Source: a virus
Length of the DNA stretch: 64,000 bases
IMG/VR virus record: IMGVR_UViG_3300027969_003844
Coordinates: 32,001 to 96,000 of that record
Reading direction: 5' to 3' (one strand)
A program made the position numbers and the translations under genes. This document shows positions 1 through 64,000 of this stretch, in pieces; within the stretch, counting starts at the first letter, position 1, and the number at the start of each line of letters is the position of its first letter. The notes under the pieces are model-generated. The model searched no databases. It saw only the letters and a program-made list of their open reading frames with translations, and was not told the origin of the DNA.

Positions 1-17
1 TTTATACCTAGCATTTG

Positions 18-482
18 TCATCTAATAAATTCCTCTATTCCTAGTTTATACTTAATCGGATTAATCTGGTGTAGTCCTGCCAAAAATAATAGATACGAGC
101 TAACCGAACTACCTCGTCCTACTCCCCATACAATCTTATTATCTTTTAATAATTGAACCAAATAAATCATAAAACGCAACACCGGAATCAGTCCTCTTTC
201 AGCAAACAGCTCTAATTCTAGTGCTACACGTTCTGCCTCTTCTAATGTTGAAATGCGTTCAGCAAAATATAGTTCTAAATCTAAAGCTTGGTAATATTCT
301 GGCATTGCCCAATGTGCAACTGCTGTTTCTGGCGCAGGTACTTCAGAAATAGAAAACAGTGGATTAATATTAAGCTTCTTACAACCTTCAAAATAATGTG
401 TAAGAGATTCAATTTCAACTGTTAAGGGTCCTGCTTTATCTTGATACAATAACTCAACCAAGTCTGTGTCTTTCAAAATCAT
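18..482 (-). CDS. dnaE: DNA polymerase III alpha subunit (DnaE) fragment, split polymerase
   Basis: ERVALEL...IVWGVGRGSSVSSYLLFLAGLHQINPIKYKLGIEEFIR matches the DnaE GPGRGSxxGSLVAYxLGITxxDP...LFERFL block; only 154 aa. Confidence 0.8.
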   Translation of the reverse strand: MILKDTDLVELLYQDKAGPLTVEIESLTHYFEGCKKLNINPLFSISEVPAPETAVAHWAMPEYYQALDLELYFAERISTLEEAERVALELELFAERGLIPVLRFMIYLVQLLKDNKIVWGVGRGSSVSSYLLFLAGLHQINPIKYKLGIEEFIR

Positions 483-491
483 ATCCGTGTG

Positions 492-716
492 TTAAACAAT
501 ACTGTCTTTAAAAGGATCATCATCTTTGTTGGCATCAAAGGATTTTTTATAACCCATCTCCCACATTGCGTGTCGAATTGCTTCAATATGACCTAGCAAT
601 TGATTTACCACTTGCTGACTAGCACCAACAGAATATGCCGTATTGTACTTTTTATGAAGCTCTGCCTGTTTGGCCATAAGCTCGTCAAATGTCATTGAGT
701 AATAGTGTGAATACAT
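492..716 (-). CDS. hypothetical protein
   Basis: 74 aa ORF tightly packed in minus-strand operon. Confidence 0.65.
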   Translation of the reverse strand: MYSHYYSMTFDELMAKQAELHKKYNTAYSVGASQQVVNQLLGHIEAIRHAMWEMGYKKSFDANKDDDPFKDSIV

Positions 717-718
717 GA

Positions 719-1057
719 TCAGTAAGGATTAAAACTACTGCCACATCCACATGATGTTTGGGCATTTGGGTTATCAATAACAAAACGTGAACCTGTTAAG
801 TCGTCCTTAAAGTCAATGGTAGCACTTGATAGATATTGCATACTCATTGAGTCAATGATTACACTAACTCCGTTCTGTTCAAATGTAAAGTCGTCTTCGT
901 TTACATCTTCGTCAAATGTGAAGCCGTATTCCATACCTGAACAGCCTCCACCTTGCACAAAAATACGTAGTGCTTTTCCTGCTAACTCTGCATCTTGATT
1001 TGCAATGTTTTTAATTTGTGAAAATGCAGAATCTGTAATGTTTACTGAACCATTCAT
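719..1057 (-). CDS. erpA: A-type Fe-S cluster carrier ErpA (IscA/HesB family)
   Basis: [20 protein letters not shown] and C-terminal [14 protein letters not shown]. Confidence 0.92.
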
Positions 1058-1058
1058 A

Positions 1059-1277
1059 TTATGACCTTATGATAATTTTAATTAACTCTTCTTTGCTCTT
1101 TCTGGAGTTGAAGCTAATGTCATACTTATGTGCATAAGCAATAACTTCTTTCTTCGTGAGCGTATTTAAATGTTCTTCACTGTGTCGAGGACCCACTGTA
1201 ATAGTTTCACTGACTACCGCATCATTGACATCAACTTGTTTACCTAAAAACGATTTAATATTATTCATGATATCCAT
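1059..1277 (-). CDS. hypothetical protein with Rho-N/HeH-like C-terminal motif
   Basis: [18 protein letters not shown]...SKEELIKII pattern. Confidence 0.55.
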
Positions 1278-1540
1278 TTCAAATCTGAATTAGTAGTTTC
1301 TAATGATAGTTCTTCTACAAATGCTTCTTCTTTGCTTTCAAATAAGAGAAAAGGAGCGGAGTGTGCTTCATTGGTATAAAATCCCCAACCTACCCACCTT
1401 TTGCATCTTTCACTTAAATTGTCTATTAACTCAAAAGGAACACCATCTAGGGGTAATCCAATGGCCCACACTTGATCTGGTCTATCAAACTGGCATTGAC
1501 TATACGACTGATCTAGCGAGGACAATTGGATATATTTCAT
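1265..1540 (-). CDS. hypothetical protein
   Basis: 91 aa ORF abutting queD stop. Confidence 0.6.
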   Translation of the reverse strand: MKYIQLSSLDQSYSQCQFDRPDQVWAIGLPLDGVPFELIDNLSERCKRWVGWGFYTNEAHSAPFLLFESKEEAFVEELSLETTNSDLKWIS

Positions 1541-2056
1541 TTAGCCTTCGTAAGTAGCAGAGTTGGCACCATGCTCAAATACTTCAACTGATTTAATTTT
1601 TACAGTTGGATTGATTGGATATCGCATGTCACCGCTTGCAAGTAATTCTGCCATCTTATCATAACACAGCTTGGCAAACATTTCACACCCTACACCAGGC
1701 ACAATTCTTAAATCACACAAGGCGCCGCGCTCATATGGGACTGTGCTTTCTGGATTAGGTGAGCCCATGTTAACAATACTATTCATTTCTTTGAAGAATG
1801 CCAACATTGGATCGTCTTCGGCAACTACCAAAGTATGGTCAAACATGTAGTCTGCCCAGGCTTTGAATTCTTTAAGTCCACCAAAGTCCATGCACCAGTT
1901 TTTATCGTCTAATGTATCGCATTCAAATACAAGCTTGATGCCAATTGAATATCCATGCAAAGTTGAGCAATGCGAGTGTGATGCTCTCCACTGCCTAAAA
2001 CAGCATGATAAGCCGCGATCGTTTCCGTAAGTTTTTGTTGAGTAAAATTTTGCCAT
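1541..2056 (-). CDS. queD: 6-carboxy-5,6,7,8-tetrahydropterin synthase (QueD/PTPS)
   Basis: HCSTLHGYS, MDFGGLK, FDHT, GCE, VEVFEH motifs; start at ATG 2056 after AAGGAG. Confidence 0.9.
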   Translation of the reverse strand: MAKFYSTKTYGNDRGLSCCFRQWRASHSHCSTLHGYSIGIKLVFECDTLDDKNWCMDFGGLKEFKAWADYMFDHTLVVAEDDPMLAFFKEMNSIVNMGSPNPESTVPYERGALCDLRIVPGVGCEMFAKLCYDKMAELLASGDMRYPINPTVKIKSVEVFEHGANSATYEG

Positions 2057-2084
2057 TGTTATCTCCTTTAGATTTAGCAATGAC

Positions 2085-2122
2085 GGCAGAGTTTATTAAT
2101 CGGGATGACGCCTGAGACCGAT
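2085..2122 (-). promoter_or_regulatory. candidate preQ1-I-like riboswitch aptamer in queD leader
   Basis: Minus strand AUCGG-UCUCAGGCGUCAUC-CCGAU-UAAUAAACUCUGCC: 5-bp P1, loop ending CAUC, A-rich tail ending AAAC. Confidence 0.6.
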
Positions 2123-2140
2123 ACAGTATATATCATGAAT

Positions 2141-2734
2141 TTATCTTGATGGTAACTCGTTAATGCCAAGACTAGAAAAGGCACGTTGTACTCCGACTAC
2201 CTGGCTCCAGCAGTCCCATAGCGCATGATGGGCGGCAGTTCGAGGACGTTCCAGTCCCGGCACCAATGCATACAGTGTACGTGCATCACGAGCTTGCCAG
2301 TAATTCCATGCAACACCTCGCTTGAGTTCTCGGCTAAAATGTTCTAGAATATTCAAGTCAAAGCCAGTACCATTAGCCCAAATAGCGTCAACTCCACCAC
2401 ACCACTTATGAAAGTCACGTAAGACTTCGGCCAACGGTTGACGATCTTCTTCAGCAAATGCTTCAGCTCTTACTTCTTCGCTTTGTTTACTCCACCATTC
2501 AAGTGTAGCATCATCAATAACATGGTCAGTGCCTTCAAAGCTTTCAAAGCTTAGACGACGATAAAAGCTGTCCATCTTATTTGGACCATTTAATACACTA
2601 TCATCTGCCCAGGGGTTGAAACGAACAGCACCGATAGTAAGCATTAGACTATTTGGTTTTGTTCCCAATGTTTCCAAGTCAACCATAACGTGATTGCCAG
2701 GATTATCAAAATTAAACATCTTGTTTTGCATCAT
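2141..2734 (-). CDS. DEDDh 3'-5' exonuclease (DexA/Rv2179c-like)
   Basis: MVDLETLG, WANGTGFD, RDART, HHALWDC motifs. Confidence 0.85.
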   Translation of the reverse strand: MMQNKMFNFDNPGNHVMVDLETLGTKPNSLMLTIGAVRFNPWADDSVLNGPNKMDSFYRRLSFESFEGTDHVIDDATLEWWSKQSEEVRAEAFAEEDRQPLAEVLRDFHKWCGGVDAIWANGTGFDLNILEHFSRELKRGVAWNYWQARDARTLYALVPGLERPRTAAHHALWDCWSQVVGVQRAFSSLGINELPSR

Positions 2735-2897
2735 TGGTAACTTCTTTCTTTGTTAACGACCAAGAGCCATCTTTGTTGTCAATCCAAGTTAATGTATCAC
2801 CAGATTGCCATCCTTGCATCTCTAAGAGATCTGGTGGTAAAGGTAGAAGAAGATCGCCAGTGTCAGGATCTTCTTCTACTGTAATAGTCCATTTCAT
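2712..2897 (-). CDS. AbrB/SpoVT-like small DNA-binding protein
   Basis: GDLLLPLPPDLLEMQGWQSGDTLTW swapped-hairpin pattern. Confidence 0.65.
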   Translation of the reverse strand: MKWTITVEEDPDTGDLLLPLPPDLLEMQGWQSGDTLTWIDNKDGSWSLTKKEVTNDAKQDV

Positions 2898-3106
2898 GAT
2901 AGTAATCCGGCAGCAAGAGTTTTAATCTCGTCTTCCGTTAAGAAGTAATTGTACACGCTAGAAATGTATACATCACCATTTGTATCAAGTGATTCTTGCA
3001 GAAAGTCAACACTGTATAAAGTGTCCGGGTTCATGCATTTCTTTACTTTAACAGTTAGTTTAAAGGCAACTTCGTCTTTAACTACAAATTCTTTATCAGT
3101 AATCAT
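2894..3106 (-). CDS. hypothetical protein
   Basis: 70 aa ORF with ATGA overlaps. Confidence 0.65.
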   Translation of the reverse strand: MITDKEFVVKDEVAFKLTVKVKKCMNPDTLYSVDFLQESLDTNGDVYISSVYNYFLTEDEIKTLAAGLLS

Positions 3107-3324
3107 TTTATTGTATTTCCATTAAAATCTACGTTTGAAAGTATATGAGGATTTTCTTTTGCAAAACTTTCAAGTTCGTATGTGTTAGGATAATGTCGCA
3201 TAATCCAACGTGCTCGATCTCTGATCGCACCAGGAACCCTAGGGGTTACTTGTGGTATCAATAAATCCTCAATTAGTTTTAAGCCTTCTACCATTGCACG
3301 GTAGCGTTCATCTGGCATTGTCAT
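3103..3324 (-). CDS. BPSL0761-like small protein
   Basis: MTMPDERYRA...RARWIMRHYP signature. Confidence 0.7.
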   Translation of the reverse strand: MTMPDERYRAMVEGLKLIEDLLIPQVTPRVPGAIRDRARWIMRHYPNTYELESFAKENPHILSNVDFNGNTIK

Positions 3325-3391
3325 TTAATGACCCCTCGTTTTCTTAAGTATAATAGTATTTGTCTTTAAATGCAATACCATATTTGACCTT

Positions 3392-4255
3392 TTATGTCCA
3401 TAAACTATCTCTTGCTTTAATTAAGCGGATCATCATGGCTTCGTCTTCTTTTTCATAAGCGGCTTCAATCTTTTGTAGCAGTTTGTGAGCCTTATCTTGT
3501 GCTTTTTTAAGTGCAGGATCTGTGGGAGTACTAAAACTCAGCTTGCCACCATTGGCAATACGACTTGCTTCGCATGCCTCAGTCCATCCACTGGCATCAT
3601 AAGGATCGGGACGATTAGGATAAACAGTGGTCCACCATGTGTACAGTTCTTTGATTTCTTTTGCACGGATGGCTTGACCAGTAGGCTTACCATGATTAGG
3701 ATCAGTTTCTTCCACTCCCCAGTCTGTTCCCATTGTTAAGGTCATTGCCCAGTCAAGATGATCAAGACCTGCTTGGGGACAACGCCATGTGCGCCAGCGG
3801 AACCAACCACTTGCCCAAAATGGAGCATTGTACTTTGCTCGGTCTTCTTTACTGCCCCACGCAATATGGCTCCATGCTTGTTCTACTTCAACAAAATCAA
3901 CCAGCTCATTGAATAAGCAAGGCAAAAAGCGGTTCCCCACGTCGCACCATTGACCCGGTTTAATATCCCGGGCATGAGCGGTAAGACCATGAGTACGAGT
4001 AACCCAACGGTTGTTAATGTAGTATTTGATATCATATATTTTCCTTACAGGCCATGTTACGAAATCTTGGATGTAACCTAGACCTTCTTCGGCTAACCAG
4101 TATCGAAAGTTGTGTTTCATTTGTGCCTGGGTTGTCCAGTCATCCCATTCTTCACTTGTGCCGGCACTGAGCTTTTTAGTGCCACGAAGCCAGTCTGCAA
4201 AAGGACTGCAACTCCAATATCTTGAATGATGTGCCATTTTATTTTCTGTCGCCAA
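3392..4255 (-). CDS. Trp-rich hypothetical phage protein
   Basis: 287 aa ORF, no recognised motif. Confidence 0.75.
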   Translation of the reverse strand: MATENKMAHHSRYWSCSPFADWLRGTKKLSAGTSEEWDDWTTQAQMKHNFRYWLAEEGLGYIQDFVTWPVRKIYDIKYYINNRWVTRTHGLTAHARDIKPGQWCDVGNRFLPCLFNELVDFVEVEQAWSHIAWGSKEDRAKYNAPFWASGWFRWRTWRCPQAGLDHLDWAMTLTMGTDWGVEETDPNHGKPTGQAIRAKEIKELYTWWTTVYPNRPDPYDASGWTEACEASRIANGGKLSFSTPTDPALKKAQDKAHKLLQKIEAAYEKEDEAMMIRLIKARDSLWT

Positions 4256-4910
4256 ACAGTTGTAGTAAGTTTAAGAACAAGTTGATAAAGTTCATGTACA
4301 GTGAAAGTGCTCCAAAGATTTCTTCCCTACCAGTTTCTGTATCATGTGAAACAATTTCACGAATACTTTGCGTATCGTATGCAGTTAGTCCCATGAAGAT
4401 AATGATAGCTAATGCACTAATGACCATTTGCATTACTGTGCTACCAATAAAAATATTAATGATGCTGGCAATCACAATAGCAATAAGTCCAACAAACATC
4501 ATTTGACCAAGTGAGCTTAAATCTTTCTTGGTAAAGTATCCGTAAGCACTCATGGTACCAAATAACACTGCCGCACCCATAAAGGCTGTAAAGATACTGC
4601 CCATTGTGAATACTGCAAAGATTGTAGCAAAACTCAAGCCCATTAATGCGGCAAAGCCATGCAAGAATACTTGTAATCCACCTTTGCCCAAGTTATCAGA
4701 AGCAAATGTAAGACCAAGCATTGCCACCAATGGTGCAAACATTACAATCCATTTCATTACACCAGTAAAAAAGAACTCTAGTAGTTCTGGTGTAGTACCT
4801 ACCAAGTAACTGACAATCATGCTGGTAACAACTGCCAGGCTCATGTGTCCATATACACGGCCCATAGCTTCATTGATACCACTGGCTGAACGATAAGTTG
4901 TTGCGTACAT
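4239..4910 (-). CDS. yccA: Bax inhibitor-1/YccA family membrane protein
   Basis: about 7 hydrophobic segments, TKKDLS, AYDTQ, GALSLYMNFINLFLNLL. Confidence 0.9.
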   Translation of the reverse strand: MYATTYRSASGINEAMGRVYGHMSLAVVTSMIVSYLVGTTPELLEFFFTGVMKWIVMFAPLVAMLGLTFASDNLGKGGLQVFLHGFAALMGLSFATIFAVFTMGSIFTAFMGAAVLFGTMSAYGYFTKKDLSSLGQMMFVGLIAIVIASIINIFIGSTVMQMVISALAIIIFMGLTAYDTQSIREIVSHDTETGREEIFGALSLYMNFINLFLNLLQLFGDRK

Positions 4911-4922
4911 TTCAATCCCCTT

Positions 4923-5432
4923 TTAATCAATTTGGTTAACAATCACACCGGCTTGCTTTAAAAAGTCAACACCAAGACTGTTACGATAGTTATCACGATA
5001 AAATACTTGTCTAATACCACTTTGGTATATCAGCTTGGCACATTCGATGCAAGGTGAGTGTGTTACAAATAACACTGCATCTTCAGCACTTTCCGGACTG
5101 CGAGCCACCTTGGCAATTGCATTGGCTTCTGCATGAAGAACCTCTGGTTTGGTTTTTAACCCATATCGTACATTACGGCCTGCACCTTCGTGCCATCCTT
5201 CGTAAGGATAATTTTCGTTAAACTCTTCAGGGTCAATCCAACCACCTGCACCAGTATCGTATACTCGATCCTCACAGGTATTATCCCAACCGCTTGGCAT
5301 ACCATTATAACCAATGCTGATAATGCGATCGTCTTTGACAATGATACTACCAACTTGCAATCGAACTGCTGTAGAAAGACTTGCATAGTTCTCAGCAGTC
5401 TTCATATGTGCTTTGATGATTTTTGGTTTCAT
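4923..5432 (-). CDS. dCMP deaminase (ComEB-like)
   Basis: IGYNGMPSG, HAEANA, SPCIEC zinc motifs. Confidence 0.92.
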   Translation of the reverse strand: MKPKIIKAHMKTAENYASLSTAVRLQVGSIIVKDDRIISIGYNGMPSGWDNTCEDRVYDTGAGGWIDPEEFNENYPYEGWHEGAGRNVRYGLKTKPEVLHAEANAIAKVARSPESAEDAVLFVTHSPCIECAKLIYQSGIRQVFYRDNYRNSLGVDFLKQAGVIVNQID

Positions 5433-5467
5433 GATAGTATTATAGTTGATTGCCTAGCATAAGTCAA
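5433..5467 (-). promoter_or_regulatory. sigma70 promoter, apparently leaderless
   Basis: TTGACT-N17-TATAAT-N6-ATG. Confidence 0.75.
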
Positions 5468-5479
5468 TTACATGATTGA

Positions 5480-5812
5480 TTAAACAATTACTGATTTTTC
5501 CTTTTTTAATTTATAAAGGCTTGTACCCTTTTCCCTTACTAGATCGGCCACTGCCTGTGGCGTTTCTTCCCAAAGTTTTTTCATTTCTTCATATGCATAG
5601 TCTTCTGCGGTATCATATGCCCATACTTCCGGAAAGCGTTGGTGGTTGGCCTTTGCTCGCAGTATCATCATATTGACATGCTTATTACCCTTCTTGGCTG
5701 GATTCTTGCCCGACAGCACAGCAATCATGTCATCGCTTTTAAGGTCGTCCCAAGGTATAAGTGTATCAACTCCCAACGTATCAAATAATACAATCCATTG
5801 TTTGGCCATCAA
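5480..5812 (-). CDS. hypothetical protein
   Basis: 110 aa ORF in operon. Confidence 0.65.
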   Translation of the reverse strand: MMAKQWIVLFDTLGVDTLIPWDDLKSDDMIAVLSGKNPAKKGNKHVNMMILRAKANHQRFPEVWAYDTAEDYAYEEMKKLWEETPQAVADLVREKGTSLYKLKKEKSVIV

Positions 5813-6015
5813 TAATCTCCAGAGTCGGTGCCTTTGAGAATACGTACAGCACGTTCAAGGCCTTCTAGGTTTGGCTCAACATTTCTTAGTAATGTGTTAC
5901 CAGTTCTTTCATTATAAATTGCTAGAGACTTGCCAGACGTATTCTCTAATCCGTCAACCAAAATCAACTGCATGTCGCCGTGACTGACAAGGGTTTGAAA
6001 TTTGTAATCTTTCAT
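5809..6015 (-). CDS. hypothetical protein
   Basis: 68 aa ORF, GGAG RBS, ATGA overlap. Confidence 0.6.
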   Translation of the reverse strand: MKDYKFQTLVSHGDMQLILVDGLENTSGKSLAIYNERTGNTLLRNVEPNLEGLERAVRILKGTDSGDY

Positions 6016-6308
6016 TTTACAATCTCCGTACTGTTGGATTCAACAATGATTCCCTTTGAACCTGGAAATCTTTTACCAAAATTATCGTTAAGTTCTTTGA
6101 TGTCTTTGCCCTGACATACAAATTCTTCAGTGACTGCATTATAAGCAATTTGTGAACCATTATGGGGTTCAATCCGTAGAAAAATAAACTTGTTCAGCAT
6201 TTTTTCGAGTAGAGCCTGATATTCCATTGCATTTGCTTGCAAACGAATGTACCAAGCTATTAAAACAAAGAATACAAGCACCACGACAAGAATAAATTCT
6301 ATGGACAA
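6012..6308 (-). CDS. hypothetical protein with N-terminal TM anchor
   Basis: FILVVVLVFFVLIAWYI. Confidence 0.6.
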   Translation of the reverse strand: MSIEFILVVVLVFFVLIAWYIRLQANAMEYQALLEKMLNKFIFLRIEPHNGSQIAYNAVTEEFVCQGKDIKELNDNFGKRFPGSKGIIVESNSTEIVK

Positions 6309-6310
6309 GA

Positions 6311-6586
6311 TTATGCAACCTTTACACTAATGACGTTTTCAACACGAAAGCTACGCCATGCTTGCTTATCAGTACACCATACACTCATTACTTCGGGTTT
6401 GAACAATTTTGTCTTATGGTGTTCAGTCACAGCAGGTGGCGGCATTAGACTAGTATCAAGTGTGCATGGCATTTCTCGTTTTGTACCATCTACTTTGGTA
6501 AACTCAATGATACAGGTTTTATTTTTAATTTCATTTAGAATAATAGCACGACGTTGTGTGATATCTTCTGTTGTAAATGTAATCAT
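6311..6586 (-). CDS. WYL_2/Sm-like beta-barrel protein (DUF2693-like)
   Basis: FTKVDGTKREMPCTL...VWCTDKQAWRSFRVENV. Confidence 0.75.
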   Translation of the reverse strand: MITFTTEDITQRRAIILNEIKNKTCIIEFTKVDGTKREMPCTLDTSLMPPPAVTEHHKTKLFKPEVMSVWCTDKQAWRSFRVENVISVKVA

Positions 6587-6927
6587 TATTTGTGCTCCTT
6601 TAAAAGATTACGTAGCATTTCATATTCGTTTCTAGCTTCATCTAGATTTGGATACTTCTTACATAAGTCATCAAGTTCCGCTTCCTCAGCCTTCTTTTTG
6701 TTAATCCAGTTTTTCATTTCTTGTAATTCGACATTAAACGAAATATTAACAGTAGCACCATGAAGATCCTCCGAACGTTCTCCGTTTACAACCTTAAACT
6801 TTTGTTGATTGCCGTCCCAAAAAACTACTCCACTACCATACGGTCCAGGTGCTCCGGTTTGTGAAACTATTAAATCAGCTGATGAAATATATTTTATCAT
6901 TTTACTATACAATTCCGAAAAAGTCAA
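6586..6927 (-). CDS. hypothetical protein
   Basis: ORF in operon; exact start uncertain. Confidence 0.6.
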   Translation of the reverse strand: MTFSELYSKMIKYISSADLIVSQTGAPGPYGSGVVFWDGNQQKFKVVNGERSEDLHGATVNISFNVELQEMKNWINKKKAEEAELDDLCKKYPNLDEARNEYEMLRNLLKEHK

Positions 6928-7462
6928 AGTGATTTTGTAAGGTCCAATCAGACATATCTGTAATTGGTTGTCCGTTATATGTGGTAAATTTAGAGTTCAA
7001 TACAGCATACCGACGGAAGAAAAACCAATTGTCTGCATTGGTCGATACCAACCCATTTTCGGTCAGAGTTTTATCGCTGGTTCTTTTTACCAAACAAGTA
7101 GGGGTATTTAGAGCCTGCTTAATTGTAATACGTCCTTCAATCAACAGATCTCTAACCGAGCTGGCAGGGATTACATGTTCAAATGTACTGTCAGCTTCAA
7201 CTACGCCTACTTCTCTGTAGTGGCTACCAATATTGCCTTGAATGGCATACTTGTGGTAACGTCTAACATGATGATCGATGCTATCTCTAATCAGCCGCGC
7301 CCGCATGTCGTCACTGAATACAGTATTACGATACATGTCAACCAAGCGATCAAGTTCGCTGGTAGTAAATTCTTCACACTGACTATATGCATCTGCGTTA
7401 CGTTGTACTCGTTTATAGACTTTTTCGTTAAACGAATCTATTGTTTCTTTAAGCGAGCTCAT
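6905..7462 (-). CDS. hypothetical protein with HNH-like EHxxP motif
   Basis: TFEHVIPAS; ATG at 7462 overlaps the upstream TAA (TAATG). Confidence 0.6.
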   Translation of the reverse strand: MSSLKETIDSFNEKVYKRVQRNADAYSQCEEFTTSELDRLVDMYRNTVFSDDMRARLIRDSIDHHVRRYHKYAIQGNIGSHYREVGVVEADSTFEHVIPASSVRDLLIEGRITIKQALNTPTCLVKRTSDKTLTENGLVSTNADNWFFFRRYAVLNSKFTTYNGQPITDMSDWTLQNHFDFFGIV

Positions 7463-8628
7463 TAATACAAATCCTTTACAGCAGGAATAAATGAGGTCGA
7501 GTTCTGCATCGGTGGCATACGTCCGCCCCAAGTTTTGTCAAGCTGATGCCAAAGGAATGTGCCACCAGTGTTCCAATTCTTGGCCATGCTAACTCGGGTA
7601 GGTCGATGACTCTTTGGCACCTTTGCATAATAGCTGGTGTGCCAATTTTGGTATGCTGTACGTACTTGTTCCCAGAATGGACTAGACTGATGAAAGTCTG
7701 CATCAAACAACTTGTGCAAATGATTGCCCAGATCAATGACTTCTTCGTCGGTATAATCAATTCCGTTCTTACGTGCAAGGTCAAACCAGGCACATAGAAT
7801 CTCAATTTCTTGACTATCAACAGGACGCGGAGCAGGGTAGGTTGTAGTGTATAAGCAAAACTTGGCAATGACATCTGAAGTATAGCCATCAATTTCTTGC
7901 ATACGACTGATAGCACCCGGTTCATGTGTGTTACCAAATTTTTCTGCTGTCACAAACAGATCAGCTGATGCAAGGTACTGTTGTTTAAGTTCTGCATCAA
8001 CCCACGTTGGGTCAGTACTACCATCCATACGTACACCTTGCACCATTTGCATAAACAGATCAATTGTTTCCAGTAGTTTCTTTCCGCTTTTACTGTTGCC
8101 TTCAACAAAGTTTTTACGAACATCAGCTTTGTTCTTGACCTTGTAAATTACACTGGGCACTTGCACAGTAGCAGGATCCTGTTTGTAAATCATCACAGCA
8201 ATGATCCAATACACAATTGCAGTGTGTTGAGCATCCCAGCTGGCAAAAATTGTGCCTGGGCGATGAATACTTGCCAAGTCGCCACCTTCGGTAACTTGAT
8301 ACAATTTGATTGGGTCTGCTTGAACTGCACGAAAGTTCTTTAGGATGGTTGCCACCCAAACTAAATCTAGCAGGCGTTGGATTGTGATATCAATAAAGAT
8401 ATCTGCCATTGGCGTCTTACACGCTTCGGCCAGTTCAAGGTCTTCAAAGCGGGTAATGTGTGGATGATTCTTTTGAAACTCTTTGATTGAGTTTGCAATT
8501 GTAGCTCGGATGCCCTTTTGTTTAATAACAGGGAGGTTTGATATAGTATCGTTGAACCGTTGACCCAGATCTAGAAACTTAGATCCTGTATGATTATAAC
8601 GTGCGTTTTGTGTTGCCGCATATGACAT
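7462..8628 (-). CDS. ParB/DUF262/DGQHR-like domain protein
   Basis: DITIQRLLD..W, SWDAQHT, FVEGNSKSGKKL..IDLF resemble the QR, DGQ(Q/H)R and FxxLNxxGxxL..DL motifs. Confidence 0.5.
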   Translation of the reverse strand: MSYAATQNARYNHTGSKFLDLGQRFNDTISNLPVIKQKGIRATIANSIKEFQKNHPHITRFEDLELAEACKTPMADIFIDITIQRLLDLVWVATILKNFRAVQADPIKLYQVTEGGDLASIHRPGTIFASWDAQHTAIVYWIIAVMIYKQDPATVQVPSVIYKVKNKADVRKNFVEGNSKSGKKLLETIDLFMQMVQGVRMDGSTDPTWVDAELKQQYLASADLFVTAEKFGNTHEPGAISRMQEIDGYTSDVIAKFCLYTTTYPAPRPVDSQEIEILCAWFDLARKNGIDYTDEEVIDLGNHLHKLFDADFHQSSPFWEQVRTAYQNWHTSYYAKVPKSHRPTRVSMAKNWNTGGTFLWHQLDKTWGGRMPPMQNSTSFIPAVKDLY

Positions 8629-8646
8629 ATATTTCCTTAAATTTTT

Positions 8647-8676
8647 ATTGCTAATAGTTTCAGGTCTATTAGCAAT
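8647..8676. repeat. 11-bp perfect inverted repeat in leader of the ParB-like gene
   Basis: ATTGCTAATAG-N8-CTATTAGCAAT. Confidence 0.8.
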
Positions 8677-8684
8677 TTAGTTAC

Positions 8685-8713
8685 ATTGTAAAACTTTTTG
8701 ACTTAGGCGTCAA
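8685..8713 (-). promoter_or_regulatory. sigma70 promoter
   Basis: TTGACG-N17-TACAAT. Confidence 0.7.
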
Positions 8714-8737
8714 CCTCACCAAGAATGACTGTTTACT

Positions 8738-8896
8738 TTAAAGGGCGCCCAAATAAGGACTATAAACTTCTTCTTGCTCAGGAGCAAACCAAGACTTTAT
8801 TGCTTGTTCAAGTGGCTCAAAGTTGTAAGAAACAGCCTTGGGACGAATTACCTGACGGCTGTCGTGTTCAATGTTTTTTTCGCGATTGGTTTTCAT
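8738..8896 (-). CDS. small hypothetical protein (52 aa, not in ORF track)
   Basis: MKTNREKNIEHDSRQVIRP...YSPYLGAL; fills the intergenic gap. Confidence 0.5.
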   Translation of the reverse strand: MKTNREKNIEHDSRQVIRPKAVSYNFEPLEQAIKSWFAPEQEEVYSPYLGAL

Positions 8897-8907
8897 AATA
8901 GTCTTTC

Positions 8908-9090
8908 TTAAAGTGATTTGATATGATTGATAACGGTGATTGCTTCTTTATAATCAGAATCTTCAAGCATCTGATTTTCATTTAGTTCTGTTATCATTTT
9001 TCTTGCAAGTACTTGCAACTCAAAATTTGACAGTGGATAAGCCTGTGTCCAACGAATTTTATATCCGTTGAGGTGATCTTTATTTTCCAT
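8908..9090 (-). CDS. hypothetical protein
   Basis: 60 aa ORF. Confidence 0.55.
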   Translation of the reverse strand: MENKDHLNGYKIRWTQAYPLSNFELQVLARKMITELNENQMLEDSDYKEAITVINHIKSL

Positions 9091-9093
9091 GAA

Positions 9094-9243
9094 TTAAGCC
9101 ATTTCGCTCAACTGGTCATTGACGCCCATGTTCTTAAAAGCATCAAGTACAAATGTAACTGGTACATTCAATTGCTTGGCGATTTCATTGGCACTAAGAC
9201 CTTCAATAAAAAGTTCCTGGATGTCGTAATCCAATTCTGCCAT
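9094..9243 (-). CDS. small HTH-like protein (49 aa, not in ORF track)
   Basis: IQELFIEGLSANEIAKQLNVPVTFV is HTH-like. Confidence 0.55.
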   Translation of the reverse strand: MAELDYDIQELFIEGLSANEIAKQLNVPVTFVLDAFKNMGVNDQLSEMA

Positions 9244-9248
9244 TTTAC

Positions 9249-9485
9249 TCATTTTGTTTCCGTTTCAAGTTGTTGAATTTGAGCTTCTAAAAGATTAGCA
9301 TGAGCATTGCATAGCCCTGCTATCACTTTCATGATGCGTTGACGAGTTTGCAAATCAGTAGTCTGATATTGCGTTAGTCCATTGTTAATCATCTTAACCA
9401 GTTCATTTATGTTAGCATGACAACCGGTAGTACAATCATTGAGTTTGTCATTGGCTGCCTGCTGTTTGCTACGGTATCCACTCAT
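9249..9485 (-). CDS. hypothetical protein
   Basis: ATG 9485 with AAGGA RBS and ATGA overlap. Confidence 0.55.
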   Translation of the reverse strand: MSGYRSKQQAANDKLNDCTTGCHANINELVKMINNGLTQYQTTDLQTRQRIMKVIAGLCNAHANLLEAQIQQLETETK

Positions 9486-9946
9486 ACTGTTTCCTTTAAT
9501 GCGGCCAATGCTTCTTTCAATGAAACCAACTTGTTGCCTTTGTATGGCGAGCCAACAAACCATTCGCCGTCACGCATGATATAATAGTATTCGGCATCAC
9601 ACGCATCTACGCGATCAAGAAAGTCTGCAAAGGAATGATCTACCTTAAATTCTACATTTTTCTCACCGCGGTCACGACCGTAGAAGGTAGTCATCTTGCC
9701 GTACTTTTCGGCATACTCGCTAGTAGAGATACTTGGAGTAATATCAAATTGGCTGAATGGATGCTCTTCGCCGATCTGTTCTTTGAGACTAGAGATATCA
9801 CCAAGTGCAACCAAATGATTGGCCTTAGAAGAATCATAGTGCTCTTGCAGGATCTTGCCATTATGCTCGAGATAACCGTCCCAATGACAATAAACACTTT
9901 TACAAACTGTACCATGCATAACTGCGATGCGACTACGAGTACCCAT
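9482..9946 (-). CDS. hypothetical phage protein (YCHWDGY motif)
   Basis: MGTRSRIA...VYCHWDGY; AGGAG RBS, behind a sigma70 promoter. Confidence 0.75.
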   Translation of the reverse strand: MGTRSRIAVMHGTVCKSVYCHWDGYLEHNGKILQEHYDSSKANHLVALGDISSLKEQIGEEHPFSQFDITPSISTSEYAEKYGKMTTFYGRDRGEKNVEFKVDHSFADFLDRVDACDAEYYYIMRDGEWFVGSPYKGNKLVSLKEALAALKETV

Positions 9947-9978
9947 TTTAAACTCCTGTTTTGTTTGCGTATGTATGT

Positions 9979-10042
9979 ATTATAGCACCGAACCAATAAC
10001 TCGTCAACCTGACGGGTTATTAAGTGTTGTTTTTATGCCACA
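9979..10042 (-). promoter_or_regulatory. early sigma70 promoter with upstream palindromic box
   Basis: TTGACG-N17-TATAAT; TGTTG-N8-CCACA at 10025-10042. Confidence 0.75.
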
Positions 10043-10314
10043 ACTTCTAGCATGTTGGCAGGGACATTAAACAACCCGAGACCAGTACGAACAAGAACAA
10101 ACTTGGTTTTAATCTTGTCAACTGTGCCGGTGTACGTGGTACCGTTGCGGTTGCTAGTAAACTTAACGGTACATCCATTTCGTAGTTGGCGTTTGGTTGA
10201 CTTTGCGAGTTGAGTGCGAGCAACTTGTACCGCTGAAAGTATGCTACTCAATTGCTCGTTTGTAAAAGTTTGCGTCATGATTGCGTAATTGATGTCTTGG
10301 ATAGATAGACTCAT
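10033..10314 (-). CDS. hypothetical protein with SH3/KOW-like C-terminus
   Basis: GCTVKFTS..GTTYTGTVDKIKTKFVLV; AAGGAG RBS. Confidence 0.65.
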   Translation of the reverse strand: MSLSIQDINYAIMTQTFTNEQLSSILSAVQVARTQLAKSTKRQLRNGCTVKFTSNRNGTTYTGTVDKIKTKFVLVRTGLGLFNVPANMLEVVA

Positions 10315-10325
10315 TTTGGTTCTCC

Positions 10326-10598
10326 TTAAACTAAATCAACTTGAATTTGTTTGCCACGAATCGTAGTACCAAGTCCAGTGGGCATTGGCCTGCGAAGTGC
10401 TTTAGCAAGACCTCGATCAACTGCTAGCAGGTTCATAGCATCATAGCAAAGGCTACGAGCGTTGACTGTAGCAAACTGCTCGCTCATTTGCTTGATTGTA
10501 AGGTACATACCAATGTCATTTTCACTGCCATCGCCCTTGAAAATGACACGGAATTTTTGGCTGTTTTTGAAGCCGTCAACGATAGTTGGTGTACGCAT
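10326..10598 (-). CDS. hypothetical protein
   Basis: 90 aa, AAGGA RBS, behind promoter. Confidence 0.65.
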   Translation of the reverse strand: MRTPTIVDGFKNSQKFRVIFKGDGSENDIGMYLTIKQMSEQFATVNARSLCYDAMNLLAVDRGLAKALRRPMPTGLGTTIRGKQIQVDLV

Positions 10599-10629
10599 TT
10601 CAAAGTCCTTTTTGTTTCGCTATGTATGT

Positions 10630-10715
10630 ATTATAAAGCAAAGCAGGTCCAGAGTCAACCGTTTTTTGGCAAATTCTCAGATATTTTTGGTGATTTTTGT
10701 TGTTTTTTAACAACA
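10630..10715 (-). promoter_or_regulatory. early sigma70 promoter with upstream palindromic box
   Basis: TTGACT-N17-TATAAT; TGTTG-N8-CAACA at 10698-10715. Confidence 0.8.
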
Positions 10716-10725
10716 ATCTCCAAAT

Positions 10726-11004
10726 TTATGCAGTTTTACTGACTTTAATGTCTTGGATCTTGAGAATTTGATGTTTTACAGTAGTCTTGACTGTCTTTTT
10801 ATTAAATTCGCCGTTAATGTAGTATTTTACCAGCTTGCTTTTAATATGGTATACTACATCAAAACTTCCATCATCAATGGCCCATTGATAGGGACAATTC
10901 TTCCAACTGTTGGTACGTTCAAACTCGTAAAAATATTTACGGTGATCACTGTTTGATGGATCAAACACTCGGACGGGTCTAAGTAAAGCATTAATAGTCA
11001 TCAT
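10726..11004 (-). CDS. hypothetical phage protein
   Basis: RPVRVFDPSNSDHRK..W..CP; AAGGA RBS. Confidence 0.65.
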   Translation of the reverse strand: MMTINALLRPVRVFDPSNSDHRKYFYEFERTNSWKNCPYQWAIDDGSFDVVYHIKSKLVKYYINGEFNKKTVKTTVKHQILKIQDIKVSKTA

Positions 11005-11019
11005 AAGAATTTTCCTTCT

Positions 11020-11220
11020 TTAATTGTAATTACTGTAATCGGGGTAATTAAAAAATTGCTCTATAAAATTGCTAATGTTTCCATACACTATGGCTTCCAG
11101 GTGTGCTTGTTGTTCTTCACTAAGTGATACATTATTATCAATTTCTTCGTGTAAAGTCAACAACCATGAATTAATTAAATCCATGTGTACCTGTTCAAAT
11201 GCAATTTTATTCTTGCTCAT
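11020..11220 (-). CDS. hypothetical protein, apparently leaderless
   Basis: ATG 11220 lies 6 nt after TATAAT. Confidence 0.6.
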   Translation of the reverse strand: MSKNKIAFEQVHMDLINSWLLTLHEEIDNNVSLSEEQQAHLEAIVYGNISNFIEQFFNYPDYSNYN

Positions 11221-11255
11221 AAGGCTATTATAGCGTATACTAGTGAACTTGTCAA
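11221..11255 (-). promoter_or_regulatory. consensus sigma70 promoter, apparently leaderless
   Basis: TTGACA-N17-TATAAT-N6-ATG. Confidence 0.8.
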
Positions 11256-11287
11256 CGATAAGTAATATACAATAATATTGTGATCCT

Positions 11288-11851
11288 ATGTTATCAAATT
11301 CTGAATATCCTGCCCTTTTATTAAATGCCGATTGGCAGCCGGTCCATATGCATCCATTGAGCACAATTACATGGCAAGATGCAGTCAAAGCAGTTTATAT
11401 GGACCGAGTAACTGTAGTCGAAGAATATGATATTGAGGTACATAGTGCCACAAGAGCCTGGCGCTTGCCATCTGTTGTGGCTCTTAAAGAATATGTTCGA
11501 CGAGACCAAACTCCTACATTTAGTCGTTACAATGTTTACCTGCGTGATGAATTTAATTGCCAATACTGCGGCAAAAGATTTGAAACACGATTATTGACAT
11601 TTGACCACGTTATTCCACGTGCTCATGGTGGCCGTAGCTCATGGCAAAATGTGGTGGCGGCATGCAGTCCTTGTAATCACAAGAAAGGTTCATTGCTTCC
11701 CAAAGAAGCAAATATGTTTCCTATTAATACTCCTTGTGAGCCTACAATGTGGGACTTATACGGTAAGGGTAGAAAACTTCCCAGCAAGTTTACTAACCTG
11801 CACGACACTTGGAGAGACTACTTGTATTGGGATAGTGAACTAGAAGCTTAA
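11288..11851 (+). CDS. HNH endonuclease (McrA-like)
   Basis: RDEFNCQYCG, TFDHVIPRAHGG, WQNVVAACSPCNHKKG. Confidence 0.92.
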   Translation: MLSNSEYPALLLNADWQPVHMHPLSTITWQDAVKAVYMDRVTVVEEYDIEVHSATRAWRLPSVVALKEYVRRDQTPTFSRYNVYLRDEFNCQYCGKRFETRLLTFDHVIPRAHGGRSSWQNVVAACSPCNHKKGSLLPKEANMFPINTPCEPTMWDLYGKGRKLPSKFTNLHDTWRDYLYWDSELEA

Positions 11852-12090
11852 GAAGTAAGTTTCTTGATCATTAGTTCTTCGGCATTTTGTCGAGATGACT
11901 CTGCCTTTGCTTCTATTAATAAAGGCAGAGTCGCTTTTATTACTGCCAAGACATATCTTTCGCCGTCTGATTTTAACTCAGAAAACATAGGACTGTTGAT
12001 GTTTATATAGGTCAGATTGGGGTCATTTAATAATTCATTCAACGACCCCATAATAATCTTAGTTACTATTGCAGTCTTATCTACGGACAT
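11848..12090 (-). CDS. hypothetical protein
   Basis: 80 aa ORF. Confidence 0.6.
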   Translation of the reverse strand: MSVDKTAIVTKIIMGSLNELLNDPNLTYININSPMFSELKSDGERYVLAVIKATLPLLIEAKAESSRQNAEELMIKKLTS

Positions 12091-12091
12091 G

Positions 12092-12700
12092 TTACCTGAC
12101 TAACCATTCGCTTAATGATACACCATTAAGCATTTCTGATACTGCATTGAGTCGTATCCAACGTGGATTGGTTGCACAGTTATCTCGCATGACCACACGA
12201 CCCAATAGTACAACCATGCCCCATTCATTTCTTTCCCACCGCGGCAAATACGGATCAATATGTTTGCCAGGATTTTTATATTCCTCGCTTAGTATCTCTC
12301 TCATCAATGGATGACCATTGGTTGGATGAATATTATGATATACTGCGTCAGGTGCTGGAACAATACCTTCAGGAATACGGTCCGCTTCGTACCAGTGTCG
12401 GAAGCCCTTGTCAATCCATTCAACCATTACTTGCTTTTCCCAAAGTAATCTATTCATTGGATCGCGAAGATGTTTACCATGCCATTCTCCTGGAGAACCA
12501 TTGGTGATAATTGCTGTAGAAGTATTGTCTCCGGCAACTACACCAATTATATCTTCATCTTGGTTAACAAGATGTGGCGAGTTACCTTGTATATAAATTT
12601 TTCCTCGATAAAGGACTACTGGCAATCCTGCTCGGTCTTCATTACTGGGGTTTCCATCACCCCATTCAAACATTTCTGCATAACCTGATGGTGCGCTCAT
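12092..12700 (-). CDS. stand-alone Peptidase_G2 / intramolecular chaperone-like domain protein
   Basis: YAEMFEWGDGNP.NEDRAG, IIGVV, YLPRWERNEWGMVVLLGRVVMRD. Confidence 0.75.
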   Translation of the reverse strand: MSAPSGYAEMFEWGDGNPSNEDRAGLPVVLYRGKIYIQGNSPHLVNQDEDIIGVVAGDNTSTAIITNGSPGEWHGKHLRDPMNRLLWEKQVMVEWIDKGFRHWYEADRIPEGIVPAPDAVYHNIHPTNGHPLMREILSEEYKNPGKHIDPYLPRWERNEWGMVVLLGRVVMRDNCATNPRWIRLNAVSEMLNGVSLSEWLVR

Positions 12701-13254
12701 TTTTCTATTAGTTCCACATTTAATTCAGCCAAAACTTTTCTATAAAGTTGTTCACCGGCAGCAACTGAGCGTTGCCAATGATCTGGTGCATCCTTATCGG
12801 CTGCGTCACTGATGTATTTCCAGACTTCACATTCTACGTTGAGTATTTTACAAGCTTTGGCCACGCTATATGCTTCCATTTCAACAATGTCGCAGTTAAC
12901 TCTGAGTTTGCCAGGCTCTGTTACAAACAAGTCTCCACTGGCACAAGTTTTGCCTTCTCCTGCAAATGTAATTGTAGAAAGACTATCTTTAAGATGCTGA
13001 CCTGGTGCCAATCCCATTGCCATTAAATTCACATCATGTTGCACAATTTTGTTGATTCTGTGAATGCCAGCAGTGACACGAATGCCACCAGCAGTTCCTA
13101 GATTAATAACACGTCGTGGATTATAGTAACTGATTAGTCTTGCTGTGCCAATGGCAGCATTGACTTTACCCACACTAATTTCAAAAACATTTTTATAGTT
13201 TTCAAATAGACCAGGTGCTTCGTCGCGCAATGCAAATAAAATTAGATCATTCAT
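12697..13254 (-). CDS. mtnN: MTA/SAH (5'-deoxyadenosine) nucleosidase
   Basis: VGKVNAA, INLGTAGG, SGDLFV, VEMEAY, KYISDAAD. Confidence 0.85.
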   Translation of the reverse strand: MNDLILFALRDEAPGLFENYKNVFEISVGKVNAAIGTARLISYYNPRRVINLGTAGGIRVTAGIHRINKIVQHDVNLMAMGLAPGQHLKDSLSTITFAGEGKTCASGDLFVTEPGKLRVNCDIVEMEAYSVAKACKILNVECEVWKYISDAADKDAPDHWQRSVAAGEQLYRKVLAELNVELIEK

Positions 13255-13807
13255 TTATCATCCCTATGATATTAACGCCAAGGTCTCTTAGCTTTTGTTC
13301 ACCGCCCAATGGTACAATGTTAACAAGAACAGCAACTGTCATTGATGCATACTCAATGCCAAGGTTGTTGTGTAATAATTTGCAAATCGCTTCAGCGGTG
13401 CCACCTGTTGCTAGAACATCATCTACAATCATTACTGGTCTGTTACCAGCAGGCACAGATGACATTAACTCCAACGTGTCAGTGCCGTACTCGAGTTCAT
13501 AAGTTTGCTTCCATGTATCGCCAGGCAACTTCCCAGGCTTACGTACAGTGTGCATGGGAATCATTAAACGATTTGCAAGAACCGAGCCCCATATGAATCC
13601 ACGGGCATCAGCCGCGAATACATCATTGATTTTTTTAATACCAGCATGGAAAGAAAACCACCTGACGCTGTTATTAAAGCCCACAGGGTTAGCACATAAC
13701 TCTACAGTATTGAGATAGTTGATGCCTGGTTTTGGCCAGTCTGGGTAAACTGGAATGCTTGCACGAACAGCTTCGGCAAGTAACGGGTTGAAGAGTGTAT
13801 TGTCCAT
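13247..13807 (-). CDS. apt: adenine phosphoribosyltransferase
   Basis: PDWPKPGI, ARGFI, VRKPGKLPG, YELEYGTD, IVDDVLATGGT. Confidence 0.93.
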   Translation of the reverse strand: MDNTLFNPLLAEAVRASIPVYPDWPKPGINYLNTVELCANPVGFNNSVRWFSFHAGIKKINDVFAADARGFIWGSVLANRLMIPMHTVRKPGKLPGDTWKQTYELEYGTDTLELMSSVPAGNRPVMIVDDVLATGGTAEAICKLLHNNLGIEYASMTVAVLVNIVPLGGEQKLRDLGVNIIGMINE

Positions 13808-13863
13808 ACACTTAATTATCTTGACTAACAATGCAATGTTAATCAAAATATATAACTGAAAAA

Positions 13864-14559
13864 TTATAACTTGATTTTTACACGAGTCAACCGAGTTTCT
13901 TGATTTGTTTGAAAATCATGACCATGTGATTTAACTACTCCAACTATAGGAAACTCTTCAGGAGTATCTGGCCACATATCAACTGTCATTGAACTGGTCC
14001 AAAAATATAAATTTGTACCATCTGTTGCACGAACCACTGAACCAGGAAAGGCCTTGCCAGCAAATTTAGCAATTAGCCTTACTGTTAATTCTAGCTTTTC
14101 ACCAATGGTCCCTTGATGTATGCTACTGTAAGACAATTTAGCAAGTTGTTCGGCTCGTTCCTCTTTGACTATTTCCCTGCGATAGCGTACAGCCATACAT
14201 GCCAAGTATGCCATGTCTGTGCGTGAATGAATTTCAGTTTTGGTAATTGTATTAATAATTTTCTGGTCGAACTCGCTCAATTTACCACTAATTGCATCCA
14301 TGGCAATGTACTGGAAATGATTACTCATTAGCTCGCCAAATTTGTAATCTTCAGCTGTTACATTGACCATGTCCAGTTTAAGTTGGTCAGCAATGACTTC
14401 TCTGTTTGGACGTAAAGTAACATTGCCAGTCTCTTGATCAAACTCTGCAAATTTTACATATTGACCTTTATTGATACGGTCTGCCATTGACACCAACGCC
14501 CATGCATCAGCAATAGGTATCAAATTAGATAGACGCTGTTTAATTTTTGCCTTTTCCAT
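13864..14559 (-). CDS. hypothetical protein with C-terminal OB-fold-like region
   Basis: GTIGEKLEL...GVVKSH...ETRLTRVK. Confidence 0.6.
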   Translation of the reverse strand: MEKAKIKQRLSNLIPIADAWALVSMADRINKGQYVKFAEFDQETGNVTLRPNREVIADQLKLDMVNVTAEDYKFGELMSNHFQYIAMDAISGKLSEFDQKIINTITKTEIHSRTDMAYLACMAVRYRREIVKEERAEQLAKLSYSSIHQGTIGEKLELTVRLIAKFAGKAFPGSVVRATDGTNLYFWTSSMTVDMWPDTPEEFPIVGVVKSHGHDFQTNQETRLTRVKIKL

Positions 14560-14560
14560 A

Positions 14561-14755
14561 TTAGCGACTTAAAATATCAATGACACGTTGTTGTAAAATG
14601 TCTATTTCTTCTTGGCCAACATAAAAATCAGTGGTAGGATCATAATATTGATTTTCCTTGGTATCGTAGTACAACACGCGATCAACAAACCAGAAAGGGC
14701 CTTGTAGTCCCTTTCTGGGTTTCCACTTGTCCAGTACATTGTACGACATTAGCAA
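14561..14755 (-). CDS. hypothetical phage protein
   Basis: GLQGPF...VLYYDTKENQYYDPTTDFY. Confidence 0.65.
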   Translation of the reverse strand: MLMSYNVLDKWKPRKGLQGPFWFVDRVLYYDTKENQYYDPTTDFYVGQEEIDILQQRVIDILSR

Positions 14756-15138
14756 GCCTTGTAAAATAGATCCACTGATTCCGAATAGTAGCCGTTGCTT
14801 TCACCTAACCAACGAACGTCCACGTAGCCCCGGCGGGTTGCAAACTTGTAGAAGGTGTAGCTGTAGCTGTCGGCGTACTCTGGCTCTGGACCAATGTATC
14901 CGCTCACTTCCACAGCCATCAACATGGGCTCACCTACCAGGTCCTGTAGGTCACCTACTATATCTTCAATGTTTACTGATTCACAGCAGTCCTGGTAGTG
15001 GGCAAATACGAAACGTTCGCCCTCTGCGGTTACGAAAGTCATCTCGCTATCGCCAACTGAACCAGTTACTTGGACAAAGATCTTGCCCTTCATCAGCTCT
15101 AGTCCTTTTGCAGTATCGATCATGTTATCGTAGTTCAA
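14749..15138 (-). CDS. hypothetical phage protein (HxQDCCE motif)
   Basis: HYQDCCESVNIEDIVGDL...WLGESNGYYSE; start uncertain. Confidence 0.7.
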   Translation of the reverse strand: MNYDNMIDTAKGLELMKGKIFVQVTGSVGDSEMTFVTAEGERFVFAHYQDCCESVNIEDIVGDLQDLVGEPMLMAVEVSGYIGPEPEYADSYSYTFYKFATRRGYVDVRWLGESNGYYSESVDLFYKAC

Positions 15139-15171
15139 CTGGTTCACCTTATTTTGTTCCGTTATGATGCT

Positions 15172-15227
15172 ATTATGCATTAAGTAGACCAAAATGTCAA
15201 CCAGATTTTAGTTGTATTTTTACAACA
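15172..15227 (-). promoter_or_regulatory. early sigma70 promoter with upstream palindromic box
   Basis: TTGACA-N17-CATAAT; AGTTG-N8-CAACA at 15210-15227. Confidence 0.75.
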
Positions 15228-15230
15228 AAA

Positions 15231-15674
15231 TTACCCAGAAATCCCCAGTTTAACACCGTGTTGTTTCATTGTGTCTTTCCAGATGAAAAACGTAGTTTGA
15301 CCGTGAGTCATTACTTCGTGTGTTTCCCATTCCCATTGATGGACCATTTCATGAGCAACAACATTGATAAATTTTTGAAAATTGGGCCAGTGTTTTTGTA
15401 GCCGAATGTATTTGGTATACGGCTCACCCCATCTACTCTTTCGGGCAAATCCTTCACATTCTCCCCAAAAATTTTTAGTTTTGTAATCACGTACAATTAA
15501 TTTTGGTCTTGGAAGAGTGTTTCCAAAAATGCTTCTGTTTAGTGCGTCGTATACAATTTCAGCACTTTCCTGCGATGCTATATACGGAACATTTTTACCT
15601 AAGATATCAGCCTGACTCACCAGAGTCTGTAATCGTGGCTGACGTGTTTGTTTTAATTGAAGCCGAGTTGACAT
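15231..15674 (-). CDS. SprT-like zinc metalloprotease
   Basis: VAHEMVHQW...HG..F. Confidence 0.8.
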   Translation of the reverse strand: MSTRLQLKQTRQPRLQTLVSQADILGKNVPYIASQESAEIVYDALNRSIFGNTLPRPKLIVRDYKTKNFWGECEGFARKSRWGEPYTKYIRLQKHWPNFQKFINVVAHEMVHQWEWETHEVMTHGQTTFFIWKDTMKQHGVKLGISG

Positions 15675-15759
15675 AAATCCCCTGCTAAAGCCATAGTAGC
15701 TAGAAGTATTTATTGTATGTCAATGTTTATAAAGTACTGCTGAAGTGTATGATAAACTG

Positions 15760-16374
15760 CTAACTTAATTGTTCTCTTAGCATGACTTCACCAATTTCAA
15801 ACCAATTATTAAAACGACGGACTCTTAAATCAGAAAAATCATGATTCCATGGCTGGCTTATTAAGTAAGTTGCATGACCAGCATCTGCACTTGCTATTGC
15901 AGTGGCGGTTGTAGCAGTTACACATATAGAAGGATCATGTTCCTTCAGCATTGGATAAAGTGTTACTTCTCTGTTGACAACATAGACATCATTGAACACG
16001 CCCGGAAATACTAATTCTAAATTTGCACGTCTAAGAATTGCACGATTCATATCGTTGCTGGCGCGACTATAACCTACAATATGCCATCCTTGCTTTTTTA
16101 AAGTTGGCAAGACTTTCTCAGCTGACATGCAAGGATATAATGCACCCCATTGCCAAGATTGTTCACAAAATTCTTTATTCCAAAGACTTGCATGTTCGTT
16201 ACTTACGCCTAGCCAAGACCCGAAATTTTCTCTACTAGATATTTTTTCTTGTGAGACATTATTTAAACGTCCCAGTAGTCCAAGCCATTTTACAAAAGCT
16301 GTCAACGTGTCGAGGCACGTATCATCGACGTCGATGATTAGCTTTAAGGGGACCTCATCATCCTGCAAGTTCAA
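15760..16374 (-). CDS. HAD-family 5'(3')-deoxyribonucleotidase-like protein
   Basis: IIDVDDT motif I, C-terminal PWN..W.EI; probable TTG start 16374 after GGGAG. Confidence 0.7.
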   Translation of the reverse strand: MNLQDDEVPLKLIIDVDDTCLDTLTAFVKWLGLLGRLNNVSQEKISSRENFGSWLGVSNEHASLWNKEFCEQSWQWGALYPCMSAEKVLPTLKKQGWHIVGYSRASNDMNRAILRRANLELVFPGVFNDVYVVNREVTLYPMLKEHDPSICVTATTATAIASADAGHATYLISQPWNHDFSDLRVRRFNNWFEIGEVMLREQLS

Positions 16375-16666
16375 CGCTGACTCCCAAAGGATGGCCATTG
16401 GTGCGAGCAATTTGTGTAGATTCTAGTGCCTTTTGTTCTGCTACTTCAAACGTGTAGATACCTGCTGTACCTTTACCTTTTTCATGAACTTCTAACATAA
16501 CTGCAACTGCGGCTTCGTGACCATGATGAAAGATTACTTTTAATAATTCAATTACAAATTCCATTGGCGTTTGATTGTCATTTAAAATAACAACACGAAA
16601 TCGTTCTGGTTCTTTTACACCAGTAATATTTTCAGTTTTCTTAAGTGTGTCGGTTGCAGTACTCAT
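16358..16666 (-). CDS. clpS: ClpS N-end-rule adaptor
   Basis: VVILNDNQTPMEFVIELL, MLEVHEKGKG, EVAEQK. Confidence 0.93.
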   Translation of the reverse strand: MSTATDTLKKTENITGVKEPERFRVVILNDNQTPMEFVIELLKVIFHHGHEAAVAVMLEVHEKGKGTAGIYTFEVAEQKALESTQIARTNGHPLGVSVELAG

Positions 16667-16700
16667 TTTATTCCTAATTTAACTTGACTAACAATACTTA

Positions 16701-16730
16701 TCAAGGGTAACCTGTTATAGCTACCCTTGA
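16701..16730 (-). terminator. stem-loop after hsp20
   Basis: TCAAGGGTA...TACCCTTGA inverted repeat. Confidence 0.6.
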
Positions 16731-16740
16731 CAATAATCAA

Positions 16741-17169
16741 TTATTCCTTGATTAATGGGATTTTTTTTGGTTTATGTTGTTCAGGAACTAGTTTTTCTAG
16801 ATCAATTACCAACATTCCATCTTTTAGACTTGCTGACTTTACTTCAACGTGATCTGCTAACACAAATTCCTGACGGAAATTGCGCTTTGCTATACCACGA
16901 TAAACATAATTGCGTTCTACATCATCTTCTGACTTGCGTCCTTCAACCAGTAGCACATTTTGTTGTTGTGTAATATCAACTTCACTTTCGCTGAATCCTG
17001 CAACTGCCATAGTAATACAGGTGCCAAACTCTCCGACTTTTTCTACATTTACAGGCGGATATCCTGCTTTGCCACCTGGTTGATTTGTGGCCATCAGACG
17101 TTCCAGGTCTTCGAACATACGATCGAAGCCGATACCAAAGTGATGTTGTGGGAATCTTAGATTTGTCAT
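16741..17169 (-). CDS. small heat shock protein (Hsp20, IbpA-like)
   Basis: IGFDRMF, YPPVNV, MAVAGF, YRGIAKRNF, DGMLVIDL, PKKIP. Confidence 0.95.
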   Translation of the reverse strand: MTNLRFPQHHFGIGFDRMFEDLERLMATNQPGGKAGYPPVNVEKVGEFGTCITMAVAGFSESEVDITQQQNVLLVEGRKSEDDVERNYVYRGIAKRNFRQEFVLADHVEVKSASLKDGMLVIDLEKLVPEQHKPKKIPLIKE

Positions 17170-17259
17170 AATAATCTCCTAATAATTAAGCGAGTTTAAA
17201 TTTAACAACCCCTTCATGGGCATTGTTTTTGCACTTTACTAACCCTCTTGGCATTAGTA
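17170..17259 (-). promoter_or_regulatory. ROSE-like RNA thermometer in hsp20 leader
   Basis: CUCGCU pairs with AGGAG with a bulged G; two upstream hairpins. Confidence 0.65.
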
Positions 17260-17298
17260 TCGTACAATTATATTTATCATTGACCAAGGTGTCAATAA

Positions 17299-17577
17299 TC
17301 AATAAAGCCGTTTTCTTCCACCTTCTTTTGGAGGTCTACGTCCTTCTAATTCATCACGTTCGACCTGCTTGAGCCATCTGCGTCTTGCTGAGTTTGCTTT
17401 TTTTGTGCGCTCAATGTTGGGTTTAACATATTCCATTCTTTCGCGTACTTCTTCTAGTAGACCGCTGTCTTGTATCTTGTTTTTAAATTTACGTAATGCT
17501 TTTTCTACATTGCCGTCTCTGACTTCTACCTTTGACCCTTTTATTAAAGGTTGACTGTCCCTTTGATCTCTACTCAT
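17299..17577 (-). CDS. rpsU: 30S ribosomal protein S21
   Basis: VEKALRKFK.K...G.LEEVRERMEYVKP...ARRR. Confidence 0.88.
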   Translation of the reverse strand: MSRDQRDSQPLIKGSKVEVRDGNVEKALRKFKNKIQDSGLLEEVRERMEYVKPNIERTKKANSARRRWLKQVERDELEGRRPPKEGGRKRLY

Positions 17578-17584
17578 GATAATA

Positions 17585-18814
17585 TTATGCTGATGATTCT
17601 ATATTTTTAAATATTTTAACTGGCAGGTGGTCTTCCACTGCCTTTTCGTTAATTATAACTTTACTTAATCCTTCTCGGGACAATTCTGGTAGATTAAATT
17701 GTGTATCCAATAGAATTTGTTCAATAATATTACGCAATCCACGTGCTCCAGTTTTTTTAGTTATACTTAGATTTGCAATTGCCAGTCTGGCGTCGGGTGT
17801 AAATTCTAAATCAACCCCGTCCATTTTAAAAACTTCTTTGTATTCGTTTTCAATGCTGTCATCAGGATCTCTCATAACACGCACCAGGTCTTTGCTACTC
17901 AATGATTCTAATGCAGTAATAACAGGAATCCGTCCCATAAACTCTGGTATCATTCCAAACTTGACAAAGTCTTCGGGTTCTACTTCGTTTAACCAATAAT
18001 CAACATTTACTTTAGAGGCAGTAACATCCGCGGCAAACCCAATCTTGGTGCCACCTTTGATTCTCTTTTTTACTTCTTCATCCAGACCAACAAATGCACC
18101 ACCTAAAATGAATAGTATGTTCTTTGTGTTAATGACATTTGAATCTTGGCCTGGATGCTTACGGCCGCCGCCGACTGGAACCCTGCATTCAGTTCCTTCA
18201 ATTAATTTTAGTAATGCTTGCTGAACACCTTCACCAGACACATCTCTGGTAATACTTGCACTTTCACTTTTGCGACCTTTTTTGTCAATTTCATCAATAT
18301 AAACAATACCTGTCTCGGCACGTTTAATGTCGCCGCCGGCGTTTTGTAATAGTCGATGAATAACACTTTCAACGTCTTCGCCTACATATCCGCTTTCGGT
18401 CAATGTAGTTGCATCAGCTACTGCAAATGGTACGTTGAGTTTTTCAGATAATTTTTGTGCCAATAATGTTTTACCGCTACCAGTTGGACCAATCAGTAAA
18501 ACATTACTTTTCTTAATAAGATTAGTTGAAGCACTATTATGTAATCTTTTATAATGATTACGTACTGCAACACTTAACGCTCTTTTTGCAACATCTTGGC
18601 CAATCACAAATCGGTCAAGGTAAGATTTAATTTCGCTTGGAGTGGTTGTATTATCAAATGATGATTTTTGTTCTTTACTGTCAGACAATGCTTCTAAACA
18701 TAAATTTATACATTCATTGCAAATATAAGCCTTGTCACCTGCAATTAGAGCCTGAACACTATCTCTATGTTTGTTACAAAAACTGCAATTTAAGTTAGAG
18801 GATTTATCAGCCAA
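17585..18814 (-). CDS. clpX: ClpX ATPase
   Basis: CSFC/CNEC Zn finger, [31 protein letters not shown] loop, TGARGLR; TTG start after GGAGG. Confidence 0.96.
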
Positions 18815-19226
18815 ACAGAGCCTCCAGTAGTGTTGGTAAATCATCAACGTCTGAGAAGTGCAAAATTTCAGATGCTTTTAACAATGCAATAAACTCATCA
18901 TTGCCTGGCTTTACATAAAATATAATTGGATGCTCTAATTTTGCAATGGCTAATGCTACTCGTACTTCATGCTCTGTGCAACTTGCTACATCACACAGCA
19001 CCATGTTGCAATTATCAACAATATGCCAGTACCATACCCATGCTTTTGGATCTTTGACTCCTGAATCATTGGCATAGAATGTAATTTGATCTTGTATGCC
19101 ACTTTCAATGATTTCAACAATCTTATCTTGCCAAGACTTATCATTGCTTATTAAGCAAATTGCAACACCACCAGTGGGCATATATAGTGTGGGTGGACTT
19201 ACCACATAGACATTAGAATCGCTCAA
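18807..19226 (-). CDS. hypothetical protein
   Basis: 139 aa ORF. Confidence 0.65.
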
Positions 19227-19242
19227 AGTAAACCTTTAATTT

Positions 19243-20553
19243 TTAGTTGTCATTCTTAGGAAATACAGCTTGAAACCAACCTCGATTACGATGTTGTTTT
19301 GCAAGTTCTTCAGCACTTGCTTTATATATTTTATCAATATTGCTAGGTGCTTGTTGCTCAGATTGATCTGGCGCAGTCCATGCTTCTCCGGGTGTTCCAG
19401 GAGGGGCAAATTCTACAGGTGTAGATGCAACAAGTGGCACATTATCTGCAGGATTGCTGTTGGTGACTACCAGTGGGATTGGTGTTGTAGTAGCTGTTTC
19501 AACAGTTGATTTTTGCTCAACTATTTCTTCCTGGCGTACCTCTGCTTTGGCAACTTTTATAGCATCTGCTAACTCATCAATGTCTTCGTCGTTGGCAGGA
19601 TATACTGGAACAACGGTGACCACATCAGGTATGCTTTCGCTATGTATTTCTTCTGGCAATGTATCAGGGGAGTCTACTAACTTATCTGCCGCGGCTTCTT
19701 CATCTAATTTACGTGCAACTTCTTTACCACGTTTAAAAAACTCTTCAATGTCGTCAGTGGTTGATTCTTCTTCTTCCTCTCTGAACCATTGAAAGCTGTA
19801 CTGACTGGCAAGTAATAGTACAACTGCCAGCGGATCAAATACAATAACAATAATAACAATGACCCATGTTACTGCTTTATCTAAAATATTAGCATTTGGA
19901 TTATCACCATAGATAAAGTTAGCAATATATTTGATGGGTCCTACTTCGGCTTCTACTTTACGTACTTCTGCGGCAATAGGGGCACGTTCTTCATTTAGTT
20001 TGCTAATTGCTTTCTGGTCGGCCACTATTTCAGACTGTAGTCTTGCTCGTTCTTTTGCCTGTGCCTTGCGAATAGCAACTGCTTTGTCAGCCCCTGTTTC
20101 CGACGTACTACGACCCATAACTTGGTCAACTGCTTCATCCATTTGTTTAAGAGCCTTGCGATTGGCATCTATATTTTCTTTTGCTGTTTTAATCTTTTCA
20201 TCATACACACTAATCTTTGCCTGTACATCGCCTGACACCAGGCTTTGATCACTGTGTGCTTTACTTAGGAATCCAAAGATACCCATACTTGTAATCAACA
20301 TTAAAACTGCAATTGCAATCAGCAGATATGATTTAATTAAAAATGGTGCTCTTTTCCAATTTGTTTTAATCCAAACAGTGGCAACCAACTTGCTAATACC
20401 AAGTGCAACACCCATAATAATAATAGGAATAACTGCCGCGGCAAAGATTGCCATCAACCCCATGATGGAGTAGTATTCAGCAACTGCTGAAATGCATAAC
20501 CCACTTAACAATGTTAGATAGGCAATGATCCTATCAGTCGCTGATGCTTTCAT
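19243..20553 (-). CDS. membrane protein with coiled coil and acidic Pro-rich tail
   Basis: 3 N-terminal TM helices, coiled coil, VFDPLAV TM helix. Confidence 0.75.
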   Translation of the reverse strand: MKASATDRIIAYLTLLSGLCISAVAEYYSIMGLMAIFAAAVIPIIIMGVALGISKLVATVWIKTNWKRAPFLIKSYLLIAIAVLMLITSMGIFGFLSKAHSDQSLVSGDVQAKISVYDEKIKTAKENIDANRKALKQMDEAVDQVMGRSTSETGADKAVAIRKAQAKERARLQSEIVADQKAISKLNEERAPIAAEVRKVEAEVGPIKYIANFIYGDNPNANILDKAVTWVIVIIVIVFDPLAVVLLLASQYSFQWFREEEEESTTDDIEEFFKRGKEVARKLDEEAAADKLVDSPDTLPEEIHSESIPDVVTVVPVYPANDEDIDELADAIKVAKAEVRQEEIVEQKSTVETATTTPIPLVVTNSNPADNVPLVASTPVEFAPPGTPGEAWTAPDQSEQQAPSNIDKIYKASAEELAKQHRNRGWFQAVFPKNDN

Positions 20554-20894
20554 TCTTCATCCTCCTCCTCAGGGGCTTGGAAGTTAGTGGCCAAGCCTTG
20601 TTCAACTAATACTTCATTTATATTTAATGTTGGGTCGCCAGATTCGTTAGCAATATATGCCCAACCTAGAACTCTACCAAGTTTTGCTCTTTTAGTAATG
20701 ATAGGCTCAACAATAAGCCCGTCTTTACATAACTCTGTAAGTACAATACGTACTTCAGCATCTTTGCCAGAGCTTGCTACACCAAACAATCTAATTTTTT
20801 GTCTGCTGTAAACATTAAAACCAAGGTCTAGTTCTACGTCAAGTGTATCTGCACCGCGTACTTCTAACAACTTAGCTGGATATAATCTTCTCAT
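20550..20894 (-). CDS. thermonuclease (SNase)-like protein with degenerate active site
   Basis: ADTLDVELDLGF..IRLFGV..KLGRVLG..NINEVLVEQGLA. Confidence 0.7.
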   Translation of the reverse strand: MRRLYPAKLLEVRGADTLDVELDLGFNVYSRQKIRLFGVASSGKDAEVRIVLTELCKDGLIVEPIITKRAKLGRVLGWAYIANESGDPTLNINEVLVEQGLATNFQAPEEEDEE

Positions 20895-21574
20895 TATTGT
20901 TCTCTCGGTTTGATTCTATAAAATACATGATTGCCAATTTGACTCACAGAATCTTTGACTCTTTTGAAACTTGACCTCCATGCAATATATGTAGCATGAA
21001 AGTGAGTGGCACCGTTAGTCGGATCCTCTAATGCATCTGGGTCGTCAACTACTAAAGAAGCAATACCCGCGGCTTGGTACCAAAGATATCCATGAGGAGG
21101 CACTTTTGTACGATCGCATACCCATGCAAATTGGCATCCTGCTGGATTTCTTTGCTTTACTACACCACATAGGGTACTGGCATACCCTTCATTGAAGCGA
21201 TTCATTGTTACCTTTGCAACTGCTAGTTGCCCGGTAATGCTTTCGCCTCTACTTTCATAATAGATGTTTTCTGCCACACATCTAATTTGATTATCTGCTA
21301 CAACCTTATTAAGGCCGCCAGCATCATCAATTTTGGATTGAATTAACCTGGCAATTTTTTTGTCCCAGGTTTCATGTTTATGTCCACGATAGCGATCTGC
21401 TACCCAGTCTGAATATGACGAATACGTTGGATCGCCACTTATGCCATATGCATAAGATTTTGTATTGATACCAAATACAGTTATCAATACCAATAAGGCT
21501 ACAATAGCAACCTTTGTTAGCAAACGTGTTACCGGTTGCTTTGACATGCCCGAAGTAATGGGGGTCATGTGCAT
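20894..21574 (-). CDS. SleB-like cell wall hydrolase
   Basis: CVAENIYYESRGE, CQFAW, TNGATHFHA, IGNHVFY; N-terminal TM. Confidence 0.9.
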   Translation of the reverse strand: MHMTPITSGMSKQPVTRLLTKVAIVALLVLITVFGINTKSYAYGISGDPTYSSYSDWVADRYRGHKHETWDKKIARLIQSKIDDAGGLNKVVADNQIRCVAENIYYESRGESITGQLAVAKVTMNRFNEGYASTLCGVVKQRNPAGCQFAWVCDRTKVPPHGYLWYQAAGIASLVVDDPDALEDPTNGATHFHATYIAWRSSFKRVKDSVSQIGNHVFYRIKPREQ

Positions 21575-21606
21575 GTTACACCTCCTTTCTCAAGGATTGC
21601 CTCCAG

Positions 21607-22125
21607 TCAGGCCTTTGATGCTAATATAGCATCTAAAACTTCACCTGGGCTCTGGTATCCATAATCAACCTGGGTGTAGGTTATATCATGCTTGGCCAAG
21701 AGCACCGCAATCCGCCGATCGATCTCCAAGCTAGCTTGAAGATTATGCACACGGCCGCGATCATCGAACCACGGGCCGCGCTCTAGAAGCCCAACATAGT
21801 TGTTGTAACGCTTCCAAAGTTCTACTACCACAGTCTCCCAATGTTGAGGATAATCCTCGGGAGCATAGATAGCACTTAATAACACAGGACTGTCGGTAAT
21901 AACTATATCTACCGTTCCTTCTAGCCTATGTATCCTTTGCATTTGTCTACCAAATACATAAGCCTGATTTGAAAGAGCACAATGTCTACCTTCCCATACT
22001 AGATCTTTAGCAACTTCCGTTACTAATTCTGCATTCCACCCTCTGCGTTTTGCCTCATGGTAAAGGCCTGACGCTAGGGTGCTTTTTCCAGCACCTGGTC
22101 CAGCAATAACATTGATAACTTTCAT
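21607..22125 (-). CDS. P-loop NTPase (NadR/Ttd14-like AAA/kinase)
   Basis: GPGAGKST, EVAKDLVWE, ITDSP. Confidence 0.8.
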   Translation of the reverse strand: MKVINVIAGPGAGKSTLASGLYHEAKRRGWNAELVTEVAKDLVWEGRHCALSNQAYVFGRQMQRIHRLEGTVDIVITDSPVLLSAIYAPEDYPQHWETVVVELWKRYNNYVGLLERGPWFDDRGRVHNLQASLEIDRRIAVLLAKHDITYTQVDYGYQSPGEVLDAILASKA

Positions 22126-22160
22126 AGTGTTATTGTAGCATAATATTTATCTTAAGTCAA
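22126..22160 (-). promoter_or_regulatory. sigma70 promoter, apparently leaderless
   Basis: TTGACT-N17-TACAAT-N6-ATG. Confidence 0.75.
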
Positions 22161-22201
22161 TAAATTTAAATGCCCAACTGCTATGTTAAAGTTAGTTTTA
22201 A

Positions 22202-22564
22202 TTAGCCAATATCCCAATACATCTTGTTATGCAATTGATAAAACAAGTCTTTTTTCAATTCTATCATATCATCAGGTGATATTCTATACTGGTGCCCAAT
22301 GCCATTATGATATACAGAAATCCTTACATACGCACATGGTATTCGTGGTTCTGGTGATTGCATTTTAAGTTGAACTAGCCAATAACTTCCGTTTATTTCT
22401 TTATCAAATCCTTTGCCAAGGATGCTATAGTTATCTAGCATCTCTTGTAATACCAGCGTAGGCAAGTTAAAGGTCTGAGCATACTGTTCGCTTACTTTAA
22501 TGGTAAGATCGCTAGTGCCTTTGTCTTTGAAAACGTAAAGCTTAAATGTTTTAGAAAATTCCAT
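22202..22564 (-). CDS. hypothetical protein
   Basis: 120 aa ORF. Confidence 0.6.
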   Translation of the reverse strand: MEFSKTFKLYVFKDKGTSDLTIKVSEQYAQTFNLPTLVLQEMLDNYSILGKGFDKEINGSYWLVQLKMQSPEPRIPCAYVRISVYHNGIGHQYRISPDDMIELKKDLFYQLHNKMYWDIG

Positions 22565-22568
22565 AATA

Positions 22569-23702
22569 TTATTGCTTTACAAAGGTCAGGCCACCAAAAT
22601 CAGACATGATTGCTCCATTCCTTTCAATGATCCAATCAATCCAAGTTGAATATCCATCTCTGGGGTCAACAAAGGTAGGATTGGAATATACAACCGTGCT
22701 AGTTTTGTCAGTAACTGAAAACTTTTGTATCCACACTCCTTTGTATAAATCATTTGCATCTGCGGCAGTCCCGCCTGTTCTTAACACATATACAGAGTTT
22801 GTATTTTTAGAATACACAAAGTCTAAAATAATCCTGGCACCGTCAACTGCTGGAATTATCATTGTTGGTGTTCCAGTGAATTTGTTACTGCCAGGGTTTA
22901 TTTCAATGGCAGTTGGTTCAGCATATCCCCATTCAATTGCACCATATACCAGATCAAATTTGCCGTCATTGTTTACATCAATGGCTTCAATTTGAAATAC
23001 AGTTTTCTGTGTTGATGGTAATGCATATTCAGTTGAGCGAACAAACTTTCCAGTTTTATCATTTAGATAAACAACCAGTCCATTGAAGGTAGTGACAATT
23101 ACATCAGGATATCCATCGCTGTTAAAATCATTTGCGCTACCACCATGATAAAATCCAGTGTCGGAGTTTGATGTTGTTAAGTAGTCTGTTTTATATCTGC
23201 CATTGGATTGACTTAATACAATACGATTACGCTCGCCAGGAAAGGGCGGAGCATCATATCCGTGACAAACAATTATAAAGTCTAAAACACCATCTTGATT
23301 GTAATCTGCAGGCAATACTTTTCTTGGATGAATACACATTGGGACTGCTTCATCAATTAAAGAGTTAGAGGACCATGTTCCGTTTGCTTGTTTCCATAGT
23401 GTCAATGTTGCAGGTGGTGAATTGCTGGCAGTGTGTTGATTCACTACATAATTGAGACTTGTGGTTATTAGTCCTGCTGTACCATCTGTATATTTAAAAA
23501 ATGTTCGAGCATTTATCTGGCGTTGCAGTTGAAGTGAATCTACATAAAATCCTGGATTCTTTGAATTCTCATAAGAACTCAAACTGTACGTGATATTTTG
23601 CACAGGTGGCTGTACAGGTGGCGTAACAATAGTTGATCCGCCTCCACCACATGCGGTTAATACTACTGCCAGAGATCCAATTAAAAAATTACAAAGTTTC
23701 AT
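22569..23702 (-). CDS. FG-GAP/VCBS repeat lipoprotein
   Basis: lipobox LTAC-GGGGS; DYNQDGVLD, DFNSDGYPD, DVNNDGKFD repeats. Confidence 0.85.
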   Translation of the reverse strand: MKLCNFLIGSLAVVLTACGGGGSTIVTPPVQPPVQNITYSLSSYENSKNPGFYVDSLQLQRQINARTFFKYTDGTAGLITTSLNYVVNQHTASNSPPATLTLWKQANGTWSSNSLIDEAVPMCIHPRKVLPADYNQDGVLDFIIVCHGYDAPPFPGERNRIVLSQSNGRYKTDYLTTSNSDTGFYHGGSANDFNSDGYPDVIVTTFNGLVVYLNDKTGKFVRSTEYALPSTQKTVFQIEAIDVNNDGKFDLVYGAIEWGYAEPTAIEINPGSNKFTGTPTMIIPAVDGARIILDFVYSKNTNSVYVLRTGGTAADANDLYKGVWIQKFSVTDKTSTVVYSNPTFVDPRDGYSTWIDWIIERNGAIMSDFGGLTFVKQ

Positions 23703-23732
23703 AAAATTACCTATTAAGAAAAACTTGACCTA

Positions 23733-23761
23733 ATTGTAGCAATTTATATGAAACTTGTCAA
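23733..23761 (-). promoter_or_regulatory. sigma70 promoter of the lipoprotein gene
   Basis: TTGACA-N17-TACAAT. Confidence 0.7.
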
Positions 23762-23764
23762 TCT

Positions 23765-24580
23765 TTATTTGCAAGCGGCTCGTTTTGCGTTGGTCAATGC
23801 ACCAAAATCAACGATCCACTCTTTTCCAACTTGGACCTCTTTGGCGTTTTTAGGAAATTCAAACTGGACCTTTGCATTGGCCATGATTTCTTTGATTGGC
23901 TTACGGAACACGGTCAGATCATTTCCCAAGTTTGGATATGGTACTGTGTGTGGGAATGCCCAACCTGCTACTTCGCCGGTAGTTTTGTTGATCACAATCT
24001 TATAATACCCGTGCGGCACAATTACTCCATTTCCAATTTGTTTGTCATTGTTATCATAGTAGGCACCAACATAAATGATAAATGTTTGTTTATATTGTAC
24101 CGCCCAACCGCGAACACTGGTTTCTAGTAATTTCCAAATTCCTCGATTTAATGATCCTGCTTGAGGATACATATTGGTCATTAAAAAACTTTCGTATTCA
24201 ACTTGAGTATCCCAGCTTTGGTCGCCATCAGGAGTAGCATGTCCCTTATCATAACCAGTGCCTACATAGTCATCAGGACGAGCACCGTTTTTGATACTTT
24301 GGTCAGCAACAAAAGCATCAGTCCGAGGAACACATCCAATGGCATTCTGTGGCAATAGCTCATAGGTCACATACTGTGGTATCTTGGCTTCTGCATCGTA
24401 ACCTACCAGGTACCCCTGGCGACAAATTGGTACTAATGTTTTTGTTGAATCAGGAAACCCAAATGGTGAATGTGCTTTGCAGGCCTTGAGTGGTAAAGGA
24501 GGACGTTGTGTCCATGCAACAGCTGGTTGTGTAAGTAGTGCCATTAGCAGTACACCAAACACAATAATAAATTTTTTCAT
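23765..24580 (-). CDS. secreted DNA/RNA non-specific endonuclease (NucA family)
   Basis: signal peptide ending AVA; YDKGH, SFLMTNMYPQ, LNRGIWKLLE. Confidence 0.9.
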   Translation of the reverse strand: MKKFIIVFGVLLMALLTQPAVAWTQRPPLPLKACKAHSPFGFPDSTKTLVPICRQGYLVGYDAEAKIPQYVTYELLPQNAIGCVPRTDAFVADQSIKNGARPDDYVGTGYDKGHATPDGDQSWDTQVEYESFLMTNMYPQAGSLNRGIWKLLETSVRGWAVQYKQTFIIYVGAYYDNNDKQIGNGVIVPHGYYKIVINKTTGEVAGWAFPHTVPYPNLGNDLTVFRKPIKEIMANAKVQFEFPKNAKEVQVGKEWIVDFGALTNAKRAACK

Positions 24581-24606
24581 AAAGGTTCCTTAAAAACAGT
24601 AGTTAT

Positions 24607-26067
24607 CTAAAATATTGAAATCTGATGCAGGTCTTGAAATTTTCTAGCATTTGCCCAGGTGTTGACCAAGGGCTCGCCCTTGATATTTAAACTGGTATTC
24701 ATTAATACTGGACACCCACTTGCATCATACCATCTCTCTAGCAATTGTCTGAATACAGGGTTATCAAGACCATTGACTGTCTGAACACGGCTACTGTTAT
24801 CAACATGGCACACTCCCGGTAATATATCTGGTACCTTGCATTGAGCAACAAACTGCATGTAAGGACTAGATACAATTGGCATATCAAAATAATCAGCGGC
24901 ATGTTCTTCTAAGATAGCAGGCGCAAACGGTCTAAATTGTTCGCGCTTTTTAATAGTATTCATTCTTGGCTTGGCTTCTTTGCCTCTAGGATCACATAAT
25001 AAACTACGATTGCCTAGTGCCCGTGGCCCAAACTCTGCACGACCATTTGCCACTGCCACCACTTCGCCTGCTAGAAGCTTTTTAACAATACCATCAATGT
25101 CTAATTCTCTATCAATGTTTGTACCCAGATATGGATGTTCCCATTTTAAATGTTGACCAGTATAAGCAGCCACGGCGCCAATTGCACTGCCAGCATCTCC
25201 GGGATTTGGCATTATCCATACATTATTGAATACCTTAGATTTTGCAATCCTACTGTTGGCAACACAATTAAGTGCAACACCGCCCATGAATACTAAATTT
25301 TCACTTGTGGTGTTCATACGCATGTTAATAACAGTTTCCATCAGGTAGTCTTCAACAATGCTTTGTACACATGCGGCAATGGTGAACTTATCAGCAGTCA
25401 CAGGAGGCTTCCACCACAAACAGCCCCTGTGCAAATTGTGTCTTAACTTAAACTTGGGTGCTGAAAATTCAATGAAGAATTCTTTTAATATTTCAGATTT
25501 TAGCAATTGATCAACATGTCCGTATGCTGCCATGCCCATAAGAATATATTCTTCCTCATTGGGTTTGAGTCCCAGGTACTGAGTAAATGCAGAATAAAAT
25601 AGGCCAATGCTGTCAGGATAACGCTTGCGCCATTTAGATTTTATCTTGTGGCCATGTCCTTCCCAAATGCTAACACTATCCCATTCTCCAATTGCATCAA
25701 CAACTAAGATCGCGGCGTTATCAAAGCCACTGGTATAATATCCTGCGGCTGCATGACTTTTATGGTGTTTACCATAATGCAAAGGTATGTTGTTAAGGCC
25801 AACACGTTTTAATTCTTCTTTGGCACTTTCGTAATACGGACGCTGACCAGCATAAAGATTACGTGTACTTTTTAGTAATGGGCTTTCGAACCAGACAATG
25901 TCAGTGGGAGTACCATAATCAAACATTTCCTGTACCATGTCATAATTTAAAACACGGTCATTTTTATTTCTGCTGTACCGCTCTGCATGTCCAGCCCATA
26001 CTATACGATTTCCGTTGATAAGAGCTAAACTGGCATCGTGATTTAATCCTGTTGCTCCTAGAATCAT
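24607..26067 (-). CDS. NodU/CmcH-family O-carbamoyltransferase
   Basis: HDAS, HHKSHAA, VVDAIGE, MGMAAYG, GGVALNC, GDAG, EFGPRALGNRS, KKREQFRPFAP, NTSLN. Confidence 0.95.
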   Translation of the reverse strand: MILGATGLNHDASLALINGNRIVWAGHAERYSRNKNDRVLNYDMVQEMFDYGTPTDIVWFESPLLKSTRNLYAGQRPYYESAKEELKRVGLNNIPLHYGKHHKSHAAAGYYTSGFDNAAILVVDAIGEWDSVSIWEGHGHKIKSKWRKRYPDSIGLFYSAFTQYLGLKPNEEEYILMGMAAYGHVDQLLKSEILKEFFIEFSAPKFKLRHNLHRGCLWWKPPVTADKFTIAACVQSIVEDYLMETVINMRMNTTSENLVFMGGVALNCVANSRIAKSKVFNNVWIMPNPGDAGSAIGAVAAYTGQHLKWEHPYLGTNIDRELDIDGIVKKLLAGEVVAVANGRAEFGPRALGNRSLLCDPRGKEAKPRMNTIKKREQFRPFAPAILEEHAADYFDMPIVSSPYMQFVAQCKVPDILPGVCHVDNSSRVQTVNGLDNPVFRQLLERWYDASGCPVLMNTSLNIKGEPLVNTWANARKFQDLHQISIF

Positions 26068-26068
26068 G

Positions 26069-28141
26069 TTAAACTCTTTTCCATTTGCTTATTGAAATGT
26101 CTGCTCCGCAATGGCATCGTAGGCTATTGCAAATAACAGGATTAGATAATGTATTCCAATTAAGCTGGTCAAAATCCTTGACTGTTCCAATTACACCACC
26201 CACATCACAATTGCCTCGTTTGATATGACCATTTTGATGAATGAACAGACTCTCTACACCAATGTTACAATTAAAATCGTAAAAGTTTGTTTGTCCTCTG
26301 TTAATTAATTCTTGTTCATTGTCAATGATTGCACGACTGCCATCACTGAATGTAGCAGTTGGGCTCCATGGTGGGAATGGACGATATATTGGATTAGTAA
26401 CAGAAATATTGTCAGGCGATGACCGTGTTTCGACTTGCTTAAAATTCTTGAAGAATTGATTTTGTTCTTCAGAATAATTAATTTTGGCCAACTTGGTTCT
26501 AGAACTACCGTATTGATCGTCGATATAAACTAGTTCAATTCTAGCAGTTGTAGTTTTCTTTGCTTGGTCGATAAACTCTAATGTTTCTTCCCAGTACAGT
26601 GGATCCATCATTATACGCAATGACACCATGGTTTGCATTGTGGCAATACGTATGCGATCTAAATAATCTTTGGCTGTGCCATTGGCAAATTCTTGTGCAG
26701 GATGAAAACTACATGCCGCATAGGTCAGATACTTAAAATTTTCTTTAATGAATCGAGGTGTTCTTGCCAGGTTAGTGGTAATGCCAACATTGCCACCCAA
26801 GCTATGTATCTTTTGAACCATTTGAGGGAAGAACGGGCTCATTGTTGGTTCCCCACCACTGAGTGAAAAATTAATGTACTTTCCATCCCAGTGCTCAAAC
26901 ATCTTATCCAAGAAAGGTTCAATTTGTTCCCAATTAAACAAATGATTCTTTCCATTATGCAAAGACGATGGACAATATCTACAAGAATAATTACAGATAT
27001 CGTTAAGAATCCAAGTTACTATCACACGCTGTTCATTTTTAACTCCAACAATTTTTTTCCCTTGTACTGGGATTGGAAACTTCCATTGTGGGATTCTTGC
27101 TCTGGGATTTTCAATGCTTGAGTACATTTGAATATCGTCAACAATTTCAACATCCTGAATACTTCTAAATTTATTTAAATTAATGGTAATGCCAGTCACT
27201 GGAGAATAGATTTTTTCAAGCTGAACATCAACCAATCGTCCAATGCCCATAAAACCATCTCTATTATCTGGGTTGCGCCACTGGTAATCTAAATGCTTGT
27301 CCTCATCAAGTTCTTTGAACTTTTTCCAGTCATTGGTCAATGTGTACGGATCATAGGAGTCGTGGATTAGATAGCATAGTATTTCATTAGACCAAGATTC
27401 TTGACGAGTAATAGAATTGTTATCAACTGCCACTCCATCCCCGTCGGCCACAACCCGGCTTAGATTTTTACCTTCTCCGTTGTAGCCCAGTACAAGATCA
27501 CCAAATCTTAAATGCGACATAAAACTGGCGGCATCTTCGTTGGTGATTTCAAAATCACGGCGTGGATTAAAACTAATTAATAAATTTGCTTCAGTTGACG
27601 ATGTTGTTTCAATTGTGGGCTTCTCATCCGACGCAGATGCTGCCAATGTTTCTGCAATGGTAATGGCATCATTTAGTTGATTAAATGTTGTGTGGAAGTC
27701 TTCGTTGAATGTAATACCTGGCCATTGTAATGCTTCTGGACTATCTGCAGGGATTCGTTGATACGCAGTATCCCACCATTTTTTAGATAACTTTTCTGCT
27801 ACTCTTCCTTGATACTCATCAAATTGTTTATACAAATAATCAATAGCAGCCTGGTCGTATTTTTTAAAAATTGTCAATGGCTTGTCATAGAAAAGATTAA
27901 TCTTACGAATGATGTTGGTCAGACGCTCTTCAAATGCCATGTCTTTGGTTAAAAGAGTACGAGTAAATTTAATACGTTTATCCCTGAAACTTTTTTCTCC
28001 AAATTTCATATCTTCCAGTAACTGGCACCATTTAGCAGACAGCTTGGTATTATACAATCTGTAATACAGATCATAACATTCCCAGTTTTCTGGATTTACC
28101 AATGTAATCCTAACATTTTTATTGTCAATAAACTTTCCCAT
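26069..28141 (-). CDS. radical SAM enzyme with C-terminal SPASM/twitch, fused to an unknown N-terminal domain
   Basis: CNYSCRYC, SGGEPT, TTN; C..G...GNC...CNSLRCHC; ATG 28141 after GAGG. Confidence 0.88.
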   Translation of the reverse strand: MGKFIDNKNVRITLVNPENWECYDLYYRLYNTKLSAKWCQLLEDMKFGEKSFRDKRIKFTRTLLTKDMAFEERLTNIIRKINLFYDKPLTIFKKYDQAAIDYLYKQFDEYQGRVAEKLSKKWWDTAYQRIPADSPEALQWPGITFNEDFHTTFNQLNDAITIAETLAASASDEKPTIETTSSTEANLLISFNPRRDFEITNEDAASFMSHLRFGDLVLGYNGEGKNLSRVVADGDGVAVDNNSITRQESWSNEILCYLIHDSYDPYTLTNDWKKFKELDEDKHLDYQWRNPDNRDGFMGIGRLVDVQLEKIYSPVTGITINLNKFRSIQDVEIVDDIQMYSSIENPRARIPQWKFPIPVQGKKIVGVKNEQRVIVTWILNDICNYSCRYCPSSLHNGKNHLFNWEQIEPFLDKMFEHWDGKYINFSLSGGEPTMSPFFPQMVQKIHSLGGNVGITTNLARTPRFIKENFKYLTYAACSFHPAQEFANGTAKDYLDRIRIATMQTMVSLRIMMDPLYWEETLEFIDQAKKTTTARIELVYIDDQYGSSRTKLAKINYSEEQNQFFKNFKQVETRSSPDNISVTNPIYRPFPPWSPTATFSDGSRAIIDNEQELINRGQTNFYDFNCNIGVESLFIHQNGHIKRGNCDVGGVIGTVKDFDQLNWNTLSNPVICNSLRCHCGADISISKWKRV

Positions 28142-28157
28142 TTTAGCCTCTAAAATT

Positions 28158-29390
28158 TTATATATCAAGTAATTTTGTGTAGTCTGTGCCATGCAGGCGA
28201 TCAAGACCCTGTAGGTAATCCAGTGTTTGTGGGTACAAGTGACTCCAGTCTTCCGAATTCATAAATGTAATTAATCCAGCAAGTCTTTGCATTTGTACGT
28301 TCTTGGGATAACTTGCAAAATATGTTTCTAGTTTTTCCGTTACACGTTTTTTCATTTCTATTGGCAATACCTTGACACAAAGATATTGTGGCCAATGCAA
28401 TGTACCTGGATAGAATATGCCACCAATATTACTTTTACGAACCTTGTCAAGATTTAGGTTTAATAACCATTCGGACATTTCTGGCAACCAATTTATATTC
28501 AATGCTTGAACAGTGCATAACACTTTGACAATGATATTGTCTGGAGTGTCATTGTATAATTTTAAATTACGTTCAACCACTTCCCACTTGGCCGGACGAC
28601 GAATGTAATCATTGACCCAATCGTAACCATCAATACTGAGCATTAGTTCTACTTGCTTAAAGCTTTTCCAAAGCTCAACAATTTCTGGATTGTGTATAGT
28701 ACAATTGGTATGGTAACGAAGTGTGATATTTTTAGCTAAATCACGTGCAACCAACTGTTCGATGATTGACTTGTGTTCTTTGATGTACAGTGGTTCGCCA
28801 CCACCAAAAATAATGTGTTGTATAGAGCTTGCATTTTCAAAGAAATCATCCCAAAATACTGGATCTTTATACCACTCAAACTGTTCGGCGGCATAGTTTT
28901 CAATTTTATATTTCCACTCATGTCTTGCGTCAGTTTCTAATGTTTCACTGAGTGTTTTTGCGTCCTTGACCCATTTGCTCGAGTCCTGTGGCCGACACAT
29001 TACACATTGTAGATTACATGTATTACCAAGTCGTAAATCTAGTGTAATCAAATCATGATCAACACGACCATTGCGGCGTGTACTATCAACTAGACCATCT
29101 AGGTACTCTGCATCCAAGTGCTTGTACCAGTATTGATTTTCGTTTTGCCTGTGACTTTTGATACCAGCAGATTCTTCTTTGTAACAAGTGGTACATGCAG
29201 GGAACTCACGTCCATTTAGCATTGCCAGTCTGGCTTCTGCAAAATGACTACTGTTCCAAATCTGTGACCAATTTGATTTATTTAGATTTAAGTTTGAGGC
29301 CTTGGCCACACAACATAACAATGCTGTACCATCATTATAAGTTGCCGCATGTATCCAAGGTAGAATACAAAAAGTTTTAGATTTATCCAT
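28158..29390 (-). CDS. radical SAM enzyme, N-terminal twitch/SPASM-like (CxxPW type)
   Basis: FCILPW..LCC..CTTC; LDLRLGNTCNLQCVMC; GGGEPL. Confidence 0.92.
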   Translation of the reverse strand: MDKSKTFCILPWIHAATYNDGTALLCCVAKASNLNLNKSNWSQIWNSSHFAEARLAMLNGREFPACTTCYKEESAGIKSHRQNENQYWYKHLDAEYLDGLVDSTRRNGRVDHDLITLDLRLGNTCNLQCVMCRPQDSSKWVKDAKTLSETLETDARHEWKYKIENYAAEQFEWYKDPVFWDDFFENASSIQHIIFGGGEPLYIKEHKSIIEQLVARDLAKNITLRYHTNCTIHNPEIVELWKSFKQVELMLSIDGYDWVNDYIRRPAKWEVVERNLKLYNDTPDNIIVKVLCTVQALNINWLPEMSEWLLNLNLDKVRKSNIGGIFYPGTLHWPQYLCVKVLPIEMKKRVTEKLETYFASYPKNVQMQRLAGLITFMNSEDWSHLYPQTLDYLQGLDRLHGTDYTKLLDI

Positions 29391-30681
29391 TGATCAATTC
29401 TGCTATTCTGCTATCAAGTACTGTGACATCTTGTTCCCTGCTTTTGTCCAGGCTTTTTGTATATGTGCGTAAACGTTGCAATTGTTCTTCCCAGTCATCG
29501 GCTCTTGGTTGTTGTAATAGACCAATTATACCATTAACACTATTACGGGTTAATTCATGTACATTCTTAGGCATCTGATTGTCTCGATAATCCATTAGTA
29601 ATTGACACGCTTTGGCTTTAAGATCGTCAGGTAATATGTTTACATTGAGATGATAAGGATGATAATTTATAAGCAGGTCAACAAAAATATCTTTATTGTG
29701 TTTTTTGTTGAGCTCGTCTACCCATAACAACGTTTCAACTAGATTAAAAACATTATAAACCTGCACCGTTGGAGTCACACCTAATTTGACATTTGATAGC
29801 TCTGCAATCTTCTCTACGTTTGCACTCAACTGACTCCACTTACTTGGCGCACGAATGTAATCATTTACAGCACCAATTCCGTCTAAGCTGGCATTAATAT
29901 TAATTTCATCAAATTGACTGATAATATCAAGAAACTTTTTATTAACGTTGGTACAGTTTGTATTAAAAAATAATAAAATATCTTTGCGACCTTGGTCAAT
30001 ACAAGATTGCATAAATTTAAAATTGTTGCCAATAAGTGTTGGCTCGCCTCCGGTCATATAGACTTTCTTTAATTCTGGAATTAATGCGATAATCTGGTCC
30101 CATAACACATCGCTTTCAAACCATTCCTGTTGATCCATGACTGATATAGGAAACTTTCCAAATGCTTTACGCCAAACTTGTCCGTATGCTGGGTCTGTTT
30201 CTGTAAGCTCTAAGTGTTCCTTGGCAATCTGACTAGAATTCCATGGGTTGCACATTCTACATTTGAGATTGCACAAGTTGCCTAATCGCAAATCCAAATA
30301 CACCAAATCAGAATTAACTACGCCACCGTGTATTTTTGCATAACGAACACGTTTGGCCAATTCTTCTTCGCCTAATCTCCAGGCCCATTCATTGTTTGCA
30401 TGTATTCTATTACTGTCTCGACCCGAATCTTCTTGAAGATAACAGACTTTACAACCTTCAATGTTATCACCATTGATCATTGCAGTACGAATATCACGCA
30501 TGTCTTGTCCGTTCCATGCATGTTCAATAAACTGATCCTGGATAGTAAAGAATTTACCATCCTCTTTTTTAAGTTTGTTGGCCGCGCCTTTCACCATGCA
30601 ACAATACCGTACAGTTGCATCTGTATTGACCATTAGGCTAACAAAAGGAATAGCGCAAAACGTTTTTGAAATTGGTTTCAT
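29383..30681 (-). CDS. radical SAM enzyme, N-terminal twitch/SPASM-like (CxxPF type)
   Basis: FCAIPF..YCC..CKVC; CNLKCRMC; TGGEPT. Confidence 0.92.
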   Translation of the reverse strand: MKPISKTFCAIPFVSLMVNTDATVRYCCMVKGAANKLKKEDGKFFTIQDQFIEHAWNGQDMRDIRTAMINGDNIEGCKVCYLQEDSGRDSNRIHANNEWAWRLGEEELAKRVRYAKIHGGVVNSDLVYLDLRLGNLCNLKCRMCNPWNSSQIAKEHLELTETDPAYGQVWRKAFGKFPISVMDQQEWFESDVLWDQIIALIPELKKVYMTGGEPTLIGNNFKFMQSCIDQGRKDILLFFNTNCTNVNKKFLDIISQFDEININASLDGIGAVNDYIRAPSKWSQLSANVEKIAELSNVKLGVTPTVQVYNVFNLVETLLWVDELNKKHNKDIFVDLLINYHPYHLNVNILPDDLKAKACQLLMDYRDNQMPKNVHELTRNSVNGIIGLLQQPRADDWEEQLQRLRTYTKSLDKSREQDVTVLDSRIAELING

Positions 30682-30753
30682 TAAACTAAGCTTTAAAGAT
30701 TTGTCTTTTACTTATCGACAAACTTTATTACGAGTTAGCCAGTAAGATGACAA

Positions 30754-32247
30754 TTATGATGTGCGCGAATCTTCAACAGCAATTTGGTCTTGCCATGTAT
30801 AATCAAGATTCTTGGTTACAATTACATTATTATCAAAATCAACAAGTTCAAGCTTGCAAACATCGTCGTACTCAAACAATTCACGCATGAAATTTTCAGG
30901 ATCCGGATCAGACCAATCATCGCGTACAATACGTGCCACTGGAATTTTTCCAATGCTGGTAAACTTACTGTCTGGATCAACGTTTCTTTCGCGTAACCAT
31001 GGGAACATTTTTCTGTTTAAATTGTCAATAAGTTGTGTTTGTAATGCATAACTGTGTTCATGCAAAAACGTAATATTGCATTCGCCACTTAGGTAGCGTA
31101 ACCCACTGATGTTCTCATCATGAATTTCTCCGTCTTTGTCATAATACGCTTCCAATGGAGTTTTGCCAAGTTGGCAATAGTGCAAGAGTACATCGCCAAA
31201 GAATTCATATTGTGTAAAATTATCAAAATCGCTTTCAACAAATTTATAACGCTTGACTGGCATAGCAGGCAAAAATACATGGGCATTCCAATACCCTTGT
31301 CCCAATGAGTTTTGTCTATTGCCTTCTATTTCATGACACAAGTTATTGAGCTGTCGAATTGCAAACATAATAGGTAATGGCGAATTGGTAAAGTATCTTG
31401 AAGGATTCCATACCTGCCCAATTAGTAATTCAAAATGATGATGGATCTCATTGAGAATTTGTTGATCTAGAGTGATAGAATCAAACACCTGTGTAATATT
31501 ATAATATGGACGAGTATCTTCATTGCTGCCATCAAAATACTCATTGATTTTACCAATGTACTTGTTTAACTCGTTACACAGGCCTGGAATGTTTCTGGCA
31601 ATTGAACTATCATCTCTATACGTCCAGTTCTGTAGCATAAAGTACTTTTCAAACTTGGCTTCGTCAACGCTTAGATAATCATTGTGACAACACCTGGCCC
31701 ACTTTTGTGCAATAAAAGAAGTATTAATTTTAAATCGTACTTTCTTTGTTGCGCCGGTATCAACTGCTCTAAAGGTCAACTGAAATTCATTGTATTTTGT
31801 ATTTTCGTATGCACTGCCAATGGCTTCGACAATTGCACCATCTGTGGTAATTTCCGTACTAAACAATCTAGTGCGTCGTACACGGTCAACATGTTCATAA
31901 TCTACCAACCAAAGAAAATTGTTGACATGACATTGAGATTCTAAATCATCAAAGAATTCTTGACTGTCGGCTATAAAGAAAGATTGATATATGCTGTTGC
32001 AGTATTTCCAAAATTCATCAAAGACCTGCCGTTCGTTGAAGTAATGAATTAAATTATCAACTTTGCCATCGGGATTTGCCAATGCTTCTTTAATAAAGTT
32101 AATTTCACTTTCAGCATCACATAGAAAAATTAAACGAGTGTTTGAATCTCGTTGTAGTGTTGCAAATGCTAATAGTCCAGGCAGAGACACACCATAAACA
32201 TAATAGTTCTCAACATAGGTTTCGGGATTTGTAAATTGTGTTTGCAT
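30754..32247 (-). CDS. hypothetical protein carrying the cluster's repeated unknown domain at its C-terminus
   Basis: QKW, QILNEIHHHF, LNNLCHEIE, FGDVLLHYCQLGK. Confidence 0.75.
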   Translation of the reverse strand: MQTQFTNPETYVENYYVYGVSLPGLLAFATLQRDSNTRLIFLCDAESEINFIKEALANPDGKVDNLIHYFNERQVFDEFWKYCNSIYQSFFIADSQEFFDDLESQCHVNNFLWLVDYEHVDRVRRTRLFSTEITTDGAIVEAIGSAYENTKYNEFQLTFRAVDTGATKKVRFKINTSFIAQKWARCCHNDYLSVDEAKFEKYFMLQNWTYRDDSSIARNIPGLCNELNKYIGKINEYFDGSNEDTRPYYNITQVFDSITLDQQILNEIHHHFELLIGQVWNPSRYFTNSPLPIMFAIRQLNNLCHEIEGNRQNSLGQGYWNAHVFLPAMPVKRYKFVESDFDNFTQYEFFGDVLLHYCQLGKTPLEAYYDKDGEIHDENISGLRYLSGECNITFLHEHSYALQTQLIDNLNRKMFPWLRERNVDPDSKFTSIGKIPVARIVRDDWSDPDPENFMRELFEYDDVCKLELVDFDNNVIVTKNLDYTWQDQIAVEDSRTS

Positions 32248-32248
32248 G

Positions 32249-32350
32249 TTAGTAAATGAAAGGATCCTGTTTTTTCAACTCTTTCAGACGCCTTTTGTAT
32301 CTGCGCTCGGCCTTGATTCTTTCAATGATGTTTTTAATAAAATTCCACAT
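32249..32350 (-). CDS. 33-aa basic peptide ending DPFIY
   Basis: MWNFIKNIIERIKAERRYKRRLKELKKQDPFIY; AGGA RBS and CTAAATA motif upstream. Confidence 0.65.
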   Translation of the reverse strand: MWNFIKNIIERIKAERRYKRRLKELKKQDPFIY

Positions 32351-32360
32351 TGTATATTTC

Positions 32361-33251
32361 CTATAATGAATATTTAGAAACAAAATAATTAAATGCATTG
32401 TCGGCTGCAATATCGTGTATATATTCCATGACATGGCCACCTGCACAGGCTACTGGTAATTTCTTATCTTGTTTTCCTGCAATATCTTCAAGGTCTATTA
32501 GATAATTAATATCCAATTCTTTAAAAAGCTGTTGAATTGACCAATTTATTGTTGATGGTGATTCCCTTGTTCCTGCTAGTTCAACTAGCCAGTCTGGTGC
32601 CGTTTCAGCAACCGATTTTGCAAAATACAAGTCAATTCCCTTGGCTTGGCAAAATGTTTTTAATAGTAGATTAGACATCAACCACTTGTGTAATCTTGCA
32701 TCTTCGTGTTCGTACATTATTGTGGTTTTGCGTATGGCATCAATTTGACTACTGTTGTATGATATTTCGTTGCTTAACAAAATAGAACTCCAATAATTGT
32801 GTGATTCTTCAAAGTATTGAATCCTATTAACACTGGTCGTTCCAACCAAGAAAATTATTTTTTTACCCTGTGTACGTCCATGTTTTGTTTCGTGCAGGTA
32901 TTGGTCAATGATTTCTCTAGTAATCCATTCTTGACTTGCACCACCACTTGCATGATTATGTACAGTACAGTTTACACCAGGACGGCTAGACAATCTCATT
33001 CCAATTTTAGCAGGATATGCCCTACTATAATTTTCAATGATTTGTTGTTGCTGTTGATCTGCTGTAAGTTTGATAGTATTTTTACGATTAACCCATGCCT
33101 TGACCAATGCAGGTCTATTAATTTTATGAGTGGTGCCTCGCCACTCGCTGAAAGTTATGTCATCATGATCAATTTTGGGGTAAAATAAATCATCAGACAA
33201 TTCTTCACCAGCAGTAAAACTATCACCACATGCAAAAATTACCATTTCCAT
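32361..33251 (-). CDS. SGNH/GDSL-like hydrolase or acyltransferase
   Basis: CGDSFTAG, NHASGGAS, C-terminal GGH. Confidence 0.7.
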   Translation of the reverse strand: MEMVIFACGDSFTAGEELSDDLFYPKIDHDDITFSEWRGTTHKINRPALVKAWVNRKNTIKLTADQQQQQIIENYSRAYPAKIGMRLSSRPGVNCTVHNHASGGASQEWITREIIDQYLHETKHGRTQGKKIIFLVGTTSVNRIQYFEESHNYWSSILLSNEISYNSSQIDAIRKTTIMYEHEDARLHKWLMSNLLLKTFCQAKGIDLYFAKSVAETAPDWLVELAGTRESPSTINWSIQQLFKELDINYLIDLEDIAGKQDKKLPVACAGGHVMEYIHDIAADNAFNYFVSKYSL

Positions 33252-33253
33252 AA

Positions 33254-33991
33254 TTACATTATTGCCTTTAAACTATCTAACACAATTTGATTAAAAGGAT
33301 CACGGGCGCCACCATGGCTAATCATGTGAATTCTAGGAGTATTGCTATTGTTCCATACACTGTGCAAGTTTCCAATATCTACCAAGCAGGCATTGCCTTC
33401 ATTCTTAAAAGGAACATAACCCTTGCCTTCCATTTTGAAATTACAGCCTTCTGGATTGTTCAATGCAACATTGATTGGTAGTAGAAAATGTTCGTTACGA
33501 TCCTTGTGCGGTTGAATATACCCTTGTGGGTCTAACCACATATAACGTAGTCTATGATATCTATGGTTAGGAAATATGTCACGAAAGTATCGTGTGGTTT
33601 CGGGACAACGTTCTGTTATCTCGCCACACCAATGGTAATTGATATCGTTGATTGTTTTACCCTTGTTGTCATCGTATGCTTCCCAGTGACCAGTTCTGTC
33701 CCAAGCTTCACCGTGTAAGCAAATACTTTTCCAACCGCGATTGGCATATTCGGGGTTTTCATCTGGATGTGTTCTGTGCATTTGAAATAGGTCTTGCATG
33801 GCAAATGCTTCGCGAAGCATGTCTGCGAAGGGAGCACCAGGAAGAATTAGTGGCAAGTAAGGCCAGCCACTTTTCATTATGATCCAATCAACTAGTTCAT
33901 GTTCATGCTCAAACTTTGGCAATTGAACAGTTTTAAAATCCATGGTCCATGGACTATCATTGAAAAATTCTACAATTGCTTTTGGTATCAT
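33254..33991 (-). CDS. 2OG-Fe(II) dioxygenase, Asp/Asn beta-hydroxylase (LpxO-like)
   Basis: RLRYMWLDPQGYIQPHKD...HSVWNNSNTPRIH (HxD...H...R). Confidence 0.85.
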   Translation of the reverse strand: MIPKAIVEFFNDSPWTMDFKTVQLPKFEHEHELVDWIIMKSGWPYLPLILPGAPFADMLREAFAMQDLFQMHRTHPDENPEYANRGWKSICLHGEAWDRTGHWEAYDDNKGKTINDINYHWCGEITERCPETTRYFRDIFPNHRYHRLRYMWLDPQGYIQPHKDRNEHFLLPINVALNNPEGCNFKMEGKGYVPFKNEGNACLVDIGNLHSVWNNSNTPRIHMISHGGARDPFNQIVLDSLKAIM

Positions 33992-35373
33992 TTTATTACA
34001 TTCCCTATATGTGTCCAACCTGGCGTCCCAGTGCTGGTTGTTCCACAAATTTGCAGGCTGGTGTTGTTTAATTTAAGTTCATTTATAAATGTATCGTACA
34101 CTGACTTTAACCATGCTGGTTTAAAGTGGCGAAGGCTTGCTTCTGTATAGAAACTGTTACTAAACCAAATTAAGTTATTACCTTGATGTTGATTCATGTC
34201 TGCAATTAATTCACTGCGCTCATAATACAGGTTAGTCTTCAGGAATCTATGCTCAAGGGCGCGGTATCGGTTCCATAAATCTAACCAAGCGGCTTCGCCA
34301 CCAAATACATCCATTGTTTTTTCCCATTGGTCAGTGTATTCTTTTTTCCCAAACCAAATTGGACTAAACGTTGGATCAACATGAGCAATATAATGTTGAA
34401 TAATATCCAAATAATTACGGCCGTCCCAATTCTTTAGTAACCATTCTTTAAATGCCAGTGCAGAATCACTGTAATCAAAATATATAACTCGTGTGGTTGA
34501 GTCCCACTTGCATTGATCTAAGAACTGAATTGGCTTGAAGCCTGCAGCCACACAATACAAATTGTCTAGCTTGGTCGATTTGTCATATGCAATATAATCG
34601 CGATTCATTGAATCAGTATTAAACACATAAACTGAGCCCTGAAAACCAGAAAAGTCTGTTATTCTTACGTAGTCGCGCTGATTAGGTTCAACTGGTTCTA
34701 TTGTAGAATTGCCATCTAAAATCTTTTCAAGATCAGTTCCTACTTCTGGATAGAAGTGCATTTTAAATTTTCTAAGCTCTTCGGAAAAATTACCAATGCT
34801 AAATCCATGTGATAGTAATGTACTAGCAAGATTCCAACCTTCTCTTACAGGGCCAGTGTATTGTCTTGTTTCAGTTGTAGGTAAAATATAAAATGGAGTA
34901 TATCCATCGTGAAAGTCTTCTGTACTACGATTTACCAATGGTAGTGTTACATTATCAACGTTTGTATGATTACCCCATGATGGGCTTCCAACATGCCTCC
35001 AATGGTTTAAATTGATCAATGCACATTGATTATGCAAGGAGTAAAATCCTTGCTCTTTATTCTCTGGATTATCTTCCAGTATGTGTGCTAGAACACTATA
35101 ATTATTATCTTCAGCATACTTAATCATGGCATCTACTAAAAATACATCATAGCTACGATAACCATATGCTACAATATAAAGATAGTCTCCATCTAGTGAT
35201 CTGGCCGCATCAATGATTGAATCTATTGTGTTGCCAACAATCAATTCATCGATTGGTATATTACGCATTGTCAATTGCATAGATACAGCAAAGTCGGTGA
35301 TAGCTCTGACATGGTCTTGATAACCCTGTGATCTATCATTGATCTGGTTTAAAAGTGCAAATTTAATTTTCAT
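33988..35373 (-). CDS. hypothetical protein, possible C-terminal SAM-binding Rossmann domain
   Basis: YCVAAGFKP...VIYFDYSDSAL; assignment tentative. Confidence 0.6.
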   Translation of the reverse strand: MKIKFALLNQINDRSQGYQDHVRAITDFAVSMQLTMRNIPIDELIVGNTIDSIIDAARSLDGDYLYIVAYGYRSYDVFLVDAMIKYAEDNNYSVLAHILEDNPENKEQGFYSLHNQCALINLNHWRHVGSPSWGNHTNVDNVTLPLVNRSTEDFHDGYTPFYILPTTETRQYTGPVREGWNLASTLLSHGFSIGNFSEELRKFKMHFYPEVGTDLEKILDGNSTIEPVEPNQRDYVRITDFSGFQGSVYVFNTDSMNRDYIAYDKSTKLDNLYCVAAGFKPIQFLDQCKWDSTTRVIYFDYSDSALAFKEWLLKNWDGRNYLDIIQHYIAHVDPTFSPIWFGKKEYTDQWEKTMDVFGGEAAWLDLWNRYRALEHRFLKTNLYYERSELIADMNQHQGNNLIWFSNSFYTEASLRHFKPAWLKSVYDTFINELKLNNTSLQICGTTSTGTPGWTHIGNVIK

Positions 35374-35376
35374 TGT

Positions 35377-36318
35377 TTACTCTATTAGTCTAACGGCAGA
35401 AACTTTGCCTAGCTCGAGAATTTCGTTTACTTCGGTGTACGTTACTTTATCTCTATTTACTAGCTGTCCCAGTAATGGTCTTGCCACTGCTTGATTTTCT
35501 GGCAATGACATATTTACGTACTCGTCTAGTTCATTATCATGTACCCATTTCTTTACTTCTTCTAAGTGCATTTTTGAAGCACCTGGGTATGGTTCTCTAT
35601 TTCTTTCTGAGAAACTCAGTACTACTTCATTGCTAATAGTACGTTGTGGTCTAATCATATTTTTCTTGACTAATTCAACATCGTTATCAACAAAGCAATG
35701 GTAAATGTTCTTTCCAACTGTATGATAGCCTAACAATAAGTCACCAAATGATACGTCATGTAAAAAGTATTCGTACAGCGACGGATCAGTGATTTCTTCT
35801 ACATGAGTTCCAGTAACAATACCCGCGGATGGACTTGCATGTAAAAAGAAACCTGCACTTATGTCACCACCGTAGTTGTCAATCATTGCTTCAAGGATGT
35901 GAATGTCAACATTTAATCTAATTAAAGGATCATAACCTACAATTAGTCCATCAAGTTCTTCTTCAAACCGATGAAATTCATAGTGTAAATAATTCAATAT
36001 CTGTCGATTGTCTCTGGTCTCATCAAACTCTTCTGGCATGTCAATGAAATCAACTTGAATGTATTCTCCAGAATTTGCTTCGTCTACTAACTTTTTCATG
36101 CCCTTCCAAATAGCTTTGATTTTTTCCTTGGTCGGCGCACTTGCTATCCACTGATTTTCAAAAATATGGCAATCAGGTTGAGCCATTACCCAACGTACAC
36201 GCTCTAGCCATTTTTCAGCAATGGGTGTGTCTGCAATTTGAAATCGTAATGTTTTTGTTACTTCACCGTCGGTAAAGTCGATTTCATAAAATTTATCTAA
36301 GAAGTTATATGTTGTCAT
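35377..36318 (-). CDS. stand-alone copy of the cluster's repeated unknown domain
   Basis: EKW, QILNYLHYEF, LNVDIHILE, FGDLLLGYHTVGK. Confidence 0.75.
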   Translation of the reverse strand: MTTYNFLDKFYEIDFTDGEVTKTLRFQIADTPIAEKWLERVRWVMAQPDCHIFENQWIASAPTKEKIKAIWKGMKKLVDEANSGEYIQVDFIDMPEEFDETRDNRQILNYLHYEFHRFEEELDGLIVGYDPLIRLNVDIHILEAMIDNYGGDISAGFFLHASPSAGIVTGTHVEEITDPSLYEYFLHDVSFGDLLLGYHTVGKNIYHCFVDNDVELVKKNMIRPQRTISNEVVLSFSERNREPYPGASKMHLEEVKKWVHDNELDEYVNMSLPENQAVARPLLGQLVNRDKVTYTEVNEILELGKVSAVRLIE

Positions 36319-37561
36319 TTAAGTATCCAAAAATAGCAATCTTGCTCATGTCCTTGTTTCTACGTTTTGCAAACTGCTCAAAGAAAGACAGGTAATCTTT
36401 TGCCAGCGGGACTTGATTAGGTGCTTCGCGAACGTCAAGTAATGTCAACAGTCTTTTGTAACGATCTGTTTCGTGACTGTTTAATTGAGGTAATATATCT
36501 AAAAACACTGTTTCATATTTGTTGTGGTAATAGTCAAGCAATTTTTGATCTAAAATCTTGAAGCTTTGGAACTCAGGGTAAGTTAAAAAGTTAAAGTCAA
36601 CTGACACAGGTGTACGCATGGTTTGTCGCAAATTGATTATATCTTCTAAGAAGTTATCAAAGTTTTGTAAACACATTGCACTGATTGTGGTCATTACAAA
36701 TATATGGTCAAGCCCGGCGTCGTCTAAGAATTTAATATTGTCAAGCCACTCTCGATAGTTCATTCCATCTCGCAGTATTTCTGCAACATGGTCAGCACTT
36801 TCGTTACTGGTGTATATAGAAACCTGTTTAATACCTTTGATTTTTTCTTTGAATCTTTCTAATACCAATGGCTTCTGACAGAGATTAGAATTAATTGCAA
36901 TTTTAACATTGGGATTCTTAGTACGAACCTTGTCTAACAAATCAAATGTTTGTTCGTGTAATAACGGCTCTCCACCAGTGATACGAATAATATCAATGTC
37001 GTCAACTACAGTATCAAACCAGGCCCAGAACAAGTCAAAGTCAACTGGAGTATCTTGGTATTGCTCTATTGGTCGTTGGTAATGTTTACGAGCATCTGTT
37101 GTAATGTTTTGATATACTCCGTTGTTTTTGATATCATTTGCCCATTGTGAACTAAAGTCTGCATTACAGTAAGAACAACCTAAATTGCAAGTCTTCTGAA
37201 ACGCTAGCTCTAGTACCTTAGGTTTAAAGTTAAAATTAGGATCTAAATACTCAGCTGGAGTTAGATGATCAGGATAGCTAACTGATTTGAATTCTCTGTC
37301 GCTAGTTAATCCTTGTGCTTCCAGCTTCCAGCAATAGCTACAAGGGTCTGGCTTTTCACCAGCAAGCATTGATTTTTGCTGAGTACGCTTCTCGTATGTA
37401 TTATAAAAAGTCTCAACAGTTGATCCAGTGCTGTGAAAAGGATTATGATGGCAACTGGCAATTTTACCACTATACAACCAAATTGTTGCTTCGTGAAACT
37501 TTGCCATGCAAAAGGTATTGCTGGTATTGGCCCATAAGTTTTCTAGTTGTATTTTTTGCAT
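36305..37561 (-). CDS. radical SAM enzyme (CxAK/SCHH N-terminal type)
   Basis: FCMAKF..SCHH..CSYCW; CNLGCSYC; TGGEPL. Confidence 0.92.
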   Translation of the reverse strand: MQKIQLENLWANTSNTFCMAKFHEATIWLYSGKIASCHHNPFHSTGSTVETFYNTYEKRTQQKSMLAGEKPDPCSYCWKLEAQGLTSDREFKSVSYPDHLTPAEYLDPNFNFKPKVLELAFQKTCNLGCSYCNADFSSQWANDIKNNGVYQNITTDARKHYQRPIEQYQDTPVDFDLFWAWFDTVVDDIDIIRITGGEPLLHEQTFDLLDKVRTKNPNVKIAINSNLCQKPLVLERFKEKIKGIKQVSIYTSNESADHVAEILRDGMNYREWLDNIKFLDDAGLDHIFVMTTISAMCLQNFDNFLEDIINLRQTMRTPVSVDFNFLTYPEFQSFKILDQKLLDYYHNKYETVFLDILPQLNSHETDRYKRLLTLLDVREAPNQVPLAKDYLSFFEQFAKRRNKDMSKIAIFGYLNDNI

Positions 37562-38907
37562 TATTGGCCTGTAATGAATGGTTTCATGTCTATATATTCA
37601 GGAAAGACCTCAAAGAAATCTTCTTTTCTATTTTTGTCAAGCCACAACTCGCGATTCCATCCACCTCGTATCCAATCGTCTGTTCTAGCAGGGACTTTTA
37701 ATAGATCTATTGCACTTCGATACCCACTTGCGGCACCGTCAAGAGATCTATTCCATTGTATATCAGACTCAGCATCTGACGTGACACGTTTAAAAGTTTC
37801 TAACCAGGCAATTTGCTCGTTGTACAGTGCAGTCAGATTGGCCTTGTGATTGTCGGGTAAGTTAGAAATACACCAGTGTTCTGGACCAAATAATAAGTTA
37901 ATAATAATATCACCAGGTTGAATATAACTAAGATTGACCCATTCCTTATGGAACTCTGCAATGTTATATGCTGTCATCATGCTTAAAGTTGCACCAATGA
38001 CAAATTTAACATGTGGCACTTCGGCTATCATTCGTTTTCTATTTTCAATGACCTGTTGCCATGACAAATTTTTACGTGCATATTCGCCTCGACCATAGCT
38101 GCCATCTAGGCTAGCAGAAACTGTTACTCTGCTAAACTTTTTCCAGTATTCAATTACATCAAACTTGGCATGAGTTAACTTGCTGAAATTTGTATTATAA
38201 AAAATATCAATATCTGTGTTTCCTAGGTCCAAGAAGTAATCTAAGATCTCATAATGCTGTGGCATGATTAGAGGCTCGCCGCCTGCAAAATAAATTCGAT
38301 GACAACTTCTCAAATTCTGTTTTAAACTTTCAACAGGCACGCCGGCCTTTCTAAATCTAGTTAAATTGTCATTGACTATAATTCCAGCATCAAGCATTGC
38401 TTGTTCTTCAGGAAACCAAGTCGAGCTATATTCTGGACCACAAGATCTGCATCTTAAATTGCAGGTGTTATCAAATCTTACATCTAGATAATTTATCTCA
38501 GGTTCGGCAACTGTATAATCTTCATTGACAGAGTTGCGAATATTATCATCAACTTTCCAAGTATTCATCCATCCCATCATTGCTTGACGCATACTATGAG
38601 TATTAACTGCTTCGCCTTTCCAGCAGTAGTTACATTGCGAATTTTTTACACCGTTCAATAAGTCTTTGCGTAGTTCTTTAAAAGACTCGCTGTTGTATGC
38701 ATTGACAATGCTTTCGTTTGTTGTACCTTCAATCCTGGACAATGATCTTCTAGTGGCTGATTTATGCACACAACATGCCGCTAAACTACCATCTGTGTGA
38801 ATGTAGTAAGAGTTAAATGGTGCTGGACAAAATGCACCATTGTTCTTGATCTTGTCCCATTCTGCATCTGTAAATTTTAATTTTTTAGTCATTGTCGTTG
38901 GTCTCAT
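37561..38907 (-). CDS. radical SAM enzyme (CxxPF type)
   Basis: FCPAPF..ACC..CNYCW; CNLRCRSC; AGGEPL. Confidence 0.92.
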   Translation of the reverse strand: MRPTTMTKKLKFTDAEWDKIKNNGAFCPAPFNSYYIHTDGSLAACCVHKSATRRSLSRIEGTTNESIVNAYNSESFKELRKDLLNGVKNSQCNYCWKGEAVNTHSMRQAMMGWMNTWKVDDNIRNSVNEDYTVAEPEINYLDVRFDNTCNLRCRSCGPEYSSTWFPEEQAMLDAGIIVNDNLTRFRKAGVPVESLKQNLRSCHRIYFAGGEPLIMPQHYEILDYFLDLGNTDIDIFYNTNFSKLTHAKFDVIEYWKKFSRVTVSASLDGSYGRGEYARKNLSWQQVIENRKRMIAEVPHVKFVIGATLSMMTAYNIAEFHKEWVNLSYIQPGDIIINLLFGPEHWCISNLPDNHKANLTALYNEQIAWLETFKRVTSDAESDIQWNRSLDGAASGYRSAIDLLKVPARTDDWIRGGWNRELWLDKNRKEDFFEVFPEYIDMKPFITGQ

Positions 38908-40114
38908 AACGTGGCAACAGTCCTCTGATATAGTCTAATATCTCTGGTGCAACAAAGTGTCTAGTTTTTTGTTCTCGTGACAAGTCAACCAAATAAAATT
39001 TATTATAAATTGTTATTAGTTCGTTGTTGCTTGGCAAACGGCTGTTCATATGATTAATCAGTCCCTTGATCACTTCCTTGTCAAGAGCACTTTTATTCCA
39101 CTTGTCTTCAATGAGGTCTTTGGCACCGTCGGGCAATGCCCATAGAGCCATGTGTGCCGGGCTATGAATCAAATTGTACCAAATTGCAAAGGTAGGAGTA
39201 TTGGTTTGTATCCATTCAACAAATTTAGGCAAGTCCCAGGCATTGATCCAACCAATGGTGTGACTAATAGAAATATTTGTGTTGTCTAACTCTCCATTGG
39301 CCTTCATTGCATTGTACTTGATTAGGTTTTCTTGTACTTCATCCCATTTACCAGGATAACGAAGATAATCATAGGTTCGACCAAGACCGTCAATGCTTAG
39401 GCCTAATCCAACTGATTTAAAATTGTCGTTTAGGAATTTAACACGCTCTCCAGAAAAGATTGTGGCATTTGAACTTAATGAAATATTAATTTCCTTACTA
39501 CGGCCACTGGCCACAAACTCATCCCATATATCATTCCATTGCTGAATATAAAATGGTTCGCCACCTACGATTTCTAAGTTTTGTACATGTTGCATCCACT
39601 CATGTCTATTTTTCCAAAGTAATCCATTCTTGTCACCGCTTTGACTAAATTTCATTTCGTAACCAGTGTTGCCGTAAATTTTCTTGTGTTCGGCTTGCCA
39701 TAGATTACTGTGACTTGGTGAACAACTACGACACTTTAGATTACAAGCATTGTTGATAATCATTTGATATTCATATGGCAGGCCCGGCTCAGCATCAAAG
39801 TCAACTATTGACTCATAGGTGTTATCTACATTTCTGGTATAAATCTGACGCTTGCTTTTGTGGCCATTGTTTTCGTCAATGATGCATGTTTCGCATGCCA
39901 GTGGCTTTTTGCCATCACGGAAATCCTGGCGTAACTTCTTCATGTAGTTACTGGAAAATATTTCCGTTACTGTATTAGTTTGAACATGCATGAACTCGCC
40001 ATTGTCATCCTTAATGTAGTCTTTGTAAAGACAGCAGGGACGAACTTTACCGTCAGGATCGTTACTAAATCCCGTCCAGGGCAGGCTACAAAGCCATTTT
40101 TTAGATTGAGTCAT
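38885..40114 (-). CDS. radical SAM enzyme (CxxPW type)
   Basis: LCSLPW..PCC..CETC; CNLKCRSC; VGGEPF. Confidence 0.92.
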   Translation of the reverse strand: MTQSKKWLCSLPWTGFSNDPDGKVRPCCLYKDYIKDDNGEFMHVQTNTVTEIFSSNYMKKLRQDFRDGKKPLACETCIIDENNGHKSKRQIYTRNVDNTYESIVDFDAEPGLPYEYQMIINNACNLKCRSCSPSHSNLWQAEHKKIYGNTGYEMKFSQSGDKNGLLWKNRHEWMQHVQNLEIVGGEPFYIQQWNDIWDEFVASGRSKEINISLSSNATIFSGERVKFLNDNFKSVGLGLSIDGLGRTYDYLRYPGKWDEVQENLIKYNAMKANGELDNTNISISHTIGWINAWDLPKFVEWIQTNTPTFAIWYNLIHSPAHMALWALPDGAKDLIEDKWNKSALDKEVIKGLINHMNSRLPSNNELITIYNKFYLVDLSREQKTRHFVAPEILDYIRGLLPRYETNDND

Positions 40115-41456
40115 ACCAGTTTATAAACCTTTGATCCAGTGATTCACGGAAATTCTTATTTCGTCTTTTGTCATATTGTGCCACGTATGATTTTAAATCT
40201 TGCAGGGCATCTTCTTCTCTTACATGCTGTTCCCATTTAACATTTGTTTCTGACATGTTAATAATTAGCCGTTCAACGTGGGCAATTTCTGTGTCGTGAC
40301 ATAAGCTTTTGTTTTCATTTAGCCATGCAGTAAATTCATTGACCAATTGCATTCTCAACTCAAGTGGAATAAGTTGAACACGCATAAATGCTGGTGAATG
40401 AACAAAGTTACAATTAAGCTCAACTCTTAACTGACCGTATTTAATCTTAAGGTCTTTGATCATATTTAGATAATCAATCATTGACCATACGCCAAGATTA
40501 TTAATGCTTGTGGTAAAGTTTAATCTATTAATAACATAGCTTGGACTTTCAAGAACTGTGATTACATTCTTCATCCATACATCGCCGTCAAACCCATCTC
40601 GAATGTATTCAGTTTGTAGCAATGAACTTTCAATACTAGTATGCAACACTGTTCTAAAATTGCTACCTACTGCATCAAGCAAACGCTGTAGCACATCTTC
40701 TTTGCAAACAAGATTGGTGTTAATAGAAAGGTCCTTGTTGAATTCGCCTTCTTTTAATCTATCCAGGAATCGCCAAAAGTTTGGACTCATTGTCGGCTCT
40801 CCGCCAGTGACTCGCAGCCACTTTAAGTCTTTTTCTAGCGTTGGCAACCAGTTGAAAAATGCTTCTACGTATGGATTTTCTCCCTGATCAATCATGTCGT
40901 CATCATTTGATGTTATGTAACGTCGATCAGTGATTAGTCCTTCATATGGTCCGTGATTCTTGATATCATTGGCCCATTTGGTGCTAAAAGCTGGACCACA
41001 GTATGCACATGCCAAATTGCAAATTCTATCAAACGCAATCTCTAGCATATAAGGATTGGTTGTCAATGGTTGGCCGCCAGTGGCCCATTGATGCAATTGC
41101 TTGCCTGGTACCGCCTGTGTTTTAATATAGCGATCACTAAGGCCGCCATCAGCTTCAATACTCCAGCAATAATTACAGCCACTGGGCTTTTCGCCGTCGA
41201 GCATGGCCTGACGTTCTCTCATTTTTTGCGGAGTGTTTTGTAGACTCGACGGATCGTTAGGATCTAATTCAATTTTATGAAATGGATTGTGATGGCAACT
41301 GGCTGTTGCACCTTGATACAACCAAATTGTACCTTCAAACCATTTAGCCCCACAAAAACTAGGGCTAATCTTGTCCATATGCTCTTCTTTAAAGATTTTA
41401 AATCGAGCAGTTTCTCCTGTTTGATGATTTGATAAGTCTGCCATATTAAAGTTCAA
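40101..41456 (-). CDS. radical SAM enzyme (CxAKW/SCHH type)
   Basis: FCGAKW..SCHH..CNYCW; CNLACAYC; TGGEPT. Confidence 0.92.
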   Translation of the reverse strand: MNFNMADLSNHQTGETARFKIFKEEHMDKISPSFCGAKWFEGTIWLYQGATASCHHNPFHKIELDPNDPSSLQNTPQKMRERQAMLDGEKPSGCNYCWSIEADGGLSDRYIKTQAVPGKQLHQWATGGQPLTTNPYMLEIAFDRICNLACAYCGPAFSTKWANDIKNHGPYEGLITDRRYITSNDDDMIDQGENPYVEAFFNWLPTLEKDLKWLRVTGGEPTMSPNFWRFLDRLKEGEFNKDLSINTNLVCKEDVLQRLLDAVGSNFRTVLHTSIESSLLQTEYIRDGFDGDVWMKNVITVLESPSYVINRLNFTTSINNLGVWSMIDYLNMIKDLKIKYGQLRVELNCNFVHSPAFMRVQLIPLELRMQLVNEFTAWLNENKSLCHDTEIAHVERLIINMSETNVKWEQHVREEDALQDLKSYVAQYDKRRNKNFRESLDQRFINWYDSI

Positions 41457-42840
41457 TCCCGTTGTACCAATCTGCTAGTCCCGGAAATGCCTCAGTGAAA
41501 TTCTTACCACGACGTTGATCATATTGCTGATAGAAACTCTTGAAATCCTTTTCAAGTTTTTCTCTTTCATATGCACCAGTGTGTGGAGTTTTAACAACAT
41601 CGAGATAATCAATAACTCGTTGTGTTTGATTAATTTCCATTTGATGTAATTTTATATCATCTCTATCTTTGTTGTTGTCAAGCCATAGTTGTAACCTGTC
41701 CTTGCGTACCTGACGCATTTCATCTGGTAACACTGTTAAACTTTGAAAACTAGGGAATCGTAAAAAGTTTAAAGTAAACACGCCAAAGTCTCTTCCGTAT
41801 TGTTTTTTAAATTCTACAACCCAATCTAAAAATTCAGGAAGACTTTCTAAGCAAAGTAAATTAATTGTACACATGATATGCAATGCTCTGAAACGTCCAC
41901 TGCTGGCAAGCTTATGCATATTCATTTTCCACTGCTCGTAATCAAGTCCATCCCGGATGTACTCAGCTTGTAAGCCAATGGATTCATTGCTGGTATAGAT
42001 TTGCAAATCATCAATGTACTGAGCTCGGTCAATTAGTCTATCAATTAATTCGTCTTTGCCGCCAAGGTTGCTATTAACTGCCAACCGCATATTGGGATTA
42101 CGAGTATTTTTAGGATCTGCAAACCAGTCCAATAAACGCCAGGTATGCGGACTCATCAATGGCTCGCCACCAGTGATACGAAGTTCGTACAGTGTACGAT
42201 GTAAATCACTTTCCCACCATTTAAAGAATGCTTCAATGTAAGGATTGCTTGGGTCATGGTCATATACACCAGCTGACTCATGCAAGTGATCAAAGTGTCC
42301 TCGACCATCTGTGTATAATTTTGTGTAAGGACCAAACTTCTTTAAATCATTTACCCAAGTTGTACTAAATGCTGGATTGCAATAAGAACATGCAAATTGA
42401 CATGTACGATCAAAAGCAATTTCTAATGTACGCAAGTCAACATCATTGTTATAGTCACCCTCCCATGCTTCTTTTAAAAGTTCTTCAGTGTAGATTTCAC
42501 TTTTATAAACTCGATCACTGATGTTGTCACGACCAATGTCTTCAACTTTCCAGCAGTACTCACATCCTGACGGACGCTCGCCATCTTGCATTTGTTTTCT
42601 CTCATTTTTCTTATGAGCTGTATTATGAATAGCCTTAGGATTGAATTTGATCTCTTTAAGATCTGCTTGGTGAGGCAATGGGTGATGACAGCTAGTGGTT
42701 TGGCCGCTGCCTAGCCAGATAGTAGAATTATACCACTTGGCCAGACATAAACTTTTACTATGACTATCTAGTAATTTTTTAACTCCATGGTCTGACGCTT
42801 GAATTTCTCTAATTGATAATGGTTGATTTTGTGTTGTCAT
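41446..42840 (-). CDS. radical SAM enzyme (CxAKW/SCHH type)
   Basis: LCLAKW..SCHH..CEYCW; CQFACSYC; TGGEPL. Confidence 0.92.
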   Translation of the reverse strand: MTTQNQPLSIREIQASDHGVKKLLDSHSKSLCLAKWYNSTIWLGSGQTTSCHHPLPHQADLKEIKFNPKAIHNTAHKKNERKQMQDGERPSGCEYCWKVEDIGRDNISDRVYKSEIYTEELLKEAWEGDYNNDVDLRTLEIAFDRTCQFACSYCNPAFSTTWVNDLKKFGPYTKLYTDGRGHFDHLHESAGVYDHDPSNPYIEAFFKWWESDLHRTLYELRITGGEPLMSPHTWRLLDWFADPKNTRNPNMRLAVNSNLGGKDELIDRLIDRAQYIDDLQIYTSNESIGLQAEYIRDGLDYEQWKMNMHKLASSGRFRALHIMCTINLLCLESLPEFLDWVVEFKKQYGRDFGVFTLNFLRFPSFQSLTVLPDEMRQVRKDRLQLWLDNNKDRDDIKLHQMEINQTQRVIDYLDVVKTPHTGAYEREKLEKDFKSFYQQYDQRRGKNFTEAFPGLADWYNGIEL

Positions 42841-44432
42841 TATTGTTTTCCTGAAATATATTTAGAACTTTGTTCACTTAAAATGTATAACTCTTCTAAC
42901 TCTGGAAATGTTTTTCTAAAGTCTGTGCCGCGTCGCTGATCGTGTTGCGTTACAAATGCAAAGAAATCTGCTCGCGCTAATTGTAGTTTATCTGTTGATA
43001 AAGGTTGTATTGCCCAATCGTACAAACGTTGTACTTTGTCAATTTCAAAGTCTTTAAATCCTTTGTATGGATTTTCTGAAGTTTCAATGTTTTCTTTCAT
43101 GAACTTGATTGACTCAAGTAACACATCAAAGTAATGTGACGGCAGTAATTTTAAACTTAGCCAAACAGGATCGTTTAGCATTGGAACATCAAACCATACC
43201 AATTGGCGAGTAGTATTAAATTCTTGACGCAAACGCAAGATATTTTTTACATATTCCATCCAACCAGGAATACTGAGTGCATTAAAAGTAACAATTAAAT
43301 TCAAGCTATGCTTTTTGCCCACTTGCAAATACGTTGATATGTTTTTATGAAGCATTTCAAAGTCTAAGCCAAACCTGCCGTATTCAGCCTGAGGTCCCCA
43401 AGAGTCTAAACTGCAATATAGCATAAAGTGATCAATTGCATTTTTTGTTTCTAGCTCGTTTAACGAAGTTAAAAATTTATCCCACTGATTGCCAGGTGGG
43501 CAACAATTCGACGTTATGCTAAGATGTAAGTCATCTCCCTTGGGATTTGCCGCAACATAATCAAATACCTTAAAGGTATTTTTATCCATCAGTGGCTCGC
43601 CACCAGTCATACGGAATGTTTGTAATGTTGGATAAATTGTTGGGAACCATTCCCAGAATGCTAGCAGATAAGGATTGTCTGGTCCATTGTTTGGAATCAT
43701 GTTTTCATTTTTCATCCAAACTGTGTCGTTATGCTTGCGGCCATTGCTTAATAGATAAGGACCGTATTTGTCAATTTCTTTATGCCATTCAGTGCTTAGA
43801 TGCGGACTACAATAAGAACATTTGAGATTGCAGGCCTGATTGAAATTTACTTCAACATATTTTGGCGTTGGATCTCCGTTGTACCCATCTTTTACTACTT
43901 CATTGAGTATACCAGGGCGCCAAACATCTTTACTACGATATGCACGATCACTGAGCATTTCACCGCTGTCTTCAATTTCCCAACAAAAATTACACTCGTC
44001 TGGTCTTACACCATTGAGCATTTTCTTGCGCTGTTCTTTTTTAAATTTGGTGTTATGAATAGCACCAGAGTCTGCTTGAATTTCTTCTAATGGAATCTTG
44101 TGTGCTGGAGGATGATAACAACTATGAGTCTTTCCAGTGGGAATGTGAATGCTTACATTGTACCATTTGGCAAGGCACATGCTGGGGCTAATCTCATTGA
44201 GAATCTTGAATACTTTCTTTGTATCTTCAAGGTAAACACTCTTGGCAACACCATTTGTAGTAATAGTGCCATCACCTTTTACTTGTTGCAGGTCACCGCG
44301 AAATTCTGCTTTTTCGTCGTCAGACATATAAGCATACAACTTAGGTTCAACCAACTTTGCAATTCGTTGCTTGGCTAGGTCTTCGTTGCTGTTGCCTAGT
44401 TGTTTTGTTTTTAATTTGTCAAAAATATTCAT
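42840..44432 (-). CDS. radical SAM enzyme (CxAKW/SCYH type)
   Basis: MCLAKW..SCYH..CNFCW; CNLKCSYC; TGGEPL. Confidence 0.92.
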   Translation of the reverse strand: MNIFDKLKTKQLGNSNEDLAKQRIAKLVEPKLYAYMSDDEKAEFRGDLQQVKGDGTITTNGVAKSVYLEDTKKVFKILNEISPSMCLAKWYNVSIHIPTGKTHSCYHPPAHKIPLEEIQADSGAIHNTKFKKEQRKKMLNGVRPDECNFCWEIEDSGEMLSDRAYRSKDVWRPGILNEVVKDGYNGDPTPKYVEVNFNQACNLKCSYCSPHLSTEWHKEIDKYGPYLLSNGRKHNDTVWMKNENMIPNNGPDNPYLLAFWEWFPTIYPTLQTFRMTGGEPLMDKNTFKVFDYVAANPKGDDLHLSITSNCCPPGNQWDKFLTSLNELETKNAIDHFMLYCSLDSWGPQAEYGRFGLDFEMLHKNISTYLQVGKKHSLNLIVTFNALSIPGWMEYVKNILRLRQEFNTTRQLVWFDVPMLNDPVWLSLKLLPSHYFDVLLESIKFMKENIETSENPYKGFKDFEIDKVQRLYDWAIQPLSTDKLQLARADFFAFVTQHDQRRGTDFRKTFPELEELYILSEQSSKYISGKQ

Positions 44433-44490
44433 TCGCGTTGGTTACCGTGCTAAAATTATAAAGGTACTTATCGAGTTAAATTTGAAAAGT

Positions 44491-45756
44491 TTACTCAGAT
44501 AAGTTTCTATTATACTCGAGTATGGTTTCCATGTCGCGTACTAATTTTGGAAGATTTTCCCTCCACGAAGTTTTTCTAACAGTGTCTTTTTTATCAAGTT
44601 GCCTCATCTGCATTTCAAGTTGAGGAACTATCACCCATTTATTATGATTAGGATGATTTTTAAGTGGGGCTAAAAATTCCTTAAAGGCTCTTCTTCTCTC
44701 TGCAATAGTAAAATGGTCAAAGAAGGGATTGGTAAAATTTTCACTTAAATCTTCTACTTCACGTATTGCTTCCTCTCGCATTGCAGGGGTTAGCACATCA
44801 GTTGAAAGACCTATTGGATAAATCATTGGACCAAAATTAATACGACATCCATTGTTACTGGTCATTCCATCTATCCAGTTTGAAATCTTTCCTATCATTC
44901 TGTAGTTTCCTAGTCCAACTGTTACTGTAAATTGCAATTGAATATGAGGACCTTTACGTTTTAATAATGTTTGTACATTTGATGCAAATTCCTTTGCATC
45001 AAGTCCGTAACGAAGTTGTTCTCCCCATTTGTCAAATCCATCAACACTGACTGACAGCACAATTGGACCGTTTATCTTATTCCACATATCTATTAGATCG
45101 TAGTGTTTATAAGTCAAATGACTGAAGTTGGTATTGTAAAATAATTCAATGCGTTGTTGGCTATCAATGAACATTTGTAAAAGTTCATAATGATGTTCTG
45201 CTATGGTTGGTTCACCACCTGCAAAGTAAATTTTTTCAATATCTCTATGAAACTCTTTTATTTCATTTAAAACTTTATCACCATCAACATTAATAATTGG
45301 GCTGTCAAGTTTTGTAACTTTAATGCGTTTATCTTCTACTGCATGAGCAGAGCTGTACTTTTCACCACAACCAATACAAGCAAAATTGCATTTGTTAGTA
45401 AATCTGTAGTCTAAATATAATTGTTTAAATTCTGCATGTCCAGATGGCTCAGGTTCTAGCAAAGATATAAATTTTTTCCAACGATTATTTTGATTTTGTC
45501 GCAGTGAGGTTCTGCCAGATGTTTCGAACCTGGTACATGCCGCGCACTCTTTTGGCAAGGAATCAGCAGTAAGCATCTGCTGTCTAATTTCATTGTATTT
45601 TGGACTATGAAAGATCTCCTTTAAGGTATTGTCTTTCAAATTACCCATTGGGGTAGGCGCAGTAAGGCAACAAAGATTTACACTGCTATCTGGATCAATT
45701 TCTGTGTGCATCCATGGTAGAACGCAAAATGCTTTTGGTAGATTATTATAATCCAT
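44491..45756 (-). CDS. radical SAM enzyme (CxxPW type)
   Basis: FCVLPW..LCC..CAAC; CNFACIGC; AGGEPT; ATG 45756 after AAGGA. Confidence 0.92.
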   Translation of the reverse strand: MDYNNLPKAFCVLPWMHTEIDPDSSVNLCCLTAPTPMGNLKDNTLKEIFHSPKYNEIRQQMLTADSLPKECAACTRFETSGRTSLRQNQNNRWKKFISLLEPEPSGHAEFKQLYLDYRFTNKCNFACIGCGEKYSSAHAVEDKRIKVTKLDSPIINVDGDKVLNEIKEFHRDIEKIYFAGGEPTIAEHHYELLQMFIDSQQRIELFYNTNFSHLTYKHYDLIDMWNKINGPIVLSVSVDGFDKWGEQLRYGLDAKEFASNVQTLLKRKGPHIQLQFTVTVGLGNYRMIGKISNWIDGMTSNNGCRINFGPMIYPIGLSTDVLTPAMREEAIREVEDLSENFTNPFFDHFTIAERRRAFKEFLAPLKNHPNHNKWVIVPQLEMQMRQLDKKDTVRKTSWRENLPKLVRDMETILEYNRNLSE

Positions 45757-45764
45757 GTTTATTC

Positions 45765-45797
45765 CTTTAGTCGAGGTATTTAGCACCTCGACTAAAG
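45765..45797 (-). promoter_or_regulatory. 13-bp hairpin overlapping the SD, with a late-promoter-like CTAAATA in its loop
   Basis: CTTTAGTCGAGGT-GCTAAAT-ACCTCGACTAAAG-GAATAAAC-ATG. Confidence 0.7.
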
Positions 45798-45803
45798 TAT
45801 TGA

Positions 45804-46322
45804 CTAAACAACCAAAGCGTTCTTGTGTTTTTCAATAGCTTCTGTTAATGCAAGTTCAACAAACTCATTGAACGTAATATCCATGTCATGTGCCAATTTC
45901 ATGTAAGTCAGTAATTCTGAATCTTCAAAATCTACCTGAAGAACTACTCGATCATCATATTCAACACCACGGGCAATTGCAGTGGCTTTTTCTACAAAAT
46001 CTTCTGCAACATCAATGTCGATAAAATTTATATCATCAAATGCAGTTTCCCAAGTAACACTACGAGTAACATGCTCTTGTTTGTACGCATCTAAAAACTC
46101 GGGATTCACCCATCGGTATACCCGATCATTGACATTGTCCCAAGCTTCCATTTCAAACACTGTTTGATCTACGGGACTAAAAACACAAGTGATATTATTC
46201 TTAGTACCATCGCTGTCCCAAGAATCCAAGGAACGTGCTTCACCAAAGCACGACCATACATACTCTGACCCTTCAGTGATTTTGTAATCAATGATTTTCA
46301 TGTAGTCTTTAATTGTTAACAT
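45804..46322 (-). CDS. hypothetical phage protein
   Basis: YKITEGSEYVWSCFG...; AGGAG RBS. Confidence 0.7.
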   Translation of the reverse strand: MLTIKDYMKIIDYKITEGSEYVWSCFGEARSLDSWDSDGTKNNITCVFSPVDQTVFEMEAWDNVNDRVYRWVNPEFLDAYKQEHVTRSVTWETAFDDINFIDIDVAEDFVEKATAIARGVEYDDRVVLQVDFEDSELLTYMKLAHDMDITFNEFVELALTEAIEKHKNALVV

Positions 46323-46692
46323 ATTGAATACTCCTAATAAAAATTGAAACCATAACAAGATAAGTTAAGCTATGTGCCAACTGATCTAACCCAAAATGCT
46401 TCCAGTACACTGGATTACTACTGTCTTTACATCCATATCGAACTTTGACCCAGTCAATATGATAATGCAATGCAAAATCTATTGTTGCCATTGCCAATGC
46501 AAACGTAAATCCTGATAAAAATGCAACACCAAAAATAATAAAAGTACACAATGAATGGAGACCACTGTGTTGTAGACCACCTATTGATCCATACACGCCC
46601 TTTTCGTTTAACATCCTTGGTGTCTGCCATACAAAATCGCATAACCAATGTTTGATAAACAGCAAAAGTAAGCTGGCTTCAAAAAGAAACAT
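46309..46692 (-). CDS. DUF3307-family membrane protein
   Basis: KHWLCDFVWQT, HSGLH, HYHIDWVK, GLDQLAH. Confidence 0.8.
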   Translation of the reverse strand: MFLFEASLLLLFIKHWLCDFVWQTPRMLNEKGVYGSIGGLQHSGLHSLCTFIIFGVAFLSGFTFALAMATIDFALHYHIDWVKVRYGCKDSSNPVYWKHFGLDQLAHSLTYLVMVSIFIRSIQYVNN

Positions 46693-46927
46693 TTTTTGAA
46701 TCCTTATCCTTATCAATTATTTCAATATGATCATATCGATGTTTTTCATTGGCAATAAGACTGTCAACTTCTAGCCAGTTAAAACAAAGTTCAGTGCGTG
46801 TTATTTGTAACTCTGCTCCTTCGTGCAGTCGCCGAAAAAACCTTACTTCAATTATATTAATACCACTTGCTTTCATCATAGTTCCAGTGTCTAGTATCAT
46901 ATATTGTAGCAGAAACTGTATATCCAA
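46679..46927 (-). CDS. hypothetical protein (start probably near 46879)
   Basis: ORF in operon. Confidence 0.45.
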   Translation of the reverse strand: MDIQFLLQYMILDTGTMMKASGINIIEVRFFRRLHEGAELQITRTELCFNWLEVDSLIANEKHRYDHIEIIDKDKDSKNVSF

Positions 46928-47135
46928 GTAAACCTATTTCTATTCCAAATCCAGCATGATCGCATTTGTAACTTGAATTTATTTGAAAACTTAAAAATTT
47001 GCGTGGATAGTACAGTAGTTCAACTTCAAACATTTTAAATTTTGTCCACAGTACTGCTTTTGCATAACAATAAAGATTTTTAAAGGTGTTATGTTTAGCA
47101 AATGGATTATAGATATCAAAACTTAGATTTAGCAT
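46857..47135 (-). CDS. hypothetical phage protein
   Basis: CDHAGF..EIGLLGY...IYDTRHW. Confidence 0.65.
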   Translation of the reverse strand: MLNLSFDIYNPFAKHNTFKNLYCYAKAVLWTKFKMFEVELLYYPRKFLSFQINSSYKCDHAGFGIEIGLLGYTVSATIYDTRHWNYDESKWY

Positions 47136-47137
47136 TG

Positions 47138-47383
47138 TTACTCCTCAATCTCAATTGCAAGCTGATGGATAAAAATTTGTTTACCAATTTCAAATAGTCC
47201 TACCCCACCATGAAAATCCACACAACTAACATGAATCTGAGTTTCATTGTCTTTGTCAATGGAGGCAGCAACCAATTCAACAATAGTGCCATCTTCGATT
47301 TGAGAACGTATGTTGTCAACAACTTCTAACAAGTCTTTCTTACGTTGCTCTGCTTTGTTTTTGTTCAGACTAACTACCTTCAT
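47138..47383 (-). CDS. hypothetical protein
   Basis: 81 aa, AAGGGG RBS. Confidence 0.65.
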   Translation of the reverse strand: MKVVSLNKNKAEQRKKDLLEVVDNIRSQIEDGTIVELVAASIDKDNETQIHVSCVDFHGGVGLFEIGKQIFIHQLAIEIEE

Positions 47384-47418
47384 GTAATCCCCTTATCTTG
47401 GTTAATGCGGTAACTTGA

Positions 47419-47832
47419 TTATCTTCTCATACTTGAGATTTCTTTTGCCTGCTCATCATTGATAACAGGAACTGCATTACTCTTATGCATGGTAGCAATA
47501 CCTTTAATTAAGGTTCCTGTGTACACTTTATTTGGCACCTTTAAACATGCACCACCTGTAAACGGCAAACTGTTAATTTTAGGAGTCTCTCGCCGATGGT
47601 CAGGTTCCGGCTTAAGATATTCTTTTACCGGCTTTCTATTCTTTTTAACCTTGCCATGAATATAATCAACATATTCATCGTAGCTGATAGGGTCTAGATT
47701 AATGCTCTTAAGAAATTTATTATGCGACCTGTGGTTTGTTTCCATTTCAGCTACCACCGCCTTGGTCATCTTAGTGGTACGCTTTTTATAACTGGTTGTG
47801 GTCAGGTATGGTCCTACTAAATGCATTGACAT
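47419..47832 (-). CDS. hypothetical phage protein
   Basis: YTGTLIKGIATMHKSNAVPV motif. Confidence 0.7.
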   Translation of the reverse strand: MSMHLVGPYLTTTSYKKRTTKMTKAVVAEMETNHRSHNKFLKSINLDPISYDEYVDYIHGKVKKNRKPVKEYLKPEPDHRRETPKINSLPFTGGACLKVPNKVYTGTLIKGIATMHKSNAVPVINDEQAKEISSMRR

Positions 47833-47841
47833 TATATGTCC

Positions 47842-49131
47842 TTAATTGATTGAATTCCACCAGGTTAATATTTCAGGTCGACCCGCTAATATATTAGTCA
47901 TAGTATACACGTCTTTTCTAATTTGTTCAACCTGTATAATACGGCGTTTGCCCATAATCAAGCCCGATTGCCATTTATCAGGCCATTCTTCAGCAAAAGT
48001 GGGCCTTGCTTTAAGCTGAATTAATATATCTTGTAGTGGACCAGTTACTGTTGGAATTAGTTCATCTAACCAAGGATGCAGTAATTCTTTTGGCAATGCC
48101 AATGGTGACATTACAATATCAGGGGAAAAGCTAAAAATTACTTTTGCCAGTACATCTACATCAAGCTCATTGGATAGTTTCTGAATATTTTGAACTTCAA
48201 ATAAACCTGGCAACGTAAGAGTAAAATCAAGACGGATCTGTTGATGATGTTGGCGAATTGCAACTCCTTGACGGAAATTTTCCAACCACTGGGGATAGTT
48301 AAGACCTGTCCTAATGTATTCGCCAATTTTGCCAGTACCGTCAATGCTTGCACATATTTGCCAGTCACGTAAATTAGGCAAGATATCAGTGTACAAGTTA
48401 ATACCTTTGTAACTGATTCTACTGAGGTTGGTATTGTATCTAGCATACACTGTTGGACCGTCGCCCAGTTCAACGATGCGTTTCATGTAATGCCAATGTT
48501 GCTGGTACATTAATGGTTCGCCACCAACCCAATAGACTTCTTCAACACGATGTTGTTCTACGGCATCCGAAAACTCTTTTTCTACTTGTATACTTTGAAA
48601 GTTTTCAATTTGCTTTTTAACATCAGGGTTCATCCAGGCATTTTTTGGATTGTTCCAATTGATCATATTGTGCTGACGTTGTTCACTTTCTATTGAGCTA
48701 GAAAGCATACCTCCGCACATACGGCATTTGAAATTACATAGGTTACTAAATCGGTAATCCCAACTGATTGGTCTTACAGTGGTAAATCCATCTTTATCTG
48801 TATTGGCAATAACATCATCATACTTGTGACCAAATAGTTGATTAAAATAACTTCGATATACGTCAGTGTTAAGCAATTTATCATTGCATACTTCGCACTC
48901 GGGTAAAGTTTCTCCAGCCATCATTCGGCGACGAACTGAACGCATATGATCGCTGTTCCAGTGCTCTTCTAGTGTAAGAGGAATGTACTTTCCAGTACCA
49001 GGAGCAGTGTCAATGTATTGTTGAAAGTTTTGTGCTGGTTCTCGAGACGCACAACACATCCTGCGTTCGGTTTGCGGACTTAGATAGGTATGCACAAATG
49101 GTGCCATACAAAATGTAGGTGGTTTGATCAT
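47842..49131 (-). CDS. radical SAM enzyme (CxxPF type), outside the main cluster
   Basis: FCMAPF..MCC..CEVC; CNFKCRMC; VGGEPL. Confidence 0.92.
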   Translation of the reverse strand: MIKPPTFCMAPFVHTYLSPQTERRMCCASREPAQNFQQYIDTAPGTGKYIPLTLEEHWNSDHMRSVRRRMMAGETLPECEVCNDKLLNTDVYRSYFNQLFGHKYDDVIANTDKDGFTTVRPISWDYRFSNLCNFKCRMCGGMLSSSIESEQRQHNMINWNNPKNAWMNPDVKKQIENFQSIQVEKEFSDAVEQHRVEEVYWVGGEPLMYQQHWHYMKRIVELGDGPTVYARYNTNLSRISYKGINLYTDILPNLRDWQICASIDGTGKIGEYIRTGLNYPQWLENFRQGVAIRQHHQQIRLDFTLTLPGLFEVQNIQKLSNELDVDVLAKVIFSFSPDIVMSPLALPKELLHPWLDELIPTVTGPLQDILIQLKARPTFAEEWPDKWQSGLIMGKRRIIQVEQIRKDVYTMTNILAGRPEILTWWNSIN

Positions 49132-49145
49132 TCAAATTTCCAACA

Positions 49146-49544
49146 TTAATATAGAACAGGTTCGTCTGTGTGCTCACCTTGCAACACCAACATCATTTCA
49201 TCTTCTAATGTAAAAATCAAATCATTGTGTTCTAGCACGGCCCGTCTCTGTTTATCATCTAACTTAGACCAATTATTAATAGCTTGGTAACTTCCATGTG
49301 CTTCTGTTGGTAAAAATTCGGTGATCCAACCTGATAGGGACTTGAATGAATTAACTGTATTGGCAGAATGACTGCTGCCAATAGCACGATGAAAATCATT
49401 GGCCAGCACTGCTGTAAAACAACTACCAGGATTAAACCCGTAAACAACATAGTTGTACATGGTGTCGGCAAAATCCTTAGGCACATCCCAGCGTTTAAAA
49501 GTTTCTAAGATATTATTACGACTGCATTTTCCAAGACTTAGCAT
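49146..49544 (-). CDS. hypothetical phage protein
   Basis: YGFNPGSCFTAVLANDF; AAGGAG RBS; promoter TTGCAA-N17-TACAAT at 49577-49605. Confidence 0.7.
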   Translation of the reverse strand: MLSLGKCSRNNILETFKRWDVPKDFADTMYNYVVYGFNPGSCFTAVLANDFHRAIGSSHSANTVNSFKSLSGWITEFLPTEAHGSYQAINNWSKLDDKQRRAVLEHNDLIFTLEDEMMLVLQGEHTDEPVLY

Positions 49545-49613
49545 TCTAGCTCCTTAAAAGATTTTCCCAATATATTATTGTACACGAATTGGTAAACTTT
49601 TGCAAGACCTTAC

Positions 49614-50705
49614 TTAAAATGCATCATAGTAGCTGAAGCTCTTTTCTTGAACTTTGCTCAGTACCAGTTGAATACCGTCTGCATTAGCAAAAACAAATTT
49701 ACCACTTTGACTATCAATCTTCTTTAACTCTGATGTAGTAAATTTAATAGTACCCCAATTCCAATCAAACTCGCCGTCCTCATCCTTTTCAGTTTCGTAT
49801 TCTTTGATATGAATACTAACATGTCCTTGCAGTGGGTTACCACTCCATTCTTGACGTTCTAAATCTTCTGTTTTGACTTCTTCACCGTTGCGGATAACTT
49901 TCATAGTGAACTTGTTACCAGAATCAAATTCTGGCTTAACGTTCAGCATACGCAGAGCATCTTCAGGCGCTTCGTCATATCGATTCATCTCTTCAACTGT
50001 GGCTTTCAGCATGTCAAAGTTAAACTGAGCAAACAGGGCCGCAATTTGGCACAACTTTTCAGCGTGATGCAGAAGTGTTGCTTTCAAGTTGTCAGCACAG
50101 TATTCCATGATAAAGTTGGCATCTAGCCCTTTGTAATCCAGCATGTAGAACAAGCGACCGGGTCGATTACGCATGTGTTGGTCAATGCGCCACTTGTCGT
50201 TACAAGTGAGAACAAACAGTTTCTTGCTTGGGAATACGCCATCCAACAAGGTCAAGGCCTTTTCTTGGTCATCGCTGTCGTAGACCTTTTCAAACTCGTC
50301 AAACAAGACCATGCACGGTTGTTCAATCATTTGCATGAATGCATTGAACTTGTCGCCCACCCAAGGAGCGTTGATAACAATGCATGGAATTCCTAATTGC
50401 ACAGCACCTTGAATGGCCAAGTTCTTGGCCAAGAGTGACTTACCAGAACCTTTTTCACCTGCTAGCATAACACCTGTACTTGCGGTACGATCCATAAACG
50501 TATTCAAAATACGATCAGTATTTTTATCCAAGTCGCCGTAACGCCTACCTTTAATCTCAAAGCTTTCAATGTGTTCAAGGTAAAGAGGACCATCCATAGG
50601 CATTTCTTTGACCACGTAGTTGCCTACGGGCAACTTCTCATGAAGATCCATTGCCTCCTTGGTAGACACTCGAAATGTGTTTCCTGATTTTAAAAAATAA
50701 GACAT
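49614..50705 (-). CDS. AAA+ ATPase
   Basis: GEKGSGKS, LFDEFEK, LLDG, NRPGR. Confidence 0.9.
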   Translation of the reverse strand: MSYFLKSGNTFRVSTKEAMDLHEKLPVGNYVVKEMPMDGPLYLEHIESFEIKGRRYGDLDKNTDRILNTFMDRTASTGVMLAGEKGSGKSLLAKNLAIQGAVQLGIPCIVINAPWVGDKFNAFMQMIEQPCMVLFDEFEKVYDSDDQEKALTLLDGVFPSKKLFVLTCNDKWRIDQHMRNRPGRLFYMLDYKGLDANFIMEYCADNLKATLLHHAEKLCQIAALFAQFNFDMLKATVEEMNRYDEAPEDALRMLNVKPEFDSGNKFTMKVIRNGEEVKTEDLERQEWSGNPLQGHVSIHIKEYETEKDEDGEFDWNWGTIKFTTSELKKIDSQSGKFVFANADGIQLVLSKVQEKSFSYYDAF

Positions 50706-50732
50706 TCTCTATTATCCTTTCATTTGCAAATT

Positions 50733-51161
50733 TTAATTTGTAGCTTTTGCAACATCTTTAGTAATTCTTCCAATTTCTTTATAGCCCTGGCGAGTAGGGT
50801 GGACACCGTCTTTGCTTACTTCTGGAATGCGTATAATCCAGTCTTTGTTCTTGTTAGCTATCTCTTCAACAATGGCTTGTATTTCTGGCTTGATTGCAGG
50901 CAGAATCCAAAATACTCTTTTAGCATGAACTGCGGCTCGTATGCGTTCAAGTTCTTGACGTGTCTTGACACCCCGATGGTCATTGGATCCAAGACTAATA
51001 ATAATGCTTTCGGCGACCAAGTTATTGCCCTGATCGCCTTCGAGATTTTGCTTATTCCATTGCCAACTGTTGATACCACCTTTGGCATAGGTCACACACT
51101 CTGGACGAGCCATATGTGTACCTACTGCTATGCTATCCCCTAAAATTAAACAATCAATCAT
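50733..51161 (-). CDS. SGNH/GDSL hydrolase
   Basis: LGDSIAVG, SLGSND, DGVHPT. Confidence 0.85.
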   Translation of the reverse strand: MIDCLILGDSIAVGTHMARPECVTYAKGGINSWQWNKQNLEGDQGNNLVAESIIISLGSNDHRGVKTRQELERIRAAVHAKRVFWILPAIKPEIQAIVEEIANKNKDWIIRIPEVSKDGVHPTRQGYKEIGRITKDVAKATN

Positions 51162-51168
51162 TATGTTC

Positions 51169-51393
51169 CTAATTAGATAACTGCATGATTATGTATTCTT
51201 CATCAGTAACGTGTGCAATGGGTTTAATCCAACCTGCATTAATTGCAGTGGTTAAGATTTTTTTATATTCAGTTGGGCAGTTATTACTAATCTCAAATCC
51301 TGCTCTTGACGCAACCACTAATCCATTGACAATTCTAAAATGCTTCTCACCAGGTCTAATGGCCTTAATACTTGATTGTGCATGTACAAACAT
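51169..51393 (-). CDS. hypothetical protein
   Basis: 74 aa ORF. Confidence 0.6.
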   Translation of the reverse strand: MFVHAQSSIKAIRPGEKHFRIVNGLVVASRAGFEISNNCPTEYKKILTTAINAGWIKPIAHVTDEEYIIMQLSN

Positions 51394-51402
51394 TTTGTAT
51401 TC

Positions 51403-51549
51403 TTAAGCCTTTGAAGCTTCCATCATGTCTTTAATAAATTTGAACAGTTTACGTTGTGTGTCAAACACATAGTCTTTTTCTCCTTCCTCTGACTCTACTG
51501 TTAGTAAAAAGCCATTGGCTACCTTGCGAATTTCCATACGTTCAAACAT
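51403..51549 (-). CDS. small hypothetical protein (48 aa, not in ORF track)
   Basis: MFERMEIRKVANGFLLTV...; GGAG RBS. Confidence 0.6.
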   Translation of the reverse strand: MFERMEIRKVANGFLLTVESEEGEKDYVFDTQRKLFKFIKDMMEASKA

Positions 51550-51588
51550 ATTATTCTCCATTTAAAAATTAATTAACCAGTTTGTTGT

Positions 51589-52905
51589 TTACAACTTCTC
51601 ACCAGGTGCAAATCCTCGAAACCCTTTAAAGCGAGGAAATCTTAGGCTGTATGTGCCATCTTGGTTCTGCGTTATAGCATCAGCACGTACTTCAACAATT
51701 TGACCAATAACACTAGTGCTATCACTCCAAATGCTATCTCTAATGTCATCGCTAAAGCCACTACCAACATTGACGGTGATATCTTTCCCGTCGTCTTGTC
51801 CTGAGCAAACCAATGCTCCAAGTCGTCCCACATTTTTACCTGTCCCTTCTTCAAGATTGGTAACTTCTAACGAAACCTCAATAAAGGGTTTAAGCTTCAA
51901 CCATGCTACACTGCGCTTGCACTCGTAACCAGCCGAAGGATCTTTCAACATAATACCTTCGTATCCACCTGCAATGGCCTGAGCATTGATTTCTCGATAA
52001 CGAGTTTGACCTGCGGCTGTGTCAAGATCAACTAGTTCTTGTCCAACAACTTGAATGTTGGGTGTTTCTTTGGCCCACAAGTCTTTCCATGCCACAAGTT
52101 TTGCACTGCGCTCTGTTTGAGTACGGTTGCTTTTGCCTGCTTCAAAGTCTTTAAGACTTAGAATGTCAAATACATTTAGGACCGCATCCTGTGCTTGTGC
52201 ATCACTTTTACGATGTATCTGCTTCATCAAGTCTTGAAAGCTACCGCTCATGATCTCACCGTCAAGTACCATTGGTTCGGAAAAGCAATGTGCAATCTTT
52301 GCAAGTTGCTCTTTGACATGCGGAAAGTTTACCAGCTCTTTACCGTTACGACTATACTGGTCAACGCGACCACCTGGACGCACCACTGTAATAACTCGGA
52401 CACCATCGAGTTTGACTTCAATGAGCTTTTTACCAATCACTTTAGACTCATGGTTCGCGCTATCGTGAGCAAGCTGACAGCTAAAAACAGGTATAGCATA
52501 TTGCGGGAACTTCTTTTCAGTTACACGATTGACAGTACCTTCGGTAAAGCCAGCTCGCATGTCCTTGGTCAGGATACGCATGTACCAATCATTCCACTCT
52601 GCTTGTGTTGCAACTGCAAGGCAAAGTTCAATTGCTTTCTTTGCGGCGTCACCTGTGAGCCTGCGGGTTGCAAGATCATCTGCAAGTTTTGCAAAGGCTA
52701 CCCAAGGCAACCCTTGACCGTCGGGACCGCTGTGCTTGGGAACCTTCTTGACTCCGAATGTGATCATAGAGTCATAAGCAAGTCGCATGCCTGCAAAGAA
52801 TGTATCGTTACCAGCTTCAGCTTCTGCAAGAACAATAGCTTCTTTATTCAAGCGGCTTGGATGATCTTCTAAACTGCGGATAACTCGATAACATTGTTCA
52901 GACAT
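51589..52905 (-). CDS. ATP-dependent DNA ligase
   Basis: EVKLDGVR, LDGEI, FDIL, YEGIMLK, WLKLK, VGSG, SLRFPRF. Confidence 0.95.
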   Translation of the reverse strand: MSEQCYRVIRSLEDHPSRLNKEAIVLAEAEAGNDTFFAGMRLAYDSMITFGVKKVPKHSGPDGQGLPWVAFAKLADDLATRRLTGDAAKKAIELCLAVATQAEWNDWYMRILTKDMRAGFTEGTVNRVTEKKFPQYAIPVFSCQLAHDSANHESKVIGKKLIEVKLDGVRVITVVRPGGRVDQYSRNGKELVNFPHVKEQLAKIAHCFSEPMVLDGEIMSGSFQDLMKQIHRKSDAQAQDAVLNVFDILSLKDFEAGKSNRTQTERSAKLVAWKDLWAKETPNIQVVGQELVDLDTAAGQTRYREINAQAIAGGYEGIMLKDPSAGYECKRSVAWLKLKPFIEVSLEVTNLEEGTGKNVGRLGALVCSGQDDGKDITVNVGSGFSDDIRDSIWSDSTSVIGQIVEVRADAITQNQDGTYSLRFPRFKGFRGFAPGEKL

Positions 52906-52928
52906 TGCAACTTCCTTAAAAATTTGTT

Positions 52929-52948
52929 GGGGGCCTTAGCCTGCCCCC
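52929..52948 (-). terminator. GC-rich stem-loop
   Basis: GGGGGC-N8-GCCCCC in the intergenic gap. Confidence 0.45.
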
Positions 52949-52962
52949 GGTAGGCGTCACGC

Positions 52963-53253
52963 TTAGGCGGCTTTAGTAACAGGGCCGGTCTTAATAAGAT
53001 CAGCCACTTTGCGCTTTGTACGCTTTGCCAATTCCTCGGCAATTGCCATACCAACGGTACCTGGGATATTCTTGGCATGCAAGAACTCAAGGCCTTCGAT
53101 CTTGGTAACTGGCTTGGGCAAGTCATACAACTGAATGTCAGTATGACCGGTTTTAACTAGGGTCTTGATACGTGTCATGTCTGTAGCAAAACGAGCCTTA
53201 GTTTTACCATCCTTAGTAGAATAGCCTGCAACTGTAAACAACTTATCACTCAT
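52963..53253 (-). CDS. hypothetical basic protein
   Basis: AGGAG RBS; promoter TTGACT-N17-CATAAT at 53328-53356. Confidence 0.75.
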   Translation of the reverse strand: MSDKLFTVAGYSTKDGKTKARFATDMTRIKTLVKTGHTDIQLYDLPKPVTKIEGLEFLHAKNIPGTVGMAIAEELAKRTKRKVADLIKTGPVTKAA

Positions 53254-53361
53254 AGTATATCTCCTGTGTGAGTGTGATAAACAAGAACCGCTTGTTTGAC
53301 GGATATGAACTTTGTGTCCATATTCTTATTATGCATGAAACGGTTTTGAAAGTCAACCATT

Positions 53362-53640
53362 TTATGCAAATTTAACCTGTCCTAATTTGGCCAAAAGAAA
53401 CTGGCCCTTGAAGTCGTCGGGCAATACTGTGGTATCATTTGCATCATTGCCAACAAACTTATAACCCTTATCTCTCTTAGAACGCTCAACCTTGGTAACT
53501 TCATAAACAGAGCTGTACACCTTGAATGCAAGAGTACCTTTGGTCCGTCCCCAAAAACTCAGGGCACCATCATCAGTTTTAATCCAGCCCCAGATCTTGT
53601 CTGACGAATCTTTATTAAAGTGATACAGTGAGAAGTTCAT
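53362..53640 (-). CDS. WGR-like domain protein
   Basis: SSDKIW...FWGRTKG...SKRDKGY. Confidence 0.65.
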   Translation of the reverse strand: MNFSLYHFNKDSSDKIWGWIKTDDGALSFWGRTKGTLAFKVYSSVYEVTKVERSKRDKGYKFVGNDANDTTVLPDDFKGQFLLAKLGQVKFA

Positions 53641-53648
53641 TTACTACC

Positions 53649-53873
53649 TCAGTCTTGATCTTTTGCCGACGATAAAATTCGAATCAACATGTCCACACCA
53701 TCGTTGCTCAATGCAATCAATTGATTGCCAATGGCCAAGGTAACATGTCCATCCAAGGTCTTACCAACCTGGTACACTGGCACAAGATCTGACTCTGTTT
53801 CATTGTTATCGTTGACAGGCTGTAACATTTTACGGTTACTCCGCCAGCGCATACGGCTTATTCCACGAGCCAA
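53649..53873 (-). CDS. hypothetical protein
   Basis: ORF in operon; real start probably MLQPV. Confidence 0.55.
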   Translation of the reverse strand: MARGISRMRWRSNRKMLQPVNDNNETESDLVPVYQVGKTLDGHVTLAIGNQLIALSNDGVDMLIRILSSAKDQD

Positions 53874-54210
53874 TGCTCAGGTGCGTATAAAATGCAGTAT
53901 GAAAATAATCAGTCATTGCGTCCGACTCATTAAAGAAAACCTTACCACCTGCACGTCCTGGAGCATTGTGCATGATCTCGTTGATTTCGCTCAACGCCTT
54001 GCAGTCGTTTTCATCTTTCCAATGGTCTTTGATATAGTACTGATTGACTTGAGCGTTGGTGTTGCCTTCAAATTTAGCATTACCCTGCAGGATGGTAACG
54101 TCAACGCTGAGGCTACCAGCACCCTTACGCACGGAGAATTTCCAATTTGGAAAGCGAACTTTGAGCTCTTCACGGATTGCTTTGACGTCGTTTGCACTAA
54201 TGTAAGCCAT
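53836..54210 (-). CDS. LPD29-like early protein
   Basis: KAIREELKVRFPNWKFSVR...SVDVTI...SDAMTDYF. Confidence 0.6.
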   Translation of the reverse strand: MAYISANDVKAIREELKVRFPNWKFSVRKGAGSLSVDVTILQGNAKFEGNTNAQVNQYYIKDHWKDENDCKALSEINEIMHNAPGRAGGKVFFNESDAMTDYFHTAFYTHLSIGSWNKPYALAE

Positions 54211-54243
54211 GATGTCGAACCTTTCTTAAGTTTCAATATACGT

Positions 54244-54272
54244 ATTATACCGGAATTTGGTTAAGAAGTCAA
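54244..54272 (-). promoter_or_regulatory. early sigma70 promoter
   Basis: AAAACGG-TTGACT-N17-TATAAT. Confidence 0.8.
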
Positions 54273-54363
54273 CCGTTTTACAACTGCTTCTACAATTAAA
54301 TATGCAAGCATGATCCAAATTGGTGCAAGCATAACAGCAAAATTAATCAATGCTTGATTCATA

Positions 54364-54738
54364 TTACACCGCCTTCTTGAAATAACCGTAGGGCAGACCT
54401 ACACAATAGCACAGGTACTCGTCGTCACCATTGCTACCTTCTGCTTCGTGAATCCAACGCAGGGCCATAGCACGATCTGTGGCACCCATTTCCATGATGC
54501 TGGTAACACGAACTTCAAATTTTACAATGGCATTGGCCTCAGCTACCAAACGGTCAGCTTCTTCACGTTGGATCACTGCACCCAGGCTTGCAAACTCATT
54601 TTCAAAGTCTGCCATGGTCCAGCTAGAGGTGTCAATTCCACGTGGACGAACACCGTAGGCATCCTTGTACATGTCCCAGTAGGTGCAAGCGGCTTGCTCA
54701 AGATCTGACATCTCTTCCCAGGTTTTAAATGCTTCCAT
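54364..54738 (-). CDS. hypothetical phage protein
   Basis: YWDMYKDAYGVRPRG; AAGGAG RBS. Confidence 0.75.
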   Translation of the reverse strand: MEAFKTWEEMSDLEQAACTYWDMYKDAYGVRPRGIDTSSWTMADFENEFASLGAVIQREEADRLVAEANAIVKFEVRVTSIMEMGATDRAMALRWIHEAEGSNGDDEYLCYCVGLPYGYFKKAV

Positions 54739-54769
54739 CGTGTGCTCCTTATTGCTTAACATACTATGT

Positions 54770-54846
54770 ATTATAGGCTCAAATGCCCGTTTGGTCAACC
54801 GTTTTTTGGCCTAATTTTGAATTATTTTTGTTGTATTTTTGCAACA
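54770..54846 (-). promoter_or_regulatory. early sigma70 promoter with upstream palindromic box
   Basis: TTGACC-N17-TATAAT; TGTTG-N8-CAACA at 54829-54846. Confidence 0.8.
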
Positions 54847-55014
54847 TTAAGCAAAAAACTTAGTACCTTCTGCTAATACAACCTTATACGCTTCCATGGT
54901 TTTTTGTGTTTGGGCCAGTGGGCTTTTTTGAATAAACTGCATCATTTCCAAAAAGCCCAAACCCAGGAAATCTGCGTCTTTTTGGATCTGCTTGATTGCT
55001 GTAGTAATTTTCAT
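54847..55014 (-). CDS. small hypothetical protein (55 aa, not in ORF track)
   Basis: MKITTAIKQIQKDADFLGLGFLEMM... Confidence 0.6.
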   Translation of the reverse strand: MKITTAIKQIQKDADFLGLGFLEMMQFIQKSPLAQTQKTMEAYKVVLAEGTKFFA

Positions 55015-55026
55015 ATCAACTCTTGA

Positions 55027-55284
55027 TTAAGCAAATTCATAAAATTTAACGGATGGGTCTAACTTTTGTAATTCACGTGCGGCTCGTGTCAATTCATTGT
55101 AACGTGATTGAACCAGGCTACGTGGCAGTTCACCGTCGCAAGTCAAATTCTCAGGACTCAGGTCTGAGTCAATTGAATTAGCAATGCGTTGACGGTCAGT
55201 GGCATTGTCCAAAGTAAGTTCTTTGGCACCAAAGATTGTACCATAAGCGTTTTTGCGAACCAAGTATGTTTTTAATGCTGACAT
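55027..55284 (-). CDS. hypothetical phage protein
   Basis: DLSPENLTCDGEL; AGAGG RBS. Confidence 0.7.
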   Translation of the reverse strand: MSALKTYLVRKNAYGTIFGAKELTLDNATDRQRIANSIDSDLSPENLTCDGELPRSLVQSRYNELTRAARELQKLDPSVKFYEFA

Positions 55285-55314
55285 TTTGAACCTCTTTTTG
55301 CTGAACATGTGTAT

Positions 55315-55395
55315 ATTATAGGTTCAAAAGTCCGTTTGGTCAACCGTTTTTTTGGTATTTTTGTCAAAAAAAGTGTTGTATTTGTACAACACTTT
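55315..55395 (-). promoter_or_regulatory. early sigma70 promoter with extended palindromic box
   Basis: TTGACC-N17-TATAAT; AAAAGTGTTGTA-N4-TACAACACTTTT. Confidence 0.8.
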
Positions 55396-55409
55396 TGATT
55401 TTTATAATA

Positions 55410-55688
55410 TTATTTGCTTAAACGTTCTAACGTAAGAATTTGGGCCAAGGCGTCTGCCAAATCCTCATCAGGGGTAACAACATGCAAGGAATTTATATTG
55501 CGATCATTACGCGAATCGTACTTTTTAACTTGAATGATTTGCCCACCACTTGCATTGGTTACAGAAAAATGAATGGAGTTTTCAGAATTAATATCATTGG
55601 CATCGCGGTCAACATATACTGCCGTGGATGATTCTAAATCATCATCATTGAACAACCAATTTTTAATTTTGTGTTTAATCCATCTCAT
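55410..55688 (-). CDS. hypothetical protein
   Basis: ATG 55688 after AAGGA. Confidence 0.65.
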   Translation of the reverse strand: MRWIKHKIKNWLFNDDDLESSTAVYVDRDANDINSENSIHFSVTNASGGQIIQVKKYDSRNDRNINSLHVVTPDEDLADALAQILTLERLSK

Positions 55689-55689
55689 G

Positions 55690-55956
55690 TTATATCCTTT
55701 GTTGATGAGTTTCTTTTTGCGAGTCTTGTTCAATGACCCAGCAATTCCTGGTGTTGGATACGGCATCGGCCTCATTACCCTGGACAAGGTTGCTCCACTC
55801 ATTGTACTCTGCTTGGTATTGTATCCACCTTGCATAATCTATCCTTACGTCAATATTATAATATTCTAAGTTTAATCCAACTTCTCGAAGCAACAGCACA
55901 TCCATGTTATTGGTTATTTTACTCAAAGCAGGGAACTCTTGTGAATATGGCATCAA
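55690..55956 (-). CDS. hypothetical protein
   Basis: 88 aa, AGGA RBS. Confidence 0.55.
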   Translation of the reverse strand: MMPYSQEFPALSKITNNMDVLLLREVGLNLEYYNIDVRIDYARWIQYQAEYNEWSNLVQGNEADAVSNTRNCWVIEQDSQKETHQQRI

Positions 55957-55983
55957 TTTCCTATTTGTATATTATATGTGCTA

Positions 55984-56205
55984 TCAGTGATAAAGTAAAC
56001 CAATAATGTACACTGTTACACAAAATAAATTCAATGTCCATAGACTTGGTTGTTTCCAAAGTAAACCTACCGCAGTCCACATACAACTACCAAGTAGGAA
56101 CAGTATCTTGTTTAAAGGCACAACGTCAAATGCATTTGCCAATGTTGCTAAAACAATAATTGCTGTAGCAGTCCACTTTAAGTAAAAGTCTAAATTTCGA
56201 GCCAT
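55984..56205 (-). CDS. small membrane protein
   Basis: three hydrophobic segments. Confidence 0.65.
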   Translation of the reverse strand: MARNLDFYLKWTATAIIVLATLANAFDVVPLNKILFLLGSCMWTAVGLLWKQPSLWTLNLFCVTVYIIGLLYH

Positions 56206-56744
56206 GAGTTCCGTGCCTTAGAGTAAAATATGTGACGTCCAATTTGGGTAATCTTTGCATTGGCATCTGCCCAATGTGGATCTTTAATATAGTCAGCATG
56301 ATAAAACAAACTTTTATCTAAGCTTTCTACGCGATAGCCGTGTATAATATCCCAGGCAATACTTTCGCTTTCGGCATACAACGCAGAATTGGGCTTAGGA
56401 AGCTTCTTTTTTAATGTCCAGGAAAATTGTGCTTTAGAATATACCACATCACATATATTCTTACCCCAATATCCGGTCTTCAAACGATTTAAGGTAATGT
56501 GACCAACAGCATATTTGCCAACTCTGTCTTCAACACCTGCTTCGTAATAAATGTTTTTGGCCAAACATTCAAGCTCTTTGTGATCGTATTTTACAGTTTC
56601 AGTTGTCTTGACCACGCGATTCAAGTCTTCAACTTTGTTATTCAGTGACGAAACAGTTTCTTCAATATTTGAAAGCTTGGTTTCGAGCCGAACCATAAAA
56701 ACTATAAATGTGGTACATGCTACTCCTATTAGGAACTTGTTCAT
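56190..56744 (-). CDS. SleB-like cell wall hydrolase (second copy)
   Basis: CLAKNIYYEAG, QFSW, FYHADY, IGRHIFY; promoter TTGACC-N17-TATACT at 56779-56807. Confidence 0.9.
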   Translation of the reverse strand: MNKFLIGVACTTFIVFMVRLETKLSNIEETVSSLNNKVEDLNRVVKTTETVKYDHKELECLAKNIYYEAGVEDRVGKYAVGHITLNRLKTGYWGKNICDVVYSKAQFSWTLKKKLPKPNSALYAESESIAWDIIHGYRVESLDKSLFYHADYIKDPHWADANAKITQIGRHIFYSKARNSWLEI

Positions 56745-56808
56745 TGGTTACCTCCTGGTAATGGTTAACAATGAACATAGTATACCTTATAACAAGTAAA
56801 AGGTCAAC

Positions 56809-57813
56809 CTAAAAGATTTCTATAAGGTTCTCTTTAAAGATAGTCCAGCAATTGGTCCAGGTCCAATGCTGACTTTGTTTTTCTACAACTTGGCGATCCA
56901 GCTTTAATGCTTCTTGAACCGCAGTTTGAAGATTAGTGTGCATATAACCTGTTACATCTTGTTCTAATATATCAATTGGTCCTGGCACTGGATACGCGGC
57001 CACTGGTGTGCCAACTGCAAGTGATTCAATAATGACTACGCCAAATGTATCATTCACGCTGGGAAATACAAATACATCAGCATTGGCAAAATATGTAGCA
57101 AGTTCTTTACCTGTTTTTGACCCAAGGAATTGCACATCTGGATAACGCTTTTCTAGTTCAGGTCTATATGGACCGTCACCTATTATAATCTTTACAGCGC
57201 CTGGAATATTAATATTGCAAAAATCATCTAGTCCTTTTTCTTTGCTGACACGACCAACGTTAAGTAGATAAATTTTACCAACTTCCGAGTAGTCGTGACG
57301 TAGACTGCTTTTAAAAATATTTCTGTCAACCCCGCGTGTCCATGGAATAATATCTGAACGGAATCCATGTTCCTGCAATTCATTGACCATGGTCTGGGTT
57401 GTTGTTAGTACTCGTCCGCTGTGTTTATGAAACCAACGCACATACCAATAAGTCCACGATTCCGGAATATGATAAATCTTTTTCATGAATTCCGGAAATT
57501 TGGTATGATAGCTGGTGTTGTATTTCCAACCCCTACGATCTAACCAGCAACGTGCCGCAAAGCCAAGCGGCCCTTCTGTTGCAATATGAATATGATCTGC
57601 ATCAGCTTCTTGAATCCGTTTACCAATGTTCCATGGAAGTGAAAGCTTGACCTCAGGATACCCAGGAGCATCAATATAATTAAAGAGCCCGGGATGAATA
57701 TAAACAAAAGTACACCCATCATTGTTAGCAATGATTTCCAGGTTCTTAAAGGTTGTAACGACACCATTTATTTGATCCAATAAATTATCAGTGATAATAA
57801 GAATACGTTTCAT
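56809..57813 (-). CDS. GT4 glycosyltransferase (Agt-like glycolipid synthase)
   Basis: ILIITD..QINGVV, IHIATEGPLG, TSYHTKFPE, VGRVSKEK, FVFPSVNDTFGVVIIESLA. Confidence 0.88.
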   Translation of the reverse strand: MKRILIITDNLLDQINGVVTTFKNLEIIANNDGCTFVYIHPGLFNYIDAPGYPEVKLSLPWNIGKRIQEADADHIHIATEGPLGFAARCWLDRRGWKYNTSYHTKFPEFMKKIYHIPESWTYWYVRWFHKHSGRVLTTTQTMVNELQEHGFRSDIIPWTRGVDRNIFKSSLRHDYSEVGKIYLLNVGRVSKEKGLDDFCNINIPGAVKIIIGDGPYRPELEKRYPDVQFLGSKTGKELATYFANADVFVFPSVNDTFGVVIIESLAVGTPVAAYPVPGPIDILEQDVTGYMHTNLQTAVQEALKLDRQVVEKQSQHWTWTNCWTIFKENLIEIF

Positions 57814-57834
57814 ATACACTACTTAATAGTAGTA

Positions 57835-58590
57835 CTATTTTATAGTAGTCCAATTGACAATTTCCCAGGTACCATCATGATGTTCAACTAATGCACTCAT
57901 TGATTCAACCCAATCACCATCGTTCATGTAAGTGATGCCATTGATTTCTTTTATTTCTGCGTGGTGAATATGCCCGCAGATGACTCCATCAAAGTTTCTT
58001 TTCTTTGCATAATCGGTGATTGTGAGTTCAAATTTAAAAACAAAATCAACTGCTTTCTTGACCTTGTGTTTAAGAAATTGACTTAAACTCCAGTAACCAA
58101 ATCCCATACGATGACGTATCCAATTGAACCTGCTGTTGACAGATAAAATAAAGTCATAGGCCTTATCTCCTAAGAACGCTAACCAAGGAGCAATTCTAGT
58201 AACACCGTCGAATAAATCGCCATGCGTTACCAAATACTTCTTACCATCTAATCCAAAGTGAGTTGTTTGATTACAAAGCTCAACAAGTCCAAAACTAACT
58301 CCGTATGGTATCATTGGGCGCAAGAATTCATCATGATTGCCTGCTATGTAAACTACTCTGGTTTTATTCTTCTTGGCAAGACCCAAAATACGTCTAATGG
58401 CAGTTGTATGAGACTGCCTCCATTTTAATTTATTTTGTTGTATTTTCCAAGCGTCGATGATATCGCCTACCAGATACAAGGTGTCTGCGGTGTTGTGTTT
58501 AAGAAAATTATCAAGCTCCTCGGCCTTGCAATCTTTGGTTCCAAAATGGATATCACTTATAAAAATTGAACGGTAGGTTTTAGCTTTCAT
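57835..58590 (-). CDS. LpxH-like metallophosphoesterase, PlcP-type phospholipase C
   Basis: ISDIHFG, GDIID, GNHD, HGD, GYWSLS..LK.KVK.AV, CGHIH, NDGDWVES. Confidence 0.85.
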   Translation of the reverse strand: MKAKTYRSIFISDIHFGTKDCKAEELDNFLKHNTADTLYLVGDIIDAWKIQQNKLKWRQSHTTAIRRILGLAKKNKTRVVYIAGNHDEFLRPMIPYGVSFGLVELCNQTTHFGLDGKKYLVTHGDLFDGVTRIAPWLAFLGDKAYDFILSVNSRFNWIRHRMGFGYWSLSQFLKHKVKKAVDFVFKFELTITDYAKKRNFDGVICGHIHHAEIKEINGITYMNDGDWVESMSALVEHHDGTWEIVNWTTIK

Positions 58591-58615
58591 ACACTATTTA
58601 TTGTGCCTCTAAGAG

Positions 58616-58638
58616 AAGAGGAGCATAATGCTCCTCTT
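58616..58638. terminator. stem-loop terminator
   Basis: AAGAGGAGCA-TAA-TGCTCCTCTT. Confidence 0.65.
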
Positions 58639-58655
58639 TCAGCCTGTGTATAATA

Positions 58656-58814
58656 TTAAATATTTACAACGGTCCAGCGGGGCGTAAATGGCTTACCTTC
58701 GGCCTTGCGTTTTGCAATTTTTGCAAATTCTTCCCTGCGAAGCTGTGCTTGTTTTTCAACATCGTGCTCCATACAGGCCTTGTATAACGCCATTACTAAC
58801 TTTTTCTGTTTCAT
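58656..58814 (-). CDS. small basic protein (52 aa, not in ORF track)
   Basis: [18 protein letters not shown]...RWTVVNI; GGAGG RBS, ATAAGTA upstream, terminator downstream. Confidence 0.65.
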
Positions 58815-58919
58815 AATAGTTCCTCCGACTAATCTGGCATAATTATTATGCTAGTCAATTACTTATTAAAAATACAATAAAAAACAAGTACCTTAGTTGT
58901 ACTCGACGAACCACTACAT

Positions 58920-60179
58920 TTACCAATTATTCTTAATGTCTTGTATTGCATCCAATACTGGCTTGTTCAAAATAAATTGGTCTTCAATAAAATATCTATG
59001 TTGAAGCTGTGCAATGAAATGCCGTTGATTGTAATCACAAATCTCTGACATTTCATTTCTAATCTTAATTAATGCAGCCGGGCCCTTTTCTTTCAGAGAC
59101 TCTAAATTTTTACAAATTATTTCTACTTTTTCTTGAATGGTGTCGTAATCATCATACGACTCATCTATCCATTGATCAAATGTTTTATAACCAAGATCTT
59201 TTAATCTTTTCAACAGTCCCTTGTTTCCTAGAATTATAAAAGGGTGTCCATGCAGTATTGCCCTCATTGTTTTTTCTGTAATGAATATTGAGTTATTAAA
59301 AGTAGTTGTTTCGGTGATCAATGATATGAATGTTTTTTTGTATAAGGAACTATCAACATTAAAATGAGGAACGTTCAAATCACTATTGTCAACATCAACA
59401 AAGAGTTTTCCTATACTTTTAATTTCTTCTGCATTTTTTAAAATATCTGCTGGCGGCGCCAATGCAGTTAACTCTTCAAAACAATGTTGACTATCTATAC
59501 ACTCCATGTTAAAACTGTTTTGTCCATCATCAAATAAATTTTTTGATCTGAGACTTGCCAACAAGTAAAGACGATGAGTCCTTGGCGTTCTGTTTAGATT
59601 AATGTATAAAAATTTGTCTGCTGGTTCAAATTCTAGTGTAGTATAGTCACTTATATCTTTTTCTATATTAAGTATTGTCCATCCCTCAAATGTGAATAAG
59701 GGGACTACGTGGTATTTGACTTTATCAGACTTGATATCGTTTGATATAAGATTTCCATTAAAGTAATATACATTTGTAGGAGGCAATCCTGCATCATTTA
59801 TCCAGGTTTGGATAATATCTAGATCGTCTTTGAATTTTTTGTCATTGCCACCTGAGAAACCTTCGCCTGCTACATTTATTATAATTTTTGCTTTGTTATT
59901 TTTTACATCATCTAATACTTGTTGCGGCAATCGTTTAAAACCAACATTTTTATGATTTCTTATAAAATTACAATTGTAGCCATTTATAACAAAGAAGTAT
60001 TTTTCTTCTTTGCCTATTTGCTCTAACTTTTTATAATTTTCTTGAACCGCTAAATCTATAATTGGTTTACGAAGTACATAATTTGAAAAGTTCCATTCAT
60101 GTGTTCCAACAAGATAGTTGCTCTTCGTAAAACTGTCTTGATCCTCTAAAAGAAAAATTAATTCCTTATAAAACTTCAT
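58920..60179 (-). CDS. putative glycosyltransferase-like protein (GT10-like C-terminus)
   Basis: [15 protein letters not shown]...[17 protein letters not shown]...GYKTF...DESYD. Confidence 0.55.
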
Positions 60180-60796
60180 ACTCGTTTTAACATAACACTA
60201 TCAGCTAAACCATATGCAACTGCTTCATCGGCTGACAGGAACGTGTCAAACTTCATGGTCTCAAATAATTCTTCGTATGTTTTTCCTGCTGTGTTATGAC
60301 GTACATATAACTCTGTCAGACGTTTGTTGATACGAACACTTTCTTCAAAACTGCGCTTTGCATCTTCAAATTGAAGATCTTGTACATGAACACTACCGCT
60401 GGTACCGCGTGTGCCGGAACTGACACGATGAATCATAGTACGGCTTTCTGGCAGTACAAATCGCTTGCCCTTTGCACCTGATTGTGCCAAGAATGAACCC
60501 ATGCTGGCTGCTTGACCCATGACATAAGTTGCCACATCAGGTTTGATAAATTGCATGGTGTCATAAATTGCAAGACCAGCAGTAACGCTACCGCCTGGAC
60601 TGTTTACAAACAATGTAATATCACGATCAGGATTTTCTGCTTCAAGGTAAAGTAGTTGAGCCACAATCATATTGGCCATTTGATCATGCACTTCGCCTTC
60701 TAGCATAACAATGCGTTCTTTCAGCAATCGACTATAGATGTCATATGCACGTTCACCGGTTCCGGTCTTTTCAATAACCATTGGTACTAAACTCAT
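60176..60796 (-). CDS. clpP: ClpP protease
   Basis: [38 protein letters not shown]. Confidence 0.95.
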
Positions 60797-61053
60797 TTTT
60801 TTCCTTTTCGTTGTTTATTTGTTACTAGATGCCAAACAAAACATGCATGAGTATCATCCCATGACACATCTTCAGTATAAAGAGGTATTTCCCAATGGTT
60901 TAATATTGCATTTGCAACTAACATTAAACTTTCAGGATAGTCTTTGTAAGGAGTTAGGCCAGCATACCAAGCATCGCAGAAGATATCCCAGTACACTGGA
61001 TCTACGTGTTGCAGAAATTCTTCAATTTCTGTAGATTCGTTAACAGTTATCAT
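60793..61053 (-). CDS. hypothetical acidic protein, apparently leaderless
   Basis: TTGCAA-N17-TATAAT-N6-ATG at 61051-61088. Confidence 0.6.
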
Positions 61054-61078
61054 TGTTTGATTATATGATAACTGTCAA

Positions 61079-61426
61079 TCAATTGCAACGAACTTCTTCC
61101 CTAATTGTTTGTCCGTATGCGTCCTGATAAATGTAACGCATACAATTTGCTGGAAGTGGATCAGATGGTTGTACATAGATTGCTGGCGGCTGTGGAGGAG
61201 TGTACACTGTTACTGGAGGACGATTTAATTCATATCCAATCATACCGCCAATGACCAAGGGAGCAACCCAGCGACCGTTGTTCCAATAACCACGATGACT
61301 ATGATGGTGAGCCACTGGTCCACGATAAGCATAACCACCGTGTCCACCATAACGATGGTTACCTGCTTCTGCAGAGACAGAAGTTGCCGCTGTCACTAAA
61401 GCCACAATTGCTAAAATATTCTTCAT
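61079..61426 (-). CDS. secreted His/Gly/Pro-rich small protein
   Basis: signal peptide, HHHSH, WVAPLVIGG, PPQPP. Confidence 0.75.
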   Translation of the reverse strand: MKNILAIVALVTAATSVSAEAGNHRYGGHGGYAYRGPVAHHHSHRGYWNNGRWVAPLVIGGMIGYELNRPPVTVYTPPQPPAIYVQPSDPLPANCMRYIYQDAYGQTIREEVRCN

Positions 61427-61484
61427 TTTACTGGTCCTTTCTTACTGGATCAACATGATCCTTTAAAGTATTTATAGTATACAT

Positions 61485-61514
61485 ATAACGCCTAAGATTG
61501 TCAAGTGGTTTACA
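61485..61514 (-). promoter_or_regulatory. ECF-sigma-like promoter overlapping sigma70 and TATAAATA motifs
   Basis: TGTAAAC-N17-CGTTAT. Confidence 0.5.
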
Positions 61515-61521
61515 GGACCAA

Positions 61522-61842
61522 TTATATCTTAAAACTTTCCCCACATCCACATCGATTACGCTCGTTTGGATTGATAAAGTCAAATCCCTCGTTGAGTCCT
61601 TTTCTTACATAATCTACAGTCATACCAGTCAAGTAAATGGAACTTTTAGGATCAATACAAACCGTAAATCCGTTAAATTCCGAAATCTTGTCGTCTACAT
61701 TTAAAGTATCTACATATTCTAGTACATAGGATAATCCCGAACATCCTGTGGTTTTAACACCAATACGAATTCCAATACCAGACCCACGTCTGGTTAGCAT
61801 GGACTGTATCTTCTGTGTGGCTTTTTCAGTTAACTGAATCAT
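61522..61842 (-). CDS. iscA: Fe-S cluster assembly protein IscA
   Basis: GVKTTGCSGLSY, NPNERNRCGCGESF. Confidence 0.93.
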   Translation of the reverse strand: MIQLTEKATQKIQSMLTRRGSGIGIRIGVKTTGCSGLSYVLEYVDTLNVDDKISEFNGFTVCIDPKSSIYLTGMTVDYVRKGLNEGFDFINPNERNRCGCGESFKI

Positions 61843-62215
61843 GTTTCTTTTTGTAATCCTCTACTGCGGCTTTAATTGCATCTTCTGCTAGAATTGAACA
61901 ATGTATCTTAACTGGAGGTAAGGCTAGTTCTTCGGCAATCTGGCTGTTGCGTATATTAGAAGCATCATCAATATGCATCCCACGAACAAGTTCTGTAACC
62001 AACGAACTACTAGCGATGGCTGAGCCACAGCCATATGTCTTGAAACGAGCGTCTCTAATAATACCATTTTCATCTACCTTTATTTGTAATTTCATTACGT
62101 CGCCACAGGCTGGTGCGCCGACCATACCAGTACCAACACCCTCTTCATCTTTTCCAAAACTACCCACGTTGCGGGGGTTTTCGTAGTGGTCTACCACTTT
62201 GTCGCTGTATGCCAT
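61826..62215 (-). CDS. iscU: Fe-S scaffold IscU
   Basis: DHYENPRNVG, GAPACGD, FKTYGCGSAIASSS, LPPVKIHCS. Confidence 0.97.
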   Translation of the reverse strand: MAYSDKVVDHYENPRNVGSFGKDEEGVGTGMVGAPACGDVMKLQIKVDENGIIRDARFKTYGCGSAIASSSLVTELVRGMHIDDASNIRNSQIAEELALPPVKIHCSILAEDAIKAAVEDYKKKHDSVN

Positions 62216-62239
62216 AGTATTCTCCTGGTAAGCATATAT

Positions 62240-63133
62240 TTATGTATTAACGTATTCTAAATTGGTTTGCCATTGGATAGTAAAATTATTTTGGCTTTTA
62301 CTAGTGGAACAGGTCCTTGTACACATGGCATTTGGAGTAGTCGACTCCCAACTGGCCCTGATGTTTTCAAACTTTTCAATTCCAATACTACGACCAGTTC
62401 CTAGCCAACAACATGGATGAGTTCTTCCAGTAGCACTGATATAAATGCTTTTATCTCTAATTGCTTGGCATACAATTGTGCCATTTATAATTGGTTCAGG
62501 TGCTTTGTATCCCGATGGCGGCTTTATGTGTTCAAGTTCAATCAATGAAAATCGTTTACTAATTTTGGTACTGAATTTTGAAAATCCCATCAGCTCTGCT
62601 AGTTCTTTTGCTGTTTCAACTTGATGTTGGTTATGTTCAAATACAATCATGTCCCATTCGGCACGGCCTCCAGAAGAGATATATGCCATGGCGTTTTCAA
62701 TTATCTTGTTCCATTGTGTGTTTACTCGATAAAGGTGATTTGTATCTTCTAATCCGTCTATACTCCAAACCACATAGTCCCACGGTCTATAAAATAGTTT
62801 GGCAATAGACTTCCACCATTCTGGAGTCCTGACACTGCCATTGGTATGAAGTCCTAGCGTGACTTCTGGGTTAACTGAACGAATATATTCCATGAGTTCA
62901 ACAGTTGTTGATCCAGCCGCTGGGTCTCCATAATTCCCACACATAAACACACGTTCAAGATTGCGAATGGTATCTTCACTGACTATGCGTTTAAATTGAT
63001 CAACTGACAGATGCCTAGGCCTATCATTAAATTCAGGATCAATATTACGGGCACATTGCGGACAAGATGCATTGCATACATTAGTTGGTTCAATATGTAA
63101 TACTTTTATTTCGTAATCTACTATTGGATTCAT
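62240..63133 (-). CDS. radical SAM enzyme with C-terminal SPASM/twitch
   Basis: CNASCPQC, CGNYGDP, HTNG; CQA...HPCCW...CTRTC. Confidence 0.9.
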   Translation of the reverse strand: MNPIVDYEIKVLHIEPTNVCNASCPQCARNIDPEFNDRPRHLSVDQFKRIVSEDTIRNLERVFMCGNYGDPAAGSTTVELMEYIRSVNPEVTLGLHTNGSVRTPEWWKSIAKLFYRPWDYVVWSIDGLEDTNHLYRVNTQWNKIIENAMAYISSGGRAEWDMIVFEHNQHQVETAKELAELMGFSKFSTKISKRFSLIELEHIKPPSGYKAPEPIINGTIVCQAIRDKSIYISATGRTHPCCWLGTGRSIGIEKFENIRASWESTTPNAMCTRTCSTSKSQNNFTIQWQTNLEYVNT

Positions 63134-63162
63134 TACTGTACTTAATGAAAAAGTTTGGGGTA

Positions 63163-63522
63163 TTAACCCCAAACTTCTTGGTATTTGGCTAGAGCAGTAG
63201 CCCTAGCCTGTTCTAAACGATTTAGAACATATCCTGACAAATTATCATTATCGTTATCTACATCAACTGTAACAAGTTTGGTTAGATCTCGTCGACGATA
63301 GCCTGTAATTAAACCATCATCGTCAATTTCATCTTCATCGTTGTCGTCGATGTAGAGTAACGATAGCTTTGTAGGATTACTTCTTAGGAGCTTCTGTCTT
63401 AGTATCTGCTGGTTTAGCAGTTTCACTTTTGACAGGCTTGGCTTCAGCTTTCTTAGCGTCTTTTTCAGCTTTCTTTTCAGCTTTCTTTTCAGCTTTCTTT
63501 TCAGCTTTCTTCTCATCAACAA
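63163..63522 (-). CDS. acidic hypothetical ORF overlapping the upstream gene in +1 frame; start unresolved
   Basis: DDNDEDEIDDD...RLEQARATALAKYQEVWG; no ATG/GTG after the upstream stop. Confidence 0.5.
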   Translation of the reverse strand: MLMRRKLKRKLKRKLKRKLKKTLRKLKPSLSKVKLLNQQILRQKLLRSNPTKLSLLYIDDNDEDEIDDDGLITGYRRRDLTKLVTVDVDNDNDNLSGYVLNRLEQARATALAKYQEVWG

Positions 63523-63667
63523 CTGCTGGTTTAACTGCTGGAGTAGCTGTTGCAGGTGCTGTTACTGCTGGGGCAGGTGCGGCTGGTGCAGTAGGAGCCT
63601 TGGCTGGTTCAGCGGCAAAGGCAGAAGCGGCAAACAAAGTTGCGATTAGAGTTGCGATCGTTTTCAT
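63377..63667 (-). CDS. secreted Ala/Lys/Pro-rich low-complexity protein
   Basis: signal peptide MKTIATLIATLFAASAFA; (KKAE)n; AAGGA RBS. Confidence 0.8.
   Translation of the reverse strand: MKTIATLIATLFAASAFAAEPAKAPTAPAAPAPAVTAPATATPAVKPAVVDEKKAEKKAEKKAEKKAEKDAKKAEAKPVKSETAKPADTKTEAPKK
63464..63511. repeat. 12-bp tandem repeat x4, plus one copy at 63443-63454
   Basis: TTCAGCTTTCTT. Confidence 0.9.
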
Positions 63668-63720
63668 AGTATTTCCTTAAAGTTTAGAAATTGCACAAAC
63701 ATTATTGTCTGTGTACTATT

Positions 63721-63750
63721 ATAACGCCTAGGGTTGACTTAAAGTTGACA
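63721..63750 (-). promoter_or_regulatory. ECF-sigma-like promoter
   Basis: TGTCAAC-N17-CGTTAT. Confidence 0.5.
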
Positions 63751-63993
63751 CAATCCGGACAATTTGAGTAACGCGGCAACTTCATCTTCTACGTCGGACC
63801 AAATATCAACAGTAATACTGTGTGAATGCATTGGTCCATTGGTCCAGTACATTTGGTCTGTGGTAATTTTAAATTCTTCCACCACTCGTCGTCCTTGAGG
63901 TTTTTGTGTCCAATCCCATACCGCCGCTGCCGCGTAAATTTCTACATCAGCCGGATCACCAAGAGCCAGATTAACTAATTTTACTCGTCGCAT
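63739..63993 (-). CDS. hypothetical phage protein
   Basis: GDPADVEIYAA...W. Confidence 0.6.
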   Translation of the reverse strand: MRRVKLVNLALGDPADVEIYAAAAVWDWTQKPQGRRVVEEFKITTDQMYWTNGPMHSHSITVDIWSDVEDEVAALLKLSGLCQL

Positions 63994-64000
63994 TTTATCA

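Follow-up and report, generated by a model that had tools for sequence, protein, structure and literature searches.

A pseudoknot riboswitch candidate, specific to uncultured phages, in the leader of queD

Introduction

QueD is the first committed enzyme of 7-deazaguanine synthesis, a pathway by which phages protect their DNA from restriction. The stretch of viral DNA analysed here, hereafter the window, comprises 64,000 nucleotides with a GC content of 39% and carries a queD-like gene preceded by a short leader. It corresponds to bases 32001-96000 of a 105-kb IMG/VR virus record that is estimated to be 32% complete at this length and is therefore a fragment of a jumbo phage. A preliminary description had read the leader as a preQ1-I-like riboswitch aptamer exerting feedback control of 7-deazaguanine synthesis. 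Riboswitches have been called "a rare feature in phages" (PMC9004378), and the locus raises the question of which RNA structure the leader encodes, how this structure relates to the preQ1-I family, and in which direction it would control QueD.

Results

The queD gene of the window and its surroundings

The genes around queD in the window are all located on the minus strand. The following features lie near the gene:

1541-2056, minus strand: QueD-like 6-carboxytetrahydropterin synthase (PTPS family), 171 aa, the putatively regulated gene (ORF and profile matches)
2140-2057, minus strand: leader of 84 nt, between the exonuclease gene and queD
2734-2141, minus strand: Rv2179c-like exonuclease, the upstream gene (profile match)
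719-1057, minus strand: ErpA/IscA-type Fe-S cluster insertion protein (NF010147, 149 bits)
4239-4910, minus strand: Bax1-I family membrane protein
4923-5432, minus strand: dCMP deaminase

The earlier assignment of the downstream gene as a phage queD was borne out by the PF01242 profile (57 bits), by the family phrog_2389, annotated as 'QueD-like' (E-value of 4e-36), and by an identity of 30-49% to QueD of 107 cultured phages in tblastn comparisons. Values of 42-49% were obtained with QueD of cultured phages that have 7-deazaguanine gene clusters. In cultured phages this QueD family is found in QueE-QueC-QueD-FolE-DpdA clusters, and in Rhizobium phage RHEph04 the QueD homologue is found within a QueE-QueC-QueD-FolE...TGT-like cluster. 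Residues 19-36 of the window QueD hold the motif CSTLHGY, common to the phage QueD family, with a Cys where the first zinc histidine would align; by comparison with the C-x3-HGH motif of E. coli QueD, the metal site would be unusual.

Only QueD was detected in the window's own 105-kb record (about 32% complete), where QueC, FolE, TGT and QueE were not found. In the complete 355-kb genome of a relative (G002), FolE lies about 3.6 kb upstream of QueD, and a very divergent QueE (TIGR03365, 51.7 bits), of which only the N-terminal 50 aa match QueE models, about 1.7 kb downstream. The corresponding genes are, with the first three numbered within the fetched locus L122 (G002:133001-146000):

2382-3149: FolE
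6723-7208: QueD
8934-9830: divergent QueE
G002:173864-174517: QueC-like PP-loop ORF

Neither the PF01702 profile nor tblastn revealed a TGT or DpdA in G002.

A 45-nucleotide pseudoknot directly upstream of queD

The leader contains an H-type pseudoknot of 45 nt at 2122-2078 (minus strand), directly upstream of the phage QueD gene. Its parts, given in RNA letters, are:

2118-2122, minus strand: P1 5′ strand AUCGG, which pairs with 2099-2103
2113-2117, minus strand: loop L1, UCUCA, as parsed among 100 distinct aptamers
2106-2112, minus strand: P2 5′ strand, GGCG (P2a, variable) followed by U (mismatch partner) and CA, from covariation
2104-2105, minus strand: loop L2, UC, in which the C next to the P1 3′ strand is invariant
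2099-2103, minus strand: P1 3′ strand CCGAU, partner of the P1 5′ strand, from covariation
2089-2098, minus strand: loop L3, UAAUAAAC (8 nt) followed by UC, with A invariant at positions 3, 5 and 7
2082-2088, minus strand: P2 3′ strand, UG followed by C (mismatch partner) and CGUC, partner of 2106-2112

The 5-bp stem AUCGG/CCGAU, the 14-nt loop ending in CAUC and the tail UAAUAAAC followed by UCUGCC read exactly as previously written. The loop-tail pairing suggested in the preliminary description also exists, but both registers offered for it, CAG/CUG and GGC/GCC, were wrong. Instead, covariation gives GGCG (2112-2109) paired with CGUC (2085-2082) and CA (2107-2106) paired with UG (2088-2087), with a U.C mismatch (2108/2086) between them. 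A plain minimum free energy (MFE) fold of the window leader displayed neither P1 nor the knot (z = +1.2), as is expected because the structure is a pseudoknot.

Covariation and conservation in two sets of leaders

Two sets of related leaders were aligned. Set 1 (alignment A1) contained 47 distinct leaders and came from 345 QueD relatives in viral contigs, of which 80 loci were fetched; the motif parses in 75 of these 80 and in the window. Set 2 (alignment A2) contained 56 distinct leaders upstream of a second QueD subfamily, first met in contigs of metagenome-assembled genomes (MAGs), which is about 41% identical to the window-type QueD in the one pair compared. This subfamily has at least 596 relatives, and the motif was present just upstream in 79 of the 80 loci fetched, so that about 96% of the loci sampled from both subfamilies carry it. 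A2 was aligned on P2 only, so that P1 was counted in it without any fitting to the model.

The preliminary description had proposed covariation among related leaders as a check, and P1 and P2 both covary in the two independent sets. In set 1, P1 was paired in 100% of cases, with double changes in 4 of its 5 pairs, and P2 in 88.5%, with double changes in 5 of 5; pairing amounted to 34-52% in controls with the partners slid by 1-3 columns, and none of 500 shuffles reached the observed covariation score. In set 2, P1 was 99.6% paired, and pairing overall reached 93.7%, as against 33-50% with slid partners. All 5 pairs of P2a covary, with 86-88% of the cells paired in the two sets. The G-C pair that closes P1 was invariant in the 47 as well as in the 56 distinct sequences. 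G.U pairs were frequent and, in both sets, occurred on the sense strand only as written, which indicates an RNA rather than a DNA element.

P2 spans 4-7 variable pairs, the U.C mismatch and 2 inner pairs, giving 7-10 positions. Among 100 distinct aptamers, UCA occurred with UCUGC in 96 and UCG with UCCGC in 4, with no mixed combination; the C-G pair and the U.C mismatch are invariant, and the A-U pair switches to G-C in those 4 of 100, never on one side alone. As UCA faces UGC within P2, L2 is just UC. The last C of L2 (C19, an invariant column of A1) never varies among the variants UC, AC, CC, CUC, UUC and UUUC; the base before it was U in 78, A in 10 and C in 6 distinct aptamers, L2 being longer in 6. 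L1 consists of NCU plus 0-8 nt (3-11 nt in total): its first position is free (ACU in 39, UCU in 34 and CCU in 27 of the 100) and the CU at positions 2-3 is invariant.

The A-rich part of L3 was 8 nt long in 99 of the 100 distinct sequences, with A invariant at positions 3, 5 and 7, and was followed by UC. Position 4 of L3 follows the third pair of P1, being C or U when this pair is C-G (71 of 71) and A when it is A-U or U-A (28 of 28). Such a pattern is as docking of the loop would show, and L3 is probably docked in the P1 minor groove. About 20 unpaired positions show little or no variation, and they cluster round the P1/P2 junction. Some aptamers are shared unchanged between the two QueD subfamilies, which points to stronger conservation of the RNA than of the QueD protein.

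Exclusive association of the motif with QueD

A covariance model built from set 2 alone, without the window (R3), matched the window at 2078-2122 (minus strand) with 32.5 bits and an E-value of 7e-6, and the next match in an unfiltered search of all 64 kb had an E-value of 0.5; the window pseudoknot is far beyond chance. Another model (R1) was run on five records of 105-355 kb: each had exactly one significant copy, which preceded QueD in every case, and no further copies appeared before other genes of these five genomes.

We also performed scans with degenerate patterns that took no account of the gene downstream. Prokaryote genomes, 596 Gb in all, yielded 23 stretches, 5 of which were true motif matches; all five preceded QueD-like ORFs on short MAG contigs, which are probably binned phage fragments. 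In viral contigs at least 120 matches were obtained, and among those listed a complementary P1 was present in 118. QueD lay within 700 nt in 116 of the matches listed, 114 with P1 and 2 without it, and every one of the 118 assessable matches was in a QueD leader, with or without P1, two others being too short to judge. Two of the assessable contigs differ in that a methyltransferase-like ORF of about 240 aa intervenes between the pseudoknot and QueD (L325:4617-5339, minus strand, and L330:4432-5163, plus strand; PF08003 with an E-value of 9e-11 for one of the two), with QueD directly after it; there the candidate switch would gate the ribosome site of the methyltransferase-like ORF. Another contig (L204:797-833) carries a truncated second aptamer 5′ half, with P1, the loop and the P1 3′ strand and no tail, about 600 nt upstream of the full copy (19.3 bits).

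Besides the five MAG contigs, the motif was found only in uncultured phage contigs. A blastn search with the leader against 50,697 records of cultured phages gave no match, and no model match was obtained upstream of QueD in Rhizobium phage RHEph04, Flavobacterium phage immuto, Chryseobacterium phage MA9V-3 or Cellulophaga phage phiST, four phages in which QueD is packed inside operons. Neighbouring genes vary among the relatives of the window and no partner gene is conserved beside the motif; QueD and its leader behave as a self-contained module amid a mosaic neighbourhood.

Relationship to preQ1-I and other RNA families

Nothing in the whole window reached the gathering threshold of any Rfam 15 family. 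The preQ1-I model RF00522, which has a curated threshold of 39 bits, gave no match at E<=10 on the window leader or on those of L007 and L017, whereas a control preQ1-I aptamer of Bacillus spizizenii (B. subtilis type) scored 44.9 bits with the same settings. The assignment as a preQ1-I aptamer, for which a search with the Rfam model had been suggested, was thus not supported. Against membership in this family stand the silence of RF00522, the variable L1 uridine and the long P2 with its fixed mismatch.

The likeness itself was in part confirmed. Like preQ1-I (RF00522; B. subtilis queC, T. tengcongensis and C. antarcticum; PMC11625349), the leader forms a small H-type pseudoknot with a 5-bp P1 and a conserved closing G-C pair, it has an A-rich L3 that may read the P1 minor groove, and it is placed before a gene of the 7-deazaguanine pathway. 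In preQ1-I this G-C floor is accompanied by a specificity C directly 5′ of the P1 3′ strand, the base before it being U in type I and A in types II and III (PMC11625349), and the invariant C of the leader, immediately 5′ of the P1 3′ strand and mostly preceded by U, resembles type I. The Rfam model, the L1 uridine and the short P2 speak against it. The position of U6, the uridine that reads the ligand in preQ1-I directly after the P1 5′ strand, is A in 39, U in 34 and C in 27 aptamers, with CU invariant at L1 positions 2-3; P2 comprises 7-10 positions, an invariant U.C mismatch among them, instead of 3-4 bp; L2 has 2 nt, and an extra UC follows L3. In preQ1-I, moreover, the P2 3′ strand contains SD bases or feeds a terminator (OFF), whereas P2 of the leader has neither SD nor AUG and its 3′ strand, as the anti-start strand, predicts ON control. 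A P1-based model (R2) had its best non-self match, of 10.6 bits, exactly on genuine Bacillus preQ1-I aptamers, which amounts to a faint resemblance in P1, in the C and in the A-rich loop. We consider the element an uncatalogued H-type pseudoknot riboswitch candidate with a preQ1-I-like core and not a preQ1-I member.

Other Rfam matches at E<=10 were of about 14 bits, to freshwater-2, preQ1-II and FTHFS, and were carried mainly by the SD/AUG stretch. The FTHFS motif (RF02981), whose consensus is a UGCGG..CCGCA hairpin followed by AAAUCCUG, found no support as a possible sibling: it was absent from five related genomes, which have no FTHFS gene, and a pattern made from its consensus gave chance matches in coding sequence only. 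This motif is not mentioned in the main text of its source paper. Freshwater-2 (RF02980) was likewise discarded as the identity of the leader motif, being a real but separate motif elsewhere in related phages. It exceeded the threshold in two jumbo-phage relatives, L088 (G003:41445-41534) and L089 (G004:171875-171946), with 64.6 and 60 bits; in the window's own genome the matches were weak (15-18 bits), one of them at window position 10312-10361 (minus strand). The above-threshold matches point to the jumbo-phage group of the window relatives as a source of freshwater-2, an orphan motif known only from metagenomes.

Two further riboswitches invite comparison. In the translational ON adenine riboswitch add of Vibrio vulnificus, the ligand-stabilised aptamer captures a strand that otherwise masks the ribosome-binding region, and the wiring proposed below would be analogous, an aptamer pairing capturing the masking strand so that translation goes on. 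Unlike the leader pseudoknot, add has a three-way-junction purine aptamer of unrelated sequence and precedes a catabolic, not a biosynthetic, gene. THF-II (the folE motif) is a simple hairpin with OFF logic that holds a pterin ligand between conserved pyrimidines inside a helix; the leader resembles it in belonging to a gene of the GTP-to-pterin branch and in the invariant U.C of P2, and differs from it as a pseudoknot with predicted ON logic. No Rfam match to THF-II was obtained on the three leaders.

Expression platform and promoter

The features between the pseudoknot and the beginning of queD, together with a promoter candidate, are:

2078-2084, minus strand: masking helix 5′ strand GUCAUUG, which shares GUC with the P2 3′ strand (MFE fold)
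2063-2068, minus strand: SD AAGGAG, within the masking hairpin, in its loop and inner stem (sequence and fold)
2052-2058, minus strand: masking helix 3′ strand CAAUGGC, i.e. the start codon plus the GC of codon 2 (MFE fold)
2056-2054, minus strand: start codon ATG (sequence)
2127-2155, minus strand: weak and uncertain promoter candidate, TTACCA, 17 nt, TGa-TATATA (read by eye)

When the region after UCUGC was folded (MFE), the P2 3′ strand also acted as the masking strand in all 53 distinct leaders, covering the start codon or the SD; of its first five bases, no fewer than 2 and usually 4 were paired. The partner was AUG..+5 in 45 and the SD in 13 of the 53, and in many relatives the P2 5′ strand, AUGGCAU, is a copy of the start region. 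The P2 3′ strand takes part in both pairings, which are mutually exclusive. The median energy of the mask was -10.6 kcal/mol when free and -5.1 kcal/mol when the P2 3′ strand was held; medians for the P2 duplex alone and the P1 hairpin were about -6.2 and -4.5 kcal/mol, pseudoknot energies being approximations only. As the mask is more stable than the P2 duplex, the default state should be masked. Since the P2 3′ strand is the anti-start/anti-SD strand, formation of the knot should unmask the ribosome site and turn translation on rather than repress it, and the feedback repression envisaged in the preliminary description was not supported. With the P2 strand held, part of the AUG was still paired in most leaders, so unmasking may be partial, and the remaining helix, stacked coaxially on P2, could keep some masking.

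Both protein subfamilies have GCN (Ala) as the second codon of QueD (window 2052-2053). The RNA structure may constrain the N-terminus of QueD, because the first two bases of this codon, GC, sit in the masking helix, where their partner is the anti-start strand.

Many relatives possess a consensus sigma-70 promoter (TTGACn, 16-17 nt, TATAAT) that ends 7 nt before P1, and the transcript therefore starts at the aptamer. A promoter scan of the window called no good promoter, the candidate at 2127-2155 included, and this candidate would place the start 2-3 nt inside P1. Hence, the window leader may arise from transcription that continues out of the exonuclease gene upstream (read-through).

Discussion

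The conserved pseudoknot and the masking hairpin of the queD leaders form an aptamer and an expression platform joined by mutually exclusive pairings, as is characteristic of riboswitches. We consider it probable, with moderate confidence, that the element, a riboswitch candidate confined to uncultured phages, acts in cis and governs the translation of QueD by a switch between mask and knot, the knot being the ON state. Without extra stabilisation the masking hairpin would win and translation would be off. A candidate ligand occupying the P1/P2 junction or the U.C site would retain the P2 3′ strand within the knot and leave the mask with roughly half of its stability, and translation would be turned on. 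To judge by the invariant C and the G-C floor, the candidate ligand may have a guanine-like face and might be a 7-deazaguanine or a pterin, for instance dihydroneopterin triphosphate, the substrate of QueD. It would be unusual for a biosynthetic gene to be switched on by a product of its pathway. Somewhat more tentatively, at a little less than even chances, we propose a new phage-only class, and not a preQ1-I subtype, that senses a guanine-faced intermediate on the way from GTP to 7-deazaguanine and switches QueD on, with dihydroneopterin triphosphate, CDG and preQ0 as candidates.

Alternatively, the conserved unpaired bases could be there for a protein to bind, or have a purely structural or kinetic role. 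Translational control without a ligand, exerted by a bound protein (QueD itself or another phage factor) or by a folding timer, is an unlikely explanation, though one to be taken seriously. In its timer form the knot would fold first during transcription and allow a burst of translation before the more stable mask takes over, and indeed the knot strands are transcribed before the mask 3′ strand and the mask is thermodynamically favoured over the P2 duplex (-10.6 vs about -6.2 kcal/mol). Phages use many protein-RNA translational operators. However, the about 20 invariant or near-invariant unpaired bases round the P1/P2 junction, together with a fixed mismatch within a helix and the L3-P1 covariation, form the pattern of a small-ligand aptamer such as preQ1-I and not of a simple timer, and the mosaic neighbourhood offers no conserved partner gene beside the motif.

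Distinctly less probable is a divergent but ordinary preQ1-I riboswitch that binds preQ1 or preQ0 and represses QueD by feedback. The shared topology, the 5-bp P1 with its G-C floor, the A-rich L3 and the pathway gene downstream are what such a riboswitch would have, the U before the invariant C is the hallmark of type I (PMC11625349), and the R2 match fell on genuine Bacillus aptamers; yet RF00522 stayed silent on three leaders while detecting its control, the base equivalent to U6 is A, U or C in near-equal shares, and P2 is longer than 3-4 bp with a fixed U.C. In addition, P2 never contains the SD or the AUG and is in competition with the masking helix, so that the wiring is the reverse of OFF control. 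An operator, a promoter feature or some other element acting at the DNA level, or a chance hairpin, is most improbable: the motif adjoins promoters in many relatives, but the crossing covariation of a pseudoknot already contradicts this explanation, as do the strand-specific G.U pairs, the pairing with the start codon and the highly significant match from the independently built model R3.

No description of the present motif was found in the literature searched, and Rfam 15 does not contain it. IMG/VR contains 345 relatives of the window QueD and at least 596 of the second subfamily, and about 96% of the loci sampled were positive; the motif thus appears widespread in uncultured phages, and it links candidate RNA sensing to 7-deazaguanine metabolism. 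The predicted ON wiring is the reverse of that of every known preQ1 riboswitch, and the 45-nt aptamer candidate could reveal a new ligand or a new way to read a 7-deazapurine or a pterin. If the reading as a new class is true, this would be the first activating riboswitch of the 7-deazaguanine pathway and among the very few riboswitch classes confined to viruses.

Follow-up and report, generated by a model that had tools for sequence, protein, structure and literature searches.

What would a giant phage do with a dozen radical SAM (rSAM) enzymes, and on what kind of molecule would they act? The question is posed by a stretch of freshwater viral DNA of 64,000 nucleotides (the window), which covers positions 32,001-96,000 of IMG/VR record IMGVR_UViG_3300027969_003844, a 105-kb record of an uncultured giant phage with a CheckV completeness of 32%. 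Its phage identity is supported by PHROG matches to a tail fibre, a Lon-like protease and a ligase. From 24607 to 45786 every large ORF lies on the minus strand and abuts or overlaps its neighbour, forming an island of about 21 kb. An earlier note on this DNA had described such a run of co-oriented genes and had read it as a multi-gene tailoring-type locus in a phage; our analysis bears out both points, and we too could find no characterised product for a locus of this composition. Much new enzyme chemistry comes from radical SAM enzymes, and since large phages keep up to a dozen copies together with their own Fe-S carriers, the toolkit is clearly valuable to the phage. The rSAM genes and Fe-S carriers of the window are as follows.

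26069..28204, minus strand: 711-aa fusion of a His-less A3 domain (residues 33-285) and a generic radical SAM domain (CNYSCRYC at 404)
28158..29390, minus strand: N_Twi_rSAM, second gene of a conserved pair (NF033640, 369.6 bits)
29383..30681, minus strand: N_Twi_rSAM, first gene of the conserved pair (NF033640, 359.7 bits)
36305..37561, minus strand: N_Twi_rSAM (NF033640, 258.4 bits)
37561..38907, minus strand: N_Twi_rSAM (NF033640, 320.4 bits)
38885..40114, minus strand: N_Twi_rSAM (NF033640, 274.4 bits)
40101..41456, minus strand: N_Twi_rSAM (NF033640, 257.6 bits)
41446..42840, minus strand: N_Twi_rSAM of the type tied to the carbamoyltransferase module (NF033640, 311.6 bits)
42840..44432, minus strand: N_Twi_rSAM with an 80-aa N-terminal extension (NF033640, 318.1 bits)
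44491..45786, minus strand: N_Twi_rSAM, first gene of the island (NF033640, 272.9 bits; SPASM PF13186 at residues 21-85)
47842..49131, minus strand: tenth N_Twi_rSAM, 2 kb upstream of the island (NF033640, 284.8 bits)
62240..63172, minus strand: third-class radical SAM without the N-terminal twitch domain (PF04055)
61522..61842, minus strand: HesB/IscA A-type Fe-S carrier (PF01521), with a second copy at 719-1057

The ten island ORFs that head this list all carry CxxxCxxC and GGEP, and Pfam Radical_SAM matches all twelve rSAM ORFs, some of them under the gathering score. The count of ten rSAM genes plus two more at 47842 and 62240, made earlier, is therefore right, with CxxxCxxC in both of the outlying genes and GGEP in 47842 only. 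Nine of the island genes and the 47842 gene pass the curated cut-off (170 bits) of NCBIfam NF033640 (N_Twi_rSAM, N-terminal twitch radical SAM) with 257.6-369.6 bits, and they do so over their full length, from model positions 1-3 to 385-398 of 398; the 26069 and 62240 proteins fall below it. BLAST grouping and the tree place the 36305, 40101, 41446 and 42840 paralogs in one subgroup, and the stop of the 29383 gene overlaps the start of the 28158 gene by 8 nt. Pairwise identity among the paralogs is 20-36%; they are old, intact and constrained. Purifying selection, the presence of which the earlier note had wanted checked, is strong on the island proteins (dN/dS 0.04-0.19), and the two Fe-S carriers score 67.3 and 74.7 bits against a PF01521 cut-off of 26.3.

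Classical SPASM/twitch enzymes are defined by an auxiliary-cluster domain that extends the rSAM core at its C-terminus (PMC9012708). The enzymes had been taken for this classical type, an assignment that we reject, since in all ten NF033640 paralogs the Cys-rich domain is N-terminal and no conserved Cys follows the core; they form instead one catalogued, permuted family with the twitch domain first. Cys occupies seven alignment columns in all ten, four of them ahead of the core (C-x18-C-x37-52-C-x2-C) and three in CxxxCxxC, and Pfam SPASM matches five of the paralogs within residues 8-96. Judging from the alignment, the four N-terminal Cys could supply all the ligands of one auxiliary [4Fe-4S] cluster. 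They fit the pattern of BtrN, the butirosin 2-deoxy-scyllo-inosamine dehydrogenase and prototype twitch rSAM, whose auxiliary [4Fe-4S] cluster has four Cys ligands and which carries out a two-electron oxidation of a sugar-like alcohol, whereas in MoaA there are three Cys and an Fe site is left open (PMC9012708). In BtrN, however, the twitch domain comes after the core rather than before it. Since we found no reaction, structure or paper for NF033640, a catalogue entry with no known characterised member, present here as an array of 10 genes with conserved partners, and since the closest solved sequence relative is SkfB (E 1e-7; BtrN is absent from the PDB sequence-search matches), what we say below of rSAM chemistry is by analogy.

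How far does the array extend beyond this phage? We find orthologues of the 28158 gene, 34-74% identical to it, in 128 stretches of IMG/VR and in 31 genomes of GTDB, and orthologues of the 29383 and 28158 genes lie side by side in 57 of the 80 viral loci and in 19 of the 31 loci from genomes. The 26069 class is represented by stand-alone rSAMs in about 41 viral loci and in the bacterial islands; 42840 orthologues (36-46% identity) occur in viral loci L037 and L047-53 and bacterial locus L101/L115, and 62240 homologues in 23 viral loci and, beside N_Twi genes, in Bdellovibrionota islands. NF033640 arrays are also found at many sites on Bdellovibrionota chromosomes, which means that the system is not phage-specific; the family is widespread and apparently virus-enriched. 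Similar rSAM-rich arrays, which the earlier note expected in related aquatic phages, are common there, as indicated by the 128 IMG/VR matches for a single paralog and by the T4-like marine genome TARA_ERS488813_N000010, in which Nishimura et al. (2017, PMC5332604) counted 12 rSAM genes alongside an A-type Fe-S carrier. That genome, like ours, belongs to a large aquatic phage, and our window matches it with 12 rSAM genes and two Fe-S carriers, but the paper goes no further than counting genes, assigning them to no family and describing neither modules nor function.

Co-occurrence of the rSAMs with tailoring genes, which the earlier note had proposed to look for, is conserved across loci. Module A comprises the adjacent rSAM pair (29383 and 28158), the A3 domain, an AspH-like hydroxylase and a GT-A plus methyltransferase (GT-A/MTase) protein; the partners of the pair are listed here.

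30754..32247, minus strand: 497-aa protein with an A3 domain (residues 155-444)
33254..34048, minus strand: AspH-like Fe(II)/2-oxoglutarate hydroxylase, 264 aa (PF05118)
33988..35373, minus strand: 461-aa protein with a predicted GT-A fold (N-terminal) and class I methyltransferase fold (C-terminal)
35377..36318, minus strand: stand-alone A3 domain, 313 aa, a predicted cyclophilin-like barrel with a helical insert

A3 is the repeated domain of unknown kind noticed earlier, and it is indeed present three times, its HMM matching the 313-, 497- and 711-aa proteins with E 7e-91, 9e-23 and 5e-29. The helical insert of the 313-aa protein carries H112, H140 and E143, invariant in the alignment; the 497-aa protein, which has no Pfam, NCBIfam or PHROG family, keeps their equivalents, and the copy in the 711-aa fusion is without His. 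From this conservation the His/His/Glu set looks catalytic and not merely binding. The model of the 313-aa protein (pLDDT 80, pTM 0.81) matches cyclophilins at a middling Z of 9.4 (rmsd 3.5, 147 aligned); sequence relatives comprise 1089 library representatives, all unnamed, and structural relatives ten uncharacterised viral proteins. The hydroxylase scores 46.7 bits against a PF05118 cut-off of 22.6, its HxD...H triad (H181, D183, H229) and R239 are invariant, and the triad, checked in 11 homologues, bears out its identification as an HxD...H 2OG-Fe(II) enzyme. For the 461-aa protein the AlphaFold2 model (pLDDT 75) is matched by VIA-align to LH3 residues 296-520 (Z 11.0, 157 aligned, rmsd 3.6), Mimivirus R699 (Z 10.2), 6ulo (Z 10.3) and NNMT (Z 9.6), and residues 1-215 match LH3, R699, ColGalT1 and BcsA with Z 9.4-11, 145-175 aligned and rmsd 2.8-3.8. 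These are middling matches that indicate a GT-A fold only, and like the cyclophilin-like match (Z 9-11 for both kinds) they are uninformative on substrate. D51 and H155-D156, invariant in the family alignment, are candidates for the DxD metal/nucleotide-sugar motif of GT-A enzymes. The GT-A/MTase gene adjoins the AspH gene in 21 viral loci, A3 is fused to AspH in L062, L063 and L067, all three parts form one polypeptide in L085, a Bdellovibrio MAG, and the A3-rSAM fusion of the 711-aa protein recurs in L001, L030 and L058-60.

Module B comprises an O-carbamoyltransferase, a DPFIY mini-protein, an SGNH-like protein and the 41446-type rSAM subgroup, of which the non-rSAM members are given next.

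24607..26067, minus strand: NodU/CmcH-type O-carbamoyltransferase, 486 aa (PF02543 and PF16861)
32249..32350, minus strand: 33-aa basic mini-protein ending DPFIY, a conserved ORF
32361..33251, minus strand: SGNH-like protein, 296 aa, by motifs seen by eye (GDS block at residues 9-11)

The carbamoyltransferase was correctly recognised in the earlier note: Carbam_trans_N (PF02543; E 2e-46, 159.2 bits, cut-off 24) and Carbam_trans_C (PF16861; E 5e-53, 179.5 bits, cut-off 27) both match above the Pfam cut-offs, PHROG 1601 matches with E 8e-101, and NovN (E 2e-60), GdmN and TobZ, which carbamoylate natural-product hydroxyls, are its nearest relatives of solved structure. It is a family member only and not NodU itself, with 140.8 bits against the NF041651 equivalog cut-off of 1000. 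The peptide also proved to be a real ORF, conserved in at least 12 loci and 82% identical in L001 (pN 0.10 against pS 0.94), but it follows the carbamoyltransferase rather than the rSAMs: each of the 11 viral loci that have a carbamoyltransferase encodes it, nine of them no more than 190 nt from the enzyme gene, as does the cultured Ralstonia phage RsoM2USA, and it is absent from most loci with the rSAM pair. In RsoM2USA module B occurs with a single rSAM, RsoM2USA_202, which lies two genes from the carbamoyltransferase and is 52% identical to the 41446 rSAM over 95% of its length. The SGNH-like label for the 296-aa protein stands as far as motifs go (FACGDSFTAGE at the N-terminus, with GG and H blocks further on), but Pfam offers no GDSL match at E<=5 and a PDB sequence search gave none either; hhalign pairs the protein with three paralogs beside the RsoM2USA carbamoyltransferase at E 1.8e-4 and a probability of 48%. 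A sub-threshold Chitin_synth_2 match is probably spurious.

The saxitoxin set offers a parallel, with sxtI an O-carbamoyltransferase, sxtJ and sxtK small proteins and sxtL of GDSL type (PMC2679770). In it, as in module B, a carbamoyltransferase is accompanied by a very small partner protein and by one of GDS(L) type (in module B by motif), and the DPFIY mini-protein, small and encoded beside a carbamoyltransferase, shares a C-terminal ...PFIY motif with bacterial DUF5989/SxtK proteins, which end in APFIYTLF. DUF5989 has a membrane helix, whereas the phage mini-protein, strongly basic and with no hydrophobic stretch, has a basic helix instead, and the DUF5989 HMM (PF19451) gave no match at E<=10 across the record or to the mini-protein itself. 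No SxtJ was found, and the saxitoxin scaffold genes are absent, so that nothing suggests a toxin.

What might such a set of enzymes make? We propose, at a probability of roughly 45%, a radical tailoring pathway that would run in several cytoplasmic steps on a shared hydroxyl-rich, probably sugar-bearing acceptor. Each rSAM would abstract a hydrogen atom from its own specific position on the acceptor, and the auxiliary cluster would take the second electron, as in BtrN, giving steps of the two-electron oxidation, epimerisation or cross-link type. The 2OG hydroxylase would put on a hydroxyl group, the GT-A/MTase protein would attach a sugar and methylate it, the carbamoyltransferase, aided by the mini-protein, would carbamoylate a hydroxyl, and the SGNH-like protein would trim or move an ester. 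Assembly would take place in the host cytoplasm, and the acceptor would most likely be a nucleotide-sugar or glycan that ends on a virion protein, or else a small glycoside. We favour a sugar-bearing acceptor because of the NovN, GdmN and TobZ relatives, the UDP-glucose/GDP-mannose dehydrogenase genes beside the core in 16 viral loci, and the two GT2 genes ahead of the rSAM pair in L093. The pathway is also backed by the family membership and Cys pattern of the rSAMs, the GT-A and MTase folds, the synteny of the rSAM pair and module A, the fusions, module B in RsoM2USA, the sxtI/J/K/L parallel, purifying selection, the Fe-S carriers and the lack of membrane segments. All island proteins are predicted to be soluble, none with a membrane segment, which argues against an exported host-envelope polysaccharide pathway. 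Counting against a sugar, protein substrates would equally suit the AspH relatives and the LH3/ColGalT1-like fold, some bacteria have the rSAM pair or a seven-gene rSAM array among housekeeping genes with no sugar enzymes nearby, and the island holds no nucleotide-sugar synthesis genes.

It is possible, though doubtful, that the twitch-first rSAMs and their His/His/Glu A3 partner perform an undescribed radical chemistry that decorates surface proteins or fibres of phages and Bdellovibrionota with oxidised, methylated and carbamoylated groups. If this decoration were real, it would constitute a new class of surface modification of virions and predators, the work of up to a dozen specialised rSAMs.

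Could protein itself be the substrate? Here a phage or Bdellovibrionota protein such as a collagen-like tail fibre would be hydroxylated and then glycosylated or methylated, with the rSAMs adding epimerisations or cross-links and A3 serving as a protein-binding module; LH3/ColGalT1 and Mimivirus collagen are the models. We think this rather unlikely. The phage does encode a 1125-aa G-X-Y repeat (collagen-like) tail fibre, all the enzymes are predicted soluble, bacterial arrays occur without sugar genes, and A3, with its cyclophilin-like barrel, is fused to rSAM, hydroxylase and GT/MTase as a common recognition domain would be. As in LH3, ColGalT1 and Mimivirus R699, which are nearest to the GT-A domain, a 2OG hydroxylase is beside or fused to a GT-A domain (fold Z 10-11), but the phage hydroxylase is of the AspH family (PF05118) rather than of the lysyl hydroxylase family, the sequences share about 9% identity, and the phage set adds a methyltransferase domain and A3. 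Moreover, collagen-like proteins lie close to the core in only two other fetched loci, the hydroxyls that NodU/CmcH-type carbamoyltransferases are known to modify are those of small molecules or sugars, the A3 residues look catalytic, and the fold matches are only middling.

Jumbo phages often modify their DNA, and the rSAMs and tailoring enzymes could hypermodify nucleotides or DNA and so let the genome escape host nucleases. The predicted cytoplasmic, soluble enzymes and the secondary NCBIfam matches of the rSAM cores (viperin, MoaA, NrdG and QueE, all nucleotide-acting) would suit this, yet we judge it improbable, since the same modules sit at many Bdellovibrionota chromosome sites, the four-Cys auxiliary cluster is unlike the open site of MoaA, and the 105-kb record (32% complete) yielded no hydroxymethylase of the thymidylate-synthase type. 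Equally improbable is a diffusible secondary metabolite, an aminoglycoside- or nucleoside-like small molecule acting on host or competitors: the BtrN-type twitch rSAM, TobZ-type carbamoyltransferase, GT and MTase echo aminoglycoside clusters, but family searches of the island found no scaffold-forming enzyme (cyclitol synthase, aminotransferase, NRPS/PKS), exporter or resistance gene. Finally, a RiPP pathway in which rSAMs mature the 33-aa DPFIY peptide as a precursor, as SPASM rSAMs do PqqA and MftA, is very improbable, for although a small, conserved peptide whose C-terminal Tyr motif is invariant does stand in an rSAM-rich island, and many SPASM rSAMs are RiPP maturases (PMC9012708), this sole conserved peptide is inherited with the carbamoyltransferase and not with an rSAM maturase, goes with a single rSAM in RsoM2USA, shares its ...PFIY end with DUF5989/SxtK, and no RRE-type domain was reported in the rSAMs by Pfam or NCBIfam searches.

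The tailoring pathway that we favour is open to experiment. A minimal set for tests would be the rSAM pair, the A3 domain, the hydroxylase, the GT/MTase and the carbamoyltransferase with its mini-protein, and since cultured phages hold parts of it (Ralstonia RsoM2USA, Vibrio K566 and Agrobacterium Atu_ph07), the question is directly testable. The answer bears on virion decoration or host reprogramming by giant phages, and on why predatory bacteria have the same toolkit.

As for when the island is expressed, the TAA(A/G)TA hexamers noted earlier as late-promoter-like motifs are where they were said to be, but the hexamer is low in information and is rarer in the window (38 seen) than base composition predicts (about 100); the suggestion of late expression rests on it and is not supported. 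A longer element is found at two places.

30709..30718, minus strand: promoter-like 10-mer TCGATAAGTA, in the 72-nt gap before the rSAM pair
44465..44474, minus strand: second exact copy, in a 58-nt gap

These are the only exact copies, they occupy the two real intergenic gaps, and locus L001 has ACTAAGTAAAG at the position equivalent to the first; the common 10-mer is suggestive of a candidate promoter.

Our analysis indicates that the island between positions 45786 and 24607, in which all large ORFs lie on the minus strand and neighbours abut or overlap, is a radical-SAM (rSAM) tailoring cluster of high experimental value. The earlier note had counted ten rSAM genes in the island and two beyond it, and that count is correct: CxxxCxxC and GGEP occur together in ten island ORFs, the gene at 47842 also carries both, and the gene at 62240 carries CxxxCxxC only. 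Nine of the island genes and 47842 are members of NCBIfam family NF033640 (twitch domain-containing rSAM, here N_Twi): each spans the whole model and scores 258-370 bits, where the cut-off is 170 bits.

Pfam places a SPASM-type domain at about residues 8-96 of these proteins, ahead of the Radical_SAM core. An alignment of ten paralogs holds exactly seven all-Cys columns, four of them N-terminal with the spacing C-x18-C-x37-52-C-x2-C and three in the SAM cluster, and has no invariant Cys after the rSAM core. In published descriptions a SPASM or twitch domain extends the rSAM core at its C-terminal end, and a twitch domain holds one auxiliary cluster (PMC9012708), whereas the domain of the N_Twi paralogs is N-terminal. 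MoaA's auxiliary cluster, which binds substrate, has three Cys ligands, while that of BtrN, whose reaction is a two-electron oxidation, has four (PMC9012708), as many as the invariant N-terminal Cys of our paralogs. This number of Cys, together with the N-terminal position of the domain, argues that the N_Twi paralogs are a permuted, BtrN-like variant with a fully ligated auxiliary cluster.

Pairwise identity among the paralogs, which form two groups, is only 20-36%. In the tree 28158 and 29383 (paralogs are named by start coordinate) each fall inside a well-supported orthologue clade, and the group 36305/40101/41446/42840 takes in viral and bacterial sequences. From these relationships we judge the paralogs to be old, specialised copies and reject a recent duplication burst. 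Two further rSAM classes, found in a 711-aa island protein and at 62240, accompany the N_Twi family in phages and bacteria. NF033640 is a catalogued family, for which, as for N-terminal twitch proteins, we found no published characterisation; nor did we find a literature study of rSAM enzymes combined with a carbamoyltransferase in a jumbo phage. The twelve rSAM enzymes of the phage probably receive their clusters from two A-type Fe-S carriers:

719-1057, minus strand, HesB/IscA-type A-type Fe-S carrier (PF01521, 74.7 bits)
61522-61842, minus strand, HesB/IscA-type A-type Fe-S carrier (PF01521, 67.3 bits)

The pairing of many rSAM genes with an A-type carrier is also on record for a marine T4-like genome, in which such a carrier accompanies 12 rSAM genes (Nishimura et al. 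2017, PMC5332604).

The partner genes fall into two modules. Module A comprises the rSAM pair 29383 and 28158, an unnamed domain that we call A3, a hydroxylase and a glycosyltransferase-methyltransferase; module B comprises a carbamoyltransferase, a mini-protein ending in DPFIY, an SGNH-like protein and the 41446-type rSAM.

24607-26067, minus strand, NodU/CmcH-type O-carbamoyltransferase, closest solved relatives NovN, GdmN and TobZ
32249-32350, minus strand, 33-aa ORF ending ...KKQDPFIY, 82% identical to the copy in the closest relative, locus L001
33254-34048, minus strand, AspH-family 2OG oxygenase with invariant HxD...H triad
33988-35373, minus strand, 461-aa GT-A plus class I methyltransferase protein (predicted model, pLDDT 75)
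35377-36318, minus strand, stand-alone A3, 313 aa (predicted model, pLDDT 80)

The N-terminal half of the 461-aa model has a GT-A fold, matching LH3 residues 296-520 (Z 11.0) and Mimivirus R699 (Z 10.2), with ColGalT1 and BcsA among further matches, and the C-terminal half a class I methyltransferase fold (NNMT, Z 9.6; 6ulo, Z 10.3); tblastn with this protein found no counterpart among isolated phages. The unknown repeated domain of the earlier note is borne out in A3, of which the window has three copies: one stands alone, one is part of a 497-aa protein, and one precedes the rSAM domain in the 711-aa protein. The model of the stand-alone copy has a cyclophilin-like barrel (Z 9.4, 147 residues aligned, rmsd 3.5), with a helical insert bearing H112, H140 and E143, all invariant; the copy in the 711-aa protein is without the two His. 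A profile search of 1.84 billion representatives returned 1089 A3 relatives at E<=1e-3, and every one sampled is labelled 'hypothetical'. Ten viral structural relatives, one from Agrobacterium phage Atu_ph07, are likewise uncharacterised, while Foldseek against the PDB gave no match and the ESM Atlas no usable one. The 497-aa, 461-aa and 313-aa proteins, the N-terminal part of the 711-aa protein and the 296-aa SGNH-like protein match no Pfam, NCBIfam or PHROGs family.

In the 296-aa protein a GDS block is present, and there is distant kinship with three paralogs of the cultured Ralstonia jumbo phage RsoM2USA, but no GDSL model matches, a PDB profile search gave one irrelevant match, and a word-based homologue search found only three close relatives, none annotated as GDSL. 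The label therefore stays at motif level. A Chitin_synth_2 match of this protein (24.6 bits, cut-off 27) was judged to be chance.

By motif scan, a DPFIY-type ORF is present in all 11 viral loci with the carbamoyltransferase, within 190 nt of the enzyme gene in nine, and is missing from most loci that have the rSAM pair alone. The window copy compared with L001 gives pN 0.10 and pS 0.94. In RsoM2USA the gene order is SGNH-like, N_Twi rSAM (52% identity to 41446), SGNH-like, DPFIY-type ORF, SGNH-like and carbamoyltransferase (44% identity to that of the window); all annotated genes of this stretch are labelled 'hypothetical protein', and the small ORF is unannotated:

about 11190-11297 of MG752970.1 (locus L125), plus strand, ORF of ~35 aa ending KQDPFIYK, between RsoM2USA_201 and _200

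Bacterial DUF5989/SxtK proteins carry a C-terminal APFIYTLF, where the phage peptide ends in DPFIY, and saxitoxin clusters group sxtI, sxtJ, sxtK and the GDSL-type sxtL (PMC2679770). The DUF5989 HMM gives no match to the phage peptide, however, and the peptide is without the membrane helix of that family. We read the 33-aa peptide as an SxtK-like carbamoyltransferase accessory, neither a demonstrated family member nor a RiPP precursor.

An alignment of 28158 orthologues found 128 relatives in IMG/VR, where a single-protein query of viral contigs had found nothing, and loci were retrieved for 80 of them; in GTDB genomes it gave 31 loci, mostly in Bdellovibrionota MAGs and several on contigs of 0.8-0.9 Mb. 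Genes like 29383 and 28158 adjoin in 57 of the 80 viral and 19 of the 31 genome loci, with A3, AspH and the GT-A/methyltransferase gene coming next after the pair in 21-26 viral loci. These module A partners are also found fused: A3 and AspH form a single 538-aa protein in three loci (L062, L063, L067), A3 is joined to an rSAM in six, and in a Bdellovibrio sp. MAG (L085:11094-14282, plus strand) one 1062-aa ORF beside the rSAM pair unites A3, AspH and GT-A/methyltransferase, as matched by the A3-domain HMM, the AspH-like protein and the GT-A/methyltransferase HMM. L001 is collinear where its retrieved locus covers the island (23765-38907), and every gene compared with it has pN far below pS, with dN/dS of 0.04-0.19 where synonymous sites are unsaturated. 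Arrays of NF033640 also exist outside phages: five genomes have 4-19 copies each, 31 of 151 sampled Bdellovibrionota genomes carry 1-11, and one genome has seven consecutive copies between ATP synthase and mfd. The cultured 255-kb Vibrio phage K566 (OZ196521.1, 4684-11453, locus L126) has four consecutive N_Twi-like genes with CNLxCRxC motifs, one annotated only 'hypothetical protein'; a PagP-like gene lies near. New here are the two-module dissection, the triple fusion tying A3, AspH and GT/methyltransferase, an estimate of how large the A3 family is, and a set of cultured phages that offer testable versions of the system.

How might these enzymes work together? No membrane segment is predicted in any island protein, and the island is therefore not a classical exported-polysaccharide locus; we infer a soluble, cytoplasmic pathway. 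Several specialised rSAM enzymes would oxidise or rearrange a single hydroxyl-rich acceptor by BtrN-like radical chemistry, and this acceptor would also be hydroxylated, glycosylated or methylated, and carbamoylated. We favour a sugar-bearing acceptor (probability roughly 0.45) because of the relatives of the carbamoyltransferase, the GT-A/methyltransferase protein and the SGNH-like proteins, and also because of sugar genes in the neighbourhood: UDP-glucose/GDP-mannose dehydrogenase genes lie beside the core in 16 viral loci, and in one Bdellovibrionia genome the rSAM pair is preceded by GT2 genes. A serious though less probable alternative is that the pathway modifies a protein, as LH3 does or as happens to Mimivirus collagen, for which the phage's own G-X-Y fibre provides a candidate substrate:

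L113:867-4244 (G000, the phage record, 17866-21243, upstream of the window), minus strand, 1125-aa tail-fibre protein with five collagen-like G-X-Y repeat runs, e.g. GPKGDTGATG

It is conceivable that a hydroxylase/GT module acts on this fibre. We rate three further readings as less likely: modification of nucleotides or of DNA, a small-molecule product, and a RiPP.

Late expression from TAA(A/G)TA promoters, as proposed earlier, gained no support: the hexamer is rarer in the window than expected (38 observed against ~100), and the T4 late consensus TATAAATA has a single copy, outside the island. Sigma-70-like sites are as frequent as in shuffled sequence, and terminator-like sites less frequent. 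A candidate phage promoter element is an exact 10-mer that the island's only two real intergenic gaps have in common, about 30 nt before start codons, and that is partly conserved in L001:

30709-30718 and 44465-44474, minus strand, TCGATAAGTA, exact copies nowhere else

The surrounding record is a 105-kb IMG/VR virus, 32% complete by CheckV, and the source genome is therefore ~300 kb. PHROG matches to tail fibre, Lon-like protease, DNA ligase and nuclease confirm a phage. Megablast with 15 kb against isolated phages gave zero matches; near-identical DNA occurs in freshwater metagenomes of four studies, and the source sample may be among them. The public runs listed include no RNA data set. 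No flavodoxin or thymidylate-synthase-type genes were found in the incomplete 105-kb record. This one phage has two Lon-like ATP-dependent protease homologues (17585-18847, minus strand, PHROG 4339; L113:5495-7708, minus strand, PHROG 4871). On the minus strand of the window, a glycosyltransferase-like gene (56809-57819) comes after a calcineurin-like metallophosphoesterase gene (57835-58590), and the interval from the island to the tenth N_Twi gene encodes a DUF3307 protein (46309-46716), the sole predicted membrane protein near the island. Just downstream of the island lies a gene for a 377-aa FG-GAP repeat protein (22569-23702, minus strand, PF13517, E 3e-19), with a nuclease gene (23765-24580) between the two.

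Follow-up and report, generated by a model that had tools for sequence, protein, structure and literature searches.

An unnamed, phage-centred protein domain with a candidate catalytic site occurs in three copies in a radical SAM gene island, one of them degenerate

Introduction

Helical metal sites made of His and carboxylate residues include those of the ferritin-like diiron proteins, with their ExxH pairs, and the His triads of the DinB type. The domain that we describe here resembles them in that its candidate ligands fall at i, i+3/4 and i+7 along two neighbouring helices that run antiparallel. It differs from them by the order of these residues, HxxxE/H plus HxxE and not ExxH pairs, and by its architecture, in which three helices pack as a unit against a barrel, where the ferritin-like/DinB type is a four-helix bundle. 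The domain gave no profile or fold match to the ferritin-like/DinB families.

In structure, the best whole-model alignments are with cyclophilin-like barrels (1xo7, 2ose) and with the C-terminal barrel of the Pictet-Spenglerases KslB/McbB (9k0a, 9nss, 3x27), over 122-147 residues and with Z 6.6-7.9. However, identity is 6-15%, the scores are under the trust level of the tool and there is no sequence-family match. Moreover, the three-helix insert of the domain, which bears a ladder of His, Asn and Glu residues, has no counterpart in these structures.

In genomes, the constant partner of the domain is the N-twitch radical SAM family (NF033640, N_Twi_rSAM), found in one frame with it at one locus (L107). 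NF033640 is nonetheless a separate protein family, and an Fe-S motif is absent from the domain. In large aquatic phages, arrays of N-twitch radical SAM genes count as some of the biggest gene blocks that still lack an explanation. The literature has noted only that such phages have many radical SAM genes (PMC5332604, PMC2853527); searches of it for the domain gave general remarks about radical SAM-rich phages and nothing else. Here, we report that a second uncharacterised family, of at least 1,375 clusters and with an almost invariant polar site, accompanies the N-twitch arrays.

Results

Three copies of one domain in a radical SAM island

The window, which is the whole stretch of 64,000 nucleotides that was analysed, lies within a 105-kb viral record, from a giant phage. 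It contains three homologous copies of a domain of about 310 aa: the stand-alone protein P0001, the C-terminal part of P0002 and the N-terminal half of P0003, which is fused to a radical SAM core. The features of the island, all on the minus strand, are the following.

24607..26067, minus strand: carbamoyltransferase of the NodU/CmcH type, which ranks second by frequency among the neighbours of the domain
26069..27007, minus strand: radical SAM half of P0003 (CxxxCxxC motif, CNYSCRYC, and PF04055)
27134..28129, minus strand: domain copy in the N-terminal half of P0003 (gene 26069-28141; BLASTP and profile matches)
27797..27853, minus strand: remodelled signature helix of P0003, residues 118-136 (ortholog comparison)
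28158..30681, minus strand: two N-twitch radical SAM genes between P0002 and P0003 (NF033640, 369.6 and 359.7 bits)
30754..32247, minus strand: P0002, 497 aa (BLASTP and profile matches)
32361..33251, minus strand: protein of 296 aa, whose only match, to Chitin_synth_2, is weak and below threshold
33254..34048, minus strand: cupin of the Asp/Asn beta-hydroxylase type, of the family fused to the domain in L108
33988..35373, minus strand: protein X, 461 aa, directly downstream of P0001
35377..36318, minus strand: P0001, stand-alone domain copy, 313 aa (translation)
36305..45786, minus strand: tandem array of seven N-twitch radical SAM paralogs, upstream of P0001
47842..49131, minus strand: another radical SAM gene, from the same BLAST cluster

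An earlier note, made from the sequence, had proposed this three-copy domain from four motif blocks, and these blocks are indeed found in order in all three translations. In pairwise BLASTP, P0001 matches P0002 with E 9e-9 over 249 columns and P0003 with E 5e-9, the latter match being confined to the FGD..GK block; P0002 and P0003 match each other with E 6e-4. A profile built from the orthologs of P0001 alone (A1), which makes the test non-circular, recovers P0002 at 7.7e-13 and P0003 at 3.2e-11; among the 160 ORFs of the window that were searched it matches no other, even at E<=10. A second profile, built from distant stand-alone members (A4), matches P0001, P0002 and P0003. These are the only three copies in the entire record.

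P0001, which has 54 orthologs, none of them named, carries the complete signature in its translation (N109, H112, H116, N136, H140, E143, H199, K203, D213 and E231). In P0002 the domain spans residues ~151-490 (window 30778-31797), with the core signature intact and Glu at position 116. Both proteins have all six core residues (N109, H112, N136, H140, E143 and K203). P0003, whose domain copy covers residues 26-357 when numbered from the TTG at 28204, holds three of the six (N136, E143 and K203); it belongs to the family by fold and profile, without the signature.

Among the neighbouring genes, protein X combines a GT-A glycosyltransferase-like fold (residues 1-210) with a class I methyltransferase-like fold (residues 240-460) and is homologous to the N-terminal extension that is fused to the domain in proteins of ~770 aa in other phages. 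Residues 1-150 of P0002 are a remnant of this ~415-aa extension. We also considered that the extension of the ~770-aa forms could be a diverged copy of the domain, and rejected it: the sole hhalign match was an artefact of a query that overlapped the start of the domain. The 296-aa protein is conserved in the syntenic relative, where it is present in two copies. Altogether, ten N-twitch radical SAM genes flank the three domain copies; the six that were tested score 258-370 bits against NF033640 (cut-off 170), and the remaining array genes share their BLAST cluster.

A domain without a described relative

The domain was said to be unrecognised, and this holds for Pfam, NCBIfam and PHROG models, for sequence relatives in the PDB and for clear fold matches. 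Scans of the three copies and 73 family members against Pfam, PHROGs and NCBIfam gave nothing consistent. The best E value was only 0.33 in a profile search of PDB sequences with the domain and 0.03 in a Foldseek search of the PDB, with TM of about 0.15 or less. Matches in BFVD were confined to uncharacterized phage proteins, the ESM Atlas gave no usable match, and a tblastn search with P0001 and P0131 matched nothing in 50,697 deposited phage records. The RiPP recognition element (PqqD-like, PF05402), considered as a model for a substrate-recognition module that is fused to a radical SAM, gave no Pfam match either; it is a winged helix of ~90 aa, whereas the domain has ~310 aa and a barrel-plus-helices fold. 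The novelty that we claim concerns the protein family and the fold.

The AlphaFold (AF2) model of P0001 is confident (pLDDT 92.6, pTM 0.89) and shows a beta-barrel, loosely cyclophilin-like, with an insert of three helices (~90 residues). More than 25 cyclophilins align with this model over 130-147 residues, with rmsd 3.3-4.0 and Z 6.8-7.9, a range that the tool describes as common. No structural homolog with Z above 8 was found over the barrel and, consequently, the fold gives no functional hint. In the model, helices 105-122 and 131-147 form an antiparallel hairpin that bears the candidate residues, and helix periodicity together with hairpin register suggests that the predicted pairs 116/136, 112/140 and 109/143 face each other.

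A near-invariant polar signature

The signature motifs are N109-x2-H112-x3-[E/H]116 on one helix and N136-x3-H140-x2-E143 on the neighbouring helix. Conservation is about 95% or above for N109, H112, E/H116, N136, H140, E143 and K203, and the set is near-invariant across subfamilies that share 30% identity. Over 364 aligned rows, we counted N109 in 349, H112 in 353, N136 in 358, H140 in 355, E143 in 357, and G202 and K203 in 360 each; position 116 is Glu in 266 and His in 82. All six core residues are retained in 81 of the 87 full-length copies. Such near-invariant His, Asn and Glu positions, seen in about 360 members, are what one would expect of an active or metal site.

The motifs pointed out in the earlier note stand, but two of the His residues, that of GYHT (position 199) and His116, belong to the P0001 subfamily and not to the whole family. 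Positions 116 and 199 covary perfectly (42 H/H pairs, no mixed pair), with a single clade behind the signal, and this covariation connects the helical motif with the GK loop.

A large viral family linked to radical SAM genes

The family is large and almost wholly viral. It comprises 1,375 clusters at 50% identity with E<=1e-3, and 366 with E<=1e-30; more than 513 viral contigs carry the domain, versus 10 MAG contigs among 185,579 prokaryotic species. The domain occurs in tandem arrays of 1-5 copies beside radical SAM arrays.

Of 104 loci, 63 have an N-twitch radical SAM gene (NF033640) within 3 kb of the domain and on its strand. For a carbamoyltransferase, the count is 37 loci within 3 kb and 50 when the whole locus is considered. 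Other recurrent neighbours give a sugar context: a DegT aminotransferase, a small P-loop kinase and a 4,6-dehydratase/epimerase. Thymidylate synthase and dCMP deaminase recur near the domain as well. As fusion partners, the domain has GT-A plus methyltransferase-like folds, a small radical SAM, an N-twitch radical SAM or a cupin hydroxylase (L108). In L107, the domain and an N-twitch radical SAM share a single open frame of 1,628 aa, whose middle part (~885 aa) was unmatched among the sequences compared here. Fusions and gene neighbourhood therefore agree with the view, already put forward from the window, that the domain is tied to a radical SAM pathway.

The copy fused to a radical SAM core

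The radical SAM half of P0003 matches PF04055 with 37.5 bits (cut-off 29.5). It reaches only 19.4 bits against NF033640, below the cut-off of 170, and is not of the N-twitch type; the region ahead of its core is the ~310-aa domain and not a twitch domain.

The domain of P0003 retains the fold-level blocks, and its signature is degenerate. The His replacements noticed earlier are real and part of a more extensive set (N109D, H112Y, E116D, H140T and T200G). At position 116 the fused orthologs have Glu where P0001 has His, and position 199 is Asn in P0003 as in all fused orthologs, where P0001 again has His. P0003 retains 75% of the ortholog-invariant columns of the domain, and the changes pile up on the signature helix, where 8 of 12 such columns are altered (Fisher p = 0.0016 versus the rest of the domain).

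It had also been proposed that the loss of His tracks the fusion to radical SAM. This part of the claim fails: N109, H112, E116, N136, H140 and E143 are all kept in the fused orthologs P0340, P0341 and P0342, in the fused copy of the closest, syntenic relative (L001) and in the independent N-twitch fusion of L107. Only 2 of the 87 full-length copies are degenerate, P0003 and a copy in L006 (L006:6853-7704) that is not fused to any partner, and each of the two genomes also holds two intact copies. As judged from these sequences, the loss of the site in the fused copy is a peculiarity of the phage lineage of the window.

Discussion

Taken as a whole, the explanation that we find somewhat probable is that of a phage-centred paralog family with a candidate catalytic site, acting as a tailoring enzyme of the island, of which one copy became a pseudoenzyme in a single lineage. 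The three copies would be paralogs within one large, unnamed family. The ladder on the helical insert, together with the G-K loop of the barrel (K203), D213 and E231, may form the catalytic site, which could either hold a metal through His and carboxylate ligands or work by acid/base chemistry. The domain would be the core tailoring enzyme of an island that also comprises the N-twitch radical SAM and the NodU-type carbamoyltransferase. From the neighbouring genes only, we infer that editing of a sugar or glycan is the most likely task of the island; with thymidylate synthase and dCMP deaminase recurring nearby, the target could also be a nucleotide or DNA.

In the lineage of the window, the signature helix of P0003 would have been remodelled with the fold retained, and its domain is probably a pseudoenzyme kept to bind or structurally support the radical SAM half, a loss that two intact paralogs elsewhere in the island could make tolerable. 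Like pseudoenzyme paralogs in biosynthetic clusters, P0003 keeps the fold and loses invariant residues while intact paralogs are present in the same cluster. Here, however, the parent activity is itself a putative one, and "dead" is a reading of the sequence. As P0003 keeps N136, E143, K203, D213 and E231, an altered activity, rather than none, could remain.

This reading of P0003 differs from a general rule by which fusion to a radical SAM would turn the domain into a catalytically dead substrate-recognition module, with loss of the His residues. P0003 fits such a rule, since it lacks H112, H140 and the acidic (Glu) or His residue usual at position 116, here Asp; the intact signatures of the fused orthologs, of L001 and of the independent L107 fusion, and the unfused state of the other degenerate copy, make the rule very improbable. 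The module could also be no enzyme at all, in any copy, and serve as a ligand-binding or adaptor module that passes a sugar/nucleotide intermediate or a metal to its radical SAM, glycosyltransferase and cupin partners. The variety of fusion partners, the tandem arrays beside radical SAM arrays and the persistence of the P0003 fold after its His residues were lost would all suit an adaptor. Yet when subfamilies as divergent as these have His, Glu, Lys, Asn and Asp residues in common that hardly vary, this is more typical of catalysis than of binding, and loss of the site is very rare, so that we regard this alternative as unlikely.

A narrower form of the preferred explanation, and the functional guess of the earlier note, makes the domain an O2-dependent non-heme iron oxidase or hydroxylase; in its favour, H-x3-[E/H] plus H-x2-E on paired helices resembles helical iron sites. 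Oxygenase families are unmatched by sequence or fold, however, and an oxidase role would be redundant in an island that has a cupin hydroxylase of its own, one that in L108 is even fused to the domain. Radical SAM enzymes, the partners of the domain, are typically oxygen-sensitive, which also argues against an oxygen-dependent reaction, and we hold this form to be quite improbable. Finally, the alignment of the barrel with many cyclophilins could point to a prolyl isomerase or chaperone that folds the numerous radical SAM proteins. We give this hardly any credit: the Z scores are those of a common arrangement, identity is 6-13%, the cyclophilin-type PPIase model (PF00160) matches neither P0001-P0003 nor any of the 73 family members (0/73), and the conserved residues sit in the helical insert that cyclophilins do not have.

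Returning to the tailoring enzyme, its wider significance can be put forward tentatively, at rather less than an even chance: the domain may found a metalloenzyme family whose fold is also new, and be obligately paired with the N-twitch radical SAM enzymes, which have never been characterised. The two together would perform an undescribed sugar/nucleoside chemistry in a glycan-tailoring island widespread in large aquatic phages and Bdellovibrio-like predators. Fusions repeatedly join the domain to enzymes of the other types present in the island (radical SAM, cupin hydroxylase and GT-A/methyltransferase-like folds). As a soluble protein of 300 aa without an Fe-S cluster, it offers an experimental way into the pathway. 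The fused copies of the phage of the window, in which the site is lost, and of its relative L001, in which it is intact, form a natural pair for probing the role of this site.

Homology and distribution of the domain

We showed that the unrecognised domain described in the earlier note as occurring three times is a genuine homologous unit of about 310 residues. Every motif quoted in that note was found in the translations of P0001 (the stand-alone copy, 35377-36318, 313 aa), P0002 (30754-32247, 497 aa, with the domain at the C-terminal end) and P0003 (26069-28141, with the domain followed by a radical SAM half). P0001 aligns with P0002 (BLASTP E 9e-9, about 250 columns) and with P0003 (E 5e-9), and P0002 with P0003 at E 6e-4. 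As a non-circular test, a profile made from P0001 orthologs alone matches P0002 at 7.7e-13 and P0003 at 3.2e-11; of the 160 window ORFs, no other matches it even at E<=10. P0001, P0002 and P0003 are also recovered by a profile built from distant stand-alone members, and a combined profile spans nearly the whole domain in each of them. The three-copy observation is thus confirmed by both BLASTP and the non-circular profiles. Exactly three copies are present in the entire 105,199-bp viral record.

No model of Pfam, PHROG or NCBIfam matches the domain in the three copies, and none does so consistently in 73 members. The family profile found nothing among PDB sequences (best E 0.33), tblastn against deposited phage records gave no match to the domain, and no source names any family member. 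The proposal that the domain is unrecognised is therefore supported and can be extended to a large family: when 1.84 billion cluster representatives were searched with its profile, 1,375 matched at E<=1e-3 and 366 at the stricter E<=1e-30. In IMG/VR the domain is encoded on more than 513 contigs. On the prokaryotic side, only 10 domain contigs were found among one genome each of 185,579 species, all ten on MAGs. The family is essentially viral. Bdellovibrio-like MAGs carry 3-7 domain copies together with many co-located genes of the N-twitch radical SAM family (NF033640, NCBIfam N_Twi_rSAM). One 1.2-Mb MAG labelled Candidatus Pacearchaeota (G003, locus L022) has one domain copy and 19 N_Twi_rSAM matches, about a dozen of which exceed the curated cut-off; its gene content resembles that of large phages, so this MAG may include misbinned phage contigs.

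Predicted fold and conserved site

The AlphaFold2 model of P0001, built from a 73-sequence alignment, is confident (pLDDT 92.6, pTM 0.89). Foldseek found no match to it in the PDB (best E 0.03, TM about 0.15 or less), and its BFVD matches are uncharacterized phage proteins only. An exhaustive VIA search returned two partial themes, both in the range that the tool calls a common arrangement: residues 62-150 match generic helical bundles (Z up to 8.6), and a match to beta-barrels extends over residues 5-313. The latter comprises more than 25 cyclophilins, aligned over 130-147 residues (Z 6.8-7.9), and the Pictet-Spenglerases KslB and McbB, whose C-terminal barrel aligns at Z 6.6-7.3. We call the predicted fold a cyclophilin-like barrel carrying an insert of three helices, a description that claims no homology. 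The family is new as a sequence family and, within the reach of these searches, as a fold.

Conservation was counted over 364 aligned rows.

Conserved positions of the domain (P0001 numbering)
N109: 349/364
H112: 353/364
F115: 351/364
Position 116: E 266/364, H 82/364
N136: 358/364
H140: 355/364
E143: 357/364
G202: 360/364
K203: 360/364
D213: 314/364
E231: 314/364

In the model, the first group of residues is carried by helix 105-122 and the second by helix 131-147, with an eight-residue loop between them. Given the spacings i, i+3, i+7 and i, i+4, i+7, each set lies on one helical face, and an antiparallel hairpin register would pair positions 116/136, 112/140 and 109/143. His116 and His199, the latter in a GYHT motif, are confined to the P0001 subfamily, where they covary perfectly (42 H/H pairs, 0 mixed) in one clade. 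This covariation within a single clade may point to one site shared by the GK loop and the helix motif. Judged from conservation, it is plausible that the conserved residues form a catalytic, and possibly metal-binding, site.

A radical SAM island and its pathway

The long ORFs of the window are all on the minus strand and closely packed. By CheckV's estimate the 105,199-bp source record is 32% complete, so that the whole genome would be about 330 kb, that of a jumbo phage. All three domain copies reside in an island at 24607-49131.

Genes of the island, in order of transcription (49131 to 24607)
47842-49131, minus: radical SAM gene of the array family
36305-45786, minus: seven radical SAM genes in tandem
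35377-36318, minus: P0001, stand-alone domain
33988-35373, minus: X, unnamed 461-aa protein
33254-34048, minus: cupin, Asp/Asn-hydroxylase-type
32361-33251, minus: 296-aa protein, weak glycosyltransferase-like match
30754-32247, minus: P0002
28158-30681, minus: two further radical SAM genes
26069-28141, minus: P0003, domain and radical SAM fusion
24607-26067, minus: carbamoyltransferase, NodU/CmcH-type

The six array genes tested were assigned to NF033640 with 258-370 bits against a cut-off of 170. Another radical SAM gene, outside the main island at 62240-63172, matches phrog_21308 and clusters by BLAST (cluster c25) with classical radical SAM genes bearing a C-terminal SPASM domain; counting it, the window has twelve. 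Published comment on such genes is limited to the remark that 11-12 of them occur in some T4-like environmental phages and Campylobacter phages, and assigns them no function (PMC5332604, PMC2853527). A 33-codon ORF ending in ...DPFIY lies at 32249-32350, between the 296-aa gene and P0002; the 296-aa gene, single in the window, has two copies before the P0002 ortholog in the syntenic closest relative, L001.

Fusions connect the domain with its neighbours. Relatives of P0002 are mostly about 770 aa long, with an N-terminal extension of ~415 aa that is homologous to X (blastp 1e-7) and whose tail corresponds to P0002 residues 1-150. About 65 protein clusters of other phages have X fused in front of the domain. 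X itself has no Pfam, NCBIfam or PHROG match, and its model (pLDDT 81.8) contains two known folds: residues 1-210 resemble about 35 GT-A enzymes, including several from viruses (Z 9-10.9), and residues 240-460 class I methyltransferases (Z 8.5-10.8). X is thus predicted to combine a GT-A glycosyltransferase-like and a class I methyltransferase-like fold. In L108:1-2460 (G004:C467), one 820-aa open frame encodes both the domain and an Asp/Asn-hydroxylase-type cupin, which clusters with the cupin encoded at 33254-34048 in the window. Since all the kinds of protein to which the domain is fused are also encoded separately in the island, there is a strong guilt-by-association argument that the domain acts in the same pathway as the island's radical SAM proteins and other partners.

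We also clustered the ORFs of 104 domain-bearing loci. In 63/104, the same strand carries a radical SAM gene of the family that forms the window's array at most 3 kb from the domain; a carbamoyltransferase is that near in 37/104 and present anywhere on the locus in 50/104. A typical module runs from 4-8 radical SAM paralogs through 1-5 tandem domain copies and the carbamoyltransferase to a small P-loop kinase and two unnamed proteins; it is often adjoined by a DegT-type sugar aminotransferase, an NAD-dependent 4,6-dehydratase/epimerase and thymidylate synthase, and sometimes by dCMP deaminase. Altogether, the tie to the radical SAM pathway that had been proposed is supported, and extended by the fusions and this gene linkage. 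Judging from the neighbouring genes, the pathway would tailor a sugar or glycan, with a nucleotide or DNA target as a possible alternative. The downstream end of the module also repeatedly features two more families that lack annotation: c10 (~380 aa, in the window at 58920-60179) and c3 (450-1,345 aa, e.g. L068:9067-13101), which is absent from the window.

Loss of the histidines in P0003

The earlier note had associated the loss of both histidines with radical SAM fusion, and this association is refuted by the other fused proteins. The fused form is rare: it has only five clusters, whose domain regions share 41-100% identity with that of P0003, and thus represents one lineage. Three other fused orthologs of P0003 (P0340, P0341 and P0342) have the site intact, with the sequences LNYLH..Y and LNDAIH.AE, and the fused ortholog in L001, whose island genes are 69-93% identical to those of the window, retains N, H, E, N, H, E. 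An independent second fusion was found in a Bdellovibrionales MAG (L107:1-4884, G004:C137). There, an open frame of 1,628 aa, truncated where the contig begins, encodes an N-twitch radical SAM (residues 2-421), then about 885 aa that have no match among the sequences compared here, and finally the domain (1307-1613) with its signature intact. As the site is intact in these proteins, His loss does not track fusion; it is peculiar to this phage lineage.

The loci retrieved contain 87 full-length copies that are not identical to one another; the core six residues (N109, H112, N136, H140, E143 and K203) are all kept in 81 of these and five are kept in 4. The remaining two are degenerate: P0003 of the window and, in L006, a 284-aa copy without a fusion partner. 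The genome of each retains two intact copies. The L006 copy (L006:6853-7704; H112R, N136S, H140S, K203R) lies immediately ahead of a 764-aa X-domain fusion and a stand-alone copy, both of them intact.

P0003 is 58% identical to its L001 ortholog in the domain and 67% in the radical SAM core. Of the columns invariant in the other fused orthologs, it keeps 93/124 in the domain versus 140/159 in the radical SAM half (Fisher p = 0.005), and its changes at such columns affect 8/12 in the signature helix versus 23/112 elsewhere (p = 0.0016). By these counts, the window's fused copy is not decaying wholesale, and the pattern is that of a putative lineage-specific pseudoenzyme domain whose fold would still be under selection.
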